From Ranitomeya imitator (Eukaryota), in assembly GCF_032444005.1 (NCBI RefSeq), contig NC_091288.1, positions 187,116,001-187,180,000 of the forward strand: 64,000 nt of DNA, read 5' to 3'. Every line of letters starts with the position of its first letter. Position 1 is the stretch's first letter. The position numbers and the translations under genes were made by a program. The notes beneath the pieces are model-generated. The model was not told the DNA's origin and ran no database searches. It was given only the letters and a program-made list of their open reading frames with translations. This document shows, piece after piece, positions 1 through 64,000 of the stretch.

Positions 1-2775
1 CTTTCCATGCTTTTATAGGTGGTGTGTCTGCATACATCTTTAGGTGAGTGCTACCATCACTTATACCTATCCCTTACCAGACAGTATTGCCCTATTTTGT
101 GTATGCTCATGTCCCTCTGCAGACCTTCTAAATATTTGCTCTTTATACTAGTTGTTTCGAGGAATAAGAACATAGTTAATCTTACAACAATCCTGTAGGC
201 CAGAACCGACTTAATGTCTAATATCCAAATTCTTACAAGAAAGACGTTAATGATAAACTATGTACAGTGTTACAAGAGTTCACGTGAACGCTCAATGTGG
301 AGCAAAGTATAATAAATAATGGAAGTGGTGCACCAGGCGTGGACGTGCACCCCAACCCCAATGGCGGCCAGAATCACGCAATGGATTCACTGAACCGCTC
401 TGTTCCACCTGATCTATCACACGTGGGCTTCCTCCTCGGCCTTCCATCTGGCAGGGGGTCTGGAAACCGCAAACACATCCGGTGAGGCACACTCCAGTGA
501 CGAGATGTGCCCAATTCATTAAGTGCTGTTCTCCTCTTAATGTGTTGCATCTTTTACTTCTCCATGCCCATCGTTAAGACCACTGTATGAAATGCCAGCC
601 TTAGCGATTCAGCCCAGTGACTGTCTACAGTATGTAACCCAGACATAAGGGGGCAGTATACAGTCAGCCATCAGTAAGTCTTGTATTACACATACTTACA
701 GGAATTGCAAAGTGCCAATAAAAGCATTCTACCAATGTTAATAATAATGTTACTATAGTATAAACACCTCTAATCTTTTTTAAATAAATTCCTATACTTA
801 AGTAGTGTCTCCATTGTTAAATATGCAGATTAAAAAAAAATAAAATAATATCATTACCAAGTAACCTGCTGAAGATATTGTCTTGGCATCTTAGCTCAGA
901 CACCTTGACATGTGTTTCGCATGCTTGCTTCTTCAGGAGTGGAGAAAAGAATAAAGATAATCAACGTCTGATTGGTCGGGGTCCAAAACCCAGCACCACC
1001 ACCGATCAGCTGTCCTAGGTATCGGCCAGAAATGCTCACTTGCAGAGCTGGCTGTCTTCTGATCTGCAGCTGGGGACTGCACATCTGCCTCATTGATTTG
1101 AATAGGAGGCAGATGTGTAGCACCCTGCAGCGGACAGCATCACAAGACGGCCAAGCTCCACAAATGAGCATCTCCGGCCAGTCGCTGGCACCAAGAATAT
1201 CTGATCAGTGGGGCTGCTGGGTGTTGGACCCCAACCGATCACACATTGATGAGCTATCCTATGCAAGCCAAGGCGTGACCTCCTTTCCTTGAGCTGGAAA
1301 TTGAATTACGGTAAATAGCTTTCATAAGGCTGGTGCACCCGGGTCCTCTGTCTGCCCTTATTCACACACCGAGGTCAACTCTGACACTTGGTAAGCCTTT
1401 TAATTGTTCTGTCTCCGCCATCTAATATTGTTACCCTGATTATCTGTTTGCGTAATTGCAGGTTTCTCAGTATAGATGTTCATATCTTTATTTGTTTGTG
1501 ATGCTTTGGCTCCCTCTAGCGGTCAGAGTTATGTTGGCAGTTCAATCTTCTGTTTTTGTATTATCCATGTCTGATTCTCCTCCTCCTTTGCAATGCATTA
1601 TGGTAGCTCAGCCTCCATTTCCCTCCATTTTTCCTTTCATTTTCTTCGGTCTGCCTTCAAGGAAAGACGCTTCACTTCATCCCCCTTGCGATTGCATTGC
1701 TGGTATGTCTTTATGCTTCCTATAGATATTTCTGCTCTATATTAGCTTAGTTTAACCAGTTGTACTCCTAGTTTAGTCACTAGCTTTCTAAATGTTATGC
1801 ATAATGTATATCATGTGTATTATGTATCTGTTCTATGCCATGCACTGATTCTATGTATATCATTGTTCACAGTTTCACCGCATCAATATACCACTACGTT
1901 TAATAAAGCACAGACTCAACCACAGTCTCCTTATTGGACCCCGGTATAGCGGTTTAGCTGACGGGATAGCTACGTGAGCCTGTCTCATTTAGTGAGGACA
2001 GAACATTAATTAGATTAGTGTAGGACCGTCCTGAACAGGGTCACTTGCTGATAGTGGGATGTCTTTTATGTTATTTTTTTTTTTTATCAAAAAGTGTTAC
2101 CAAGAACCCTGTGTTATTTAAATGCATTTTTGCTTTTTACTTATTTAGTTACAGCAGAGTTTGTTCATTTTGCTTCTTGTAGGTTTTGTATGATTTATGG
2201 CCAATGTGAACATGCGTGTATGTGCTGCTTGTATAGCAACTTAAACCAAACGCAATTTTTGTTTTCAATTAGAAATGTAGCATAGTTCTGATTAGCTATG
2301 TGGCATTGCAGTAGCTTAGGTATCCATGGTTATGACCTCTCATAGTTGCTAGTGGTTGTAACCAGGGCCGTATTTAGAGTTTCTGCTGCCCTTGGCACTT
2401 TTAGCGCTGCCTCCCCCATTGGTGAGTATGGCACTATCGGCAGTGACTTTGGCAAGAATCGCTGATGTGAAAGTCGCCTTTTGCACCAGATCGGGCAGTT
2501 TTTCTGCATCTGCCGCGTAACGGATCACTTACGGCAACACTGCGTTTGGCCTCATACATTACCCATGGGATTTGTGGCACTTGCCGTGATCTGGCAGATG
2601 CGGTACCATACCTCCCAACTTTTGAAGAAGGGAAAGAGGTATAAAGTTTGCGGCGCACACAGTGCGCCGTGGCAAATTTTACGCCACGCCTCTGACCACA
2701 CCCACTTCACAACTAGTCACACCCATATCCACGTCCCAACTACACCCATTTAGCACTGATGATCACACTGTTTCA

Positions 2776-4056
2776 TCTATATACATAATTGCCTAAGGGG
2801 TACTTCCGTCTGTCTGTCCTTCTGGCATGGATATTCATTGGTCCTGGCCTCTGTCTATCATGGAAATCCAAGTCGCTGATTGGTCGCCGCGACGGGCACA
2901 CTCCGGAAGAAAATGGCCGCTCCATACTCCCCGCAGTAAGTGGCCGGCGCCCGCTCCCCGCAGTCAGTGTCCCCGGCGCTCCGCTCCCCGTAGTCTGTGT
3001 CCCCGGCGCTCCGCTCCTCGCACGCTCCATACTCCCCTCCGGTCACCTCTAAAACAGGGTTAATATCGGCGGTAGCGCACTCCGTTACCGCCGCTATTAA
3101 CCCTGTGTCCCCAACCTTTTACTATTGATGCTGCCTATGCGGCATCAATAGTAAAAATATGTAATGTTAAAAATAATTTAAAAAAAACCTGCTACACTCA
3201 CCCTCTGCCGCCTTTCTCGCTCCTCTCCACGCTCCCGGCACCGCTCCATTGCAAGCGGCAGGTTCCGCTCCCGTCCCAGGGCTGGTGTGGGACAAGGACC
3301 TGCCGTGACATCAGTCGGTCATGTGACCGCGACGTCATCATAGGTCCTGCTCACACCAGCCCTGGGACGGGACCGCAAGCTGCTGCTTGCAATGGAGTGA
3401 TCCCGGGAGCGTGGAGAGGAGCGAGAAAGGCGGCGGAGGGTAAGTATAGCAGGACTTCAATGGGCTATAGGTGAGTATGTTTTTTTTTTAAGGCTAGGGT
3501 CACATTGCGTTAGTGCAATCCATTTAGCGCTAGCGGATTGCGCTAACGCAATGTTTTCTATGGGGCTGCGGTCGGGGTCACGTCCCCGTTCTCGCAGATC
3601 CCCGATCTGCGAGAGCGGGGAACGGACCGTGGGCGCGCCTCGGACGCTGCAAGCAGCGTCCGCGGCGCGCCAGGAATCACCGGCGCGTCGCTAGCGCGTG
3701 CCGAACATAGCACGCGCTAGTGAAGCGCGTTCCCATTAGCGTGAATGGGCGCGTTAACGGCCGCGTTGCACGGCGTTAATTTCGCCGTGCAACGCTGTCC
3801 GTTTAACGCGGTCCCATAACGCAATGGGAACCTAGCCTAAGTCTATACTACGTGCCTCTGTGCTGGGCAATATACGTGGCTCTGCTATGTACTATGTGGC
3901 TGGGCAACATACTACGTGGCTGGGCAATATCCTATGTGGCTGGGCAATATACTACGTGGCTCTGTGCTGGGCAATATACTACGTGGCTGGGCAATATACT
4001 ACATGGACATGCATATTCTAGAATACCCGATGCGTTAGAATCGGGCCACCATCTAA
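2776..4056 (+). mobile_element. Non-autonomous Helitron-like element
   Basis: Starts TC after an A (2775). Ends with hairpin cccgat-gcgttaga-atcggg (4026-4045), then CTAA (CTAG-like) followed by T. No TSD or TIR. Confidence 0.55.
3492..3837. mobile_element. PIF/Harbinger-type MITE nested in the Helitron-like element
   Basis: TIRs ggctagggtcacattgcgtt and aacgcaatgggaacctagcc; 3-bp TAA TSD (3489-3491, 3838-3840). Confidence 0.7.
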
Positions 4057-4084
4057 TATACAATAATTATAAACAAAAATAAAT

Positions 4085-4714
4085 ATGGCCACACAGTGCT
4101 CCATACTGTATAATGGCCACACATGATTCTCCATACTGTATAATGGCCACACAACATGCTCCATACTGTATAATGGCCCCACATGATGCTCCATACTGTA
4201 TAATGGTCCCACGTGATGCTCCATACTGTATAATGGCCACACGTGATGCTCAATACTGTATAATGGCCACACGTGATGCTCCATACTGTATAATGGACCC
4301 ACGTGATGCTCCATACTGTATAATGGACCCACGTGATGCTCCATACTGTATAATGGCCCCACGTGATGCTCCATACTGTATAATGGCCCCACGTGATGCT
4401 CCATACTGTATAATGGCCCCACGTGATGCTCCATACTGTATAATGGCCCCACGTGATGCTCCATACTGTATAATGGCCCCACGTGATGCTCCATACTGTA
4501 TAATGGCCCCACGTGATGCTCAATACTGTATAATGGCCCCACATGATGCTCAATACTGTATAATGGCCCCACATGATGCTCCATACTGTATAATGGCCCC
4601 ACATGATGCTCCATACTGTATAATGGCCACACATGATGCTCAATACTGTATAAAGGACCCACATGATGCTCCATACTGTATAATAACCCAACATGATGCT
4701 CAATACTGTATAAT
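4085..4714. repeat. 30-bp minisatellite, about 21 units (gtgatgctccatactgtataatggccccac)
   Basis: Direct tandem units visible; produces the 10-aa periodic ORFs in the track. Confidence 0.95.
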
Positions 4715-5090
4715 GCCCCCTCCCATCTTGTATGCGTGGCTCATATTCCCCCCATCCTCCTGTATGCATGGCTCATATTCCCCCCATCCTCCTGTATGCA
4801 TGGCTCATATTCCCCCCATCCTCCTGTATGCATGGCTCATATTCCACCCCCCCCCCTCCTGTATGCATGGCTCATATCCCCCCCTGTATGCATGGCTCAT
4901 AATTCTCCCCCCTCCTGTATGCATGGCTCATATTCCACCCCCCCTCCTGTATGCATGGCTCATAATTCCCCCCCCTGTATGCATGGCTCATAATTCCCCC
5001 CCCCCCCTTCTGTATGCATGGCTCATGATTCCCCCCCACCTCTTGTATGCATGGCTGATGGCTCATAATCCCCTGTATGCATGGCTCATC
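4715..5090. repeat. About 30-33-bp C-rich minisatellite (ctcctgtatgcatggctcatattcccccc)
   Basis: About 11-12 units with variable C-runs, directly adjoining the 30-bp array. Confidence 0.85.
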
Positions 5091-5255
5091 TCTCCACCTC
5101 CCGCTCCTTCTCCCATGGCTCTGCTCCGGGCTCCCCATCCTCTTTCTTCCCCCCCCTGTCCCTCATCCTCACCTGTCCCACACCGCGCGGCCGCGCCAAC
5201 ATCCCTCTGGCTCTGTCCCGACTCCCGGTGCAGCACCTTCTTCCTGAGTGAGCGG

Positions 5256-5325
5256 TCATGTGGTACCGCTCATTAAGGTCATGAATATGCGCATATTCAT
5301 GACCTTAATGAGCGGTACCACATGA
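5256..5325. repeat. 70-bp perfect spacer-less palindrome
   Basis: tcatgtggtaccgctcattaaggtcatgaatatgc followed by its exact reverse complement; centre at 5290/5291. Confidence 0.95.
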
Positions 5326-5415
5326 TATCTGAGACCAGGCATCGCTGGAGCAGGTTGAGTATCGTCTTCAAGGAGGGTGGGTGGGAGGCAGGCGGGCGGG
5401 CAGGGGGGGGGGTCG

Positions 5416-6618
5416 TGTATTGCCAAGTTTTTATCACTAAGGTTCGGATACGGCTTTAAAGAAGGCTACTACTTGCGATATAACGCAATTTTATTTCAAA
5501 GTACAAAATTAAAGGAATAATATGATTGAATAGTATGATTGCGTACACCTTTGTATATTTTAAGATACAAAGTACATACAGTATAAGGATTAAATACATA
5601 TAATGTTTAAGTACATACACTCACATCATCCGTCACCAAGGAGCTTTTAAACATCATCCGTCTGGAAAATCAGAGAAGCAACACCAAGACAGAGAACCCC
5701 TGGAAAATTCACAACACTGCATGGGCGTCCCCAATTATGCAGGTATCTCAACACTGTACACATGTAAGTAGAGGTACACCAGTTTATGCTTCTGTCTTTA
5801 GTCATGTTTCTCTGGCCTTATATAGTGATTTGCACTATGTGTAAGGGTACCATCACACAGTGGCATTTTGATCGCTACGGCGGCACGATCCGTGACGCTC
5901 CAGCATCGTAACAATATCGCTCCAGCGTCGTAGACTGCTGTCACACTTTGCAATGTACGACGCTGGAGCGATAATTTCATGACGTATGTGCGATGTAGAA
6001 GCCGTTGGTTACTATGCGCACATCGTATACACTATCGTGCACACCTTTGTTACACCATGCGATCATGCCGCCACAGCGGGACACTAGACGACGAAAGAAA
6101 GTTTCAAACGATCTGCTACGACGTACGATTCTCAGCGGGGTCCCTGATCGCAGTAGCGTGTCAGACACAGCGAGATCGCTGGAACGTCACGAATACATCG
6201 CTGGAACGTCACAAATCGTGCCGTCGTAGCGATCAACATGCCACTGTGTGACGGTACCTTAACTCTGGTTTCACCCTGCCCTTCAAGAGGCCAGCTTTCA
6301 AGATAGGATGAGACCAAGATATCAGTCATACATCAGACAATGAGCCATAAACCCATAGATACATAAAAGCCCACAAGGGTTAGATAAACCCACCTCAGAC
6401 AGAGGGTTAATAAACCTTGTTTTACAATAACAAACAGAAACATAGGACTGTTTGTGAACTGAAAGGTCTTCAGACAATAAACAGCTCTCAAGATTGTGTC
6501 ACAATGAGCATTGTCTGTCTGTAAATGTATTACAAGAAAGGCTGCTCTATAATGGTCTGAATGCATTCAGTATATTTCAAAATGGACTCAAAATAGCCAT
6601 TTTTATATTCACATTACA
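5416..6618 (-). repeat. ERV 3' LTR, interrupted by a Harbinger MITE
   Basis: Aligns with 10493-11313 once 5845-6262 is removed; minus-strand AATAAA near the left end. Confidence 0.9.
5845..6259. mobile_element. PIF/Harbinger-type MITE in the 3' LTR
   Basis: TIRs gggtaccatcacacagtgg and ccactgtgtgacggtacct; TAA TSD. The empty site gcactatgtttaactttgg is present in the other LTR (about 10945-10965). Confidence 0.85.
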
Positions 6619-6630
6619 TTCCACCCTTGG
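6619..6630 (-). promoter_or_regulatory. Polypurine tract of the ERV
   Basis: Minus strand reads ccAAGGGTGGAA immediately before TGTAATG of the 3' LTR. Confidence 0.7.
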
Positions 6631-6669
6631 CTATTTTGAGCCAAACATTATTTATACAAGGTACCATAT

Positions 6670-7100
6670 CCTAAGGGGACGGTTTTAGTGGACGATTGGC
6701 ATATGGATATTAATGGAAGTGTGCACTGTATACAACAACACAAAGCAATGCATGCACAAATTATAGCAAGATTACTATTATATGTAAAGTTTTAAGTCAC
6801 ATCTTCTATGTCTTCATCTTGGATTAATACCCCTATCAGCTTTGTCCATAACTGTTAAGGGGTCCGTACTGCCACCAGACACGTTTCTAATATATTGGTA
6901 GCAGTAGTAGTCGTTGTCATATAACAATGGCTAGTGTTCATCAGCTGAGCCAAGTAAATCCATAGATTCTGTATGGTCTTCATTAAGCTCCACTTTCCAT
7001 GGTTGGTCTCTTGGTGTTCGGTCTGAAGATCTTTTGGTTAGTGACGGAACTTGATAGGACCATGCACACGGTGGCTGCCACGATGCACCATTTCCAGGTT
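6670..7100 (-). pseudogene. Heavily deleted env-like remnant
   Basis: Manual minus-strand translation gives a hydrophobic signal-like stretch (KWCIVAATVCMVLS), then IYLAQLMNTSHCY, and a TM-tail-like AIICACIALCCCIQC just upstream of the PPT. Fragments are not in one frame. Confidence 0.45.
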
Positions 7101-7305
7101 TTGATCTAAAGGGAAAATATATATTATTCCCTGAGATAACACCTGTCTGTTGGGACGTGTTCCCACTTCTCTTGCCCGGGTTTCATAACTATCAGCACAT
7201 TATTTGCTCCACAAGCAATGACTTCTGCATGTTCTGGAGGACAGATTTTTTTTTTTTTTTACACCATCATTGGTAGGATGTAAGAATCCAAATACTTTAG
7301 CAAAT

Positions 7306-7640
7306 CTAACCTGATGGGCACCCCTCTGGTCTGTGCCCATTGGTAAGTAGCTTTTTATCCCAGGTGCCATGTTTCTGGTGTGCCCACTGAGTCAATCCGA
7401 GCAGTCCCTCAGTGGTGTCAGTCTTTGAACTGGATTCAGAGACTGATATTTTGGAATGTTCATCTGCTACTGAGTTGAAAAGTCTTTCCACTGTATCTGA
7501 AGCACAATAATCATCAGCATTAAACACAGTCACTTTAATTCTTTGTACAATTACCCAGAAATCTTGCCACAACTTTCCCCACACTACAGGATTGGTCCAT
7601 TCAGTAGTAGTAGGCACAAGCACACGGGTCTCTAATAAAT
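7306..7640 (-). pseudogene. pol remnant: RNase H C-terminus and start of the integrase zinc-binding region
   Basis: PVVWGKLWQDFW...KVTVFNADD...ERLFNSVADEHSKI resembles class III RNase H. LTQWAHQK then appears to frameshift into an HLG-type integrase motif. Confidence 0.6.
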
Positions 7641-8293
7641 TCTGTAATTATAACCTTGCGCCCACTGAACTGAACTATTTTGGATTTACATAAATCCAAC
7701 TGTCCTCCACCCTTGTATCTACCAACGCTTTAACATGTTGGCTGTTTTTTTTTTCCAGTTAATCACTAAAGCTACATGAGGGCATCTATCCATTTGTGGG
7801 TTGTGGCCAGCTAGTTAATCACTCTAATTTCCCCTCCCTATTTATCCTCCATTTTAGATGAAGGCATTTTGGTAGGAGATAATGACAGCCCCCTCAGTTG
7901 GGCTTTAAATTCCTGTATCAAGGATTTGACTTCAGCATAAAGATCCTCAATCCCCGGTGCTGTGGGCTTTGACGGAGACAAAAAAGGAGCGGGCCCTCTC
8001 TCTCCCAGTGTCCTGTCTGGCCCCACTGTGGAGATTCAGAATCTTTTACTGTAACCTTTTCATTATGCGACACCTGACTTTTTATTAATTCCACTCTTTT
8101 GATGCAATTTCCACATCGCATCAGTACCAATCCCATCTATTTTATCCCTGTGGACGCCATCCTTTATTAAGGCCCTAAACATATATTTCCGTGTAATACG
8201 GGTCCTAGGATTGTAATTACTTTTGACCTCATTCTGCTCTTCAGCGGGAAAATTACCATTTTGCTTGGGACCCCAATCTCCCAGATCCATTAA

Positions 8294-9020
8294 AGGTACC
8301 GTCACACTAGACGATATCGCTAGCGATCCGTGACGTTGCAGCGTCCTGGCTAGCGATATCGTCCAGTGTGACAGGCAGCAGCGATCAGGCCCTTGCTGTG
8401 CTATCGCTGGTCGGGGAAGAAAGTCCAGAACTTTGTTTCGTCGCTGGATCTCCCGCTGACATCGCTGAATCAGCGTGTGTGACGCCGATTCAGCGATGTC
8501 TTCGCTGGTAACCAGGGTAAACGTCAGGTTACTAAGCGCAGGGCCGCGCTTAGTAACCCGATGTTTACCCTGGTTACCATCGTTAAAGTAAAAAAAACCA
8601 ACCACTACATACTTACCTACCGCTGTCTGTCCCCGGCGCTCAGCTTCTCTGCACTCCTTCTGTACTGGCTGTGAGCACAGCGGCCGGAAAGCAGAGCGGT
8701 GACGTCACCGCTCTGCTTTCCGGCTGCCCGGCGCTCACAGCCAGAGCAGAGAAGCACAGCGCCGGGGACAGACAGCGGTAGGTAAGTATGTAGTGGTTGT
8801 TTTTTTTTACTTTAACGATTGTAACCAGGGTAAACATCGGGTTACTAAGCGCGGCCCTGCGCTTAGTAACCCGATGTTTACCCTGGTTACCGGGGACCTT
8901 GGGATCGTTGGTCGCTGGAGAGCGGTCTGTGTGACAGCTCTCCAGCGACCAAACAGTGACGCTGCAGCGATCCGGATCATTGTCGGTATCGCTGCAGCGT
9001 CGCTTAGTGTGACGTTACCT
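8294..9020. mobile_element. PIF/Harbinger-type non-autonomous element in gag
   Basis: TIRs aggtaccgtcacact and agtgtgacgttacct; TAA TSD (8291-8293, 9021-9023); internal palindromes ggtaaacatcgggttactaagcgc...gcgcttagtaacccgatgtttacc. Confidence 0.85.
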
Positions 9021-9903
9021 TAACTGTCGGATTGCCTCCAATGTACTGGCAATTGTTTTCCCAGTCTGATTTACCATTAGCATCATCATGATATGTTTAT
9101 AAGCTGGAGGGGCGTTTCTAATGATATGATTTCTAACAGATACACTTACAACAACTTGCATATAATCATCATAGGTTTTTGCTGAAATAGCATTTTTCAT
9201 GACCTCCTCCTTCAACCTCTGAGCACAATCTTTCAACGTAAACCATGGCTTTTCATTGGGCGGCCAGTCCGCCTCAGATGGGTATTTATGCTGCAATGCC
9301 ATAGCCACAACATCAAGCATACTACACACCACATGTGGTTGCTGGATTATCAAAGTACGGAATGCCTCCTTCACTAGAGGCTCATGACTGAGTTGGACAA
9401 ATTTGGGGCCATCCGCAGCGTCCACCTGTACTCCATGAGGCCCCATCTCCCATAATCTGACTGCCCAAGCTACCAGGGATTCCTTTGACTTTTGAGAAAA
9501 ACGTTCATGAAGATCATTAAGCTCCTTCTGACTGTAATCCTGTACTGCATTCTCATTCCGTCTGCCTGTCGCTGTCTCTACAATCCGTCTCCGATATATA
9601 GGATGAGCTTTCACTGGGTTAAGAGGAGGATCAATTTCCCTCTTCCCATGGAAATGTTCATCCTCAGACTCGGGATCGGTGATGTTTTCGGAGTCAGTTG
9701 AATTCCAAATATCACCATCCCACTGATCGGGGTCCCACGCTATCCCTGCTCTGGCTATGGCCAAAGCCACTTAGTTCTTATTCACCTTCCCTCGCCTCTT
9801 TCTGTACTTATACTCTGCTACACATACGGCAGCCTTTTCTGCAACATGCTGATATCCATCACATCTGTCCATTAATAACTTATTCTGACATTGTGCTCTA
9901 ACC

Positions 9904-10065
9904 CAGGGGTCCCCAACTCCAGTCCTCAAGGCCCACCAACAGGTCATGTTTTCAGGATTTCCTTTGCATTGCACAGGTGATGCAATTATTACCTGGGCAA
10001 GACTAAGGAAATCCTGAAAACATGACATGTTGGTGGGCCTTGAGGACTGGAGTTGGGGACCCCTG
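9904..10065. mobile_element. hAT MITE (162 bp) in gag
   Basis: Perfect TIRs caggggtccccaactccagtcctcaaggcccaccaaca; exact 8-bp TSD ctctaacc (9896-9903, 10066-10073). Confidence 0.95.
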
Positions 10066-10469
10066 CTCTAACCAATGCATTCTGGGCCTCACACAACTGT
10101 TTTTCCAATTTCTGGACTCTTGTTAACATACGTATTCTTTCCTCATGCTGTTTTCTATATGCGGACAACAATATCCATCCGCGCCTAGCAATAGCGCCCA
10201 ACTCTTTACCTTTCTCCACTTTAACTTTCTGTAAGCATGCAACAACATCAGCAGGTTCAGCATCCTTCAAACATTTGTCCCATGCTTCACCCAAACCAGC
10301 ACTGTGCGACCACTTGGTCGCCAAAATATCATAGAGAGCCTGTTCCCAACCTGGAATCTCAATAGACTCACTTACAATCACCTTTTTCTTAAAGAGAGGC
10401 ATGTTTTACACAATATCACACTATCACACAGAGTCCTGTTAATATTATAAACTTCTGAGCCTTCTGCGT

Positions 10470-10487
10470 ATCCTGCCGACTACGCCA
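10470..10487 (-). promoter_or_regulatory. Primer-binding site complementary to tRNA-Ser
   Basis: Plus strand atcctgccgactacgcca equals, as I recall it, the 3' 18 nt including CCA of vertebrate tRNA-Ser(AGA/TGA). Lies 5 nt inside the 5' LTR boundary. Confidence 0.9.
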
Positions 10488-10492
10488 AATTA

Positions 10493-11313
10493 TGTATTGC
10501 CAAGTTTTTATCACTAAGGTTCGGATACGGCGTTAAAGAAGGCTACTACTTGCGATATAACGCAATTTTATTTCAAAGTACAAAATTAAAGGAATAATAT
10601 GATTGAATAGTATGATTGCGTACACCTTAGTATATTTTAAGATACAAAGAACATACAGTATAAGGATTGAATTCATATGAATAAGAACATATAAGGATTA
10701 AATACATATAATGATTAAGTACATATACTCACATCATCCGTCACCAAGGAGCTTTTAAACATCATCCGTCTGTAAAATCAGAGAAGCAACACCAAGACAG
10801 AGAACCCCTGGAAAATTCACAATACTGCATGGGCGTCCCCAATTATGCAGGTATCTCAACACTGTACACATGTAAGTACAGTTACACCAGTTTATGCTTC
10901 TGTCTTAGTCATGTTTCTCTGGTTGGTCTTATATATAGTGATTTGCACTATGTTTAACTTTGGTTTCACCCTGCCCTTCAAGTGGCCAGCTTTCAAGATA
11001 GGATGAGACCAAGATATCAGTCATACATCAGACAATGGGCCATAAACCCATAGATACATAAAAGCCCACAAGGGTTTGATAAACCCACCTCAGCCAGAGG
11101 GTTAATAAACCTTGTTTTACAATAACAAACAGAAACATAGGACTGTTTGTGAACTGAAAGGTCTTCAGACAATAAACAGCTCTCAAGATTGTGTCACAAT
11201 GAGCATTGTCTATCTGTAAATGTATGACAACAAATGCTGCTCTATAATGGTCTGAATGCATTCAGTATATTTCAAAATGGACTCAAAATAGCTATTTATA
11301 TATTCACATTACA
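10493..11313 (-). repeat. ERV 5' LTR (821 bp)
   Basis: tgtattgcc...cacattaca; direct repeat of 5416-6618 with scattered substitutions and small indels. Confidence 0.9.
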
Positions 11314-12981
11314 GGGAGGTCGGGAGGTGGCCCAGGACTTTAAAAAAAGCAAAAAAACTAACCTTGCTCAGGTGCCGCCTCCCCCTTCCCCCGCATCGTC
11401 CCCGCCCTATGCACGTGCCCTCAAGCGCCTAGTGGCAAATACGGTCCTGGTTATAACCATCGATACCTAAACCACTGCAATGCCCTGCACATGGGGTAAG
11501 CGACATCGCAAATCAGTAAAACTATATTACATTTCTGATTGGAGGTATTTGCTATTATTATTATTATTACTACTACACCCACTACATATTGGGATAGTAT
11601 CTTGGAGATGGGAATACCAATTTAAAGCTACTGGAGAAATCAATTAAAAAAAAAATATCTAAAGATACAGAAAGATGATAGATATCCTGCAGATATATTT
11701 CACACACCCCCAACATATTTTAAAATTGCAGTCTTTAGTGCTTTTTTATGTGGATTTTATTATACTGTTCGGTTTTTTAACCTTGTTTAACCTAATAAAT
11801 TAATGAAAAAACAACGTGGTCCCACCCTCATTGTATTAAACCAGCAAAGGTAAAGCAGACAGATGTGTCCTGATATTATCAGGCAGGGAAGGTCCCTGGT
11901 TATTGACCCATCTCTGCCTAAAAATACCAGCCCTCAGCCACCCCAGAAGTGGCACCTCGCATTAGATATGCCACTTCTGGAGCTTCGCCTTCACTTTTAC
12001 CTATTGCTTTTGTGCGTTGGCAATTGGATAATGGTAGTTGGAGTTGATGTCAGCTGTGAATTGCCAAAAACACAGCTGCCATCAAGTCCTGGTGTTAGTA
12101 ATGGAAAGGTGTCTATCAGACACCCCCTTACTAACCCAGTGCTAAAAAGTAAAAAATAAATAAAACAAACACTTTATAAAAAAAAAAAAAAAAAAAAAAA
12201 AAACAACACCCCAATACCTTCTTTGGTTCACCTATCTATATGTTTAAGACTTTTTTTTTCCTTGGTTGTCAGGAGGTTCTGGCAGTGCAAATTCCTGGCT
12301 AATTTAAGATAATCGGACGCCATACGGAGTGTCCGTGTGCTGTCCATTTTTTTTTGCACCCATTGACTTGCATTTGCGAGTCTCATTCGTTTTACGCAGC
12401 ATGATGTGATCCTTTTCCGTGCACTTAATACAGGTAAGAAAAAAAATTGCAGATCTGCACTGATGCATTTAATAATATTGGTGCGATTTTCTTTTATCAC
12501 ATCAGACTCAACGTATTTAGATGCAAGTGTGAGCAAACACAAAAACTGATGTAAAATACTGACCAAATACTGAACGTGGCCTAGTATAGACAAACTAATC
12601 ACACATCTCCTGGGTTCTCTAAAGCTGCCGTGGAGATCTATAAATTTGAAGGGCGTTTTCCCATAGTGATATATAGTTAGAATAGGACATTGCTTTCTGA
12701 TTGGTGGAGCTATTGTACCCCCTGAGAATGAAGGGGACCACAGTGCCGAGTCCCTTCCCTGTTTACCTTTAACAGTGGTGCTCCTGACCACCTGAAGAGC
12801 ACCCCCATCCATTGTGGTGACTGGCTGTACTGTAGCTCCTGGCTCCATGGGAGGATCGGTGGGAGTCCCCAGAAGGTGATAACATATCCCAGCACTCTTT
12901 CAGATATAATTAACCATTTAATGATTAACAATTCTCAATAAAGACAATTCACCCAATAATATTTCTATTTTGTTTCAATCA

Positions 12982-12987
12982 TTTATT
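12982..12987 (-). terminator. Candidate polyadenylation signal of TRIM copy A
   Basis: AATAAA on the minus strand about 190 nt past the stop; conserved in copy B (45956-45961). Confidence 0.55.
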
Positions 12988-13179
12988 CTGCATCCGATCA
13001 CAAGATCTCAAGAAGGCAAACAAAACCCAAAACACTACAACAGTAAAAATCCCGCCATGAAACCCCCCACATACATTATACAGTATTATTAGAAAACATT
13101 GCAGATAACACACTATATACAGATGCAGCATTGTAACAAGAAATAACGTAATTTTGATGCGACGCTATTGGCAGCGACC

Positions 13180-14727
13180 TCAGCTTATTTTAACAGAGGC
13201 GCCATCTTCCAAATACAAGATAACATGTAAGGGTTCGGTGAAGGAAGCAATGAAGGTGTATAAGTGTGTGACAGGGTCACTTAACTCATAGAAGGACAGA
13301 CGCCCGGCCTCATAGTCTAAGAAGACTCCCAGTTTTGGACTTTGTGGCTTTACACTGAGGCTTAATATGAATGAGTTGTGACTTACATCATAAGCTTCCT
13401 CAGACATCAACAAAAACCAAGATTTAGCATTAAGTCTAACATCAGAGTTATATCCTTCCCTTTCTACACTGGGATAACACATTCCGACTTCGCATTCTCC
13501 AATCTGGTTCCACTCTACCTCCCAGTAATGTCTTCCTGAGGAGAGCTCACATCTGCTTAAAACATGGGAGTAATCCATAAATCTTACTGACGATTCTGGT
13601 CTGTCCTGTTCTTCTGAATCTGTTGCCGTTTTCAGATCTTCTGATATCTTTATACAGTTATAAGCAGCGTCCACATCCAGCAAAATGTCTGGAACTTGGA
13701 TCCCGAGCTCTGAGGTTACATAGGTGACAATATCCCTCATGGATCGGTATAAGGTCAATGAGATCAGACCTTCGTCCAGATCCTCCCCACAATCCACATC
13801 TCCATCATCTCCCCAAGTGTCATCATCTTCATACCCTGTAATATCACTTTCTTGTAAGAGTCGTATTGGGTCAGTGACACGACACATCTCCTCCATATAA
13901 AACATTTTCTTGGACAGGTCTTGCTCCTGAACTTCCAACGTCTGGATCAGCTGAGATATCTTGGACACAGCCTTCTTCTCCTGCCTGCAGACCTCGCTCA
14001 GTGCTTTAGCTTCTGCAGCATCCAGTTGTTTCCTAATGTCCATAAATAACTTGACAATGTTCTCCTTCTTACCAGCGGCTTTCCGACGGATAGCCCACAT
14101 ATCATCCTGCAGATTTTGGACTCTGGTCTGAATTTTAGCTCTTTGTGGGTACAGATAATTCACATATTTCACCAGTTTCTCCTTTCTCTTCTCAGAAGCC
14201 TCAGCTAGAAGTTCCATCTTGTGACCCCAATGTTCACCAACCAAACAGCAAGACACACAGAGACAAGCCTCGTCCTCCAGGCAGTAATACTCCAGGAGCT
14301 TCTTGTGGAGAGAACATTTCTTGTTGCCAATTGAGAGAGTTGGTTCTATTAATATGTGATCCATCGTCTTATTGTGGACAGTCAGGTGTTTGCCACATAG
14401 AGAGTTCGCACACTGCAGACATGTTCTTACAGCCGGGGTGGGGGCATCGCAGTAAGCACAAAAAATTTGTGGGGGTTCCTCAGGCTGAGAAGATATGAAA
14501 TGCTCCACTATATTCGACAGCTTCCTGTTCTTCTCCAGGGTCGGACGCTCCGGATATTCTGCTCTGCACTCCGGACAGGAATATGCTCCAGTTACCTCCT
14601 GTATATCCAGGACTCTCACAACACAGACGTGGCAGAAGTTGTGTCCACAGCTCAGGTATACGGGATGTGTAAAGAGGCCCAGGCAAATGGGGCAGTTCAG
14701 CTCGTCCTTCAGCTCAGCAGACGCCAT
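13180..14727 (-). CDS. TRIM E3 ligase, 515 aa, single coding exon: RING, B-box1, B-box2, coiled coil, PRY/SPRY (amphibian TRIM39/TRIM25-like expansion type), copy A
   Basis: CPIC...CGHNFC...CPEC RING; CAYC...CLQC...CGKH...H; CSLH...C...C...H...H; SGRHYWEVEW and LGVFLDYEAGRLSFY SPRY motifs; uninterrupted ORF with ACAATGG start context. Confidence 0.95.
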   Translation of the reverse strand: MASAELKDELNCPICLGLFTHPVYLSCGHNFCHVCVVRVLDIQEVTGAYSCPECRAEYPERPTLEKNRKLSNIVEHFISSQPEEPPQIFCAYCDAPTPAVRTCLQCANSLCGKHLTVHNKTMDHILIEPTLSIGNKKCSLHKKLLEYYCLEDEACLCVSCCLVGEHWGHKMELLAEASEKRKEKLVKYVNYLYPQRAKIQTRVQNLQDDMWAIRRKAAGKKENIVKLFMDIRKQLDAAEAKALSEVCRQEKKAVSKISQLIQTLEVQEQDLSKKMFYMEEMCRVTDPIRLLQESDITGYEDDDTWGDDGDVDCGEDLDEGLISLTLYRSMRDIVTYVTSELGIQVPDILLDVDAAYNCIKISEDLKTATDSEEQDRPESSVRFMDYSHVLSRCELSSGRHYWEVEWNQIGECEVGMCYPSVEREGYNSDVRLNAKSWFLLMSEEAYDVSHNSFILSLSVKPQSPKLGVFLDYEAGRLSFYELSDPVTHLYTFIASFTEPLHVILYLEDGASVKIS

Positions 14728-15118
14728 TGTAGTGTGAAAGAGCCACGAAGCGGAAGCTAAAAAGATTCTTGATTTGAGAAGGCAGGAGAGTTAAGTCCTA
14801 AAGCTCTGCAGTGCCCAGGCTAGACTACTCCTCAGCTAAGGTTCTGTAGGGCCCAGACTACTCCTCACCTACGGTTCTGTATGGACCAGGACTATACTAC
14901 TTCTCACCTTCAGCTCTGCAGTGCCCAGACTAGACAACTTTTCACAGCACTCCTCGTGGTCCCAAGTCTCCAGCAAACACGTGCATTGCCGCTTCCGGTT
15001 AGGAACTTCCGCATTGGGCTATTAAAGCTCCGCCCCTTCCGCTGACGTCATCTCTTGCTGCCGCAACTGCTCAGCTGCAGAGTCGACGCGGTTATTTGTG
15101 CGCGTGCGTGCAGCCAGG
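14728..15118. promoter_or_regulatory. Putative bidirectional promoter between TRIM-A and THUMPD1-A (391 nt ATG to ATG)
   Basis: E-box cacgtg 14978, ETS cttccgg 14992 and acttccg 15005, reverse CCAAT attgg 15013, GC box 15030, CRE tgacgtca 15043-15050; CpG-rich. Confidence 0.7.
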
Positions 15119-15319
15119 ATGAGCTCCGAGGTCCAGAAGGGGAAAAAACGAGGAAAAGCGCAGTATGTGAGCAACGCCAAGCGGCACCGGGGAGGCCGGC
15201 AGCTGGAGGCGGGCATGCAGGGCATCCTCATCACCTGCAACATGAACGAGAGGAAGTGCGTGGGGGAAGCCTACAGTCTGCTCAACGAGTACGGAGACCT
15301 GCTGTACGGCGCGGAGAAG
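15119..15319 (+). CDS. THUMPD1: THUMPD1 copy A coding exon 1 (67 codons)
   Basis: MSSEVQ...GKAQY...GMQGILITCNMNERKCVGEAYSLLNEYGDLLYGAEK; GT donor at 15320, phase 0. Confidence 0.95.
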
Positions 15320-15377
15320 GTGGGGGACGCATGCGCCAAGTGTGTGTGTGTGCGCGGGCTTGTATCCCACGTGTGTT

Positions 15378-15702
15378 ACTACAACTCCCAACATGCCATT
15401 ACAGCTGCATAGTGTGGGCATGCTGGGAGTTGTAGTCCTGCGACAGCTGCATAGTGTGGGCATGCTGGGAGTTGTAGTCCTGCGACAGCTGCATAGTGTG
15501 GGCATGCTGGGAGTTGTAGTCCTGTGACAGCTGCATAGTGTGGGCATGCTGGGAGTTGTAGTCCTGCGACAGCTGCATAGTGTGGGCATGCTGGGAGTTG
15601 TAGTCCTGTGACAGCTGCATAGTGTGAGCATGCTGGGAGTTGTAGTCCTGTGACAGCTGCATAGTGTGGGCATGCTGGGAGTTGTAGTCCTGTGACAGCT
15701 GC
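15378..15702. repeat. 42-bp minisatellite in THUMPD1-A intron 1; each unit carries ACTACAACTCCCAGCATGC
   Basis: 7 minus-strand copies plus 1 inverted copy (actacaactcccaacatgcc) at 15378. Confidence 0.9.
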
Positions 15703-16032
15703 ACAGGTTCTGTTGCTCAGCTGCAGGCTTGGGACCTGTGCACACTGCAGGGATTTACTGACCAATGTGAATCAGGCGCTTATTCTGCTCAGTGATCATT
15801 ATTATTATTTTTTGCCACAAGAACAAAAATCCACCAATTGTTTTCCATTGCTGGTGACTTGCTGGTAGGGCTTCCTACTATGCCAGAAATGCATCAGTGC
15901 TGAGGTTTCGGTTTTAAAATGGATTTTTTACTTTTTGTAATAAAGCTTGAATTTTACCAAGTTGGTTGTGTCGGTGGGGGGCTACAGCACCCACTGGTCT
16001 GCAATCATTGCAATGAGTCCACCTATGCTTAA

Positions 16033-19000
16033 CCCCTTCATGACCCAGCCTATTTTGACCTTAAAGACCTTGCCGTTTTTTGCAATTCTGACCAGTGTCC
16101 CTTCATGAGGTAATAACTCAGGAACGCTTCAATGGATCCTAGCGGTTCTGAGATTGTTTTTTCGTGACATATTGGGCTTCATGTTAGTGGTAAATTTAGG
16201 TCAATAAATTCTGTGTTTATTTGTGATAAAAACGGAAATTTGGCGAAAATTTTGAAAATTTCGCAATTTTCACATTTTGAATTTTTATTCTGTTAAACCA
16301 GAGAGTTATGTGACACAAAATAGTTAATAAATAACATTTCCCACACGTCTACTTTACATCAGCACAATTTTGGAAACAAAATTTTTTTTTGCTAGGAAGT
16401 TATAAGGGTTAAAATTTGACCAGCGATTTCTCATTTTTACAACGAAATTTACAAAACCATTTTTTTTAGGGACCACCTCACATTTGAAGTCAGTTTGAGG
16501 GGTCTATATGGCTGAAAATACCCAAGTGACACCATTCTAAAAACTGCACCCCTCAAGGTGCACAAAACCACATTCAAGAAGTTTATTAACCCTTCAGGTG
16601 CTTCACAGCAGCAGAAGCAACATGGAAGGAAAAAATGAACATTTAACTTTTTAGTCACAAAAATGATTTTTCAGCAACAATTTTTTTATTTTCCCAATGG
16701 TAAAAGGAGAAACTGAACCACGTACGTTGTTGTCCAATTTGTCCTGAGTACGCTGATACCTCATATGTGGGGGTAAACCACTGTTTGGGCGCACGGCAGG
16801 GCTTGGAAGGGAAGGAGCGCCATTTGACTTTTTGAATGAAAAATTGGCTGCACTCTTTAGCGGACACCATGTCACATTTGGAGAGCCCCCGTGTGCCTAA
16901 AAATTGGAGCTCCCCCACAAGTGACCCCATTTTGGAAACTAGACGCCCCAAGGAACTTATCTAGATGCATAGTGAGCCCTTTAAACCCCCAGGTGCTTCA
17001 CAAATTGATCCGTAAAAATGAAAAAGTACTTTTTTTTCACAAAAAAATTCTTTTAGCCTCAATTTTTTCATTTTCACATGGACAACAGGATAAAATGGAT
17101 CCTAAAATTTGTTTGGCAATTTCTCCTGAGTACACCGATACTTCACATGTGGGGGTAAACCACTGTTTGGGCACATGGTAAGGCTCGGAAGGGAAGGAGC
17201 GCCATTTGACTTTTTGAATGAAAAATTATCTCCATCGATAGCGGACACCATGTCGCGTTTGGAGAGACCCTGTGTGCTTAAACATTGGAGCTCCCCCACA
17301 AGTGACCCCATTTTGGAAACTGGACCCCCCAAGGAACTTATCTAGATGCCTAGTGAGCACTTTAAACCCTCAGGTGCTTCACAAATTGATCCGTAAAAAT
17401 GAAAAAGTACTTTTTTTTCACAAAAAATTTATTTTCGCCTCAATTTTTTCATTTTCACATGGGCAATAGGATAAAATGGATCCTAAAATTTGTTGAGCAA
17501 TTTCTCCCGAGTACGCCGATACCTCATATGTGGGGGTAAACCACTGTTTGGGCACACGGCAGGGCTCGGAAGGGAAGGCGCGCCTTTTAACTTTTTGAAT
17601 GGAAAATTAGCTCCAATTGTTAGCGGACACCATGTCGCATTTGGAGAGCCCCTGTGTGCCTATGCAATGGAGCTCCCCCACAAGTGACCCCATTTTGGAA
17701 ACTAGACCCCCCAAGGAACTTATCTAGATGCATACTGAGCACTTTAAACCCCCAGGTGCTTCACAGAAGTTTATAATGCAGAGCCATGAAAATAAAAAAT
17801 AATTTTTCTTTTCTCAAAAATGATTTTTTAGCCTGGAATTTCCTATTTTGCCAATGGTAATAGGAGAAATTGGACCACAAATGTTGTTGTCCAGTTTGTC
17901 CTGAGTATGCAGATACCCCATATGTGGGGGTAAACCACTGTTTGGGCGCACGGCAGGGCTCAGAAGGGAAGGCACGCCATTTGGCTTTTTAAATGGAAAA
18001 TTATCTCCAATCATTAGCGGACACCATGTCGCGTTTGGAGAGCCCCTGTGTGCCTAAACATTGGAGATCCCCCACAAATTACCCCATTTTGGAAACTAGA
18101 CCCCCAAAGGAACTAATCTAGATGTGTAGTGAGCACTTTGAACCCTCAAGTGCTTCACAGAAGTTTATAACGCAGAGCCATGAAAATAAAAAAAAAAAAT
18201 TATTTTCTCAAAAATGAATTTTAGCCCGCAATTTTTAATTTTCCCAAGGGTAACAGGAGAAATTTGACCCCAAAAGTTGTTGTCCAGTTTCTCCTGAGTA
18301 CGCTGATACCCCATATGTGGGGGTAAACCACTGTTTAGGCACATGCTGGGGCTCGGAAGTGAAGTAGTGACGTTTTGAAATGCAGACTTTGATGGAATGC
18401 TCTGCGGGCGTCACGTTGCGTTTGCAGAGCCCCTGATGTGGCTAAACAGTAGAAACCCCCCACAAGTGACCCCATTTTGGAAACTAGACCCCGAAAGGAA
18501 CTTATCTAGATGTGAGGTGAGCACTTTGAACCCCCAAGTGCTTCACATAAGTTCATAACACAGAGCAGTGAAAATAATAAATACGTTTTCTTTCCTCAAA
18601 AATAATTTTTTAGCCCAGAATTTTTTATTTTCCCAAGGGTTACAGGAGAAATTGGACCACAAAAGTTGTTGTCCAGTTTCTCCTGAGTACGCTGATACCC
18701 CATGTGTGGGGGTAAACCACTGTTTGGGCACACGTGGGGGCTCAGAAGGGAAGTAGTGACTTTTGAAATGCAGACTTTGATGGAATGGTCTGCGGGCGTC
18801 ACATTGCGTTTGCAGAGCCCCTGGTGTGCCTAAACAGTAGAAACCCCCCACAAGTGACCCCATTTTGGAAACTAGACCCCCAAAGGAACTTATCTAGATG
18901 TGTGGTGAGCACTTTCAACCCCCAAGTGCTTTACAGAAGTTTATAACGCAGAGCCGTGAAAATAATAAATACGTTTTCTTTCCTCAAAAATAATTTTTTA

Positions 19001-21494
19001 GCCCAGAATTTTTTATTTTCCCAAGGGTTACAGGAGAAATTGGACCACAAAAGTTGTTGTCCAGTTTCTCCTGAGTACGCTGATGCCCCATGTGTGGGGG
19101 TAAACCACTGTTTGGGCACACGTGGGGGCTCAGAAGGGAAGTAGTGACTTTTGAAATGCAGACTTTGATGGAATGGTCTGCGGGCGTCACGTTGCGTTTG
19201 CAGAGCCCCTGGTGTGCCTAAACAGTAGAAACCCCCCACAAGTGACCCCATTTTGGAAACTAGACCCCGAAAGGAACTTATCTAGATATGTGGTGAGCAC
19301 TTTGAACCCCCAAGTGCTTCACAGACGTTTACAACGCAGAGCCGTGAAAATAAAAAATCATTTTTCTTTCCTCAAAAATGATGTTTTAGCAAGCAATTTT
19401 TTATTTTCTCAAGGGTAACAGGAGAAATTGGACCCCAGTAATTGTTGCGCAGTTTGTCCTGAGTATGCTGGTACCCCATATGTGGGGGTAAACCACTGTT
19501 TGGGCACACGTCGGGGTTCGGAAGTGAGGGAGCACCATTTGAATTTTTGAATACAAGATTGGCTGGAATCAATGGTGGCGCCATGTTGCGTTTGGAGACC
19601 CCCTGAAGTGCCTAAACAGTGGAAACCCCTCAATTCTACCTCCAACACACCCCTAACCCTTATCCCAACTGTAGCCGTAACCCTAATCACAACCCTAACC
19701 CCAACACACCCCTAACCACAACCCTAACCCCAACACACCCCTAACCCTAACCACAACCCTAATTCCAACCCAACTCTAAGGCTATGTGCCAACGTTGCGG
19801 ATTCGTATGAGATTTTTCAGCATCATTTTTGAAAAATCCGCGGGTAAAAGGCACTGCGTTTTACCTGTGGATTTACCGTGGATTTCCAGTGTTTTTTGTG
19901 CGGATTTCACCTGTGGATTCCTATTGAGGAACAGGTGTAAAACGCTGCGGAATCCGCACAAAGAATTGGCATGCTGCGGAAAATACAACGCAGCGTTCCC
20001 GCGCGGTATTTTCTGCACCATGGGCACAGCGGATTTGGTTTTCCATATGTTTACATGGTACTGTAAACCCGATGGAACACTGCTGCGGATCCGCAGCGGC
20101 CAATCCGCACCGTGTGCACATAGCCTAATTCTAAAGGTATGTGCACACGCTGCGGAAAACGCTGCGGATCCGCAGCAGTTTCCCATGAGTTTACAGTTCA
20201 ATGTGAACCTATGGGAACAAAAAAATCGCTGTACACATGCTGCGGAAAAACTGCACGGAAACGCAGCGGTTTACATTCCGCAGCATGTCACTTCTTTCTG
20301 CGGATTCCGCAGCGGTTTTAGAACTGCTCCAATAGAAAATCGCAGTTGTAAAACCGCAGTGAAATGCGCAGAAAAACCGCGGTAAATCCACGATAAATCG
20401 GCAGCGGTTTAGCACTGTGGATTTTTCAAATCCGCTGCGGAAAAATCCGCATAGGACCAGAATACGTGTGCACATACCGAAACCCTAACCCTAGCCCTAA
20501 CCCTACCCCTACCCCTACCCCTAACCCTACCCCTACCCCTAGTTCTTACCCCAACCTTAGTGAAAAAAAAAAAAATTCTTTATTTTTTTTATTGTCCCTA
20601 TCTATGGGGGTGACAAAGGGGGGGGTCATTTACTATTTTTTTTATTTTGATCACTGAGATAGGATATATCTCAGTGATCAAAATTCACTCTGGAACGAAT
20701 CTGCCGGCCGGCAGATTCGGCGGGCGCACTGCACATGCGCCCGCCATTTTGGAAGATGGCGGCGCCCAGGAAAGAAGACGGACGGACCTCGGGCGGCCAG
20801 GTAAGTATAAGGGGGGGGGAGATCAGGGCACGGGGGGGGCGTCGGAGCACGGGGGGGTGGATCGGATCATGGGGGGGGTGGATCGGAACACGGGAGGGAG
20901 GATTGGAGCACGGGGAAGGATTGGAGCACGGGGTGAGGGATCGCTGTGCGGGGGGGGGGTGGATCGGAGCACGGGGGGGGGGGTCGCTGTGTGCGGGGGG
21001 GGGATCGGAGTGCGGGAGGGTTTGATTGCAGCACAGGGGGTGTGATTGGTGCACGGGGAAGCGGACAGGAGGACGGGGGAGCGGAGCACAGGACGGAGGG
21101 GAGCGGACCACAGATCGGGGGGCTGGGGGGGCGATCGGAGGGGTGGGGTGGGTGCACATAAGTGTTTCCAGCCATGGCCGATGATATTGCAGCATCGGCC
21201 ATGGCTGGATTGTAATATTTCACCAGTTTTTTTAGGTGAAATATTACAAATCGCTCTGATTGGCAGTTTCACTTTCAACAGCCAATCAGAGCGATCGTAG
21301 CCACGAGGGGGTGAAGCCACCCCCCCTGGGCTAAACTACCACTCCCCCTGTCCCTGCAGATCGGGTGAAATGGGAGTTAACCCTTTCACCCGGCCTGCAG
21401 GGACGCGATCTTTCCATGACGCATATGCTGCGTCATGGGTCGGAATGGCACCGACTTTCATGACGCAGCGTATGCGTCAAAGGTCGGGAAGGGG
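16033..21494. mobile_element. piggyBac-like non-autonomous composite element (5.5 kb) in THUMPD1-A intron 1
   Basis: TTAA-CCCCTTC ... GAAGGGG-TTAA. Contains a 388-bp tandem array, degenerate CCCTAA runs, nested Harbinger-type MITEs (about 19780-20480) and G-rich repeats. Confidence 0.7.
16640..19660. repeat. About 8 tandem units of about 381-394 bp inside the piggyBac-like element
   Basis: Anchor gggtaaaccactgttt recurs near 16771, 17153, 17534, 17928, 18321, 18710, 19098 and 19486. Confidence 0.9.
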
Positions 21495-21497
21495 TTA

Positions 21498-22188
21498 AGG
21501 TACCTTCACACTAAACGATATCGCTAGCGATCGGTGATGTTGCAGCGTCCTCGCCAGCGATATCGTTCAGTTTGACAGGCAGCAGCGATCAGAATCCTGC
21601 TTTGATGTCGTTGGTCGGAGCTAGAAGGCCAGAACTTTATTTTGTCGCTGGCTCTCCCGCTGACATCGCTGAATCGGCGTGTGTGACGCCGATTCAGCGA
21701 TGTCTTCGCTGGTAACCAGGGTAAACATCGGGTTACTAAGCGCAGGGCCGTGCTTAGTAACCCGATGTTCACCCTGGTTACCATCCTAAAAGTAAAAAAA
21801 CAAACGCTTCATACTTACCTTCAGCTGTCTGTCCCCGGCGCTGTGCTTTCCTGCACTCACTGTGAGCACAGCGTCCGGAAAGCAGAGCGGTGACGTCACC
21901 GCTGTGCTTTCTGGCCACTGTGCTCAGTCAGTGCAGAGAAGCAGAGCGCCGGGGACAGACACCGGAAGGTAAGTATGTAGTGTTTTTTTTTTTTTTTTTT
22001 TTTTTACTTTTAGGATGGTAACCAGGGTAAACATCGGGTTACTAAGCACGGAACTGCGCTTAGTAACCCGATGTTTGCCCTGGTTACCGGCATCGTGGAG
22101 AGCGGTCTGTGTGACAGCTCTCCAGCGACCAAACAGCGACGCTGCAGCGATCTGGATCGCTGCAGCGTCGTTTAGTGTGAAGGTACCT
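21498..22188. mobile_element. PIF/Harbinger-type non-autonomous element
   Basis: Perfect TIR aggtaccttcacactaaacga; TTA TSD (21495-21497, 22189-22191); same family as 8294-9020. Confidence 0.85.
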
Positions 22189-22228
22189 TTAGTCCTAGAT
22201 CCCGGTAACTTGCATTGGATGCAGATTA

Positions 22229-22481
22229 GGCTACGTTCACATTTGCGTTGCGTCATGCGCCCCTATATTTAACATGGGGGGCGCATGGACATGCGTTGTG
22301 CTGCGTTTTGTGACGCATGCGTTTTTTTGTGCGCAAGCGTCTGGGCGCAGAGGACGCTGCTTGTTGCATTTTTTGCGCTATAAAAATGAACGCATGCGTC
22401 ACAAAACTCTGCGTTTTGCAGCGTTTTTGCATGCGTTGCGTCGCCGACGCAGCACACAACAACGCAAATGTGAACGTAGCC
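22229..22481. mobile_element. PIF/Harbinger-type MITE
   Basis: 22-bp perfect TIR ggctacgttcacatttgcgttg; TTA TSD. Confidence 0.85.
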
Positions 22482-23211
22482 TTACTGCTGATCGGTAGTA
22501 ACCCCTTCATCCTTGTACCAGTCTGTCATTGTTTCTTGATTAATTTATGTGTACTTTGTATGTAATCCCTTCCCATGGAATCAATGGTGCTCTAGGATAA
22601 TGATTTCTATTCAGCTGTCACGCTCCCCGCTGCCGGCCAGTCCGAGCATTGCGATGCAATAACGTCCGAGAATCTTCCCTCCCTGGTCGGAGAGATCTAC
22701 CTTCTCCACGCTCCATTCTGAGTGATTGTCTGCTCTCGTGTGTACATGGAGACCTGTGGGGGGAGACGCCGGCGGGGGGATTTTCAAACTATCGTTTCTC
22801 TGAAATGCTGCAGTGTTTCTCGGTAAATCATGCAGCCAGGCTGCCTGTAGTACGGGCAGCATTAATCTAATGGCAGCTTTTGTTTAAAGGTTTGCAAGCA
22901 CTCTACAGTGTTTCCTTGCACAGAAGTTTTCTTAATTAGCCATTTTCCATTCAAGTAAGTGTCTTTATGATCAGTGTAGAGCCGCCCCCTCTATCCCTTC
23001 ACGGCCCCCCATCTGTGCAGGGAATAGCAGCCGGCCCCGTTCACTTGGAAAAGGCAGCGCTGCAGCTCTCTGTACGGTGTATGGAGTAGGTTTTCAGTGT
23101 GGATTTCTTGGCACAAGTCTGCAGCTCCGGGCCTGCGCCGATGTCGTGCATCCCCAAATTAAAAGTAAATGCTGTTGATGGATCTAACTTTTTTTCTTTC
23201 TCCATTGACAG

Positions 23212-23395
23212 CTCTGTGATAAAGGAGACAGACTCTCGGGCAGCGAAGAGGAAGAAGAAGATGATGACGACGTTGAAGCTGCTTTGAAGAAAGAAGTTGA
23301 CCAGATTCGTACATCGACTGAAAAGAATTTGCGCAGATTTCAGTCAGTAGAAAGTGGCGCTAATAATGTTGTTTTCATTAGGACCCTGAATGTAG
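23212..23395 (+). CDS. THUMPD1: THUMPD1 copy A coding exon 2
   Basis: Pyrimidine tract plus AG acceptor; LCDKGDRLSGSEEEEEDDDDVEAALKKEVDQIRTSTEKNLRRFQSVESGANNVVFIRTLNV; gtaag donor, phase 1. Confidence 0.95.
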
Positions 23396-25688
23396 GTAAG
23401 ATCACGTCCTTCCCCCTCTACATGACTTGCTGGAGAAGTGGATTCACCTGATGCAGATCTGTTAGCAGAAACTCCTGATCTCTTCCATACTTGTTAATGG
23501 GGTCGTATTCGAGGCAGGTGGATGGATTTCTACAAGCCGTGTTTAGCACAATGAGGCATACAAGCAAACTTCTGCAACAGATCTGTTTCCAGACGCTGCA
23601 TCCACTGCAACATCATAATCTGCCACATATGCTGCATCATATTTACTGCAGATGTTACCTCCTATATTGCAAAGGTCAGAATCCACAGCGTAAATTGACA
23701 GGTTGTGGATGTGAAGACCAGAGCGATACCCAATTTGCCCTTTTTTTTTTTTTTCCTGCAGCTTGTGAATGAGGTTTCGTAAATTCTGATCCACCACCCT
23801 GATGCTGTGCACAGCAAATTTTCCCATTTTTATTCTGCTTTTTTTACAACCCATGTGAATATACCCTAATATAAGGAGGAAATAAGAGCCTTCCTTATAC
23901 TAGCCATGCGGTCTGTCCCTTGCCTATAGTGATAGATGAGTGGTGGCAGCGTGAGTCTGAGGACTGCTCATTCTCAGGTCGGTATGTTACTTTCTTAAAG
24001 GCTCGTTCCACTACTTTAGTATTTGTGACCTATCATTTGCATAGCAGCTGTTGTGCAGTACCTGGCAGTGCCAGGTTAAGCACTAAGTGTTAAGCACTAA
24101 GCGTTAAAGGGGCTGTATTGGTCTGTGTCCCCACTGCTGGTGCTGAGAATAGCTGATCTTGGGGGTGCCAAGTGTCATACCATCACCAATGTAATGATCA
24201 AGCGTGCTCGCCACTCAAGTGAGCGTCGGGGTGCTGGGATACGGATCGAGTACTGCAGGTGCCATGCTCCAGATTCCGCCTCACATGTTTTGCAGCTGTT
24301 AGACAGCCAATAAGCACGAATGGATTGCCAGTGTATGTCAGACTCTCTATATCTTTTTGGCTGTCTAACAGTCGCAACACATGCGGGCACTTAAGCATGT
24401 CGATCAAGCACCTGTGATACTAGATGCATACCCCCGATACTTGCTCTTCACTATTAATGACCTATACCCCTACATTCAGAAATTAAAAGGTAATCCAACA
24501 ACTCTCGCTTCCACACCCACAGGTGATCGTCCGTCCACCACTTGCCTGGTCTTGTGCTCCCTCGGCACATCCTGTTAATTAGCATCCCATGCATGATACC
24601 ACCGAATGCCACATCAAGTTCAAGATGTGCAGGATTAAAAAAATAAATGGCTGCTTTCTTCCAACAACGCCACCATCTGTGCACAGGTTGTGTCAGGTAT
24701 TGCAAGCTCAGCTCCATTGAAATTAATGTCATAACACAACTTGTGGACAGGTATGGCACAGTTGCTGGAATGACATAACCATATTTTTCAAACACCTTCA
24801 ACCTCTTAGCGCATAATGATGTCCCTGTACATCAATGCTGGGGTCAGCGTGTGTGGAGGGGTCTCAGGAGCAGAGCTCTCCAGTCTTCACATAAGGTAGA
24901 TGCCGACTATGTTATATAGCTAGCAGCTACGGCCAGAGCTGAGCCCTAATCGTTGCTGTTAACCATTTAGATGCTGCTATCAATCTTTGACAGCGACAAT
25001 CAAATTAAGCTGTTGCTGGTGGACACATGCACCGGTTCCCATTGGCCCCTCGTGATGCACCGATGGGCTATCATGGTAGCCGGAGGTCTGCAGAAGCCTC
25101 ATAGGTCGCGATTTACACTATATACTGCAGTATTGTGGTATATGGTATAAGCAATTGGATGATCGCTAATTCAAATCCCTTAAAGGGAATAAAAAAAAGC
25201 AAAATTATTTAAAAAAAAAAAAACATTAAAATTACTACTTTATCCCTCCTATAAGAATAGAGATTAATAAAAGTAAAAATTATTTGGAATCGCCGTGTTC
25301 ATATGTTTGGCCTATCAAAATAGAAAGTTAACCAGTTCATAAACTAGTTATTTCCTTCCCTCCTTGATCAGGTATATTTTTGGATTTATCGTATGTGCGC
25401 TTTAAATGGCTCTATCGTTTTTTTTTTTTCTCAATCAGATATTCAAATAATGTTTGCCCTTTTTTTTTTTTCTTGCAACACACATGTAAATTTTATATAT
25501 ATTTTTTTCTCCGATCACTTCCACGACAGCAGTATCGGAGGAGTTCTCCCCGCCCAAATGGGAGACAGGAAACAGAAGAGGTTAAATACCCTCCCCTTCC
25601 TGCAACCACCAGTGTCTTTCCTGTCCCCTATGGGGCATGAAGAGGTCCAGGATAGTGCTTCCGTGGCCGACGATCGGGAGCACTTCTT

Positions 25689-25963
25689 ATAATAATAATA
25701 ATAATCTTTATTTTTATATAGCGCTAACATATTCCGCAGCGCTTTACACACATTATCATTGCTGTCCCCATTGGGGCTCACAATCTAAATTCCCTGTCAG
25801 TATGTCTTTGGAATGTGGGAGGAAACCGGAGAACCCGGAGGAAACCCACGCAAACACGGAGAGAACATACAAACTCTTTGCAGATGTTGTCCTTAGTGGG
25901 GCTTGAACCCAGGACTCCAGCGCTGCAAGGCTGCTGTGCTATCCACTGCGCCACCGTGCTGCC
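25689..25963 (-). mobile_element. tRNA-derived V-SINE
   Basis: Minus strand has A box TGGCGCAGTGG, B box GGTTCAAGCCC, V-domain ggtttcctccgggttctccggtttcctccc and an (ATT)n tail. Confidence 0.8.
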
Positions 25964-26339
25964 CCTTCTTACCCTTTTATGCCGGGCAGCCGAGGTCGGG
26001 GGCTCCGCTCTCCTCCTCCGGTGGCTGCTTCCGTCTCCAAAGCTCTTGTGCGACTCGTGACCCCCTTTCCCGCCCTTCCTGCGCCTCTTCGTGGGGTAAT
26101 ATAAACATAAGGATGAATGACCTTGGGGAGATCAAAACATCCAACACCGCGGAGACACCATCACGTGTTTTTCAACGCAGTGATCCAGAACACTGCCCCC
26201 ATCCCTTATGGGAAATATGCAAATGCATGTAGAAAAGCCGCGGAGACAACATCACGTGTTTCTCAACGCAATCAATAAATAGCCAGGTCTTTCACCGGGA
26301 AGGAACAACCACGGGAAGGGCAGCATCCAAAAAGGAAAA

Positions 26340-27385
26340 CCTATGCCTCGTGGGGTAAAGCAGGGCGGTGACGTGCGGCCGGGGTCCTGTAGCTCCTCGG
26401 CATCTTCCTCCCGCTTTGCTGCTGGATCCAGCGTTTTGTGTGCACTGGAAGTGACGTTGGCCCAAACTTCCGGTTTGTTCCTGTGTGTTCCACGCTGGAG
26501 CGCACACCGGCTGGCGTTTTCCGGAGCAGGCAGTAATTGGGGCGTCCTCTTTGGGGTCCCCCCTTTTGGACCACATGGAGGAAGAGCACTCAACTAACGC
26601 TGGGACCTCGATCCTTCAAAATCCTGGTCTGGGGATGCCTCCAGGTAAGGCCCATTTGTCTGTGTTCCTTTGTGACTGTTGACAGACTGACCTATGGACG
26701 GTAACAAACCCTTACACTGCTTCTGCAGCTACTGTAAGTAGCGGATGTGGTCCCTTACTATCCAGGGTATAACCTTATGGTGACTTAGTATACCTTTCTC
26801 TTTCTTTTAAGGAGACCAGGTCCCTGCCCCTAAAAAGGATAAGGTGCACATCCGCAAGTGTGGTTAAGAAACCGCTTTCTGCTGGAAGGGAATTGTTCCT
26901 TATGGGAGATCCCCAAGGTAGATGTGCAGGTGTCCAGGGTCTCTAAAAGGATGGCTCTTCCTTTCAAAGACCCTTCCCGGCTCAAGGATCCCATGGATCT
27001 TAGAATCGAGAGCTTGTTAAGAGAATCATGGGACACCTCCACTAATCTACTAAGAATGAATGTGGCCTCTACGTGCGTCGCCGGGTCTTTATTCCACTTG
27101 CTTCAAACGTTAGAGAATCACCTTCCCCAGGCTTCTAGGGAGGAGGTACTGGACTTTCTTCCCCCTACTCCAGAAAGCAACGGGATTCCTGGCGGATGCC
27201 TCGGCTGAGTCCGTCCGTGTACCAGCAAGTTCAGCAGTCCTCTCCATTTCATCCTGGAGAGCACTATGGCTTAAGTCGTGAGGGGGTGACCATACCTCTA
27301 AAACTAAGCTCTGTGGTAATTCCTTTCAGGGACACTATGTATTTGGCCCGGCCCTTGCCAAAATTTTAGACAAGGCTACGGATAA
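26340..27385 (+). mobile_element. Degenerate DIRS fragment (ORF1/gag-like) in THUMPD1-A intron 2
   Basis: IPKVDVQVSRVSKRMALPFKD...LKDPMD matches APKLDVAIAKASKKFALPFED...LKDPLD in the DIRS at 60146-61177. A DIRS terminal motif (cccatgacggc...gacaggaaac...gtttcctgtc) follows at 29110-29245. Confidence 0.75.
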
Positions 27386-27387
27386 AA

Positions 27388-29112
27388 ACATAGTAACATA
27401 GTTAGTAAGGCCGAAAAAAGACATTTGTCCATCCAGTTCAGCCTATATTCCATCATAATAAATCCCCAGATCTACGTCCTTCTACAGAACCTAATAATTG
27501 TATGATACAATATTGTTCTGCTCCAGGAAGACATCCAGGCCTCTCTTGAACCCCTCGACTGAGTTTGCCATCACCACCTCCTCAGGCAGGCAATTCCAGA
27601 TTCTCACTGCCCTAACAGTAAAGAATCCTCTTCTATGTTGGTGGAAAAACCTTCTCTCCTCCAGACGCAAAAAATGCCCCCTTGTGCCCGTCACCTTCCT
27701 TGGTATAAACAGATCCTCAGCGAGATATTTGTATTGTCCCCTTATATACTTATACATGGTTATTAGATCGCCCCTCAGTCGTCTTTTTTCTAGACTAAAT
27801 AATCCTAATTTCGCTAATCTATCTGGGTATTGTAGTTCTCCCATCCCCTTTATTAATTTTGTTGCCCTCCTTTGTACTCTCTCTAGTTCCATTATATCCT
27901 TCCTGAGCACCGGTGCCCAAAACTGGACACAGTACTCCATGTGCGGTCTAACTAGGGATTTGTACAGAGGCAGTATAATGCCCTCATCATGTGTATCCAG
28001 TCTTCTTTTAATGCACCCCATGATCCTGTTTGCCTTGGCAGCTGCTGCCTGGCACTGGCTGCTCCAGGTAAGTTTATCATTAACTAGGATCCCCAAGTCC
28101 TTCTCCCTGTCAGATTTACCCAGTGGTTTCCCATTCAGTGTGTAATGGTGATATTGATTCCTTCTTCCCATGTGTATAACCTTACATTTATCATTGTTTA
28201 ACCTCATCTGCCACCTTTCAGCCCAAGTTTCCAACTTATCCAGATCCATCTGTAGCAGAATACTATCTTCTCTTGTATTAACTGCTTTACATAGTTTTGT
28301 ATCATCTGCAAATATCGATATTTTACTGTGTAAAACTTCTACCAGATCATTAATGAATATGTTGAAGAGAACAGGTCCCAATACTGACCCCTGCGGTACC
28401 CCACTGGTCACAGCGACCCAGTTAGAGACTATACCATTTATAACCACCCTCTGCTTTCTATCACTAAGCCAGTTACTAACCCATTTACACACATTTTCCC
28501 CCAGACCAAGCATTCTCATTTTGTGTACCAACCTCTTGTGCGGCACGGTATCAAACGCTTTGGAAAAATCGAGATATACCACGTCCAATGACTCACCGTG
28601 GTCCAGCCTATAGCTTACCTCTTCATAAAAACTGATTAGATTGGTTTGACAGGAGCGATTTCTCATAAACCCATGCTGATATGGAGTTAAACAGTTATTC
28701 TCATTGAGATAATCCAGAATAACATCCCTCAGAAACCCTTCAAATATTTTACCAACAATAGAGGTTAGACTTACTGGCCTATAATTTCCGGGTTCACTTT
28801 TAGAGCCCTTTTTGAATATTGGCACCACATTTGCTATGCGCCAGTCCTGCGGAACAGACCCTGTCGCTATAGAGTCCCTAGAAATAATGGTTTATCTATT
28901 ACATTACTTAGTTCTCTTAGTACTCGTGGGTGTATGCCATCCGGACCCGGAGATTTATCTATTTTAATCTTATTTAGCCGGTTTCGCACCTCTTCTTGGG
29001 TTAGATTGGTGACCCTTAATATAGGGTTTTCATTGTTTCTTGGGATTTCACCTAGCATTTCATTTTCCACCGTGAATACCGTGGAGAAGAAGGTGTTTAA
29101 TATGTTAGCTTT
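27388..29112 (-). mobile_element. 5'-truncated CR1 LINE inserted in the DIRS fragment
   Basis: RT coding region; 3' tail of 8-bp repeats (aacatagt)2 on the plus strand; small deletion and frameshift near 28870-28890. Confidence 0.9.
27491..28828 (-). CDS. CR1 ORF2 reverse transcriptase, C-terminal 445 codons (open but 5'-truncated)
   Basis: PGNYRPVSLTS, YLDFSKAFD, GVPQGSVLGPVLF, FADDTK, EKDLG motifs. Confidence 0.9.
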   Translation of the reverse strand: MVPIFKKGSKSEPGNYRPVSLTSIVGKIFEGFLRDVILDYLNENNCLTPYQHGFMRNRSCQTNLISFYEEVSYRLDHGESLDVVYLDFSKAFDTVPHKRLVHKMRMLGLGENVCKWVSNWLSDRKQRVVINGIVSNWVAVTSGVPQGSVLGPVLFNIFINDLVEVLHSKISIFADDTKLCKAVNTREDSILLQMDLDKLETWAERWQMRLNNDKCKVIHMGRRNQYHHYTLNGKPLGKSDREKDLGILVNDKLTWSSQCQAAAAKANRIMGCIKRRLDTHDEGIILPLYKSLVRPHMEYCVQFWAPVLRKDIMELERVQRRATKLIKGMGELQYPDRLAKLGLFSLEKRRLRGDLITMYKYIRGQYKYLAEDLFIPRKVTGTRGHFLRLEERRFFHQHRRGFFTVRAVRIWNCLPEEVVMANSVEGFKRGLDVFLEQNNIVSYNY

Positions 29113-29808
29113 TTCTCTTACCCCATGACGGCACTAACGAGAGAGAGGGATCCGCCCTCAGGGACAGGAAACCCACAGGTTAAAAAGGCGGGACCTCTCC
29201 TCCACCTCAGTTCGGTTTCCTGTCCCTGACGGGGAACCCACAGCTCACCGTTCGTCGCGGGATTCCAGGGACCATCCGAGGGTGAGTATATCAATATTTT
29301 TTATTCTTTATTTTACACATGAATATGGATCCCAGGGCCTGAAGGAGTTTCCTCTCCTTCAGACCCTGGGATCCATTACAGGATACATTCCGATATTTGT
29401 GTCCCATTGACTTGTATTGGTATTGGATATCGGTATCGGCGATATCCGATATTTTTCGGATATCGGCCGATACCATCCGATACCGATACTTTCAAATATC
29501 GGACGGTATCGCTGAACACTACTGGTAAGTCTAATTCTATTTATCTGCTATTTACATCCTCAAAGGACTGCTAAAACATTTTAAACCATTTTCACCTTCC
29601 ATTGAAATTATTTGCCTTTTTTTTTTTTCTTCTTTTATTATATACAATGTGTCTCCCATAGTGATAAATGACCTATGGGGAGCATTTGATCATATTGAAA
29701 TGTGTATTTTTTTTTTTTTTTTTTTTGCTGATTCCCTCTGCAACCGGGGCTAGTGTTTTTTTTGTCATAAACATAACTTCTATTTTTAATATTTGTGATT
29801 TCTTTCAG

Positions 29809-30057
29809 AGCCGGAGAAGTTGGTTCACCACATTTTAAAGGATCTGAACACTACGAAGAAGAAGAAGACACGGGTCATCCTTCGTATGCTACCCGTCACC
29901 GGTACTTGTAAAGCTTTCCCCGAGGATCTCAAGAAATACGCAGAGACGTTCCTCCATCCTTGGTTTAAAGCTCCCAACAAAGGAACGTTTCAGATTGTGT
30001 ATAAGGCAAGAAATAATAATCACATGAACAGAGAGGAGGTCATAAAGGACCTGGCAG
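29809..30057 (+). CDS. THUMPD1: THUMPD1 copy A coding exon 3
   Basis: tctttcag acceptor; EPEKLVHHILKD...TRVILRMLPVTGTCKAF...KKYAETFLHPWFKAPNKGTFQIVYKARNN...DLAG; gtgag donor. Confidence 0.95.
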
Positions 30058-30600
30058 GTGAGAAAGCATGGCGGCATCCGTGTGTAGTAGCATGCCATCT
30101 TCACGTGTGATATGTTACATTATAGGTTTCAAATCCGTACAACCGATGCTGTCCAGACACTTGAGAGCATGAACAAAGAATATGTAGGCTGCTATAATTT
30201 CACCATTAGCAGGGAACATGGGAAGGGACAATATGAAAGAGTTGTTGTGGACAGGGACAAGTTGGCATTCAATCAGGTAGGTGGCACGCCCAGTGAATTA
30301 GCTGGAGACTGGTGCTAGTTCCTGAGCTCCTGTAGAGCAATAGTCGGAAGAGTGAAGGAACTGCACATCTAAAGGCACATAGACATATGCTCCAGATGGG
30401 ATTTACTGACAGAACTGGATATCCAATTGTCACACCTCAGTAAGTACAGCATTAGTTAACATTTCGGATGAAAAATCCTTCATCAGACGTATAGGCTCAC
30501 TGCATATGGGTTAAGGCGATCCAGGGTGCTGGGTGGGCTTCCCCCAAACAGGGACAGCCACTATCAAACCATATCGAGTCACCCTGGATTCTCTAACCTA

Positions 30601-32233
<1,633 letters not shown>

Positions 32234-33420
32234 TATATGTGGTGAACATAGCCTATACATCTGATGAAGGGTTTTTTACCCAAAACGTTACGTAATTGGA
32301 TAGCCAATCCCATCAATAAATCCAATTTGAAGAATCTTCACGTGACTTTTAGGTGTGAAGTTCCTTCACTCTGTTTACAAGTTGGCATTGCAGTCATTAC
32401 ATGGGATCCTATAGCAAAAAGATCACAAGGCCCCTTTATTTTGATAACCTTTCTTACTCCATTTGCAGCTCCTGGATCATTTTCCTTTTCCCCTACTTGC
32501 CATCACATTGCTTTGAGGTCCCTGCTGCATGCCACAAGCTGTAGTGATTGCTGCACTCTTTATAAAATATTAATGGTGGTGTAAGATGCTGATGGGCACA
32601 GAGTTGCTTACTGCTTTACCCTCATTCATTTCCAATTTTACTGTCTCCTTTGTACTTTTTGGGTGGGCCATCATTTTGTCAGTGGGGGTCAAACTGCCGG
32701 GACCTGCAATGATTCAGAGAGTGATTGAGCAGGGGTATTTCTCTGCACTGTGGCGCTCTGTCACCCGCTCTGCTGGCAATTGCAGCACAGCTCAGGTGAA
32801 GTAAGGGGAACACTTTAAAAAGGACGCCCATACTGTGAATCCAGAAAAAAAAAATCAAAACTAAAAACCAAAGCCAGAATTGCTGTTTTTGATCATATCA
32901 GAAATATGTTCCAAAATTCTGAAAACTACGCAAAAATACCAAGCCCTAACAAAACTGTCTGTGTAAAACTTACGGCTCTCGGAACAACAGCCAAGTGTTG
33001 ATTGTTTTTTTTTTTTTTTTTTTTAAAGTGATTTTTCTTGTGTAAAAGTACTAAATGGTAAAAAGAACTGTCTTATTAAGTATCGCCATAATTGTATTAA
33101 CCTGTACTATAAAACTATCATTTATCTGACACTGAATGCCATTAAAATTAATTCTAATGAACACTGGGGAAGAGGATTCATATTTAACTTCCTTGGGGAG
33201 CATTGCATGGCCTATAAGTCTCCATACACCAACCTGCCACTCTCCAAAAAGAGAAATTTTAACACTTGACTCCTTTAAAATTACAAAAAAAAAAAACAAA
33301 ATCACTAAAGTTGCTCTTTATGGTCACTTTTTAATTCATTATGTATGAACAGAAAAGTCAAATGTTCCTGTTTTAGTTAGATTTTTCTTCTGGATTGACT
33401 GACACGGTTTTATGTTTCAG

Positions 33421-33665
33421 GACTAGTTGGGAACCTGAATCCGGAGAATAAGGTGGACCTGACCAATCCTGAGTTCACCATTGTAGTGGAGATTATCAGG
33501 AACGTCTGCTGCCTGAGCGTGGTGAAGGACTATACCTTGTTCAGGAAATATAACCTACAGGAGGTGGTAAAGAGCGCCAAAGAGGAGAAACCACAGGAAC
33601 CAGCTGGGGATGCCGGAAAGGAGAAAACAGAAGAGCAAAGCAACGAAGACCCTGCAGTGGTCTGA
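33421..33665 (+). CDS. THUMPD1: THUMPD1 copy A coding exon 4 (protein total 292 aa)
   Basis: tatgtttcag acceptor; LVGNLNPENKVDLTNPEFTIVVEIIRNVCCLSVVKDYTLFRKYNLQEVVK...PAVV-stop; phases consistent across all introns. Confidence 0.95.
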
Positions 33666-33939
33666 GATGCCTAAAAAATACGTACATGTAGAGCCCAGGA
33701 GAAATCAAATCAGCAAACATCCAGGCACAAAAAATCCCCTGTATGTTGGTTTAGTAACATAAACCCCTTTAGCTGCTGTTATTTTCCCCTTTGTACATTT
33801 TTGCCCCCTCCTTAGAGCAGCGCTTGAAATAAGTGATTTTCTGATTTTTAGTAAGGTTATGGTGCACATGGACAATTTGGTCATTGTGTTGCTTTCCAGT
33901 TATGTTTACTATGACATAAAAACTGGGTTCCTCTGGGAA

Positions 33940-33945
33940 AATAAA
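33940..33945 (+). terminator. Candidate polyadenylation signal of THUMPD1-A
   Basis: AATAAA 275 nt after the stop, followed by T-rich sequence; conserved in copy B (57508-57513). Confidence 0.6.
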
Positions 33946-34497
33946 CTTTTATTTTTTGATCATTTTGGGTAGGTTTTAATTTAACAATGTGAGTGATGGA
34001 TCTGTAAGCCAGAAACCATATACTGCATCGGAAGACGTAGTCAACAGAGCATGTCCATTATCATCTGATGGGGGGGGGGGGGGGGGAAATGTTGTGCTTT
34101 ATCTCCAAATTAAAAACCTAAGGGAAAAGTGTCAGGAATGTCATGTGTCAACCCCCAACCTCACGGGCACACCATTGACGTCTCATACAGTATCTAGTGC
34201 CATTTAATGATTGGTTTGTGGTCCTTCCTGTAGTTCATGCGACCTGTCTGCTCTCCTTATTTGTCTGTTTTACTAAACCCTTTTTTTTTTTCCCATGACG
34301 TTGCCACGCTTCAGCATTTTATTTTGGAACTGTTTTCTCTTTGCTAGTCCTGCTGGAAATGTATGAACAAACTGACACGTCGGATAGTAATAGGTTTGTT
34401 GTTGCGAGGATGTCCTTTTATGAGGAATGGAAGTATTCACTAACTTGGGTTTCATGGACTGGCAGCAACTCAACAGACCCGAACTCATCAGCATCTC

Positions 34498-35656
34498 AAC
34501 CCATTCACGACATGCGCCGTACTAGTACAGCGCATGTCGTGTCTTCCCCTTTTTTTGTGGGCTCCGGCGCTGAGCCCACATCAAAGTCGCAACATGTCAG
34601 CTGTTTTGTACAGATGACATGTGAGCGCAATAGCGGCAGGTGGAATCGCGATCCACCTGCCGCTATTAACTAGTTAAATGCCACTGTCAAACGCTGATAG
34701 CTGCATTTAACTACCGCTTCCGGCCATCGGGTTGGAAGTGCGCGCATTGACGACCCCCGTCATGTGATCGGTGGCCAGCGATGCGTCGGCATGACAACCT
34801 GAGGTCTCCTTGAGACCTCTATGGTTGTTGATGCCGGCTTGCTGCTGATGATCGCTCCTATGTAGCAGAGCCGATCCAGTTGTGCCAGCTTCCAGCCTCC
34901 CATGGAGGCTATTGAAGCATGGCAAAAGTAAAAAAAAAAAAAAGTTTTAAAAAATATAAAATTTTAAATCATCCCCCTTTCGCCCCATTCAAAATAAAAA
35001 AATTAAAAAAAATCAAACACATATTTGGTATTGCTGCGTTCAAAATCGCCCGATCTATCAATTAAAAAAAGTATTAACCTGATCGCTAAACAGCGTAGCG
35101 AAAAAAAAATCCAAACGCCAGAATTACGTTTTTTTGGTTGCCGCGACATTGAATTAAAATGTAATAAAGGGCGATCAAAAGAATGTATCTGCACAAAAGC
35201 GGTATCATTGAAAATAAGCCCTCACCTGACTCCAGATCTTGAAAAATGGAAACGTTACGGGTCTCAGAAAATGGCACATTTTTTTTTCTTAGTAAAGTTT
35301 GGATTTTTTTTTATTTTTTTTCACCACTTGGATAAAAAATAACCTAGACATGTTTAGTGTCTATGAACTCGTAATGACCTGGAGAATCGCAATTGTAGGT
35401 TGGTTTTAGCATTTAGTGAACCTAGCAAAAAAAGCCAAATAAAAAACAAGTGTGGGATTGCACTTTTTTTGCAATTTCACCACACTTGGAATTTTTTTCC
35501 TGTTTTCTAGTACAAGACATGATAAAACCAATGGAGTCGTTCAAAAGTACAATTCGTCCCGCAAAAAATAAGCCCTAAAATGGCCATATTGACGGAAAAA
35601 TAAAGTTATGACTATGGGAAGGAGGGGAACGAAAAAGGGCTGCGTCTTGAAGGGGT
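34498..35656. mobile_element. piggyBac-like MITE
   Basis: Degenerate left end (tcaacccattcacgac); right end gaagggg-ttaa; related fragment at about 51960-52630. Confidence 0.5.
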
Positions 35657-35973
35657 TAAAGGCGTTATCTGGGACTTTACTTTTACTACGTGCCTAAGAA
35701 CTAAGAGGCAGGTGGTTGCTAACTACCTGCCTGTTGTACCCGGTGCTGACCTCTGCCGGCACAGAGTTTTCACAGACCGCTCCTGCTGGCGATTCAGCAG
35801 CTTCTGGTGATGTCACGACGGCAGAGCAACTCTTCTTCCGCTCTGCTCTGTGGACTGGCTGTAAATCAGCATAATGTCAGCAGTCAAGCCGCTTGCAGAG
35901 CAAAAGCAGAACTGCTGTGTTGATGCTCAACCACCGATAGGAGCAGCTGGCGGCCGCTCTGATATATGCATAA

Positions 35974-36166
35974 AGGGGTTCTCCAGGACTTAGTCTTTAG
36001 GCCCACAGTGAAGAAGAAAAAAAAAAAAAAAAAAACAAACAGGCAAGTAGTTAACTACCTGCCTGTTGTGCGCCGGGTACAACAGGCAGGTAGTTAACTA
36101 CTTGCCTGTGTTTTTTTTTTTTTTTTCTTCACTGTGGGCCTAAAGACTAAGTCCTGGACAACCCCT
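35974..36166. mobile_element. Foldback T2/Kolobok-type MITE (near-perfect hairpin of about 195 bp)
   Basis: aggggttctccaggacttagtc...gactaagtcctggacaacccct; arms are complementary almost to the centre with a 9-nt loop gcgccgggt; ataa/ttaa flanks. Confidence 0.7.
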
Positions 36167-37521
36167 TTAAGCCTATATAAGCCTGTTGAGTTCAGGTCAG
36201 AAGAAAAGTGGCCTGTCCGGACACCAGACTGTATTCAGAACGTGGATCTGGCCTTTAACCCCTTTCTGACATCGGACGTACTATCCCATCGAGGTGGTAT
36301 GGACCCCTATGACCACCAACGGGATAGTACGTCATCACCGATCAGCTGCGCTCACAGGGGGAGCGGTGCCGGGTGTCAGCTGACTATCAGAGTTGACATC
36401 CGGCACTATGTGCCAGGAGCGGTCACGGACCGCTCCTGGCACATTAACCCCCCGAACACTGCGATCAAACATGATCGCAGCGTTCTGGAAGCATAGGGAA
36501 GCATCGCACAGGGAGGGGGCTCCCTGCAGGCTTCCCTTGGAGAAATGCGATGTGATCACGTTGCTCAGAGGGTTTCCTATGTCCTCCTCCCTGCAGACCC
36601 TGGATCCAAAATGGCCGTGGAGCTCCTTCCGGGTCCTCCAGGGAGGTGGCTTGCAAGCACCTGCTCAGAGCAGGCGCTGGCAAGCCTCCTGCAGTGCCTG
36701 TCAGATCACTGGTCTGACACAGTTCTGTGCAAAGTGTCAGATCAGCGATCTGACACTGTATAGTCATGTACCCCTGGTGCAAAGTAAACAAGTAAAAAAA
36801 AAAAAAAAAACTAAAGAAAAAAATATATATATTGATCCAATAAATACATTTCTTTAAAAAAAATAAAATTAAAAGTACACATTTAATATCGCCGCCCTAT
36901 AAAACTGTCCCGCTAGTTAACCCCCTTCAGTGAACACCGTAAAAAAACGGCAAAAAACAATGCTTTATTATCATACATCCGAACAAAATGTGGAATAACA
37001 CGCGATCAAAAAGAGGGATTAAAAAAAAAAACATGGTACCGCTGAAAACGTCATCTTGTCCTGTAAAAAACGAGGCGCCATACACAGTCATCAAGGAAAA
37101 AATAAAAAAGTTATAGTCCTCAGAATAAAGCGATGTAAAAATAATAAATTTTTTATATAAAAGTTTTTATCGTATAAAAGCGCCAAAACCCCCCCCAAAA
37201 GGAATTCATGAATTGCTGGTTTTTGGTCATTCTGCCTCACAAAAATCAACTCGTCCCGCAAAAAACAAGACCTCACATGACTCTGTGGACCAAAATATGG
37301 AAAAAGTACAGCTCTCAAAATGTGGAGACTCAAAAACTATTTTTTGCAATAAAAAGTTAGGGATGGGGCTAAAATTAGGGTTAGGGTTTGGATTACATTT
37401 ACGGTTGGGATTAGGGTTAGGAGTGTGGTTAGGGTTATGGTTAGGAGTGTGTTGGAGTTAGGGGTGTGGTTCGGGTTCAGGGTATGATTAGGGGTGTGGT
37501 TAGGGTTATTGTTAGGGTTGG

Positions 37522-38805
37522 TGTGGAGAAATTGGGTCAGTGGGTGCTCTCGTCCGCTGGCCCGGCTGTCTTTAGCAAGACTGCATGGACTGGGGCTCAT
37601 ACCACTGAACGCCCGCTCTATCTCCTGGTGGGCAATACACTACACAGACAACACAGGGTTCAGATGAAACAGTGTGGCAATACTTTGTTGAACCACAACA
37701 CGCAAAAGCAAATGGAACAATCTCAGAAATTACCCCAACATAGTGCACATGACAGGGTCTTACTCTTCTGTTGTCTCGCCGGGATAATGGTAGATGTTAT
37801 ATCAGAGCTCCCAGGGTCGCTATTCCACCTGTGATACACACACAGAGAAGAGGTGACGACAAGCACAGGGAGATGACCAAGAACTGTCCATAGAGTCCAT
37901 ACGAGGTCCAAAGCCAGTTGACACGAGAGTCACCACCTGGCTTATCTGACCATCTCTATGGAACCAGGCAACCATCGGGTCCCAAACCTGGCTTTCTCCA
38001 AACATATCCATGGTTCAGAGATGGTCACTGGATCAGATCTGTGTCCTTCCAACCGGAGCTGAAAACCCCTAGGTTGTTTCCTATAGAATCCTAGATCAGT
38101 GTCCCTCGTGATGGTGCCATGATGAATTAGCTGCAGTCCGTTCTCTTGTCTGTTGGGTGGTTTGCAGAATGTCTGGCTGGTAGCACTGTGTTACTTCAGT
38201 CTCAATAATGTGATCTCTGAGTCTTTTTATACCCAAGGCATGTAAGCTATTTTTCGAATTACCCAGGGTTCTTCAGTCCAACATCAAGATCAGGTAAACA
38301 GTGGTGATGGGATCAAGTAGCACTATTAACATATCAGCACACATCAATAAACAAAGCTTAACACACCCTATGTACAGTCACTATTACAGACTTAAGGTAC
38401 CTTCACACTGAGCAACTTTCCAACGAGAACGACAACGATCCGTGACGTTGCAGCGTCTTGGATAGCGATCTTGTTGTGTTTGACACGCAGCAGCGATCAG
38501 GATCCTGCTGTGACATCGCTGGTTGGAGCTAGAAGTCCATAACTTTATTTGGTCGTCAGGTCGGCGTGATTCGTCATGCTTGACAGCAAAAGCAACGATG
38601 CCAGCAATGTTTTTTCATGGAGCTAACAACCAGCGAGAACGATAAGTACGTCACTGGATCGCTCCTGCATCGTTCTGCTGTTGCCGTGTTTGACGTCTCC
38701 TAGCGACCTAAACAGCGACGCTGCAGCGATCGGCTCGTTGTCTATATCGCTGCAGCGTCGCGTAGTGCAACAGTACCTTTAGACAGCATGTTAGATAGTA
38801 TATCA
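37522..38805 (-). mobile_element. Solo LTR (about 900 bp net) with nested Harbinger MITE
   Basis: TG...CA termini with an exact 5-bp TSD gttgg (37517-37521, 38806-38810); minus-strand TATA-like element near 38223; unrelated to the 5.4-11.3 kb LTRs. Confidence 0.65.
38395..38778. mobile_element. PIF/Harbinger-type MITE inside the solo LTR
   Basis: aggtaccttcacact...agtgcaacagtacct; TTA TSD. Confidence 0.75.
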
Positions 38806-38811
38806 GTTGGC

Positions 38812-39520
38812 AAGTCACACAGTGGCACTTTGATCGCTAGGACGGCACGATCCGTGACGTTCCAGCGATATCGTTACGATCTCGCTGTGTCTGACACGCT
38901 ACTGCGATCAGGGACCCCGCTGAGAATCATATGTCGTAGCAGATCGTCTGAAACTTTCTTTTGTCGCTGGATCTCCCGCTGACATCGCTGAATTGGCGTG
39001 TGTGACGCCGATTCAGCGATGTCTTCACTGGTAACCAGGGTAAACATCGGGTTACTAAGCGCAGGGCCGCGCTTAGTAACCCGATGTTTACCCTGGTTAC
39101 CAGCGTAAACTTAAAAAAAAAAAAAACAGTACATACTTACCTTCCGTCTGTCCCCCGGCGCTGTGCTTCACTGCACTGGCTTTGAGCGCCGGCCAGCCGG
39201 AAAGCACAGCGGTGACGTCACCACTCTGCTTTACGGCTGACCGGTGCTGACAGTGCAGAGGAAAGCACAGCGCCGGAGGACAGACACGGAAGGTAAGTAT
39301 GTAGTGTTTGTTTTTTTTACTTTTAGGATGGTAACCAGGGTAAACATCGGGTTACTAAGCGCGGCCCTGCGCTTAGTTACCCGATGTTTACCCTGGTTAC
39401 TGGCATCGTTGGTCGCTGGAGAGCTGTCTGTGTGACAGCTCTCCAGCGATCACACAGCGACGCTGCAGTGATCGACATCGCTGTCGTATTGCTGCAGCGT
39501 CGTTTCAGTGTGACGGTACC
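38812..39520. mobile_element. PIF/Harbinger-type element, left end truncated
   Basis: Same internal palindromes as 8294-9020; right TIR gtgtgacggtaccc. Confidence 0.7.
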
Positions 39521-41573
39521 CTTAGATTCACAAGCCAATATACAGATAAAAAGCTAGTTCTTTTGGTTTACAAAAACATGGTTGTCTGGGAAATTAAGAT
39601 ACAATCTGGTTTCTTCACAGTTGGGATTAGGGTTAGGGGTGTGTTTGGATTAGGGTTTCAGTTAGAATTGGGGGGGGGGGTTCAATGTTTAGGCACATCA
39701 GTGGCTCTCTAAACGCGACATGGCGTCCGATCTCAATTCCAGCCAATTTTGCATTGAAGAGTCAAACAGCGCTCCTTCCCTTCCGAGCTCTGCCATGCGC
39801 CCAAACAGTGGCTTACCCCCATATATGGGGTATCGGGGTACTCAGGACAAATTGCACAACTTTTGGGATCCAATTTCTTCTGTTACCTTGGGAAAATAAA
39901 AAATTGGGGGCGAAATGATCATTTATGTGAAAAAATATGATTTTTGATTTTTACAGCTCTACATTATAAACTTCTGTGAAGCACTTGTTGCGTCAAAGTA
40001 CTCACCACACATCTAGATAAGTTCCTTAGGGGGTCTACTTTCCAAATGGTGTCACTTGTGGGGGGTTTCAATGTTTAGGCACATCAGTGGCTCTCCAAAT
40101 GCGACATGACGTCCCATCTTAATTCCAGTCAATTTTGCATTGAAAAGTCAAATGGCGCTCCTTCGCTTCTGACATGCGCCCAAACAGTGGTTTACCCCCA
40201 CATATGGGGTATCAGCGGCCTCAGGACAAATTGCACGACAACTTTTGGGGTCCAGTTTCTCCTGTTACCCTTGGTAAAATAAAACAAATTGGAGCTGAAG
40301 TAATTTTTTTGTGAAGAAAACTGAAATGTTCATTTGTTGTTAAACATTCCAAAAATTCCTGTAAAGCACCTGAAGGGTTAATAAACTTCTTGAATATGGT
40401 TTTGAGCACCTTGAGGGGTGCAGTTTTTAGAATGGCGTCACACTTGGTTATTTTCTATCATATAGACCCCTCAAAATGACTTCAAATGAGATGTGGTCCC
40501 TAAAAAAAAAAATATTGTAAAAAAAGAGAAATTGCTGGTCAACTTTTATCCCTTATAACTCCCTAACAAAAAAATGTTGGTTCCAAAATTGTGCTGATGT
40601 AAAGTAGACATGTGGGGAATGTTACTTATTAAGTATTTTGTGTGACATAGCTCTGATCTAAGAGCATAAAAATTCAAAGTTGGAAAATTGAGAAATTTTT
40701 GCCAAATTTGTTTTTTTCACAAATAAACGCAGATACTGAAATTTTACCACTATCAGGAAGTACAATATGTCACAAGAAAACAATGTCAGAATTACCGGGA
40801 TCCGTTGAAGCGTTCCAGAGTTATAACCTCATAAAGGGACAGGGGTCAGAATTGTAAAAATTGGCCCGGTCAGTAATGTGCAAACCACCCTTGGGGGTAA
40901 AGGGGTTAACGAACACATCAAGATGGCTGATTAGGGGTTCTTCTCCTGTTTCTGCAGTGACTGCTACATGTTGAACGGAGCTCTGCTGTTCAGCTCTGTT
41001 CATTGTTTTATGTGGGGCCCCCACCTGACACCCACGACAATCAGATATTAATGACCTATCCTAAGAAATGGCTCATCAATATCAAAAGACCTGACAATCC
41101 CTTTTACAACAAAAAAAATGTAAGAGGTGCTGTAAAATTTAACGTTAATAACGTTCTACAGCCGCAGTGCCTTTAGGCTGCTCTGCATTATTTCACTATG
41201 AGCCAAGCCTCTTGCTAAAGATCATAAAAAGTAGCCCAAAATAATATGGCTCAAATCCCTGTATGCTGGATTAAGGCTGTATATATTCTATGCATTGGAA
41301 TCCGTTTTATAAACCATATGCTCACTGTGAGTTCCCCCCCCCAATAACTTAGCTAGTAGTGGAAGCAACCTCGGCCTTGTCATCACTCATCAGTTAATTG
41401 CGTAATTCAGATGACAATTTGAGGCTGTGGAGTTGCTGCTCTTGACAAATTGGTGACAGCGGTGGGATCTGTGTGATTTTTTTTTCCCTGCTGTTATCCT
41501 TGACAAACTGGTGGGAGCTGTGTGATTCCTCCTGCTGTTATCCTTTACGAGCTGTGTGATTCCTCCTGCTGTT

Positions 41574-41840
41574 ATAATAATAATCTTTATTTTTTATATA
41601 GAGCTAACATATTCCGCAGCGCTTTACAGTTTGCACACATTATCATCACTGTCCCCCATTGGGGCTCACACTCTAAATTCCCTATCAGTATGTCTTTGAA
41701 ATGTGGGAGGAAACCGGAGTACCCGGAGGAAACCCACGCAAACACTGGGAGAACATACAAACTCCTTGCAGATGTTGTCCAAGGTGGGATTAGAACCCAG
41801 GACCCCAGCGCTGCAAGGCTGCAGTGCTTACCACTGTGCC
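41574..41840 (-). mobile_element. tRNA-derived V-SINE
   Basis: Same family as 25689-25963: (ATT)n tail, V-domain, B-box region. Confidence 0.8.
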
Positions 41841-41968
41841 GATGTGTCCTTGACAAACTGGTGGGATCTTCATGACTCGTCCAGATGTGCTCCCTGACAC
41901 TGCTGTATATACATCACATAGGAGAAACTGTGACTCCTGCATACATCACTCAGGAGACACTGACAGCT

Positions 41969-42733
41969 TAGTATAGCAAAAAAAGAGGGGTAATAAACCA
42001 CTCAAACTGAACAAAGGGTGCCCAGAAAAATTATATTGTAAATAGCAAAAGGGAACCTAAAATATAACGTTTAATGAATATTATTAAAAACTACATGACA
42101 ACATATGACAAACTCGTACATTGACCTCTCTCCTAGAGAGGCTCCCTGGAGATTCTTTTGTCTCGGTTGAGCACTCCATCAAGTCCTGACCACATACTGA
42201 CTGCCTTATCCCCTGATGATTCTTCCCTGAGATGAAACGCGTAGGGAGGTGGTCTTTAACGCAGGAGATGGTCTTGGAGTCCAACGGATCCTAGATGGAC
42301 GGAATTTGATCCATGGGACTCTTACCTTGACATGGGGAACACATTTCAGTATGCTGCAGCGCCACATTTGGGTGAGACTGTTCCAATAGCTCTATGTGTG
42401 TCCTCGTGTATTTGAGGCTTCTCATTGGTGACAAATAGCGGTGCTGTTTTTTCTTTCACCTTATAGAGAACCTTAAGTAAAATCTTTGTAACAGTAGCAT
42501 ATATTGGTATTCCTCTACTTTACTGGATAGGGCGTATAATGTGGTAATAAGCCCTTCAGGCTGTGTAGAGTTCCCAATTGACTACTTATTTTTCCTCTTC
42601 TGGACTGTTTATCAGTTCCTTGTCCTGTTGACCTGTGTGGTCAATGTACGAGTTTGTCATTATATGTTGTGTCATGTAGTTTTTAATAATATTCATTAAA
42701 CGTTATATTTTAGGTTCCCTTTTGCCATTTACA
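41969..42733 (+). mobile_element. Penelope-like insertion with a hammerhead-like motif
   Basis: 14-bp TSD agacactgacagct (41955-41968, 42734-42747); internal inverted repeat (about 42040-42125 vs 42640-42733); CTGATGA...GAAACGCGTA at 42209-42247. Confidence 0.65.
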
Positions 42734-43678
42734 AGACACTGACAGCTGCCTACAACTCACAGGCTGGAGCGCAGAGCTCGCTAAGCCCCTCCAAAAAAGA
42801 ATGTCCTGATGCTGACACTGGCCAGTGATGGATGCAAGCTAGCTCTGCATGTCCCATGGTCTTCATTTCAGTAGTGAATGCTGTGTGCGCGCATGCTTGT
42901 CAGAAAACTCAAACAACTGGCAAAAAGAAAAACATGGCTGGTGGCCCAAGATCAAATGACTGACTAGAGGTTCCCCTCCCTACACCTCAGGTACCTTAGC
43001 TGTCAGACTAAAATGTGGCTCACTGTATTGTTGCTTGGCGGTGCTCCAGAGTCGCCATCTGTTGCATTCACATGTGTGATTTCACTGGAATTTCAGAGGC
43101 TGTATAAAGAGGGTGATCTAAAACATACTGCGTAAGGTCTGTATACAAAATAGTTCCAACCAATTTTAATTGCAATCCTTGTAAAATACCAAAATTACTT
43201 GCAGGTAATCATTTTTTTCAGGACCCATGACAGCACACCTAAGAGTGGTCCACCCACCAAGGACAGGAAACCGACTGAAATATAAGGGCAGCACCTATCC
43301 CCTGCATCAGTTGGGTTACAGAGCATGAGAGGACCTCCATTAATTATATACGCAACCAACACCGTTCTTCATTTCACACATCCGTACGCAGCATGATGCA
43401 ATTTTTTTTCCTTGCGTTGAATTGGTGAGAAAAAAATAGATCTGCACTGACGCATTGAATAACACTGGTGCGAGTGCAATGCAATTTTTTTATATCACAT
43501 TGCACTCAACGTATTTAGAAGCAAGTGTGAGTGAACACAAATACGGATGTAGAATACTGATCAAATACTTAACACGGCCTCGTATAGACAAACTCATCAC
43601 ATCACCTGGGTTCTCTAAAGCTGATGCGGAGATCCAAAAATTTAAAGGGCGTTTTCCCATAGTGATATATAGTTAGAA

Positions 43679-44182
43679 CAGGGATCCTCAAACTGCGGCC
43701 CACGGGCCGCATGTAGCCCGCCGAGGACATTTATTTGGGCCCGGCCGACATTTACCTTCACTACAGTTCAATGCCGGTGGGTCCTGTAATTGCGGGCAGA
43801 ACGGCAAGAAAAGGCGATGCGCAGCCCCCCGTATGCAGCACAGACCACGTGATTGTCATCACACCGTCTGCGCGGCCTGATGTCACACCACCTGTGCCAA
43901 AAGATGCAGGCACCTCTTCAGAGCAGCGGGGGACATAGGTGAGTACTGTTTTGTTTTTTAATGCTGGGTCTGGACTGTGCTGCCTATTGGGGACTCTCGC
44001 ACCACACCAGTCTGACCCTGATGTAAAAGCAGAGTTCCTCCAATATGGGCACTGGTGAGGCTGAAAGGATAATGACTGGCAAGGCTGCATTGATGGGCAC
44101 TGATCAGACTGCATTGATGGGCAGTGCAGTCTGTATGTCTCTGTGTGGGGAACTTTATTGCTGGTATGTTGTTTTTGTAACG

Positions 44183-44253
<71 letters not shown>

Positions 44254-45435
44254 TATTTTACTAATAGCATTTTAGAATCTGTAGAATCTGCTGAGTTTTG
44301 GGGTGCCAGTTAATACTAATTAACAAGAGCTACTGGATCTTTAAAAAGGGGGTTTATTACAAACAAGGTATTTACAATGACATAGATATGGGAAGTCTAA
44401 CTAAGGGACAAGGGTAAATTAAAGGGAAGAGGTAATAGGAGAGGGTAGAGGAAACTGATGTGGGAAAGGAGAAGATACATAACTGATCCTTACATATATA
44501 TTAAACCAATACACATCCACATACAAGCCATGACTCCACCATTGCTTCCGGTATCTTCTGTGGCAAATGTCCAGCCGTCTTCTGGCAATGTGAACATGTG
44601 TCATTGGCTGCAGTAATCATCACCTTCGTGCACATGGCATCTTTGTACTTGGGAAGAAAGTTCTTGTGTAGGACAGGTTCAACTCCATTTGGGCTGGCTC
44701 CAACAGGTCTATTCAAAGAACAATGGTTGGTCACCCAAACACCACAGGCATTGTGTATCAATATACATCTCCATAGGCCAAAGACAGGATGTCTAACTCA
44801 GGACCACTGGCTTATAATGGAAGCCCACAGGAGTTGTGTACATATGTAGATAATGATAGGTCACAAACAGGATAGAGGCCATTCATTCAAGATTTCCACA
44901 GTGTACACCTATATCCTCCATTAGGTTGGAGGGCCAATATTCATTTCGTATGTAGATGCACCTCTGCCTTATCACTAAAACAAAGGACATCGCACAAAAG
45001 AACACCGGCCTGACTGCCTAATAGGTTTACAGTCTTGTATCTGGTTTATCTCATCAACAGAGTCCTGGAAATATTCAGCACTCAAATTCAATATATATCA
45101 GTGATTTCTATGATACGTGCATTGTCCATGTTGCCTCTAACAGGATCCCTAGGAAAACAGGATATCAAGAAAGAGAACAATTGCTTCACTTGTTACGACT
45201 AGCAGTGACAAATATGGAACCGGACATTGACCATCTCATTAGCCAAAAGCAGGCCCATAGTTCCCACTGAAATACCGGTGAGTTTGTTGATTTAACTTTA
45301 CTTGTTCTCCATTTTAAATATTGTATTTGTTCCTGTTTTGTTTCTTAATTCAAAATAAGATTTAAAACTATATTTCAGCCCCCCAATGGTCTGAGGGACC
45401 GTGAACTGGCACAGTTTAAAAAGTCTGAGGACCCG
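43679..45435. mobile_element. hAT (Charlie-like) non-autonomous element, only in copy B
   Basis: cagggatcctcaaact ... agtctgaggacccg; exact 8-bp TSD agttagaa (43671-43678, 45436-45443); a single agttagaa at the empty site in copy A (12675-12682). Confidence 0.85.
44186..44250. repeat. (TA)n microsatellite, about 32 units
   Basis: Pure dinucleotide run; a second (TA)n at about 45737-45775. Confidence 0.95.
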
Positions 45436-45635
45436 AGTTAGAATATGACGTTGCTTTCTGATTGGTGGAGCTCTTGTACCCCTGAGAAAGAAAGGGGCCA
45501 CAGTGCTGAGTCCCTTCCCTGTTTACCTTGCACAGTGGTGCTCCTGACCACCTGAAGAGCACCCCCATCCATTGTGGTGACTGGCTATACTGCAGCGCCT
45601 GGCTCCATGGGAGTCCAGAGGCTATGATAAACTAA

Positions 45636-45734
45636 TTCCAAAGACATACTGATGGGGAATTTAGATTGTGAGCCCCATCGGGGACAGCGATGATAATGTG
45701 TGCAAACTGTAAAGCGCTGCGGAATAGGTTAGCG

Positions 45735-45778
<44 letters not shown>

Positions 45779-45792
45779 TATTATTATTATTA
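45636..45792 (+). mobile_element. 5'-truncated V-SINE 3' end, only in copy B
   Basis: Reverse complement of the 3' part of 25689-25963, with (TA)n and an (ATT)n tail; absent at about 12850 in copy A. Confidence 0.7.
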
Positions 45793-46143
45793 ATGCTGCG
45801 GCCCCTCCATTGTCAGGATCGGTGGGAGTCCCCAGAAGGTGTTAACATATCCCAGCTATGTTCCAGCACTCTTTCAGATAATTGTTAATCATTAAATGGT
45901 TAATTCTATCAATAAAGACAATTCACCCAATAATATTTCCATTTCATTTCAATCATTTATTCAGTATCCGATCACAAGAAGGCAAAAACCCAAAACACTA
46001 CAACAGTAAAAATCCCGCCATGAAAACCCCCCACATACATTACACAGTATTATTAGAAGACATTGCAGATAACACACTATATACAGATGTAGCAATGTAA
46101 CAAGAAATAATGTAATTTTGACGCGATGTCGTTGGCACCGACC

Positions 46144-47697
46144 TCAGCTTGTTATTTTAACAGAGGCGCCATCTTCCAAATACAAGAAAACATGTAGGGG
46201 TTCGGTGAAGGAAGCAGTGAAGGTGTATAAGTGTGTGACGGGGTCACTTAGCTCATAGAAGGACAGACGCCCGGCCTCATAGTCCAAGAAGACTCCCAGT
46301 TTTGGACTTTGTGGCTTTACATCAAGGCTTAATATTAATGAGTTGTAACTTACATAATAAGCTTCCTCAGACATAAACAAAAACCAAGATTTAGCATTAA
46401 GTCTAACATCAGAGTTATATCCTTCCCTTTCTACACTGGGATAACACATTCCGACTTCGCATTCTCCAATCTGGTTCCACTCTACCTCCCAGTAATGTCT
46501 TCCTGAGGAAAGGTCACATCTGCTTAAAACATGGGAGTAATCCATAAATCTCACTGACGATTCTGGTCTGTCCTGTTCTTCTGAATCTGTTGCAGTTTTC
46601 AGATCTTCTGATATCTTTATACAGTTATAAGCAGCGTCCACATCCAGCAACACGTCTGGAACTTGGATCCCGAGCTCTGAGGTTACATAGGTGACAATAT
46701 CCCTCATGGATCGGTGTAAGGTCAATGAGATCAGACCTTCATCCAGATCCTCCCCACAATCCACATCTCCATCATCTCCCCAAGTGTCCTCATCATCTTC
46801 ATACCCTGTAATATCACTTTCTTGTAAGAGTCGTATTGGGTCAGTGACACGACACATCTCCTCCATATAAAACATTTTCTTGGACAGGTCTTGCTCCTGA
46901 ACTTCCAACGTCTGGATCAGCTGAGATATCTTGGACACAGCCTTCTTCTCCTGCCTGAAGACCTCGCTCAGTGCTTTAGCTTCTGCAGCATCCAGTTGTT
47001 TCCTAATGTCCATAAATAACTTGCTGATGTTCCCCTTCTTACCAGAGGCTTTCCGACGGATAGCCCACATATCATCCTGCAGCTTTTGGACTCTGGTCTG
47101 AATTTTAGCTCTTTGTGGGTACAGATAATTCACATATTTCACCAGTTTCTCCTTTCTCTTCTCAGAAGCCTCAGCTAGAAGTTCCATCTTGTGACCCCAA
47201 TGTTCACCAACCAAACAGCAAGACACACAGAGACAAACCTCGTCCTCCAGGCAGTAATACTCCAGGAGCTTCTTGTGGAGAGAACATTTCTTGTTGCCAA
47301 TTGAGAGAGTTGGTTCTATTAATATGTGATCCATCGTCTTATTGTGGACAGTCAGGTGTTTGCCACATAGAGAGTTCTCACACTGCAGACATGTTCTTAC
47401 AGCCGGGGTGGGGGTATCGCAGTAAGCACAAAAAATTTGGGGGGGTTCCTCAGGCTGAGAAGATGTGAAACGCTCCACTATATTCGACAGCTTCCTGTTC
47501 TTCTCCAGGGTCGGACGCTCCGGATATTCTGCTCTGCACTCCGGACAGGAATATGCTCCAGTTACCTCCTGTATATCCAGGACTCTCACAACACAGACGT
47601 GGCAGAAGTTGTGTCCGCAGCTCAGGTATACGGGATGTGTAAAGAGGCCCAGGCAAATGGGGCAGTTCAGCTCGTCCTTCAGCTCAGCAGACGCCAT
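46144..47697 (-). CDS. TRIM E3 ligase, 517 aa, copy B (RING, B-box1, B-box2, coiled coil, PRY/SPRY)
   Basis: Open ORF; about 20 substitutions and two single-codon indels versus copy A. Confidence 0.93.
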   Translation of the reverse strand: MASAELKDELNCPICLGLFTHPVYLSCGHNFCHVCVVRVLDIQEVTGAYSCPECRAEYPERPTLEKNRKLSNIVERFTSSQPEEPPQIFCAYCDTPTPAVRTCLQCENSLCGKHLTVHNKTMDHILIEPTLSIGNKKCSLHKKLLEYYCLEDEVCLCVSCCLVGEHWGHKMELLAEASEKRKEKLVKYVNYLYPQRAKIQTRVQKLQDDMWAIRRKASGKKGNISKLFMDIRKQLDAAEAKALSEVFRQEKKAVSKISQLIQTLEVQEQDLSKKMFYMEEMCRVTDPIRLLQESDITGYEDDEDTWGDDGDVDCGEDLDEGLISLTLHRSMRDIVTYVTSELGIQVPDVLLDVDAAYNCIKISEDLKTATDSEEQDRPESSVRFMDYSHVLSRCDLSSGRHYWEVEWNQIGECEVGMCYPSVEREGYNSDVRLNAKSWFLFMSEEAYYVSYNSLILSLDVKPQSPKLGVFLDYEAGRLSFYELSDPVTHLYTFTASFTEPLHVFLYLEDGASVKITS

Positions 47698-47732
47698 TGA
47701 TTCGTGATTTGAGAAGGTCGGAGAGTTAAGTC

Positions 47733-49030
47733 CTAAAGCTCTGCAGTGCCCAGGCTAGACTACTCCTCACCTAAGGTTCTGTAGGGCCCAGACTACTCCT
47801 CACCTAAAGCTCTGTAGTGCCCAGACTACTTCTCATCTAAAGCTCTGCAGTGCCCAGACTACTCCTCACCTAAGGTTCTGTAGGGCCCAGGCTAGACTAC
47901 TCCTCACCTAAGGTTCTGTAGGGCCCAGGCTAGACTACTCCTCACCTAAGGTTCTGTAGGGCCCGGACTAGACTACTCCTCACCTAAGGTTCTGTAGGGC
48001 CCGGACTAGACTACTCCTCACCTAAGGTTCTGTAGGGCCCGGACTAGACTACTCCTCACCTAAGGTTCTGTAGGGCCCGGACTAGACTACTCCTCACCTA
48101 AGGTTCTGTAGGGCCCGGACTAGACTACTCCTCACCTAAGGTTCTGTAGGGCCCGGACTAGACTACTCCTCACCTAAGGTTCTGTAGGGCCCGGACTAGA
48201 CTACTCCTCACCTAAGGTTCTGTAGGGCCCGGGCTAGACTACTCCTCACCTAAGGTTCTGTAGGGCCCGGGCTAGACTACTCCTCACCTAAGGTTCTGTA
48301 GGGCCCGGGCTAGACTACTCCTCACCTAAGGTTCTGTAGGGCCCAGGCTAGACTACTCCTCACCTAAGGTTCTGTAGGGCCCAGGCTAGACTACTCCTCA
48401 CCTAAGGTTCTGTAGGGCCCAGACTACTCCTCACCTAAGGTTCTGTAGGGCCCGGACTAGACTACTCCTCACCTAAGGTTCTGTAGGGCCCAGGCTAGAC
48501 TACTCCTCACCTAAGGTTCTGTAGGGCCCAGACTAGACTACTCCTCACCTAAGGTTCTGTAGGGCCCAGACTAGACTACTCCTCACCTAAGGTTCTGTAG
48601 GGCCCAGGCTAGACTACTCCTCACCTAAGGTTCTGTAGGGCCCAGACTAGACTACTCCTCACCTAAGGTTCTGTAGGGCCCGGACTAGACTACTCCTCAC
48701 CTAAGGTTCTGTAGGGCCCAGGCTAGACTACTCCTCACCTAAGGTTCTGTAGGGCCCAGACTAGACTACTCCTCACCTAAGGTTCTGTAGGGCCCAGACT
48801 AGACTACTCCTCACCTAAGGTTCTGTAGGGCCCGGACTAGACTACTCCTCACCTAAGGTTCTGTAGGGCCCAAACTACTCCTCACCTAAGCTTCTATATG
48901 GACCAGGACTATACTACTTCTCAACTAAGGTTTTGTAGGGTCCAGACTATACTCCTCCTCACATAAAGCTCTGCTTGGCCCAGAACGACGCTACTTCTCA
49001 CCTCAAGCTCTGCAGTACCCAGACTAGACA
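47733..49030. repeat. About 38-bp minisatellite, roughly 35 units (gactagactactcctcacctaaggttctgtagggcccg), between the TRIM-B ATG and the promoter
   Basis: Only about 4 degenerate units at the homologous position in copy A (14798-14938). Confidence 0.95.
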
Positions 49031-49039
49031 ACTTCTCAC

Positions 49040-49189
49040 AGCACTCGTGGTCCCAAGTCTCCAGCAACACGTGCATTGCCGCTTCCGGTTAGGAACTTCC
49101 TCATTGTGCTTGTAAAGCCCCGCCCTTTCCGTTGACGTCATGTCTCGCTGCTGCAGAGACGGGCATTTGTGCGCAGGCGCGCAGCCAGG
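49040..49189. promoter_or_regulatory. Core promoter, copy B
   Basis: E-box 49068, ETS 49082, GC box 49118 and CRE 49133-49140 retained; attgg (CCAAT) changed to attgt. Confidence 0.65.
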
Positions 49190-49390
49190 ATGAGCTCTGA
49201 GGTCCAGAGGGGGAAAAAACGAGGAAAAGCGCAGTATGTGAGCAACGCCAAGCGGCACCGGGGAGGCCGGCAGCTGGAGGCGGGCATGGAGGGCATCCTC
49301 ATCACCTGCAACATGAACGAGAGGAAGTGCGTGGGGGAAGCCTACAGTCTGCTCAACGAGTACGGAGACCTGCTGTACGGCGCGGAGAAG
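49190..49390 (+). CDS. THUMPD1: THUMPD1 copy B coding exon 1
   Basis: K7R and Q34E versus copy A; donor gtgtgt. Confidence 0.93.
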
Positions 49391-49397
49391 GTGTGTC

Positions 49398-49605
49398 ACT
49401 ACAACTCCCAGCATGCCATGACAGCTGCAGATAGTGTGGGCATGCTGGGAGTTGTAGTCCTGTGACAGCTGCAGATAGTGTGGGCATGCTGGGAGTTGTA
49501 GTCCTGTGACAGCTGCAGATAGTGTGGGCATGCTGGGAGTTGTAGTCCTGTGACAGCTGCAGATAGTGTGGGCATGCTGGGAGTTGTAGCCCTGTGACAG
49601 CTGCA
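49398..49605. repeat. 44-bp minisatellite in THUMPD1-B intron 1 (ACTACAACTCCCAGCATGC units)
   Basis: 4 minus-strand units plus 1 inverted copy; the unit is 2 nt longer than in copy A. Confidence 0.9.
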
Positions 49606-50077
49606 CAGGTTCTGTTGCTGAGCTGCAGCCTTGGGACCTGTGCACACTGCAGGGATTTTCGGACCAATGTTTCTATTCACCTTCCACCTTCTTGGTTTTT
49701 CTCCATCTCTGTCTTCAAAGAGCCAGAAAAGGGTGGAGAAGAAGCTGGTAGGAAAGTGATATTGTAATGTTTGCCGCCCGCCATGATGCACCTGTCTCAT
49801 GTACTTGGTTTGCACAGTCATTCTCTGCTGACAGTCACATCATCAGAATATGACACCCTCTCTGCTCGGTTTGGGTCTGACTACCCGGACCCCAAAAAAT
49901 CATGAGAATTAAGGAAGAGTCAGACACCCGTGTAACTTGGTCGAGGATTTCAACGCAATACTCGGACTGTCCACCCCTGATGCCGGTGGCCTTAGCTCAT
50001 CTTCCATTTTCGGGGTGACAGGTTCCCTTTAATTAGCCATTTTCCATTCAAGTAAGTGTCTTCACTTTATGATCAGT

Positions 50078-50814
50078 TAAAAAATCAAGCTCATCCCGTG
50101 GAAAAAAATCAAGAAAAACAGTCTAGACAAGGATATAATCCTATAAATATATAAAAACATCCCCTGACGAAGGAGCAAGTGCGTCCGAAACGCGCGTCGG
50201 GGTGCCCCTGATTGTCCTGGCTACCCATAGTGGACTATATACATATTGGTCAGAGTAAGTGTCTTCCTACTTTTATCTACCTACCTTCCCTGCATCTGCA
50301 CTTTGCATATAGCACTTTAGTCTCTTTACAAGTCAGTGTAATTATATTTACATCTTAATATGTACATTTTGGCACTTTAGGCACATTGCACTTTTTTACA
50401 CATTTTTTTTTATTCAATCTAGAGTTTCTTTTTTGTCATATATATTTTGGTATTTGCAGGAGGTAGTAAGAGTGAGTGGTTTTTCATGGAGATCTAGACT
50501 ATAATAGCCAGCGATATTAGGGCACGTAGTAATAATTTGTTTACATATATATTGGTATATTCTTTCCTTATAATTTTATGTGTGGAATTTAATAAAAACT
50601 ATAATTTATATGATTATATCCTTGTCTAGACTGTTTTTCTTGATTTTTTTTTCCACGGGATGAGCTTGATTTTTTAACTCTTTGTAGTGTCCCACTACAC
50701 TATTAATACACTGGTTTTTCAGGGATCTCTTTTATCAAATGATTTTATATAAAAAATTGTTTTAATATATTAATATATATCTGTACCTGAATAATATTTG
50801 TGTATTTCTATTAT
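50078..50814 (+). mobile_element. Penelope-like insertion in THUMPD1-B intron 1, only in copy B
   Basis: 14-bp TSD actttatgatcagt (50064-50077, 50815-50828); inverted repeat of about 66 bp (50075-50140 vs 50612-50679); hammerhead motif; empty site at about 22960-22975 in copy A. Confidence 0.75.
50158..50204 (+). ncRNA. Minimal type I hammerhead ribozyme motif (Penelope-type)
   Basis: Stem I catccc/ggggtg (6 bp, one wobble); core CUGACGA plus an extra A; stem II GGA-GC-aagu-GC-g-UCC; GAAA; stem III AC-gcgc-GU; cleavage triplet GUC (C50198). Confidence 0.65.
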
Positions 50815-51055
50815 ACTTTATGATCAGTGTAGAGCCGCCCCCTCTATCCCTTCACGGCCCCCATCTGTGCAGAGAATAGCAGCCGGTCCCGTTCACTTGG
50901 AAAAGGCAGCGCTGCAGCTCTCTGTACGGTGTATGGAGTAGGTTTTCAGTGTGGATTTCTTGGCACAAGTCTGCAGCTCCGGGCCTGCGCCGATGTCGTG
51001 TATCCCCAAATTAAAAGTAAATGCTGTTGATGGATCTTTCTTTCTCCATTGACAG

Positions 51056-51242
51056 CTCTGTGATAAAGAAGACAGACTCTCGGGCAGCGAAGAGGAAGAA
51101 GATGATGACGACGACGACGTTGAAGCCGCTTTGAAGAAAGAAGTTGACCAGATTCGTACATCGACTGAAAAGAATTTACGCAGATTTCAGTCAGTAGAAA
51201 GTGGCGCTAATAATGTTGTTTTCATTAGGACCCTGAATGTAG
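51056..51242 (+). CDS. THUMPD1: THUMPD1 copy B coding exon 2
   Basis: AG/GT intact; G72E; acidic run E4D6 versus E5D4 (+1 codon, in frame). Confidence 0.93.
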
Positions 51243-53203
51243 GTAAGATCACGTCCTTCCCCCTCTACATGACTTGCTGGAGAAGTGGATTCGCCTGATG
51301 CAGATCTGTTAGCAGAAACTCCTGATCTCTTCCATACTTGTTAATGGGGTCGTATTCGAGGCAGGTGGATGGATTTCTACAAGCCGTGTTTAGAGCATTG
51401 AGAAATTGAAGGAAACTTCTGCAACAGATCTGTTTCCAGACGCTGCATCCACTGCAAAAATTAAAATCTGCCCCATATGCTGCATATTTACTGCAGGTTT
51501 TACCTCCTATATTGCAAAGGTCAGAATCCACAGTGTAAATTGACAGGTTGTGGATGTGACATCTAAAGTGTTACTCAATTCATATTTTTTTTCCTGCAGC
51601 TTGTGGTTGAGGTTTCGTAAGATCTGATCCACAACCCTGATTCTGTGCACGGCAGATTTTCCCATTTTTATCCTGCTAGTTATTCAACCCAGCTCTAATC
51701 GCTGCTGTTAACCATTTAGATGCTACTATCAGACAGCAGCAGTTAAATTAAGTGTTGCTGGTGCACACATTCACTAGCTCCCATTGGCCCATCCTGATGC
51801 ACCGATAGGCTATAATGGCAGCTGGAGGTCTGCTGAAGCCTCATCTGAGCCCGCGATTTACAATATATACTGCAATATTGTGGGATATGATATAAGCAGC
51901 TCAATGATCGCTGATTCAAGTTCCCTAAAGGGGAATGCAAAACATAAATATATAAAAATATCCCCTTTGTGGCATGTGCCGTACTAGTATGGCGCATGTC
52001 ACATCTCCCCCTTTGATGCGGGCTCCGGCGCTGAGCCCACATCAAAGCCAGGACATGTCAGCTGTTTTTGAACAGCTGACATGTGCCCACAATAGCGGGG
52101 GGTTGGAATTGCGATTCACCCGCCGCTATTAACTAGTTAAATGCCGCTGTCAAACTCTGACAGCGGCATTTAACTAGCGCTTCCGGCCGGAAATGCGTGC
52201 ATCGCTGACCCCGTCACGTGATTGGGGGTCAGCGATGCCTCTCCTGCAGACCTCTATGGTTGTTGATGCCGAATTGCTGTGAGTGCCACCCTGTGGTCAG
52301 CGCTCATAGCAATGTAGTAATTCAGCTACATAGGGGCGATCTGAGCATCGCTCCTATGTAGCAGAGCCGATCAGGCTATGCCATCTTCTAGCCTCCCGTG
52401 GAGGCTATTGAAGCATGGCAAAAGTAAAAAAAAAAAAAAAAAAAAAAAATTAAAATATAAATCGCCCCCCTTTCGCCCCATTAAAAATAAAACAATAAAA
52501 AATAAATCAATCCTACACATGTTTGATATCGCCGCGTTCAGAATCGCCCGATTAATCAATGAAAAAAAAGGATTAACCTGATCGCTAAACGACGTATTGA
52601 AAAAAAACATCAAAACGCCAGAATTATGCTCACATACAGTGCTAAATGACTTTCAAGGAGCATTTGATCATATCAATACTTAGTCTTTTTTTTTTTTTTG
52701 TTGCAGATTCCATCTGTAACTGGGGCTGGTATTAGTAGCCCCGGTTACATGGATGTATCAGTTTCCGAGCTGCATAGCGGAGCTTTTTCGGTTTCTGACT
52801 CTCCATACACCCAGTGATCACATGTTCACTGGGTCCGGAGGAGGACACACTGTTAGTACTTCCTAATCTGTACGTATAAGAGCTAATTCAGTGCAGTGTG
52901 TACATAGATCGAGTTAAATAAACCATGTTTATCGCTATGGGAAGTCTGGCTGTGTCTGACAGCTGCTTCCCACAGCGACATGATCGCATGCAAGATGGTT
53001 AGACTGCAATGATGTGCCAGAACGTCAGTGCCAGGACGAGTGTGGACTTCCCGGACATGCAACGTCTATAGGCCGCCCAGAACAAGTTATTCAACCCATA
53101 TGGTAAATGCTGTAAAGAGGAAGACACAAATAAAAATGGCAAGATTGTGTTTTTTCAGCCACAACACTGCCCTTCTATTTTTAATATTTGTGATTTCTTT
53201 CAG

Positions 53204-53452
53204 AGCCGGAGAAGTTGGTTCACCACATTTTAAAGGATCTGAACACTACGAAGAAGAAGAAGACACGGGTCATCCTTCGTATGCTACCCGTCACCGGTAC
53301 TTGTAAAGCTTTCCCCGAGGATCTCAAGAAATACACAGAGATGTTCTTCCATCCTTGGTTTAAAGCTCCCAACAAAGGAACATTTCAGATTGTGTATAAG
53401 GCAAGAAATAATAATCACATGAACAGAGAGGAGGTCATAAAGGACCTGGCAG
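53204..53452 (+). CDS. THUMPD1: THUMPD1 copy B coding exon 3
   Basis: AG/GT intact; KKYTEMFFHPW versus KKYAETFLHPW. Confidence 0.93.
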
Positions 53453-54812
53453 GTGAGAAAGCATGGCGGCATCCGTGTGTAGTAGCATGCCATCCTCACG
53501 TGTCATATGTGTTGTATTATAGCTGTGCAAATCCGTACAACCGACACTGTCCAGACACTTGAGAGCATGAACGAAGAATATGTAGGCTGCTATAATTTCC
53601 CCATTAGCAGGGAACATGAGAAGAGACAATATGAAAGAGTTGTTGTGGACAGGGACAAGTTGGCATTCAATCAAACAGGTAGGTGGCACGCCCAGTGAAT
53701 TAGCTGGAGACTGGTGCTAGTTCCTCTGAGTACTTGTAGACCAATAGTCGGAAGAGTGAAGGAACTGCACAACTAAAGGCACGTGGACATGCTCCAGATG
53801 GGATTTGCTGACAGAACTGGATATCCAATAGTCACACCTCAGTAAGTACAGCATTAGTTAACATTTCGGAAGAAAACTCCTTCATCAGACGTATAGGCTC
53901 ACTGCATATGGGTTAAGGCGATGAAGGGTGTGGGTGGGCTTCCCCCAAACAGGGACAACCACTATCAAACCATATCGAGTCACCCTGGATTCTCTTATCC
54001 TATATGTGGTGAACATAGCCTATACATCTGATAAAGGGTTTTTCACCCAAAACGTTACGTAATTGGATATCCAATCCAGTCAATAAATCCAATTTGAAGA
54101 ATCTTCACGTGACTTTTAGGTGTGAAGTTCCTTCACTCTGTCTACAAGTTGGCATTGCAGTCATTACATGGGATCCTATAGCAAAAAGATCACAAGGCCC
54201 CTTTATTTTGATAACCTTTCTTACCCCATTTTCAGCTCCTGGATCATTTTCCTTTTCCCCTACTTGCCATCACATTGCTTTGAGGTCCCTGCTGCATGCC
54301 ACAAGCTGTAGTGATTGCTGCACTCTTTATAAAATATTAATGGTGGTGTGAGATGCTGATGGGCACAGAGTTGCTTACTGCTTTACCCTCATTCATTTCC
54401 AATTTTACTGTCTCATTTGTACTTCTTGGGTGGGCCATCATTTTGTTAGTGGGGGTCAAACTGCCGGGACCTGCAATGATTCAGAGAGTGATTGAGCAGG
54501 GGTATTTCTCTGCGCTGTGGCGCTCTGTCACCTGCTCTGCTGGCAATTTCAGCACAGCTCAGGTGAAGTAAGGGGAACACTTTAGAAAGGACTCCCATAG
54601 TGTGAATCCAGAAAAAAAAAATCAAAGCTAAAAACCAAAGCCAGAATTGCTGTTTTTGATCATATCAGAAATATGTTCCAAAATTCTGAAAATTACGCAA
54701 AAATACCAAGCCCTAACAAAACTGTCTGTGTAAAACTTACGGCTCTCGGAACAGCCAAGTGTTGATTATTTTTATTTTTTTTTAAAGTGATTTTTCTTGT
54801 GTAAAAGTACTA

Positions 54813-56628
54813 CCGTATATACTCGAGTATAAGCCGACCCCCCTAATTTTGCCACAAAAAACTGGGAAAGCTTATTGACTCGAGTATAAGCCTAGGGTGG
54901 AAATGCAGCATTTACCGGTGAATTTCAAAAAATAAAAATAGATAATTCTTGCCCCATAGTTGTGCCATATAGTGCTCTGCATGTTCATTATTGCCCCATA
55001 GCTGTGCCCCACATAGTGCTCTGCACCATTCATGATTGTCCCTATAGCTGTGCCCCATACAGTGCTCTGCACCGTTCATTGTTCCCTATAGCTGTGCCCC
55101 ATACAGTGCTCTGCACCGTTCATTGTTCCCTATAGCTGTGCCCCATACAGTGCTCTGCACCGTTCATTGTTCCCTATAGCTGTGCCCCATACAGTGCTCT
55201 GCACCGTTCATTGTTCCCTATAGCTGTGCCCCATACAGTGCTCTGCACCTTTCATTGTTCCCTATAGCTGTGCCCCATACAGTGCTATGCACCGTTCATT
55301 GTTCCCTATAGCTGTGCCCCATACAGTGCTCTGCACCGTTCATTGTTCCCTATAGCTGTGCCCCATACAGTGCTCTGCACCGTTCATTGTTCCCTATAGC
55401 TGTGCCCCATACAGTGCTCTGCACCGTTCATTGTTCCCTATAGCTGTGCCCCATACAGTGCTCTGCACCGTTCATTGTTCCCTATAGCTGTGCCCCATAC
55501 AGTGCTCTGCTCCGTTCATTGTTCCCTATAGCTGTGCCCCATACAGTGCTCTGCACCGTTTATTGTTCCCTATAGCTGTGCCCCATACAGTGCTCTGCAC
55601 CGTTCATTGTTCCCTATAGCTGTGCCCCATACAGTGCTCTGCTCCGTTCATTGTTCCCTATAGCTGTGCCCCATACAGTGCTCTGCACCGTTTATTGTTC
55701 CCTATAGCTGTGCCCCATACAGTGCTCTGCACCGTTCATTGTTCCCTATAGCTGTGCCCCATATAGTGCTCTGCACCGTTCATTGTTCCCTATAGCTGTG
55801 CCCCATATAGTGCGCTGCACCGTTCATTATTTCCCTATAGCTCTGCCATATAGTGCTCTGCACCGTTCATTGTTCCCTATAGCTGTGCCCCATATAGTGC
55901 TCTGCACCATTCATTATTTCCCTATAGCTCTGCCATATAGTGCTCTGCACTGTTCATAGTTCCCTATATAAAGCTGTGCCATTGCCGCTGCTGCTGCAGT
56001 AAAAAAAAAAAAAAAAAGAAAAAAACACATACTCGCCTCTCTTGCTTGCAGCTCCCGGCGTCCGGTCCCGGCGCCTCCATCTTCCCGGCGTCTCTGCACT
56101 GACTGATCAGGCAGAGGGCGCCGCGCACACTATATGCGTCATCGCGCCCTCTGACCTGAACAGTCAGAGCGCAGACGCCGGGAAGATGGAGGCGCCGGGA
56201 AGATGGAGCGGCGCCCGGCGTCTGGAACACGGACAGGTGACTATTACATACTTACCTGGTCCCGACGTCCGGCTCCCTCTGCCTGTCACAGCTGGTCTTC
56301 GGTGCCGCAGCTTCTTTCTCTAATCAGCGGTCACCGGCAGCGCTGATTAGAAAAATGAATAGGCGGCTCCACCCCTATGGGAGGTGGAGCCGCCTATTCA
56401 TTTCTGTAATGAGCGGTCCCACGTGACTGCTGAAGAGGGGAAGAAGCAGCACCGAAGACCGTGGGATTGGCAGGGACAGCTCCAGGATCGCTGGGACTAG
56501 GTAAGTATGCCTCAGCGCCCTCACCCGCCGACCCTGCCACCCACCTTGACTCTAGTATAAGCCGAGAGGGGCACTTTCAGCCCAAAAATTTGGGCTGAAA
56601 ATCTCGGCCTATACTCGAGTATATACGG
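54813..56628. mobile_element. Tc1/mariner-superfamily (Tc2-like) non-autonomous element, only in copy B intron 3
   Basis: Perfect 20-bp TIR ccgtatatactcgagtata; TA TSD (54811-54812, 56629-56630); empty site agtactaaatgg at about 33046-33057 in copy A. Confidence 0.85.
54990..55965. repeat. 44-bp minisatellite, about 22 units, inside the Tc2-like element
   Basis: Unit gctgtgccccatacagtgctctgcaccgttcattgttccctata. Confidence 0.95.
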
Positions 56629-56988
56629 TAAATGGTAAAAAGAACTGTCTTAAGTATCGCCATAATTGTTGTATTAACTTGTACTATAAAACTATCATTT
56701 ATCTGACACTGTGAATGCCATTAAAATTAATTCTAATGAACACTCAGGAAGAGGATTCATATTTAACTTCCCAGGGGAGCATTGCATGGCCTATAAGTCT
56801 CCATACACCAACCTGCCAATCTCCAAAAAGAGAAATTTTAACACTTTTGACTCCTTACAAAATAAACAATCGCTAAAGTTGCTCTTTATGGTCACTTTTT
56901 AATTCATTATGTATGAACAGAAAAGTCAAATGTTCCTGTTTTAGTTAGATTTTTCTTCTGGATTGACTGACACGGTTTTATGTTTCAG

Positions 56989-57233
56989 GACTAGTTGGGA
57001 ACCTGAATCCGGAGAATAAGGTGGACCTGACCAATCCTGAGTTCACCATTGTAGTGGAGATTATCAGGAACGTCTGCTGCCTGAGCGTGGTGAAGGACTA
57101 TACCTTGTTAAGGAAATATAACCTACAGGAGGTGGTAAAGAGCGCCAAAGAGGAGAAACCACAGGAACCAGCTGGGGATGCCGGAAAGGAGAAAACAGAA
57201 GAGCAAAGCAACGAAGACCCTGCAGTGGTCTGA
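56989..57233 (+). CDS. THUMPD1: THUMPD1 copy B coding exon 4 (protein total 293 aa)
   Basis: Identical to copy A except ttc to tta (TLFRKY to TLLRKY). Confidence 0.93.
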
Positions 57234-57770
57234 GACGCCTAAAAACCATGTACATGTAGAGCCCGGAAGAAATCAAGTCAGCAAACATCCAGGCACAAAA
57301 AATCCCCTGTATGTTGGTTTAGTAACATAAACCCCTTTAGCTGCTGTTATTTTCCCCTTTGTACATTTTTGCCCCCTCCTTAGAGCAGCGCTTGAAATTA
57401 GTGATTTTCTGATTTTTAGTAAGGTTATGGTGCACATGGACAATTTGGTCATTGTGTTGCTTTCCAGTTATGTTTACTATGACATAAAAACTGGGTTCCT
57501 CTGGGAAAATAAAATTTTATTTTTTGATCATTTTGGGTAGGTTTTAATTCAACAATGTGAGTGATGGATCTGTAAGCCAGAAACCATATACTGCATCAGA
57601 AGACGTAGTCAACAGAGCATGTCCATTACCATCTGATGGGGGAGAGGGGGAAATGTTGTGCTTTATCTCCAAATTAAAAACCTAAGGGAAAAGTGTCAGG
57701 AATGTCATGTGTCAACCCCCAACCTCACGGACACACCATTGACGTCTCATACAGTATCTAGTGCCATTTA

Positions 57771-58782
57771 GGCCGGTTTCACACGTCAGTGGCTCCGGTA
57801 CATGAGGTGACAGTTTCTTCACGTACTGGAGCCACTGACACAAGTAGACACATTAAAATCAATGCATCTGTGCAGATGTCATTGATTTTTTGCGGACCGT
57901 GTCTCCGTGTGCCAAACACAGAGACATGTCAGTGTTCGTGGGAGCGCACGTATTACATGGACCCATTAAAGTCAATGGGTCCGTGTAAAACACGTACCGC
58001 ACACGGACATTGTCCGTGTGCAGTCCGTGTGCCATGCAGGAGACAGCACTACATTAAGCGCTGTCCCCCCCACTGGTGCTGAAGCCGCGATTCATATCTT
58101 CCCTGCAGCAGCGTTTGCTGTAGAGAAGATATGAATAATCGTGTTTAAAATGAAGATCTATGTGCCCCCCGCCCTCCCACACCCTGTGCGCCCCCCGCTG
58201 TTCTTAAAATACTCACCTGGCTCGCTCCCTCGCCGGCGCTGTTTCCTCTCCTGGCCGCATCTTCTACTGTGTGAGCTGTCACGTGGGGCCGCCGATTACA
58301 GTCATGAATATGCGGCTCCACCTCCCATAGGGGTGGAGCCGTATATTCATTTCTGTAAATGAGCGGCCCCACATAACCGCATACAGTAGAAGGTGCGGCC
58401 AGGACAGGAAGCAGCGACAGCCAACGAGGGAGCCGGGTGAGTATTTTAAGAACAGCAGGGGGGTGGGAGGGGGGGGGTTGCACATAGATCTTTATTTTAA
58501 ACACGATTATTCATATCTTCTCTACAGCAAACGCTGCTGCAGGGAAGATATGAATGGGGTTTCAGCACCAGAGGCAGGGGACAGCGCTAAACTTTAGCGC
58601 TGTCTCCTGCACGGTGCGTGTGGTACCCAGTGGGCACACGGGCGGCACACGTGTGCCGCACGTGTGCCACACTGATGTGCCACAGAAACGCAACGGCACA
58701 TGGACACGGATAATTCTGGTACCGATTTTTTTTTTTTTTTTTTTTTTCGGTACCGGAATTATCTGGACGTGTGGGACTGCCC
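57771..58782. mobile_element. PIF/Harbinger-type element, only in copy B
   Basis: ggccggtttcacacgtc...gacgtgtgggactgccc; TTA TSD; empty site gccatttaatgattgg at about 34199-34216. Confidence 0.75.
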
Positions 58783-59719
58783 TTAATGATTGGTTTGGGG
58801 TTCTTCCTGTAGTTCTTGGGACCTGTCTGCTCTCCTAATTTGCCTGTTTTACTAAACCCTTGTTTCTCTGATCGCCCATGACGGCACCACGGAGAGGGGA
58901 TCTGCCCACCAAGGACAGGAAACCTACGGATAAAAAGGCGGTACCACTCTCCTGCATCAGTTGGTTTCCTGTCCTTGATGGGAGACCTACGGACTTACCA
59001 GTTCGACGTTGGAATTCCGGGGCCAACCAGTCCGACTCAGGCAGCTGGGGTCCCTCTGCCTCGGCTAGGGTGGTGACCCGAAGCGCCACCGCTGGGAGCC
59101 AGTGGGCCTACAGGGTGTGCGGGGGAGGTGACAAGGAGTTTGCGGTCACCTCCCCAGGTAAGATGCAGCAGCGGCAACATCCAGGGGGGTCCCTCTGTGG
59201 TTGCGGGAGGTGCAGCGCGACCCTCCCTAAAACAAGCATCAGTCTGCACGCTGCACTGCCATCGGGCGTGCAGAGTAACGCGCTAAAGGGACTGCATAGG
59301 ACCGGGGGTGCCGGTCAGCAGCGCCATATCTGCTTTCCGGGCGCCATCTTGAAAGTTCGGCGCATGCCCGGGATCCAGGCTGGTCTAGCGAGGTTGAAGG
59401 GAGCTTCCGCACAGGCGCCGGCGGATTGCCGCTCGGGCGCTTGGTGCGGTCTGCGCAGGCGTCGGCGGAGTTGCCGCTCATGCGCAGGCGCCGGTTACGG
59501 CTTGATTGCGCAGGCGCCGGCGTTCTGCGCTCCTCGCCGTCGGCAGGCGCTACTGCGCAAGCGCACCAAAAAAAAAAAAAGCGGCGGGAGGGTTTAAATA
59601 GGAGAATCCACATCCTCCCAGTGGCTCTGCAATAATAGGCAGGAGCCTCAAGAGCTAATAGTCGCCGCAGCGCCAGCTCAGCTCGAGTATCAAGGCAGCA
59701 TCCGCAGACCAGCAGCAGT

Positions 59720-61177
59720 ATGAGCGACCCGGCATCACCTTTGCCCGAATCACCTCCACCTGTAGCGTCGCCGCAGCAGCAGCAAAAAAGGCGACAGCAG
59801 AAAGGGCACCAGGACATCAGCAAAGAACGCCAAAGGTCCCAACACAGTAAGGAGTCCAGTACGGCGTCGGGGAAAAAGCCAGAGGCAGAGAATCCCCAAT
59901 CGGTATTTATGGGTCCTGGAGGTGGTAAGTGGATCTTTGTGAAAGTCAGAGACAGTAAAATTGTTATTTGTCTCTTTTAGGGGAGGAAAAGCGTAGGTAA
60001 AACTAAGCACAAAATTTGTGCCATCTGTAGAGAGGATCTTCCACCTACCTGGGAGAAGAGACTATGCAATACTTGCATTCAGCAGACTGTATCTGAAAGC
60101 CTTCCTGGGTTTGCAACAGATCTGAAAAACCTAATTAAGGAGCAAGTGGAGGACACCTTTAGATCACTAAAAAGTGGAAAAAAAAGGAGAAAGACCAGAC
60201 ACAGGTCCCCATCTCCAGTCTCAAAATCCGACAGCGATAGTGAGAGTTCAGTGTCCTCCGACTCCTCCTCCGCATCTTCATCATCTACTTCTTCCTCGGG
60301 GGGACATAACTGTTTCCCTCTAGAGGATACCGATGGCCTCATAAAAGCAGTGAGAAGTACCATGGGTTTGGTAGACTCCCACCCTAAAAAATCGGTACAA
60401 GACATCATGTTTGGGGGCCTGGAACAGAAAAAGAGAAGAGTTTTTCCGCTTAACGAAGCAATTGCAGCCTTAATTAAGAAGGAATGGAAGAAACCCATGA
60501 GAAAGACTCTTCTAACTCCAAAAAGGAAATACTCCTTCGAGGAGGAATCCTGCTCCTTTTGGGAGAAGGCCCCCAAATTAGACGTAGCAATTGCTAAAGC
60601 CTCAAAAAAATTTGCTCTCCCGTTTGAGGACATGGGGGTCCTAAAAGACCCTCTGGACAAGAAGGTGGACACCTTTCTCAAAGGCTCCTGGGAGGCAGCG
60701 GGAGGAGGCCTGAAGCCGGCAGTAGCAGCAGTATGTACTTCACGCTCCCTGATGATTTGGCTGAACCAACTAGAGGGTCAATTAAAGGGGAAAACTTCCC
60801 GGGTCTCAATTCTGAATACATTACCAGTAATGAGGGGGGCCGCGGCTTTCCTAGCTGATGCCTCGGCCGACTCCATCAGGCTATCCGCCAGAGCAGCAGT
60901 GTTTGCTAATGCGGCCAGGCGCGCCCTCTGGCTTAAGAATTGGCCAGGCGACCTGCAAACGAAAACAAAACTGTGTACCATCCCCTGTGAAGGAGAATTT
61001 CTGTTCGGTTCTACCTTAGACGACATCTTGGAAAAAGCTGGGGACAAGAAAAAGTCCTTCCCCTCTCTGGGAGGTTTTTCCGTAAGAGGCCAGGGGAAAT
61101 GGGAAGATAAAGCTAAACCCCTTGTTTTTGTTCTTCTTAACAAAAACCTCAATGACAACAAAAAACCTTCACAATGA
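59720..61177 (+). CDS. DIRS ORF1 (gag-like, CxxC...CxxC); probably spliced as 59720-59902 plus 59981-61177, about 459 aa
   Basis: 59720-59980 and 59981-61177 are in the same frame, separated only by a TAG that forms the acceptor tctcttttag; CAIC...CNTC; APKLDVAIA and LKDPLDKK motifs. Confidence 0.7.
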
Positions 61178-61179
61178 AG

Positions 61180-63834
61180 GTTCACCCCAGGTGGGAGGGA
61201 GATTATCTCTCTTTCTCCCAGCCTGGGAAAAGATTACCTCCAGTCAATGGATACTAAACATCATAGAATCAGGACTGAGGTTAACATTCAAGAGGTGCCA
61301 TCGTCCCTCTTTCAAGATAACATCCACAAGATCCTCGGCAGAAGGGTACCGTCACACTATACCATTTCGATCGCTACGACGGTACGATTCGTGACGTTCC
61401 AGCGATATTGTTACGATATCGCTGTGTCTGACACACAGCAGCGATCAGGGATCCTGCTGAGAATCGTACGTCGTAGCAGATCGTTCAGAACTTTCTTTCA
61501 TCGCTGGATCTCCCGCTGTCATCGCTAGATCGGTGTGTGTGACACCGATCGAGCGATGCGTTCCAGCGATGCGTTCGCTTATAACCAGGGTAAACATCGG
61601 GTAACTAAGCGCAGGACCGCGCTTAGTAACCCGATGTTTACCCTGGTTACAAGCGTAAAACTAAAAAAAAAAAAACAGCACATACTTACATTCTGGTGTC
61701 CGTCAGGTCCCTTGCCGTCTGCTTCCCGCACTCACTGACTGCCGGCCGTAAAGTGAAAGTGAAAGCACAGCCGCTGTGCTCTGCTTTCACTTTACGGCCG
61801 GCAGTCACAGTGCGGGAAGCAGACGGCAAGGGACCTGACGGACACCAGAATGTAAGTATGTGCTGTTTTTTTTTTTTTAGTTTTACGCTTGTAACCAGGG
61901 TAAACATCGGGTTACTAAGCGCGGTCCTGCGCTTAGTTACCCGATGTTTACCCTGGTTACCCAGGGACCTCAGCATCGTTGGTCGCTGGAGAGCTGTCTG
62001 TGTGACAGCTCCCCAGCGACCACACTACGATTTACCTACGATCACGGCCAGGTCATATCGCTGGTCGTGATCGTAGGTAAATCGTATAGTGTGACGGTAC
62101 CCGAAGAGCAGTTGACGCTAGAAAACGAGGTTGACGGGTTAGTAAAAAAAGGAGTACTCCTGGAGGTTCCCCCTCAAGAAAGAGGGCAAGGGTACTATTC
62201 CCTTCTATTCCTGAGAAAGAAGCCAGACGGTTCCTTCAGGACCATTATCAATTTGAAAAACCTAAACAACCACCTAGCGGTTCAAGCATTCAAGATGGAA
62301 ACGAAAAAGTCATCTATCAAAATGCTGTTTCCTCAATGCTTCATGGTGGACCTGGACCTGAAGGACGCATATTATCACGTCCCAATACACAAGGATCACC
62401 AAAAATTCCTCAGAATGGCGGTCCACATCAAGGGAGTCCTAAGTCATTTCCAGTTCTCAGCTCTACCATTTGGCCTAGCAATAGCCCCGAGGGTTTTTAC
62501 AAAGCTGGTCGCGGAGGTAATGGCTCACCTCAGGGAAGAAAACATCCTGATTGTACCATATCTGGACGATTTCCTGGTGATAGGCTCCTCCCCGCAACAT
62601 TGCGAGAATCAACTAGCTTTAGTGATTCATTCTCTAAAGGAACTGGGTTGGCTAACAAACCTAGAAAAATCCAGACTGGTGCCTTCTCAGGTTCAGGAGT
62701 ACCTAGGTCTCACTCTAGACTCCAAAAAAATGGAATGTCGGCTCCCGGAGAGCAAAATACAAAAGCTAAAAAATTTAGTGTTGAGTACAATCTCTCCCCT
62801 CTATAACACTCCGTCAGGGCATGTCCCTGTTAGGCTCTATGACCTCTTGCATCCCTGCGGTCCAGTGGGCCCAACTACATTCAAGAGATCTCCAATGGCA
62901 GCTACTGTCAGAGCAAATCCTTCTAGGAGGGCATTTAGACGGGCGGTTAACATTATCTCCTCGCACCAATCACTCTCTGACTTGGTGGTCGTTGCAGGAA
63001 AATCTTTCCCAGGGAGTCCCATGGGTAATCCCGATATCAAAGGTCCTAACTACGGACGCAAGCCCCTCAGGGTGGGGGGCTCATCTGGGCGACCTAGTAG
63101 CCCAGGGCATTTGGTCTCCGTCCCTGGCAAACAATTCCTCCAATATGAAGGAACTCCTTGCGGTAAAATTTGCCCTTCAGGAATTCTTGGGAGTTCTTCA
63201 ATCCCACCATGTAAGGGTGATGTCTGACAATCGGGTGGTAGTATCTTACCTAAATCACCAGGGGGGCACCCGTTCCAAAAATCTAATGGAAGTGACCAAC
63301 TCAATCCTACAAATAGCCGAGAGCAACCTTCTATCCCTGACAAGCCTGCACATAAAGGGAATAGACAATTACAAGGCAGACTTCCTCAGCCGGTCCAGCC
63401 TAAAACAGGGGGAGTGGGAACTAAATCAAGTGATATTTACCCAGATCACGCAAAAATGGGGTGTTCCCAAAATAGATCTCTTGGCGAGCCATTTAAACAA
63501 AAAAGTAGCCTCCTTTTGCTCCCTATCTCCCCTGGGGAACCCAGTAGCTGTGGACGCTTTTCTGATTTCTTGGGGTCACCATCTGGTCTATGCCTTCCCT
63601 CCTCTCATTCTGATTCCAGCAGTGCTGAGGAAGATTCGGGAGGACGGGGCGTTGGTCATCTTAATTGCCCCGTTCTGGCCGAAGAGACCTTGGTTCTCAT
63701 GGATGAGGAAGATTTCAATATCTGACCCTTGGGTATTACCAGACCTCCAGGATCTGTTGTCACAGGGCCCAGTCTGTCATCCACGGGTCAAGAACTTGCA
63801 CTTGACAGCTTGGCTCTTGAGAGGAAAATATTAG
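61180..63834 (+). pseudogene. DIRS ORF2 (RT, RNase H, methyltransferase-like), disrupted
   Basis: VGGRLSLFLPAW, LDLKDAYYHVPI, LPFGL, YLDD, TTDAS.SGWGA, IDLLAS...DAF...YAFPP; Harbinger insertion plus one frameshift near 62795. Confidence 0.88.
61344..62102. mobile_element. PIF/Harbinger-type element in the DIRS RT
   Basis: Perfect TIR gggtaccgtcacactatac-type ends; 3-bp TSD GAA (61341-61343, 62103-62105); removal restores SSAE-EQLTLE in frame. Confidence 0.88.
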
Positions 63835-64000
63835 AAAGCAGGGGGTTCTCTCCGGGGTTAATATCAACTCTGTTAAAAAGTAGGAAGCCGGTTACAACAA
63901 AACAGTATGGCAAAATATGGAAAAAGTTTGTCTTCTTCAGGTGCAAAAATAGGGAAAGAAATTCCCCTTAATTCCATATTAGAGTTCCTACAAAACGGGT
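63729..64000 (+). pseudogene. DIRS ORF3 (tyrosine recombinase) N-terminal part, frameshifted, truncated by the window edge
   Basis: GFSPGLISTLLKSRKPVTTKQYGKIWKKF, then a shifted frame ...IPLNSILEFLQNG, typical of the DIRS YR N-terminus; overlaps the ORF2 end. Confidence 0.7.

Follow-up and report, generated by a model that had tools for sequence, protein, structure and literature searches.

The question raised by this locus in Ranitomeya imitator is whether a TRIM gene and THUMPD1, which lie head-to-head and occur twice, form a new kind of genetic system or an ordinary duplication. We analyzed a 64,000-nt window of the R. imitator assembly GCA_032444005.1 (the whole stretch of DNA under study; all coordinates are window positions). 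The results pointed to a real and recent tandem segmental duplication of about 22 kb in R. imitator, whose unit was already a head-to-head pair of TRIM and THUMPD1, a reading to which we assign a probability of about 0.8. It appears to be a young segmental duplication of the usual sort rather than a novel type of genetic system.

Unit A (12393-34308, 21.9 kb) and unit B (43385-58891, 15.5 kb) aligned as colinear blocks in direct repeat, running from 12393/43385 to 34308/58891 at 80-96% identity, and the introns and flanks had been copied too. A spacer of 9.1 kb, mostly repeats, lay between the units (34309-43384). Each unit contained one intronless TRIM gene on the minus strand and one four-exon THUMPD1 gene on the plus strand, arranged head-to-head. 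The original prediction had described a tandem duplication of this pair in direct orientation, and the colinear blocks matched its coordinates. The introns of the two units differed at 108 of 2443 positions by substitution (4.4%), with unit-specific insertions in addition. An ACSM-like (AMP-binding) gene adjoined TRIM-A, with no such neighbor at TRIM-B; because this gene lies beside TRIM-A only, copy A occupies the ancestral place. In human, ACSM3 adjoins THUMPD1.

THUMPD1-A consisted of exon 1 (15119-15319; 67 codons, phase 0 donor), exon 2 (23212-23395), exon 3 (29809-30057) and exon 4 (33421-33665, including the stop codon), all on the plus strand. THUMPD1-B consisted, on the same strand, of exon 1 (49190-49390), exon 2 (51056-51242; acidic run one codon longer), exon 3 (53204-53452; KKYTEMFF where A has KKYAETFL) and exon 4 (56989-57233, stop codon included). 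All introns were GT-AG with phases 0/1/1 in A and B alike, in spite of gene spans of 18,547 nt and 8,044 nt, which bore out the claim that splice sites and phases had been kept despite very unlike introns. The translations of the exons, exon 2 of A and exon 1 of B among them, occurred in order within the RefSeq proteins P0393 (292 aa) and P0395 (293 aa), so that the splice models equal the annotated proteins. Domain searches were run exon by exon, and database protein entries were used for full-length comparison. In both copies, Pfam PF02926 matched exon 3 and exon 4, which carry the first and second halves of the THUMP domain, respectively, and the human THUMPD1 THUMP domain (PDB 2DIR) matched exon 3 of A (E = 2e-24), exon 3 of B (2e-22) and exon 4 of B (3e-11). 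The best matches to both copies were all named THUMPD1, RefSeq names the copies 'THUMPD1-like', and in the protein tree they clustered with other dendrobatid THUMPD1 proteins (support 97/94). Judged by protein sequence and by the ACSM-like gene beside copy A, both copies are orthologs of vertebrate THUMPD1. In human and yeast, THUMPD1/Tan1 serves NAT10/Kre33 as adaptor in the ac4C modification of tRNA (Sharma et al. 2015, PMC4344512). The frog proteins resemble it in the THUMP domain across exons 3-4 and in their 76-89% identity to vertebrate THUMPD1, whereas the frog has two tandem paralogs (most listed frogs have one entry), and copy B carries five private substitutions.

TRIM-A (13180-14727, minus strand, 515 aa, P0122) and TRIM-B (46144-47697, minus strand, 517 aa, P0121) were intronless coding sequences including the stop codon. 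Their proteins were 96% identical, and each was the same as a member of an R. imitator protein cluster. Both contained an N-terminal C3HC4 RING (PF13445, PF15227 and PF00097 over cut-offs), followed by a B-box (PF00643, 38.8 bits), a coiled coil (TRIM_CC, PF25600, 38.2-38.9 bits) and a C-terminal SPRY domain (46-50 bits; cut-off 26.3), with PRY slightly below its cut-off (23.8-24.8 bits; cut-off 27.5). Both TRIM frames are open, as had been claimed, and the proteins are predicted class IV-type TRIM E3 ligases (RBCC + PRY/SPRY). The two copies differed by 13 synonymous and 24 non-synonymous changes (p = 0.064, small counts), and 5 of 21 substitutions fell inside 19 residues of the SPRY domain, a marginal hot spot (permutation p = 0.058). 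Site patterns were mosaic across five Ranitomeya TRIMs, which would fit gene conversion or concerted evolution among paralogs. The gene belongs to a huge, fast-turning-over TRIM family in frogs ('TRIM25/39-like'), in agreement with the birth-and-death expansion that had been ascribed to amphibian SPRY-TRIMs. In vertebrates, B30.2 (PRY-SPRY) TRIMs have expanded in tandem in particular lineages, for example as finTRIM/btr in fish and as the TRIM5 cluster in mammals (Boudinot et al. 2011, PMC3137616). The frog genes share with them the RING/B-box/coiled-coil/PRY-SPRY order, the tandem copies, the SPRY-biased differences and the gene-conversion-like mosaics, but the frog array is intronless, has two or three members, and its copies in the window each stand with an unrelated housekeeping gene.

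The intergenic region of copy A (14728-15118) was covered end to end by RNA contigs and contained motifs for ETS (14992), CCAAT (15013), GC box (15030) and CRE (15043) near the THUMPD1 start, a predicted set of the housekeeping type. It also held a 35-bp piece found only in A (14729-14763) and about four units of a 38-bp repeat (14797-14945). In copy B, this repeat formed a minisatellite of 35 units (47732-49039). The start codons were 391 nt apart in A and 1,492 nt apart in B; the spacing of 391 nt given by the original prediction therefore held for copy A only, because the minisatellite had grown in copy B. The promoter side of copy B had also lost the CCAAT box and carried deletions of 14 and 5 nt in the 5' UTR next to the minisatellite of about 1.3 kb. 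A motif scan found no ISRE core in the intergenic region of either copy. In 500-nt windows starting at 14750-15000, copy A had a GC content of 0.55-0.59 and a CpG observed/expected ratio of 0.68-0.79, and in windows starting at 48750-49000, copy B had 0.53-0.58 and 0.52-0.62; the shared region is GC-rich and CpG-rich, borderline in B. Divergent genes count as a bidirectional-promoter pair when less than about 1 kb separates their start sites, and copy A lies within this spacing, measured here between start codons and not transcription start sites. Copy A resembles vertebrate head-to-head bidirectional pairs in its opposite strands, short GC-rich gap, motif set and RNA across the gap, whereas copy B differs by its wider, minisatellite-bearing gap. 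In the literature, no paper was found that gives THUMPD1 a bidirectional promoter, and among the matches listed for duplication of this gene in frogs, none mentioned THUMPD1.

The introns of the two THUMPD1 copies carried different repeats. A 388-bp satellite of 7.4 units (16658-19524) was present in intron 1 of A only, and a partial, inverted copy of it lay in the spacer (39673-40860). Rfam gave zero matches across the whole window, so the satellite has no match among the described ribozymes and RNA families. Intron 2 of A contained a reverse-transcriptase ORF from a retroelement fragment (27491-28828, minus strand) with no counterpart in B. A Tc1/mariner-type element with transposase domains (30600-32234, plus strand) occupied intron 3 of A only; its inverted arms lay at 30599-30808 and 32022-32235, and its flanks directly adjoin in B (54001-54002). 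Intron 3 of B alone contained a 44-bp minisatellite of 22.8 units (54965-55968).

The introns served as the neutral yardstick for THUMPD1, since the counts for dN/dS were too few alone (6 synonymous and 8 non-synonymous differences; p = 0.090). The 8 non-synonymous differences in 685 sites were significantly fewer than expected from the 4.4% intron divergence (p = 1.7e-5), and also fewer than the 15.1 predicted were one of the copies unconstrained (P = 0.035). These comparisons point to purifying selection on both THUMPD1 copies, with B still under some constraint. A possible but doubtful alternative is that THUMPD1-B is effectively dead, either silent or non-functional, and that its open frame reflects youth only, since a frame of 880 nt may survive about 4.4% neutral divergence by chance. 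Five of the seven polarized residues were derived in B and two in A, the branch to B was longer in the protein tree (0.025, against 0.0034 for A), and B carried a T-to-M change at a position where all frogs and human have the same residue. These changes, together with the altered promoter side of copy B, would fit decay; against it, the non-synonymous count stays below the one-copy-free expectation, every splice site is intact, and two of the three B states in exon 3 are harmless elsewhere (Thr is the bird residue; Phe is the ancestral frog residue, which birds keep too). The same B residues also appear in a second assembly.

Expression was read from Logan contigs, which are paralog mosaics produced by k-mer threading, so that copy assignment is rough. 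RNA contigs in runs X1 and X2 spliced position 15319 to exon 2 with an A-type letter, B-only TRIM letters occurred in X1 and X2, and A-type TRIM letters occurred in X7. THUMPD1-B mRNA was not seen among the contigs of runs X1 and X2, where the A type was present; this would favor a silent B, but such contigs cannot prove silence. THUMPD1-A is the expressed, slower-evolving copy, and both TRIM types are transcribed.

Across frogs, proteins and annotated neighbors within 10 kb (4.1 kb in Bufo) were compared, a design that could overlook unannotated pseudogene partners. A TRIM was annotated head-to-head with a THUMP gene in R. variabilis, Dendrobates tinctorius and Anomaloglossus (232 nt), and THUMPD1 had one entry in nearly all other anurans listed, in line with the claim that it is normally single-copy. 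No TRIM was annotated upstream of THUMPD1 in Hyla and Phyllobates (10 kb) or Bufo (4.1 kb). The arrangement is therefore older than the duplication, and annotation evidence would place the capture of the THUMPD1 promoter region by a TRIM on the dendrobatoid stem. With housekeeping motifs near the THUMPD1 start, no ISRE core and a pair that predates the duplication, the TRIM looks like a newcomer at THUMPD1's promoter, a reading that draws on the absence of an annotated TRIM in two or three outgroup species. The original prediction suggested that THUMPD1 had been carried along because it shares the TRIM promoter; a passenger role in a segmental event is reasonable, but the promoter seems to be THUMPD1's own. 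Regarding timing, imiA, imiB and the R. variabilis protein were not separated in the protein tree. A derived Gly common to imiA and R. variabilis, plus four SPRY sites, would suggest a duplication older than the split of R. imitator and R. variabilis, while fourteen species-specific TRIM sites would suggest either a younger duplication or concerted evolution.

The same comparison bears on two readings that give the pair a function. The first, which we consider improbable, holds that poison frogs have kept an immune-type TRIM on the THUMPD1 promoter for tens of Myr and that the second THUMPD1 or a TRIM-THUMPD1 coupling has a new role in the lineage; its support is that THUMPD1 was duplicated on at least two separate occasions, in R. 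imitator and in D. tinctorius, with one conserved and one fast copy each. If true, there would be a second THUMPD1 role or a coupling beyond hitch-hiking. The second, quite improbable in our judgment, is that TRIM and THUMPD1 act jointly, for example as immune TRIM plus tRNA acetylation, and that the cassette was amplified as a selected unit. The head-to-head layout lasting from Anomaloglossus to Ranitomeya, the intact and constrained THUMPD1 frames and the separate duplication in D. tinctorius would agree with this. However, the second THUMPD1 of D. tinctorius (P0397) had no annotated TRIM partner, nor did THUMPD1 of Phyllobates, while a third R. imitator TRIM (imiC) and the R. variabilis TRIM P0001 had no THUMP neighbor, indicating that duplication need not involve both genes at once. 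In addition, the TRIM changes quickly, with 77% identity from Ranitomeya to Dendrobates against 94% for THUMPD1, no paper was found linking the two, and a bidirectional pair would be expected to persist even if its genes had no joint function. Nothing indicates a functional coupling of TRIM and THUMPD1 apart from promoter sharing. The suggestion of an undescribed locus-level system finds no support, on these grounds: the pair already existed before the duplication, its partners are separable, and all four genes (two TRIM, two THUMPD1) are already in the RefSeq annotation.

That A and B are alleles of one locus placed in tandem by the assembler is highly improbable: an earlier R. imitator assembly did contain 23% duplicated BUSCO at low coverage, partly blamed by its authors on uncollapsed heterozygosity (10.1101/706671), but here the window contains no N and no gap between the units, the introns differ by 4.4% with different transposons and kilobase-scale insertions, the 9.1-kb spacer intervenes, an A-like (P0394) and a B-like (P0408) THUMPD1 lie together on one 1.54-Mb contig of the older, separate assembly GCA_958301615.1, and relatives, too, have at least two TRIM copies or an additional THUMPD1. 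The B-type start of THUMPD1 intron 1 was also present in a DNA run (X10), independently of assembly. The A/B duplication is genuine, a tandem segmental event at the DNA level in which both genes were copied together.

The present locus probably arose in three steps. In a dendrobatoid ancestor, an intronless 'TRIM25/39-like' TRIM would have come to sit on the opposite strand some hundreds of bases before THUMPD1, at the GC-rich housekeeping promoter of that gene. In the Ranitomeya lineage, one DNA-level event would then have copied the TRIM, the promoter and THUMPD1 with its introns, along with the initial few hundred bases of the ACSM-like gene model, THUMPD1 being a passenger. The copies would subsequently have built up a neutral-site divergence of about 4.4%, acquired unlike transposons and minisatellites, and swapped patches by gene conversion. 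Copy B is now constrained in part, bearing most of the derived changes, with its promoter split by the 1.3-kb minisatellite.

For a locus that had been flagged as a possible new 'system', these results give a clean negative: it is a real, ordinary, young segmental duplication. What it offers is a second copy, rarely seen, of a tRNA-modification adaptor that is single-copy elsewhere, found separately in two poison-frog genera with a slow and a fast copy in each, together with TRIM paralogs that show apparent concerted evolution. The locus may be of use to work on what becomes of gene duplicates and on the birth-and-death of TRIM genes in amphibians.

Self-comparison of the window revealed colinear direct blocks, 80-96% identical, that start at 12393/43385 and end at 34308/58891, bearing out the original prediction that a TRIM-THUMPD1 unit occurs here twice in direct orientation. 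Unit A (21.9 kb) and unit B (15.5 kb) were separated by a repeat-rich spacer of 9.1 kb, and the greater length of unit A is due to its introns, which contain a Tc1/mariner element (30600-32234), a reverse-transcriptase fragment (27491-28828) and, in intron 1, a 388-bp satellite (16658-19524, 7.4 units). An inverted partial array of the satellite lay in the spacer (39673-40860), and the satellite matched no Rfam family, hence no described ribozyme or RNA family. A 44-bp minisatellite (54965-55968) was found in unit B only. The TRIM reading frames on the reverse strand (TRIM-A, 13180-14727, 515 aa; TRIM-B, 46144-47697, 517 aa) were both open, as predicted, and their proteins, imiA and imiB, were 96% identical; both matched the RING, B-box, TRIM coiled-coil and SPRY domain models above cut-off, with the PRY score slightly under it. 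The four forward-strand exons of THUMPD1-A (15119-15319, 23212-23395, 29809-30057, 33421-33665) and THUMPD1-B (49190-49390, 51056-51242, 53204-53452, 56989-57233) lay upstream of TRIM-A and TRIM-B, respectively, and all three introns of each copy kept the expected GT-AG sites and phases (0, 1, 1). The predicted distance of 391 nt from ATG to ATG was correct for copy A and not for copy B, where the start codons lie 1,492 nt apart because a 38-bp minisatellite (35 units, 47732-49039) intervenes.

The THUMPD1 exons were queried one by one, and full-length proteins were obtained via database identifiers. The THUMP domain halves are split between exons 3 and 4, which matched the human THUMPD1 THUMP-domain structure (PDB 2DIR; E = 2e-24 for copy A exon 3), and the exon translations were found in order within the proteins P0393 (THUMPD1-A, 292 aa) and P0395 (THUMPD1-B, 293 aa). 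Both imiA and imiB have exact counterparts in the protein collection, placed on a 226.8-Mb R. imitator chromosome of GCA_032444005.1. A THUMP gene is annotated there head to head with each TRIM (292 and 293 aa), under the RefSeq name 'THUMP domain-containing protein 1-like' (XP_069590317.1 and XP_069590316.1). THUMPD1 is the NAT10 adaptor for tRNA ac4C (PMC4344512). Anurans have a very large TRIM family, named TRIM25/39-like, of which the window TRIM is a member; B30.2 expansions of TRIM genes have been described (PMC3137616).

The duplication at this locus is genuine: a head-to-head gene pair that already existed was copied in tandem in a lineage-specific event. That A and B are instead haplotypes of one locus, as the caution about uncollapsed heterozygosity in an earlier R. 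imitator draft (10.1101/706671) might suggest, has a chance of a few per cent, since the window has zero gaps, the introns differ at 108/2443 positions (4.4%) in addition to the unit-specific insertions, and the B-type intron 1 start was found in the public DNA run X10. Moreover, the comparison with a second assembly favoured true duplication: in the older, separate GCA_958301615.1, a single 1.54-Mb contig encodes both P0394, which is A-like, and P0408, which is B-like and has every B-diagnostic residue. The first R. imitator genome paper carries a retraction mark in its journal version (PMC8457190), and the preprint statement on duplicated BUSCO genes is used as context only.

Four copies of a ~650-bp element (75-86% identical) were located at 8293-9022, 21497-22192, 38829-39525 and 61365-62025, including one in THUMPD1-A intron 1, one in the spacer and one past unit B; their mutual matches occur in both orientations, which means that an inverted repeat lies within the element. 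These copies are possible substrates for unequal exchange. At 60146-63834 on the forward strand, a 343-aa ORF with a LAP2alpha match (PF11560, E = 1e-14) lies immediately 5' of reverse-transcriptase and RNase H ORFs, and the segment resembles a retroelement with a LAP2alpha-like domain in its first ORF. A dense 30-32-bp tandem repeat array at 4097-5089 has long ORFs on both strands (e.g. 4113-5276, 387 aa) with no Pfam match and is most likely a non-coding minisatellite.

Annotated genes up to 10 kb away were compared in other frogs. The TRIM was head to head with THUMPD1 in D. tinctorius (P0022, 77% identical) and Anomaloglossus baeobatrachus (single-exon, 523 aa, 232 nt apart), and R. variabilis P0123 had the same arrangement with a THUMP gene of 291 aa; R. 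variabilis P0001 had no head-to-head THUMP gene. No TRIM beside THUMPD1 was annotated within 10 kb in Hyla sarda and Phyllobates terribilis, or within the 4.1 kb of available sequence in Bufo gargarizans. These results indicate that the pairing is older than the duplication, and, judged from annotated neighbours, it looks dendrobatoid-specific. We found no evidence for the proposed undescribed locus-level system, as the pairing predates the duplication and the genes were already annotated, though the searched literature does not discuss the window TRIM and THUMPD1 genes. An AMP-binding (ACSM-like) gene follows TRIM-A only, not TRIM-B, which places copy A at the ancestral position; in human, ACSM3 presumably adjoins THUMPD1. 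The CDS of the annotated 614-aa ACSM-like model begins within the duplicated segment, 332 nt past the stop codon of TRIM-A; the first ORF there (12228-12848, reverse strand) bears no acyl-CoA-synthetase resemblance, the unit B counterpart (45436-45613, 45805 onward) is disrupted, and the first exon of the model may be spurious. ETS, CCAAT, GC-box and CRE matches lie 75-130 nt 5' of the THUMPD1 start in the intergenic gap, where no ISRE core was found; the copy B gap has lost CCAAT and kept the remaining motifs (ETS, GC-box, CRE). The suggestion that THUMPD1 was carried along through a TRIM promoter is right in that THUMPD1 is a passenger of the duplication, but the later arrival, we infer, was the TRIM, which came to a promoter of housekeeping type.

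THUMPD1 is normally single-copy, as stated in the original prediction, with one entry in most listed anurans; D. tinctorius has two (P0396 and P0397, consecutive accessions on one scaffold). P0397 (GCA_039654945.1) has a gene span of 38.9 kb, ~16 private substitutions and no TRIM partner among its annotated neighbours. In the protein tree, the D. tinctorius copies were sisters (98/93) with branches of 0.010 and 0.063, that of P0397 being six times its sister's, which suggests relaxed or changed constraint. Ranitomeya THUMPD1 formed a clade with 97/92 support, internally unresolved (branches: THUMPD1-B 0.025, THUMPD1-A 0.0034). The tree thus indicates either independent THUMPD1 duplications in the two genera or a single one followed by homogenisation; in both Ranitomeya and Dendrobates, one copy is slow and one fast.

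Between the two units, TRIM showed dS 0.040 and dN 0.020 (omega 0.50; 13 synonymous and 24 non-synonymous changes), and THUMPD1 showed dS 0.033 and dN 0.012 (omega 0.36; 6 and 8 changes). With the introns (divergence 108/2443) as the neutral yardstick, non-synonymous change was below intron level in both THUMPD1 (P = 1.7e-5) and TRIM (P = 1.5e-4). Under a model with one copy free since duplication, ~15.1 non-synonymous changes were expected in THUMPD1 and 8 observed (P = 0.035); for TRIM the model was not rejected (26.9 expected, 24 observed). Polarity, set against 14 other species, assigned K7R, Q34E, A->T and T->M (KKYAETF) and F->L (DYTLF) to THUMPD1-B, and E->G (common to R. variabilis) and F->L (TFFHPW) to THUMPD1-A. 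Among the three exon-3 states of copy B, Thr is normal in birds, and Phe is ancestral in frogs and kept by birds too. Derived residues thus appear to lie largely, not entirely, in copy B, and the asymmetry between THUMPD1 copies is mild.

Part of 12843-15400 was present in 20 public runs, nine of which contained half or more of the sampled words; the runs were examined as contigs. In X1 and X2, a contig extended from exon 1 over 15319 into letters equal to the exon 2 start, with the copy A letter, showing that these runs are RNA and that THUMPD1-A is spliced as modelled. Contigs covered the 391-nt gap of copy A in full, which fits overlapping divergent transcripts. Copy-B-only TRIM letters (14113, 14063, 14445, 14501 and others) occurred in X1 and X2, and copy A letters in run X7. 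At the rough resolution that contigs give, transcription was found for THUMPD1-A and both TRIM types; no B-type THUMPD1 contig was found in the RNA runs, which in contigs is not proof of silence. The contigs mixed features of A, B and the third R. imitator paralog imiC (P0124), including a 9-nt deletion otherwise seen only in imiC, and may reflect k-mer threading or differently converted copies in other animals.

The 90% cluster of the window TRIM has five members (imiA, imiB, imiC, and R. variabilis P0123 and P0001). Among them, 14 sites separate the species, and at four SPRY sites (441, 451, 454, 504) imiA agrees with P0123, the R. variabilis copy linked to THUMPD1, and differs from imiB, imiC and P0001; five sites unite imiA with imiC and three imiA with imiB. 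Such a mosaic is consistent with gene conversion among TRIM paralogs, and the duplication may be older or younger than the speciation. Intron divergence between the units was likewise uneven (1.3% to 9.5%). Directly 5' of the TRIM-A start codon, a 35-bp piece (14729-14763), missing in copy B and in contigs of X2, X7 and X10, represents either an indel polymorphism or a difference between paralogs in the 5' leader of the TRIM. For imiC, no annotated neighbour was found within 10 kb. An X10 DNA contig with the TRIM 5' end in common departed from the window at 14734 into other letters with an ISRE-like GAAACGAAAGCGAAA, and probably represents sequence upstream of a different TRIM paralog, perhaps imiC. 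The promoter of that paralog would then be of interferon type, which those of copies A and B are not.
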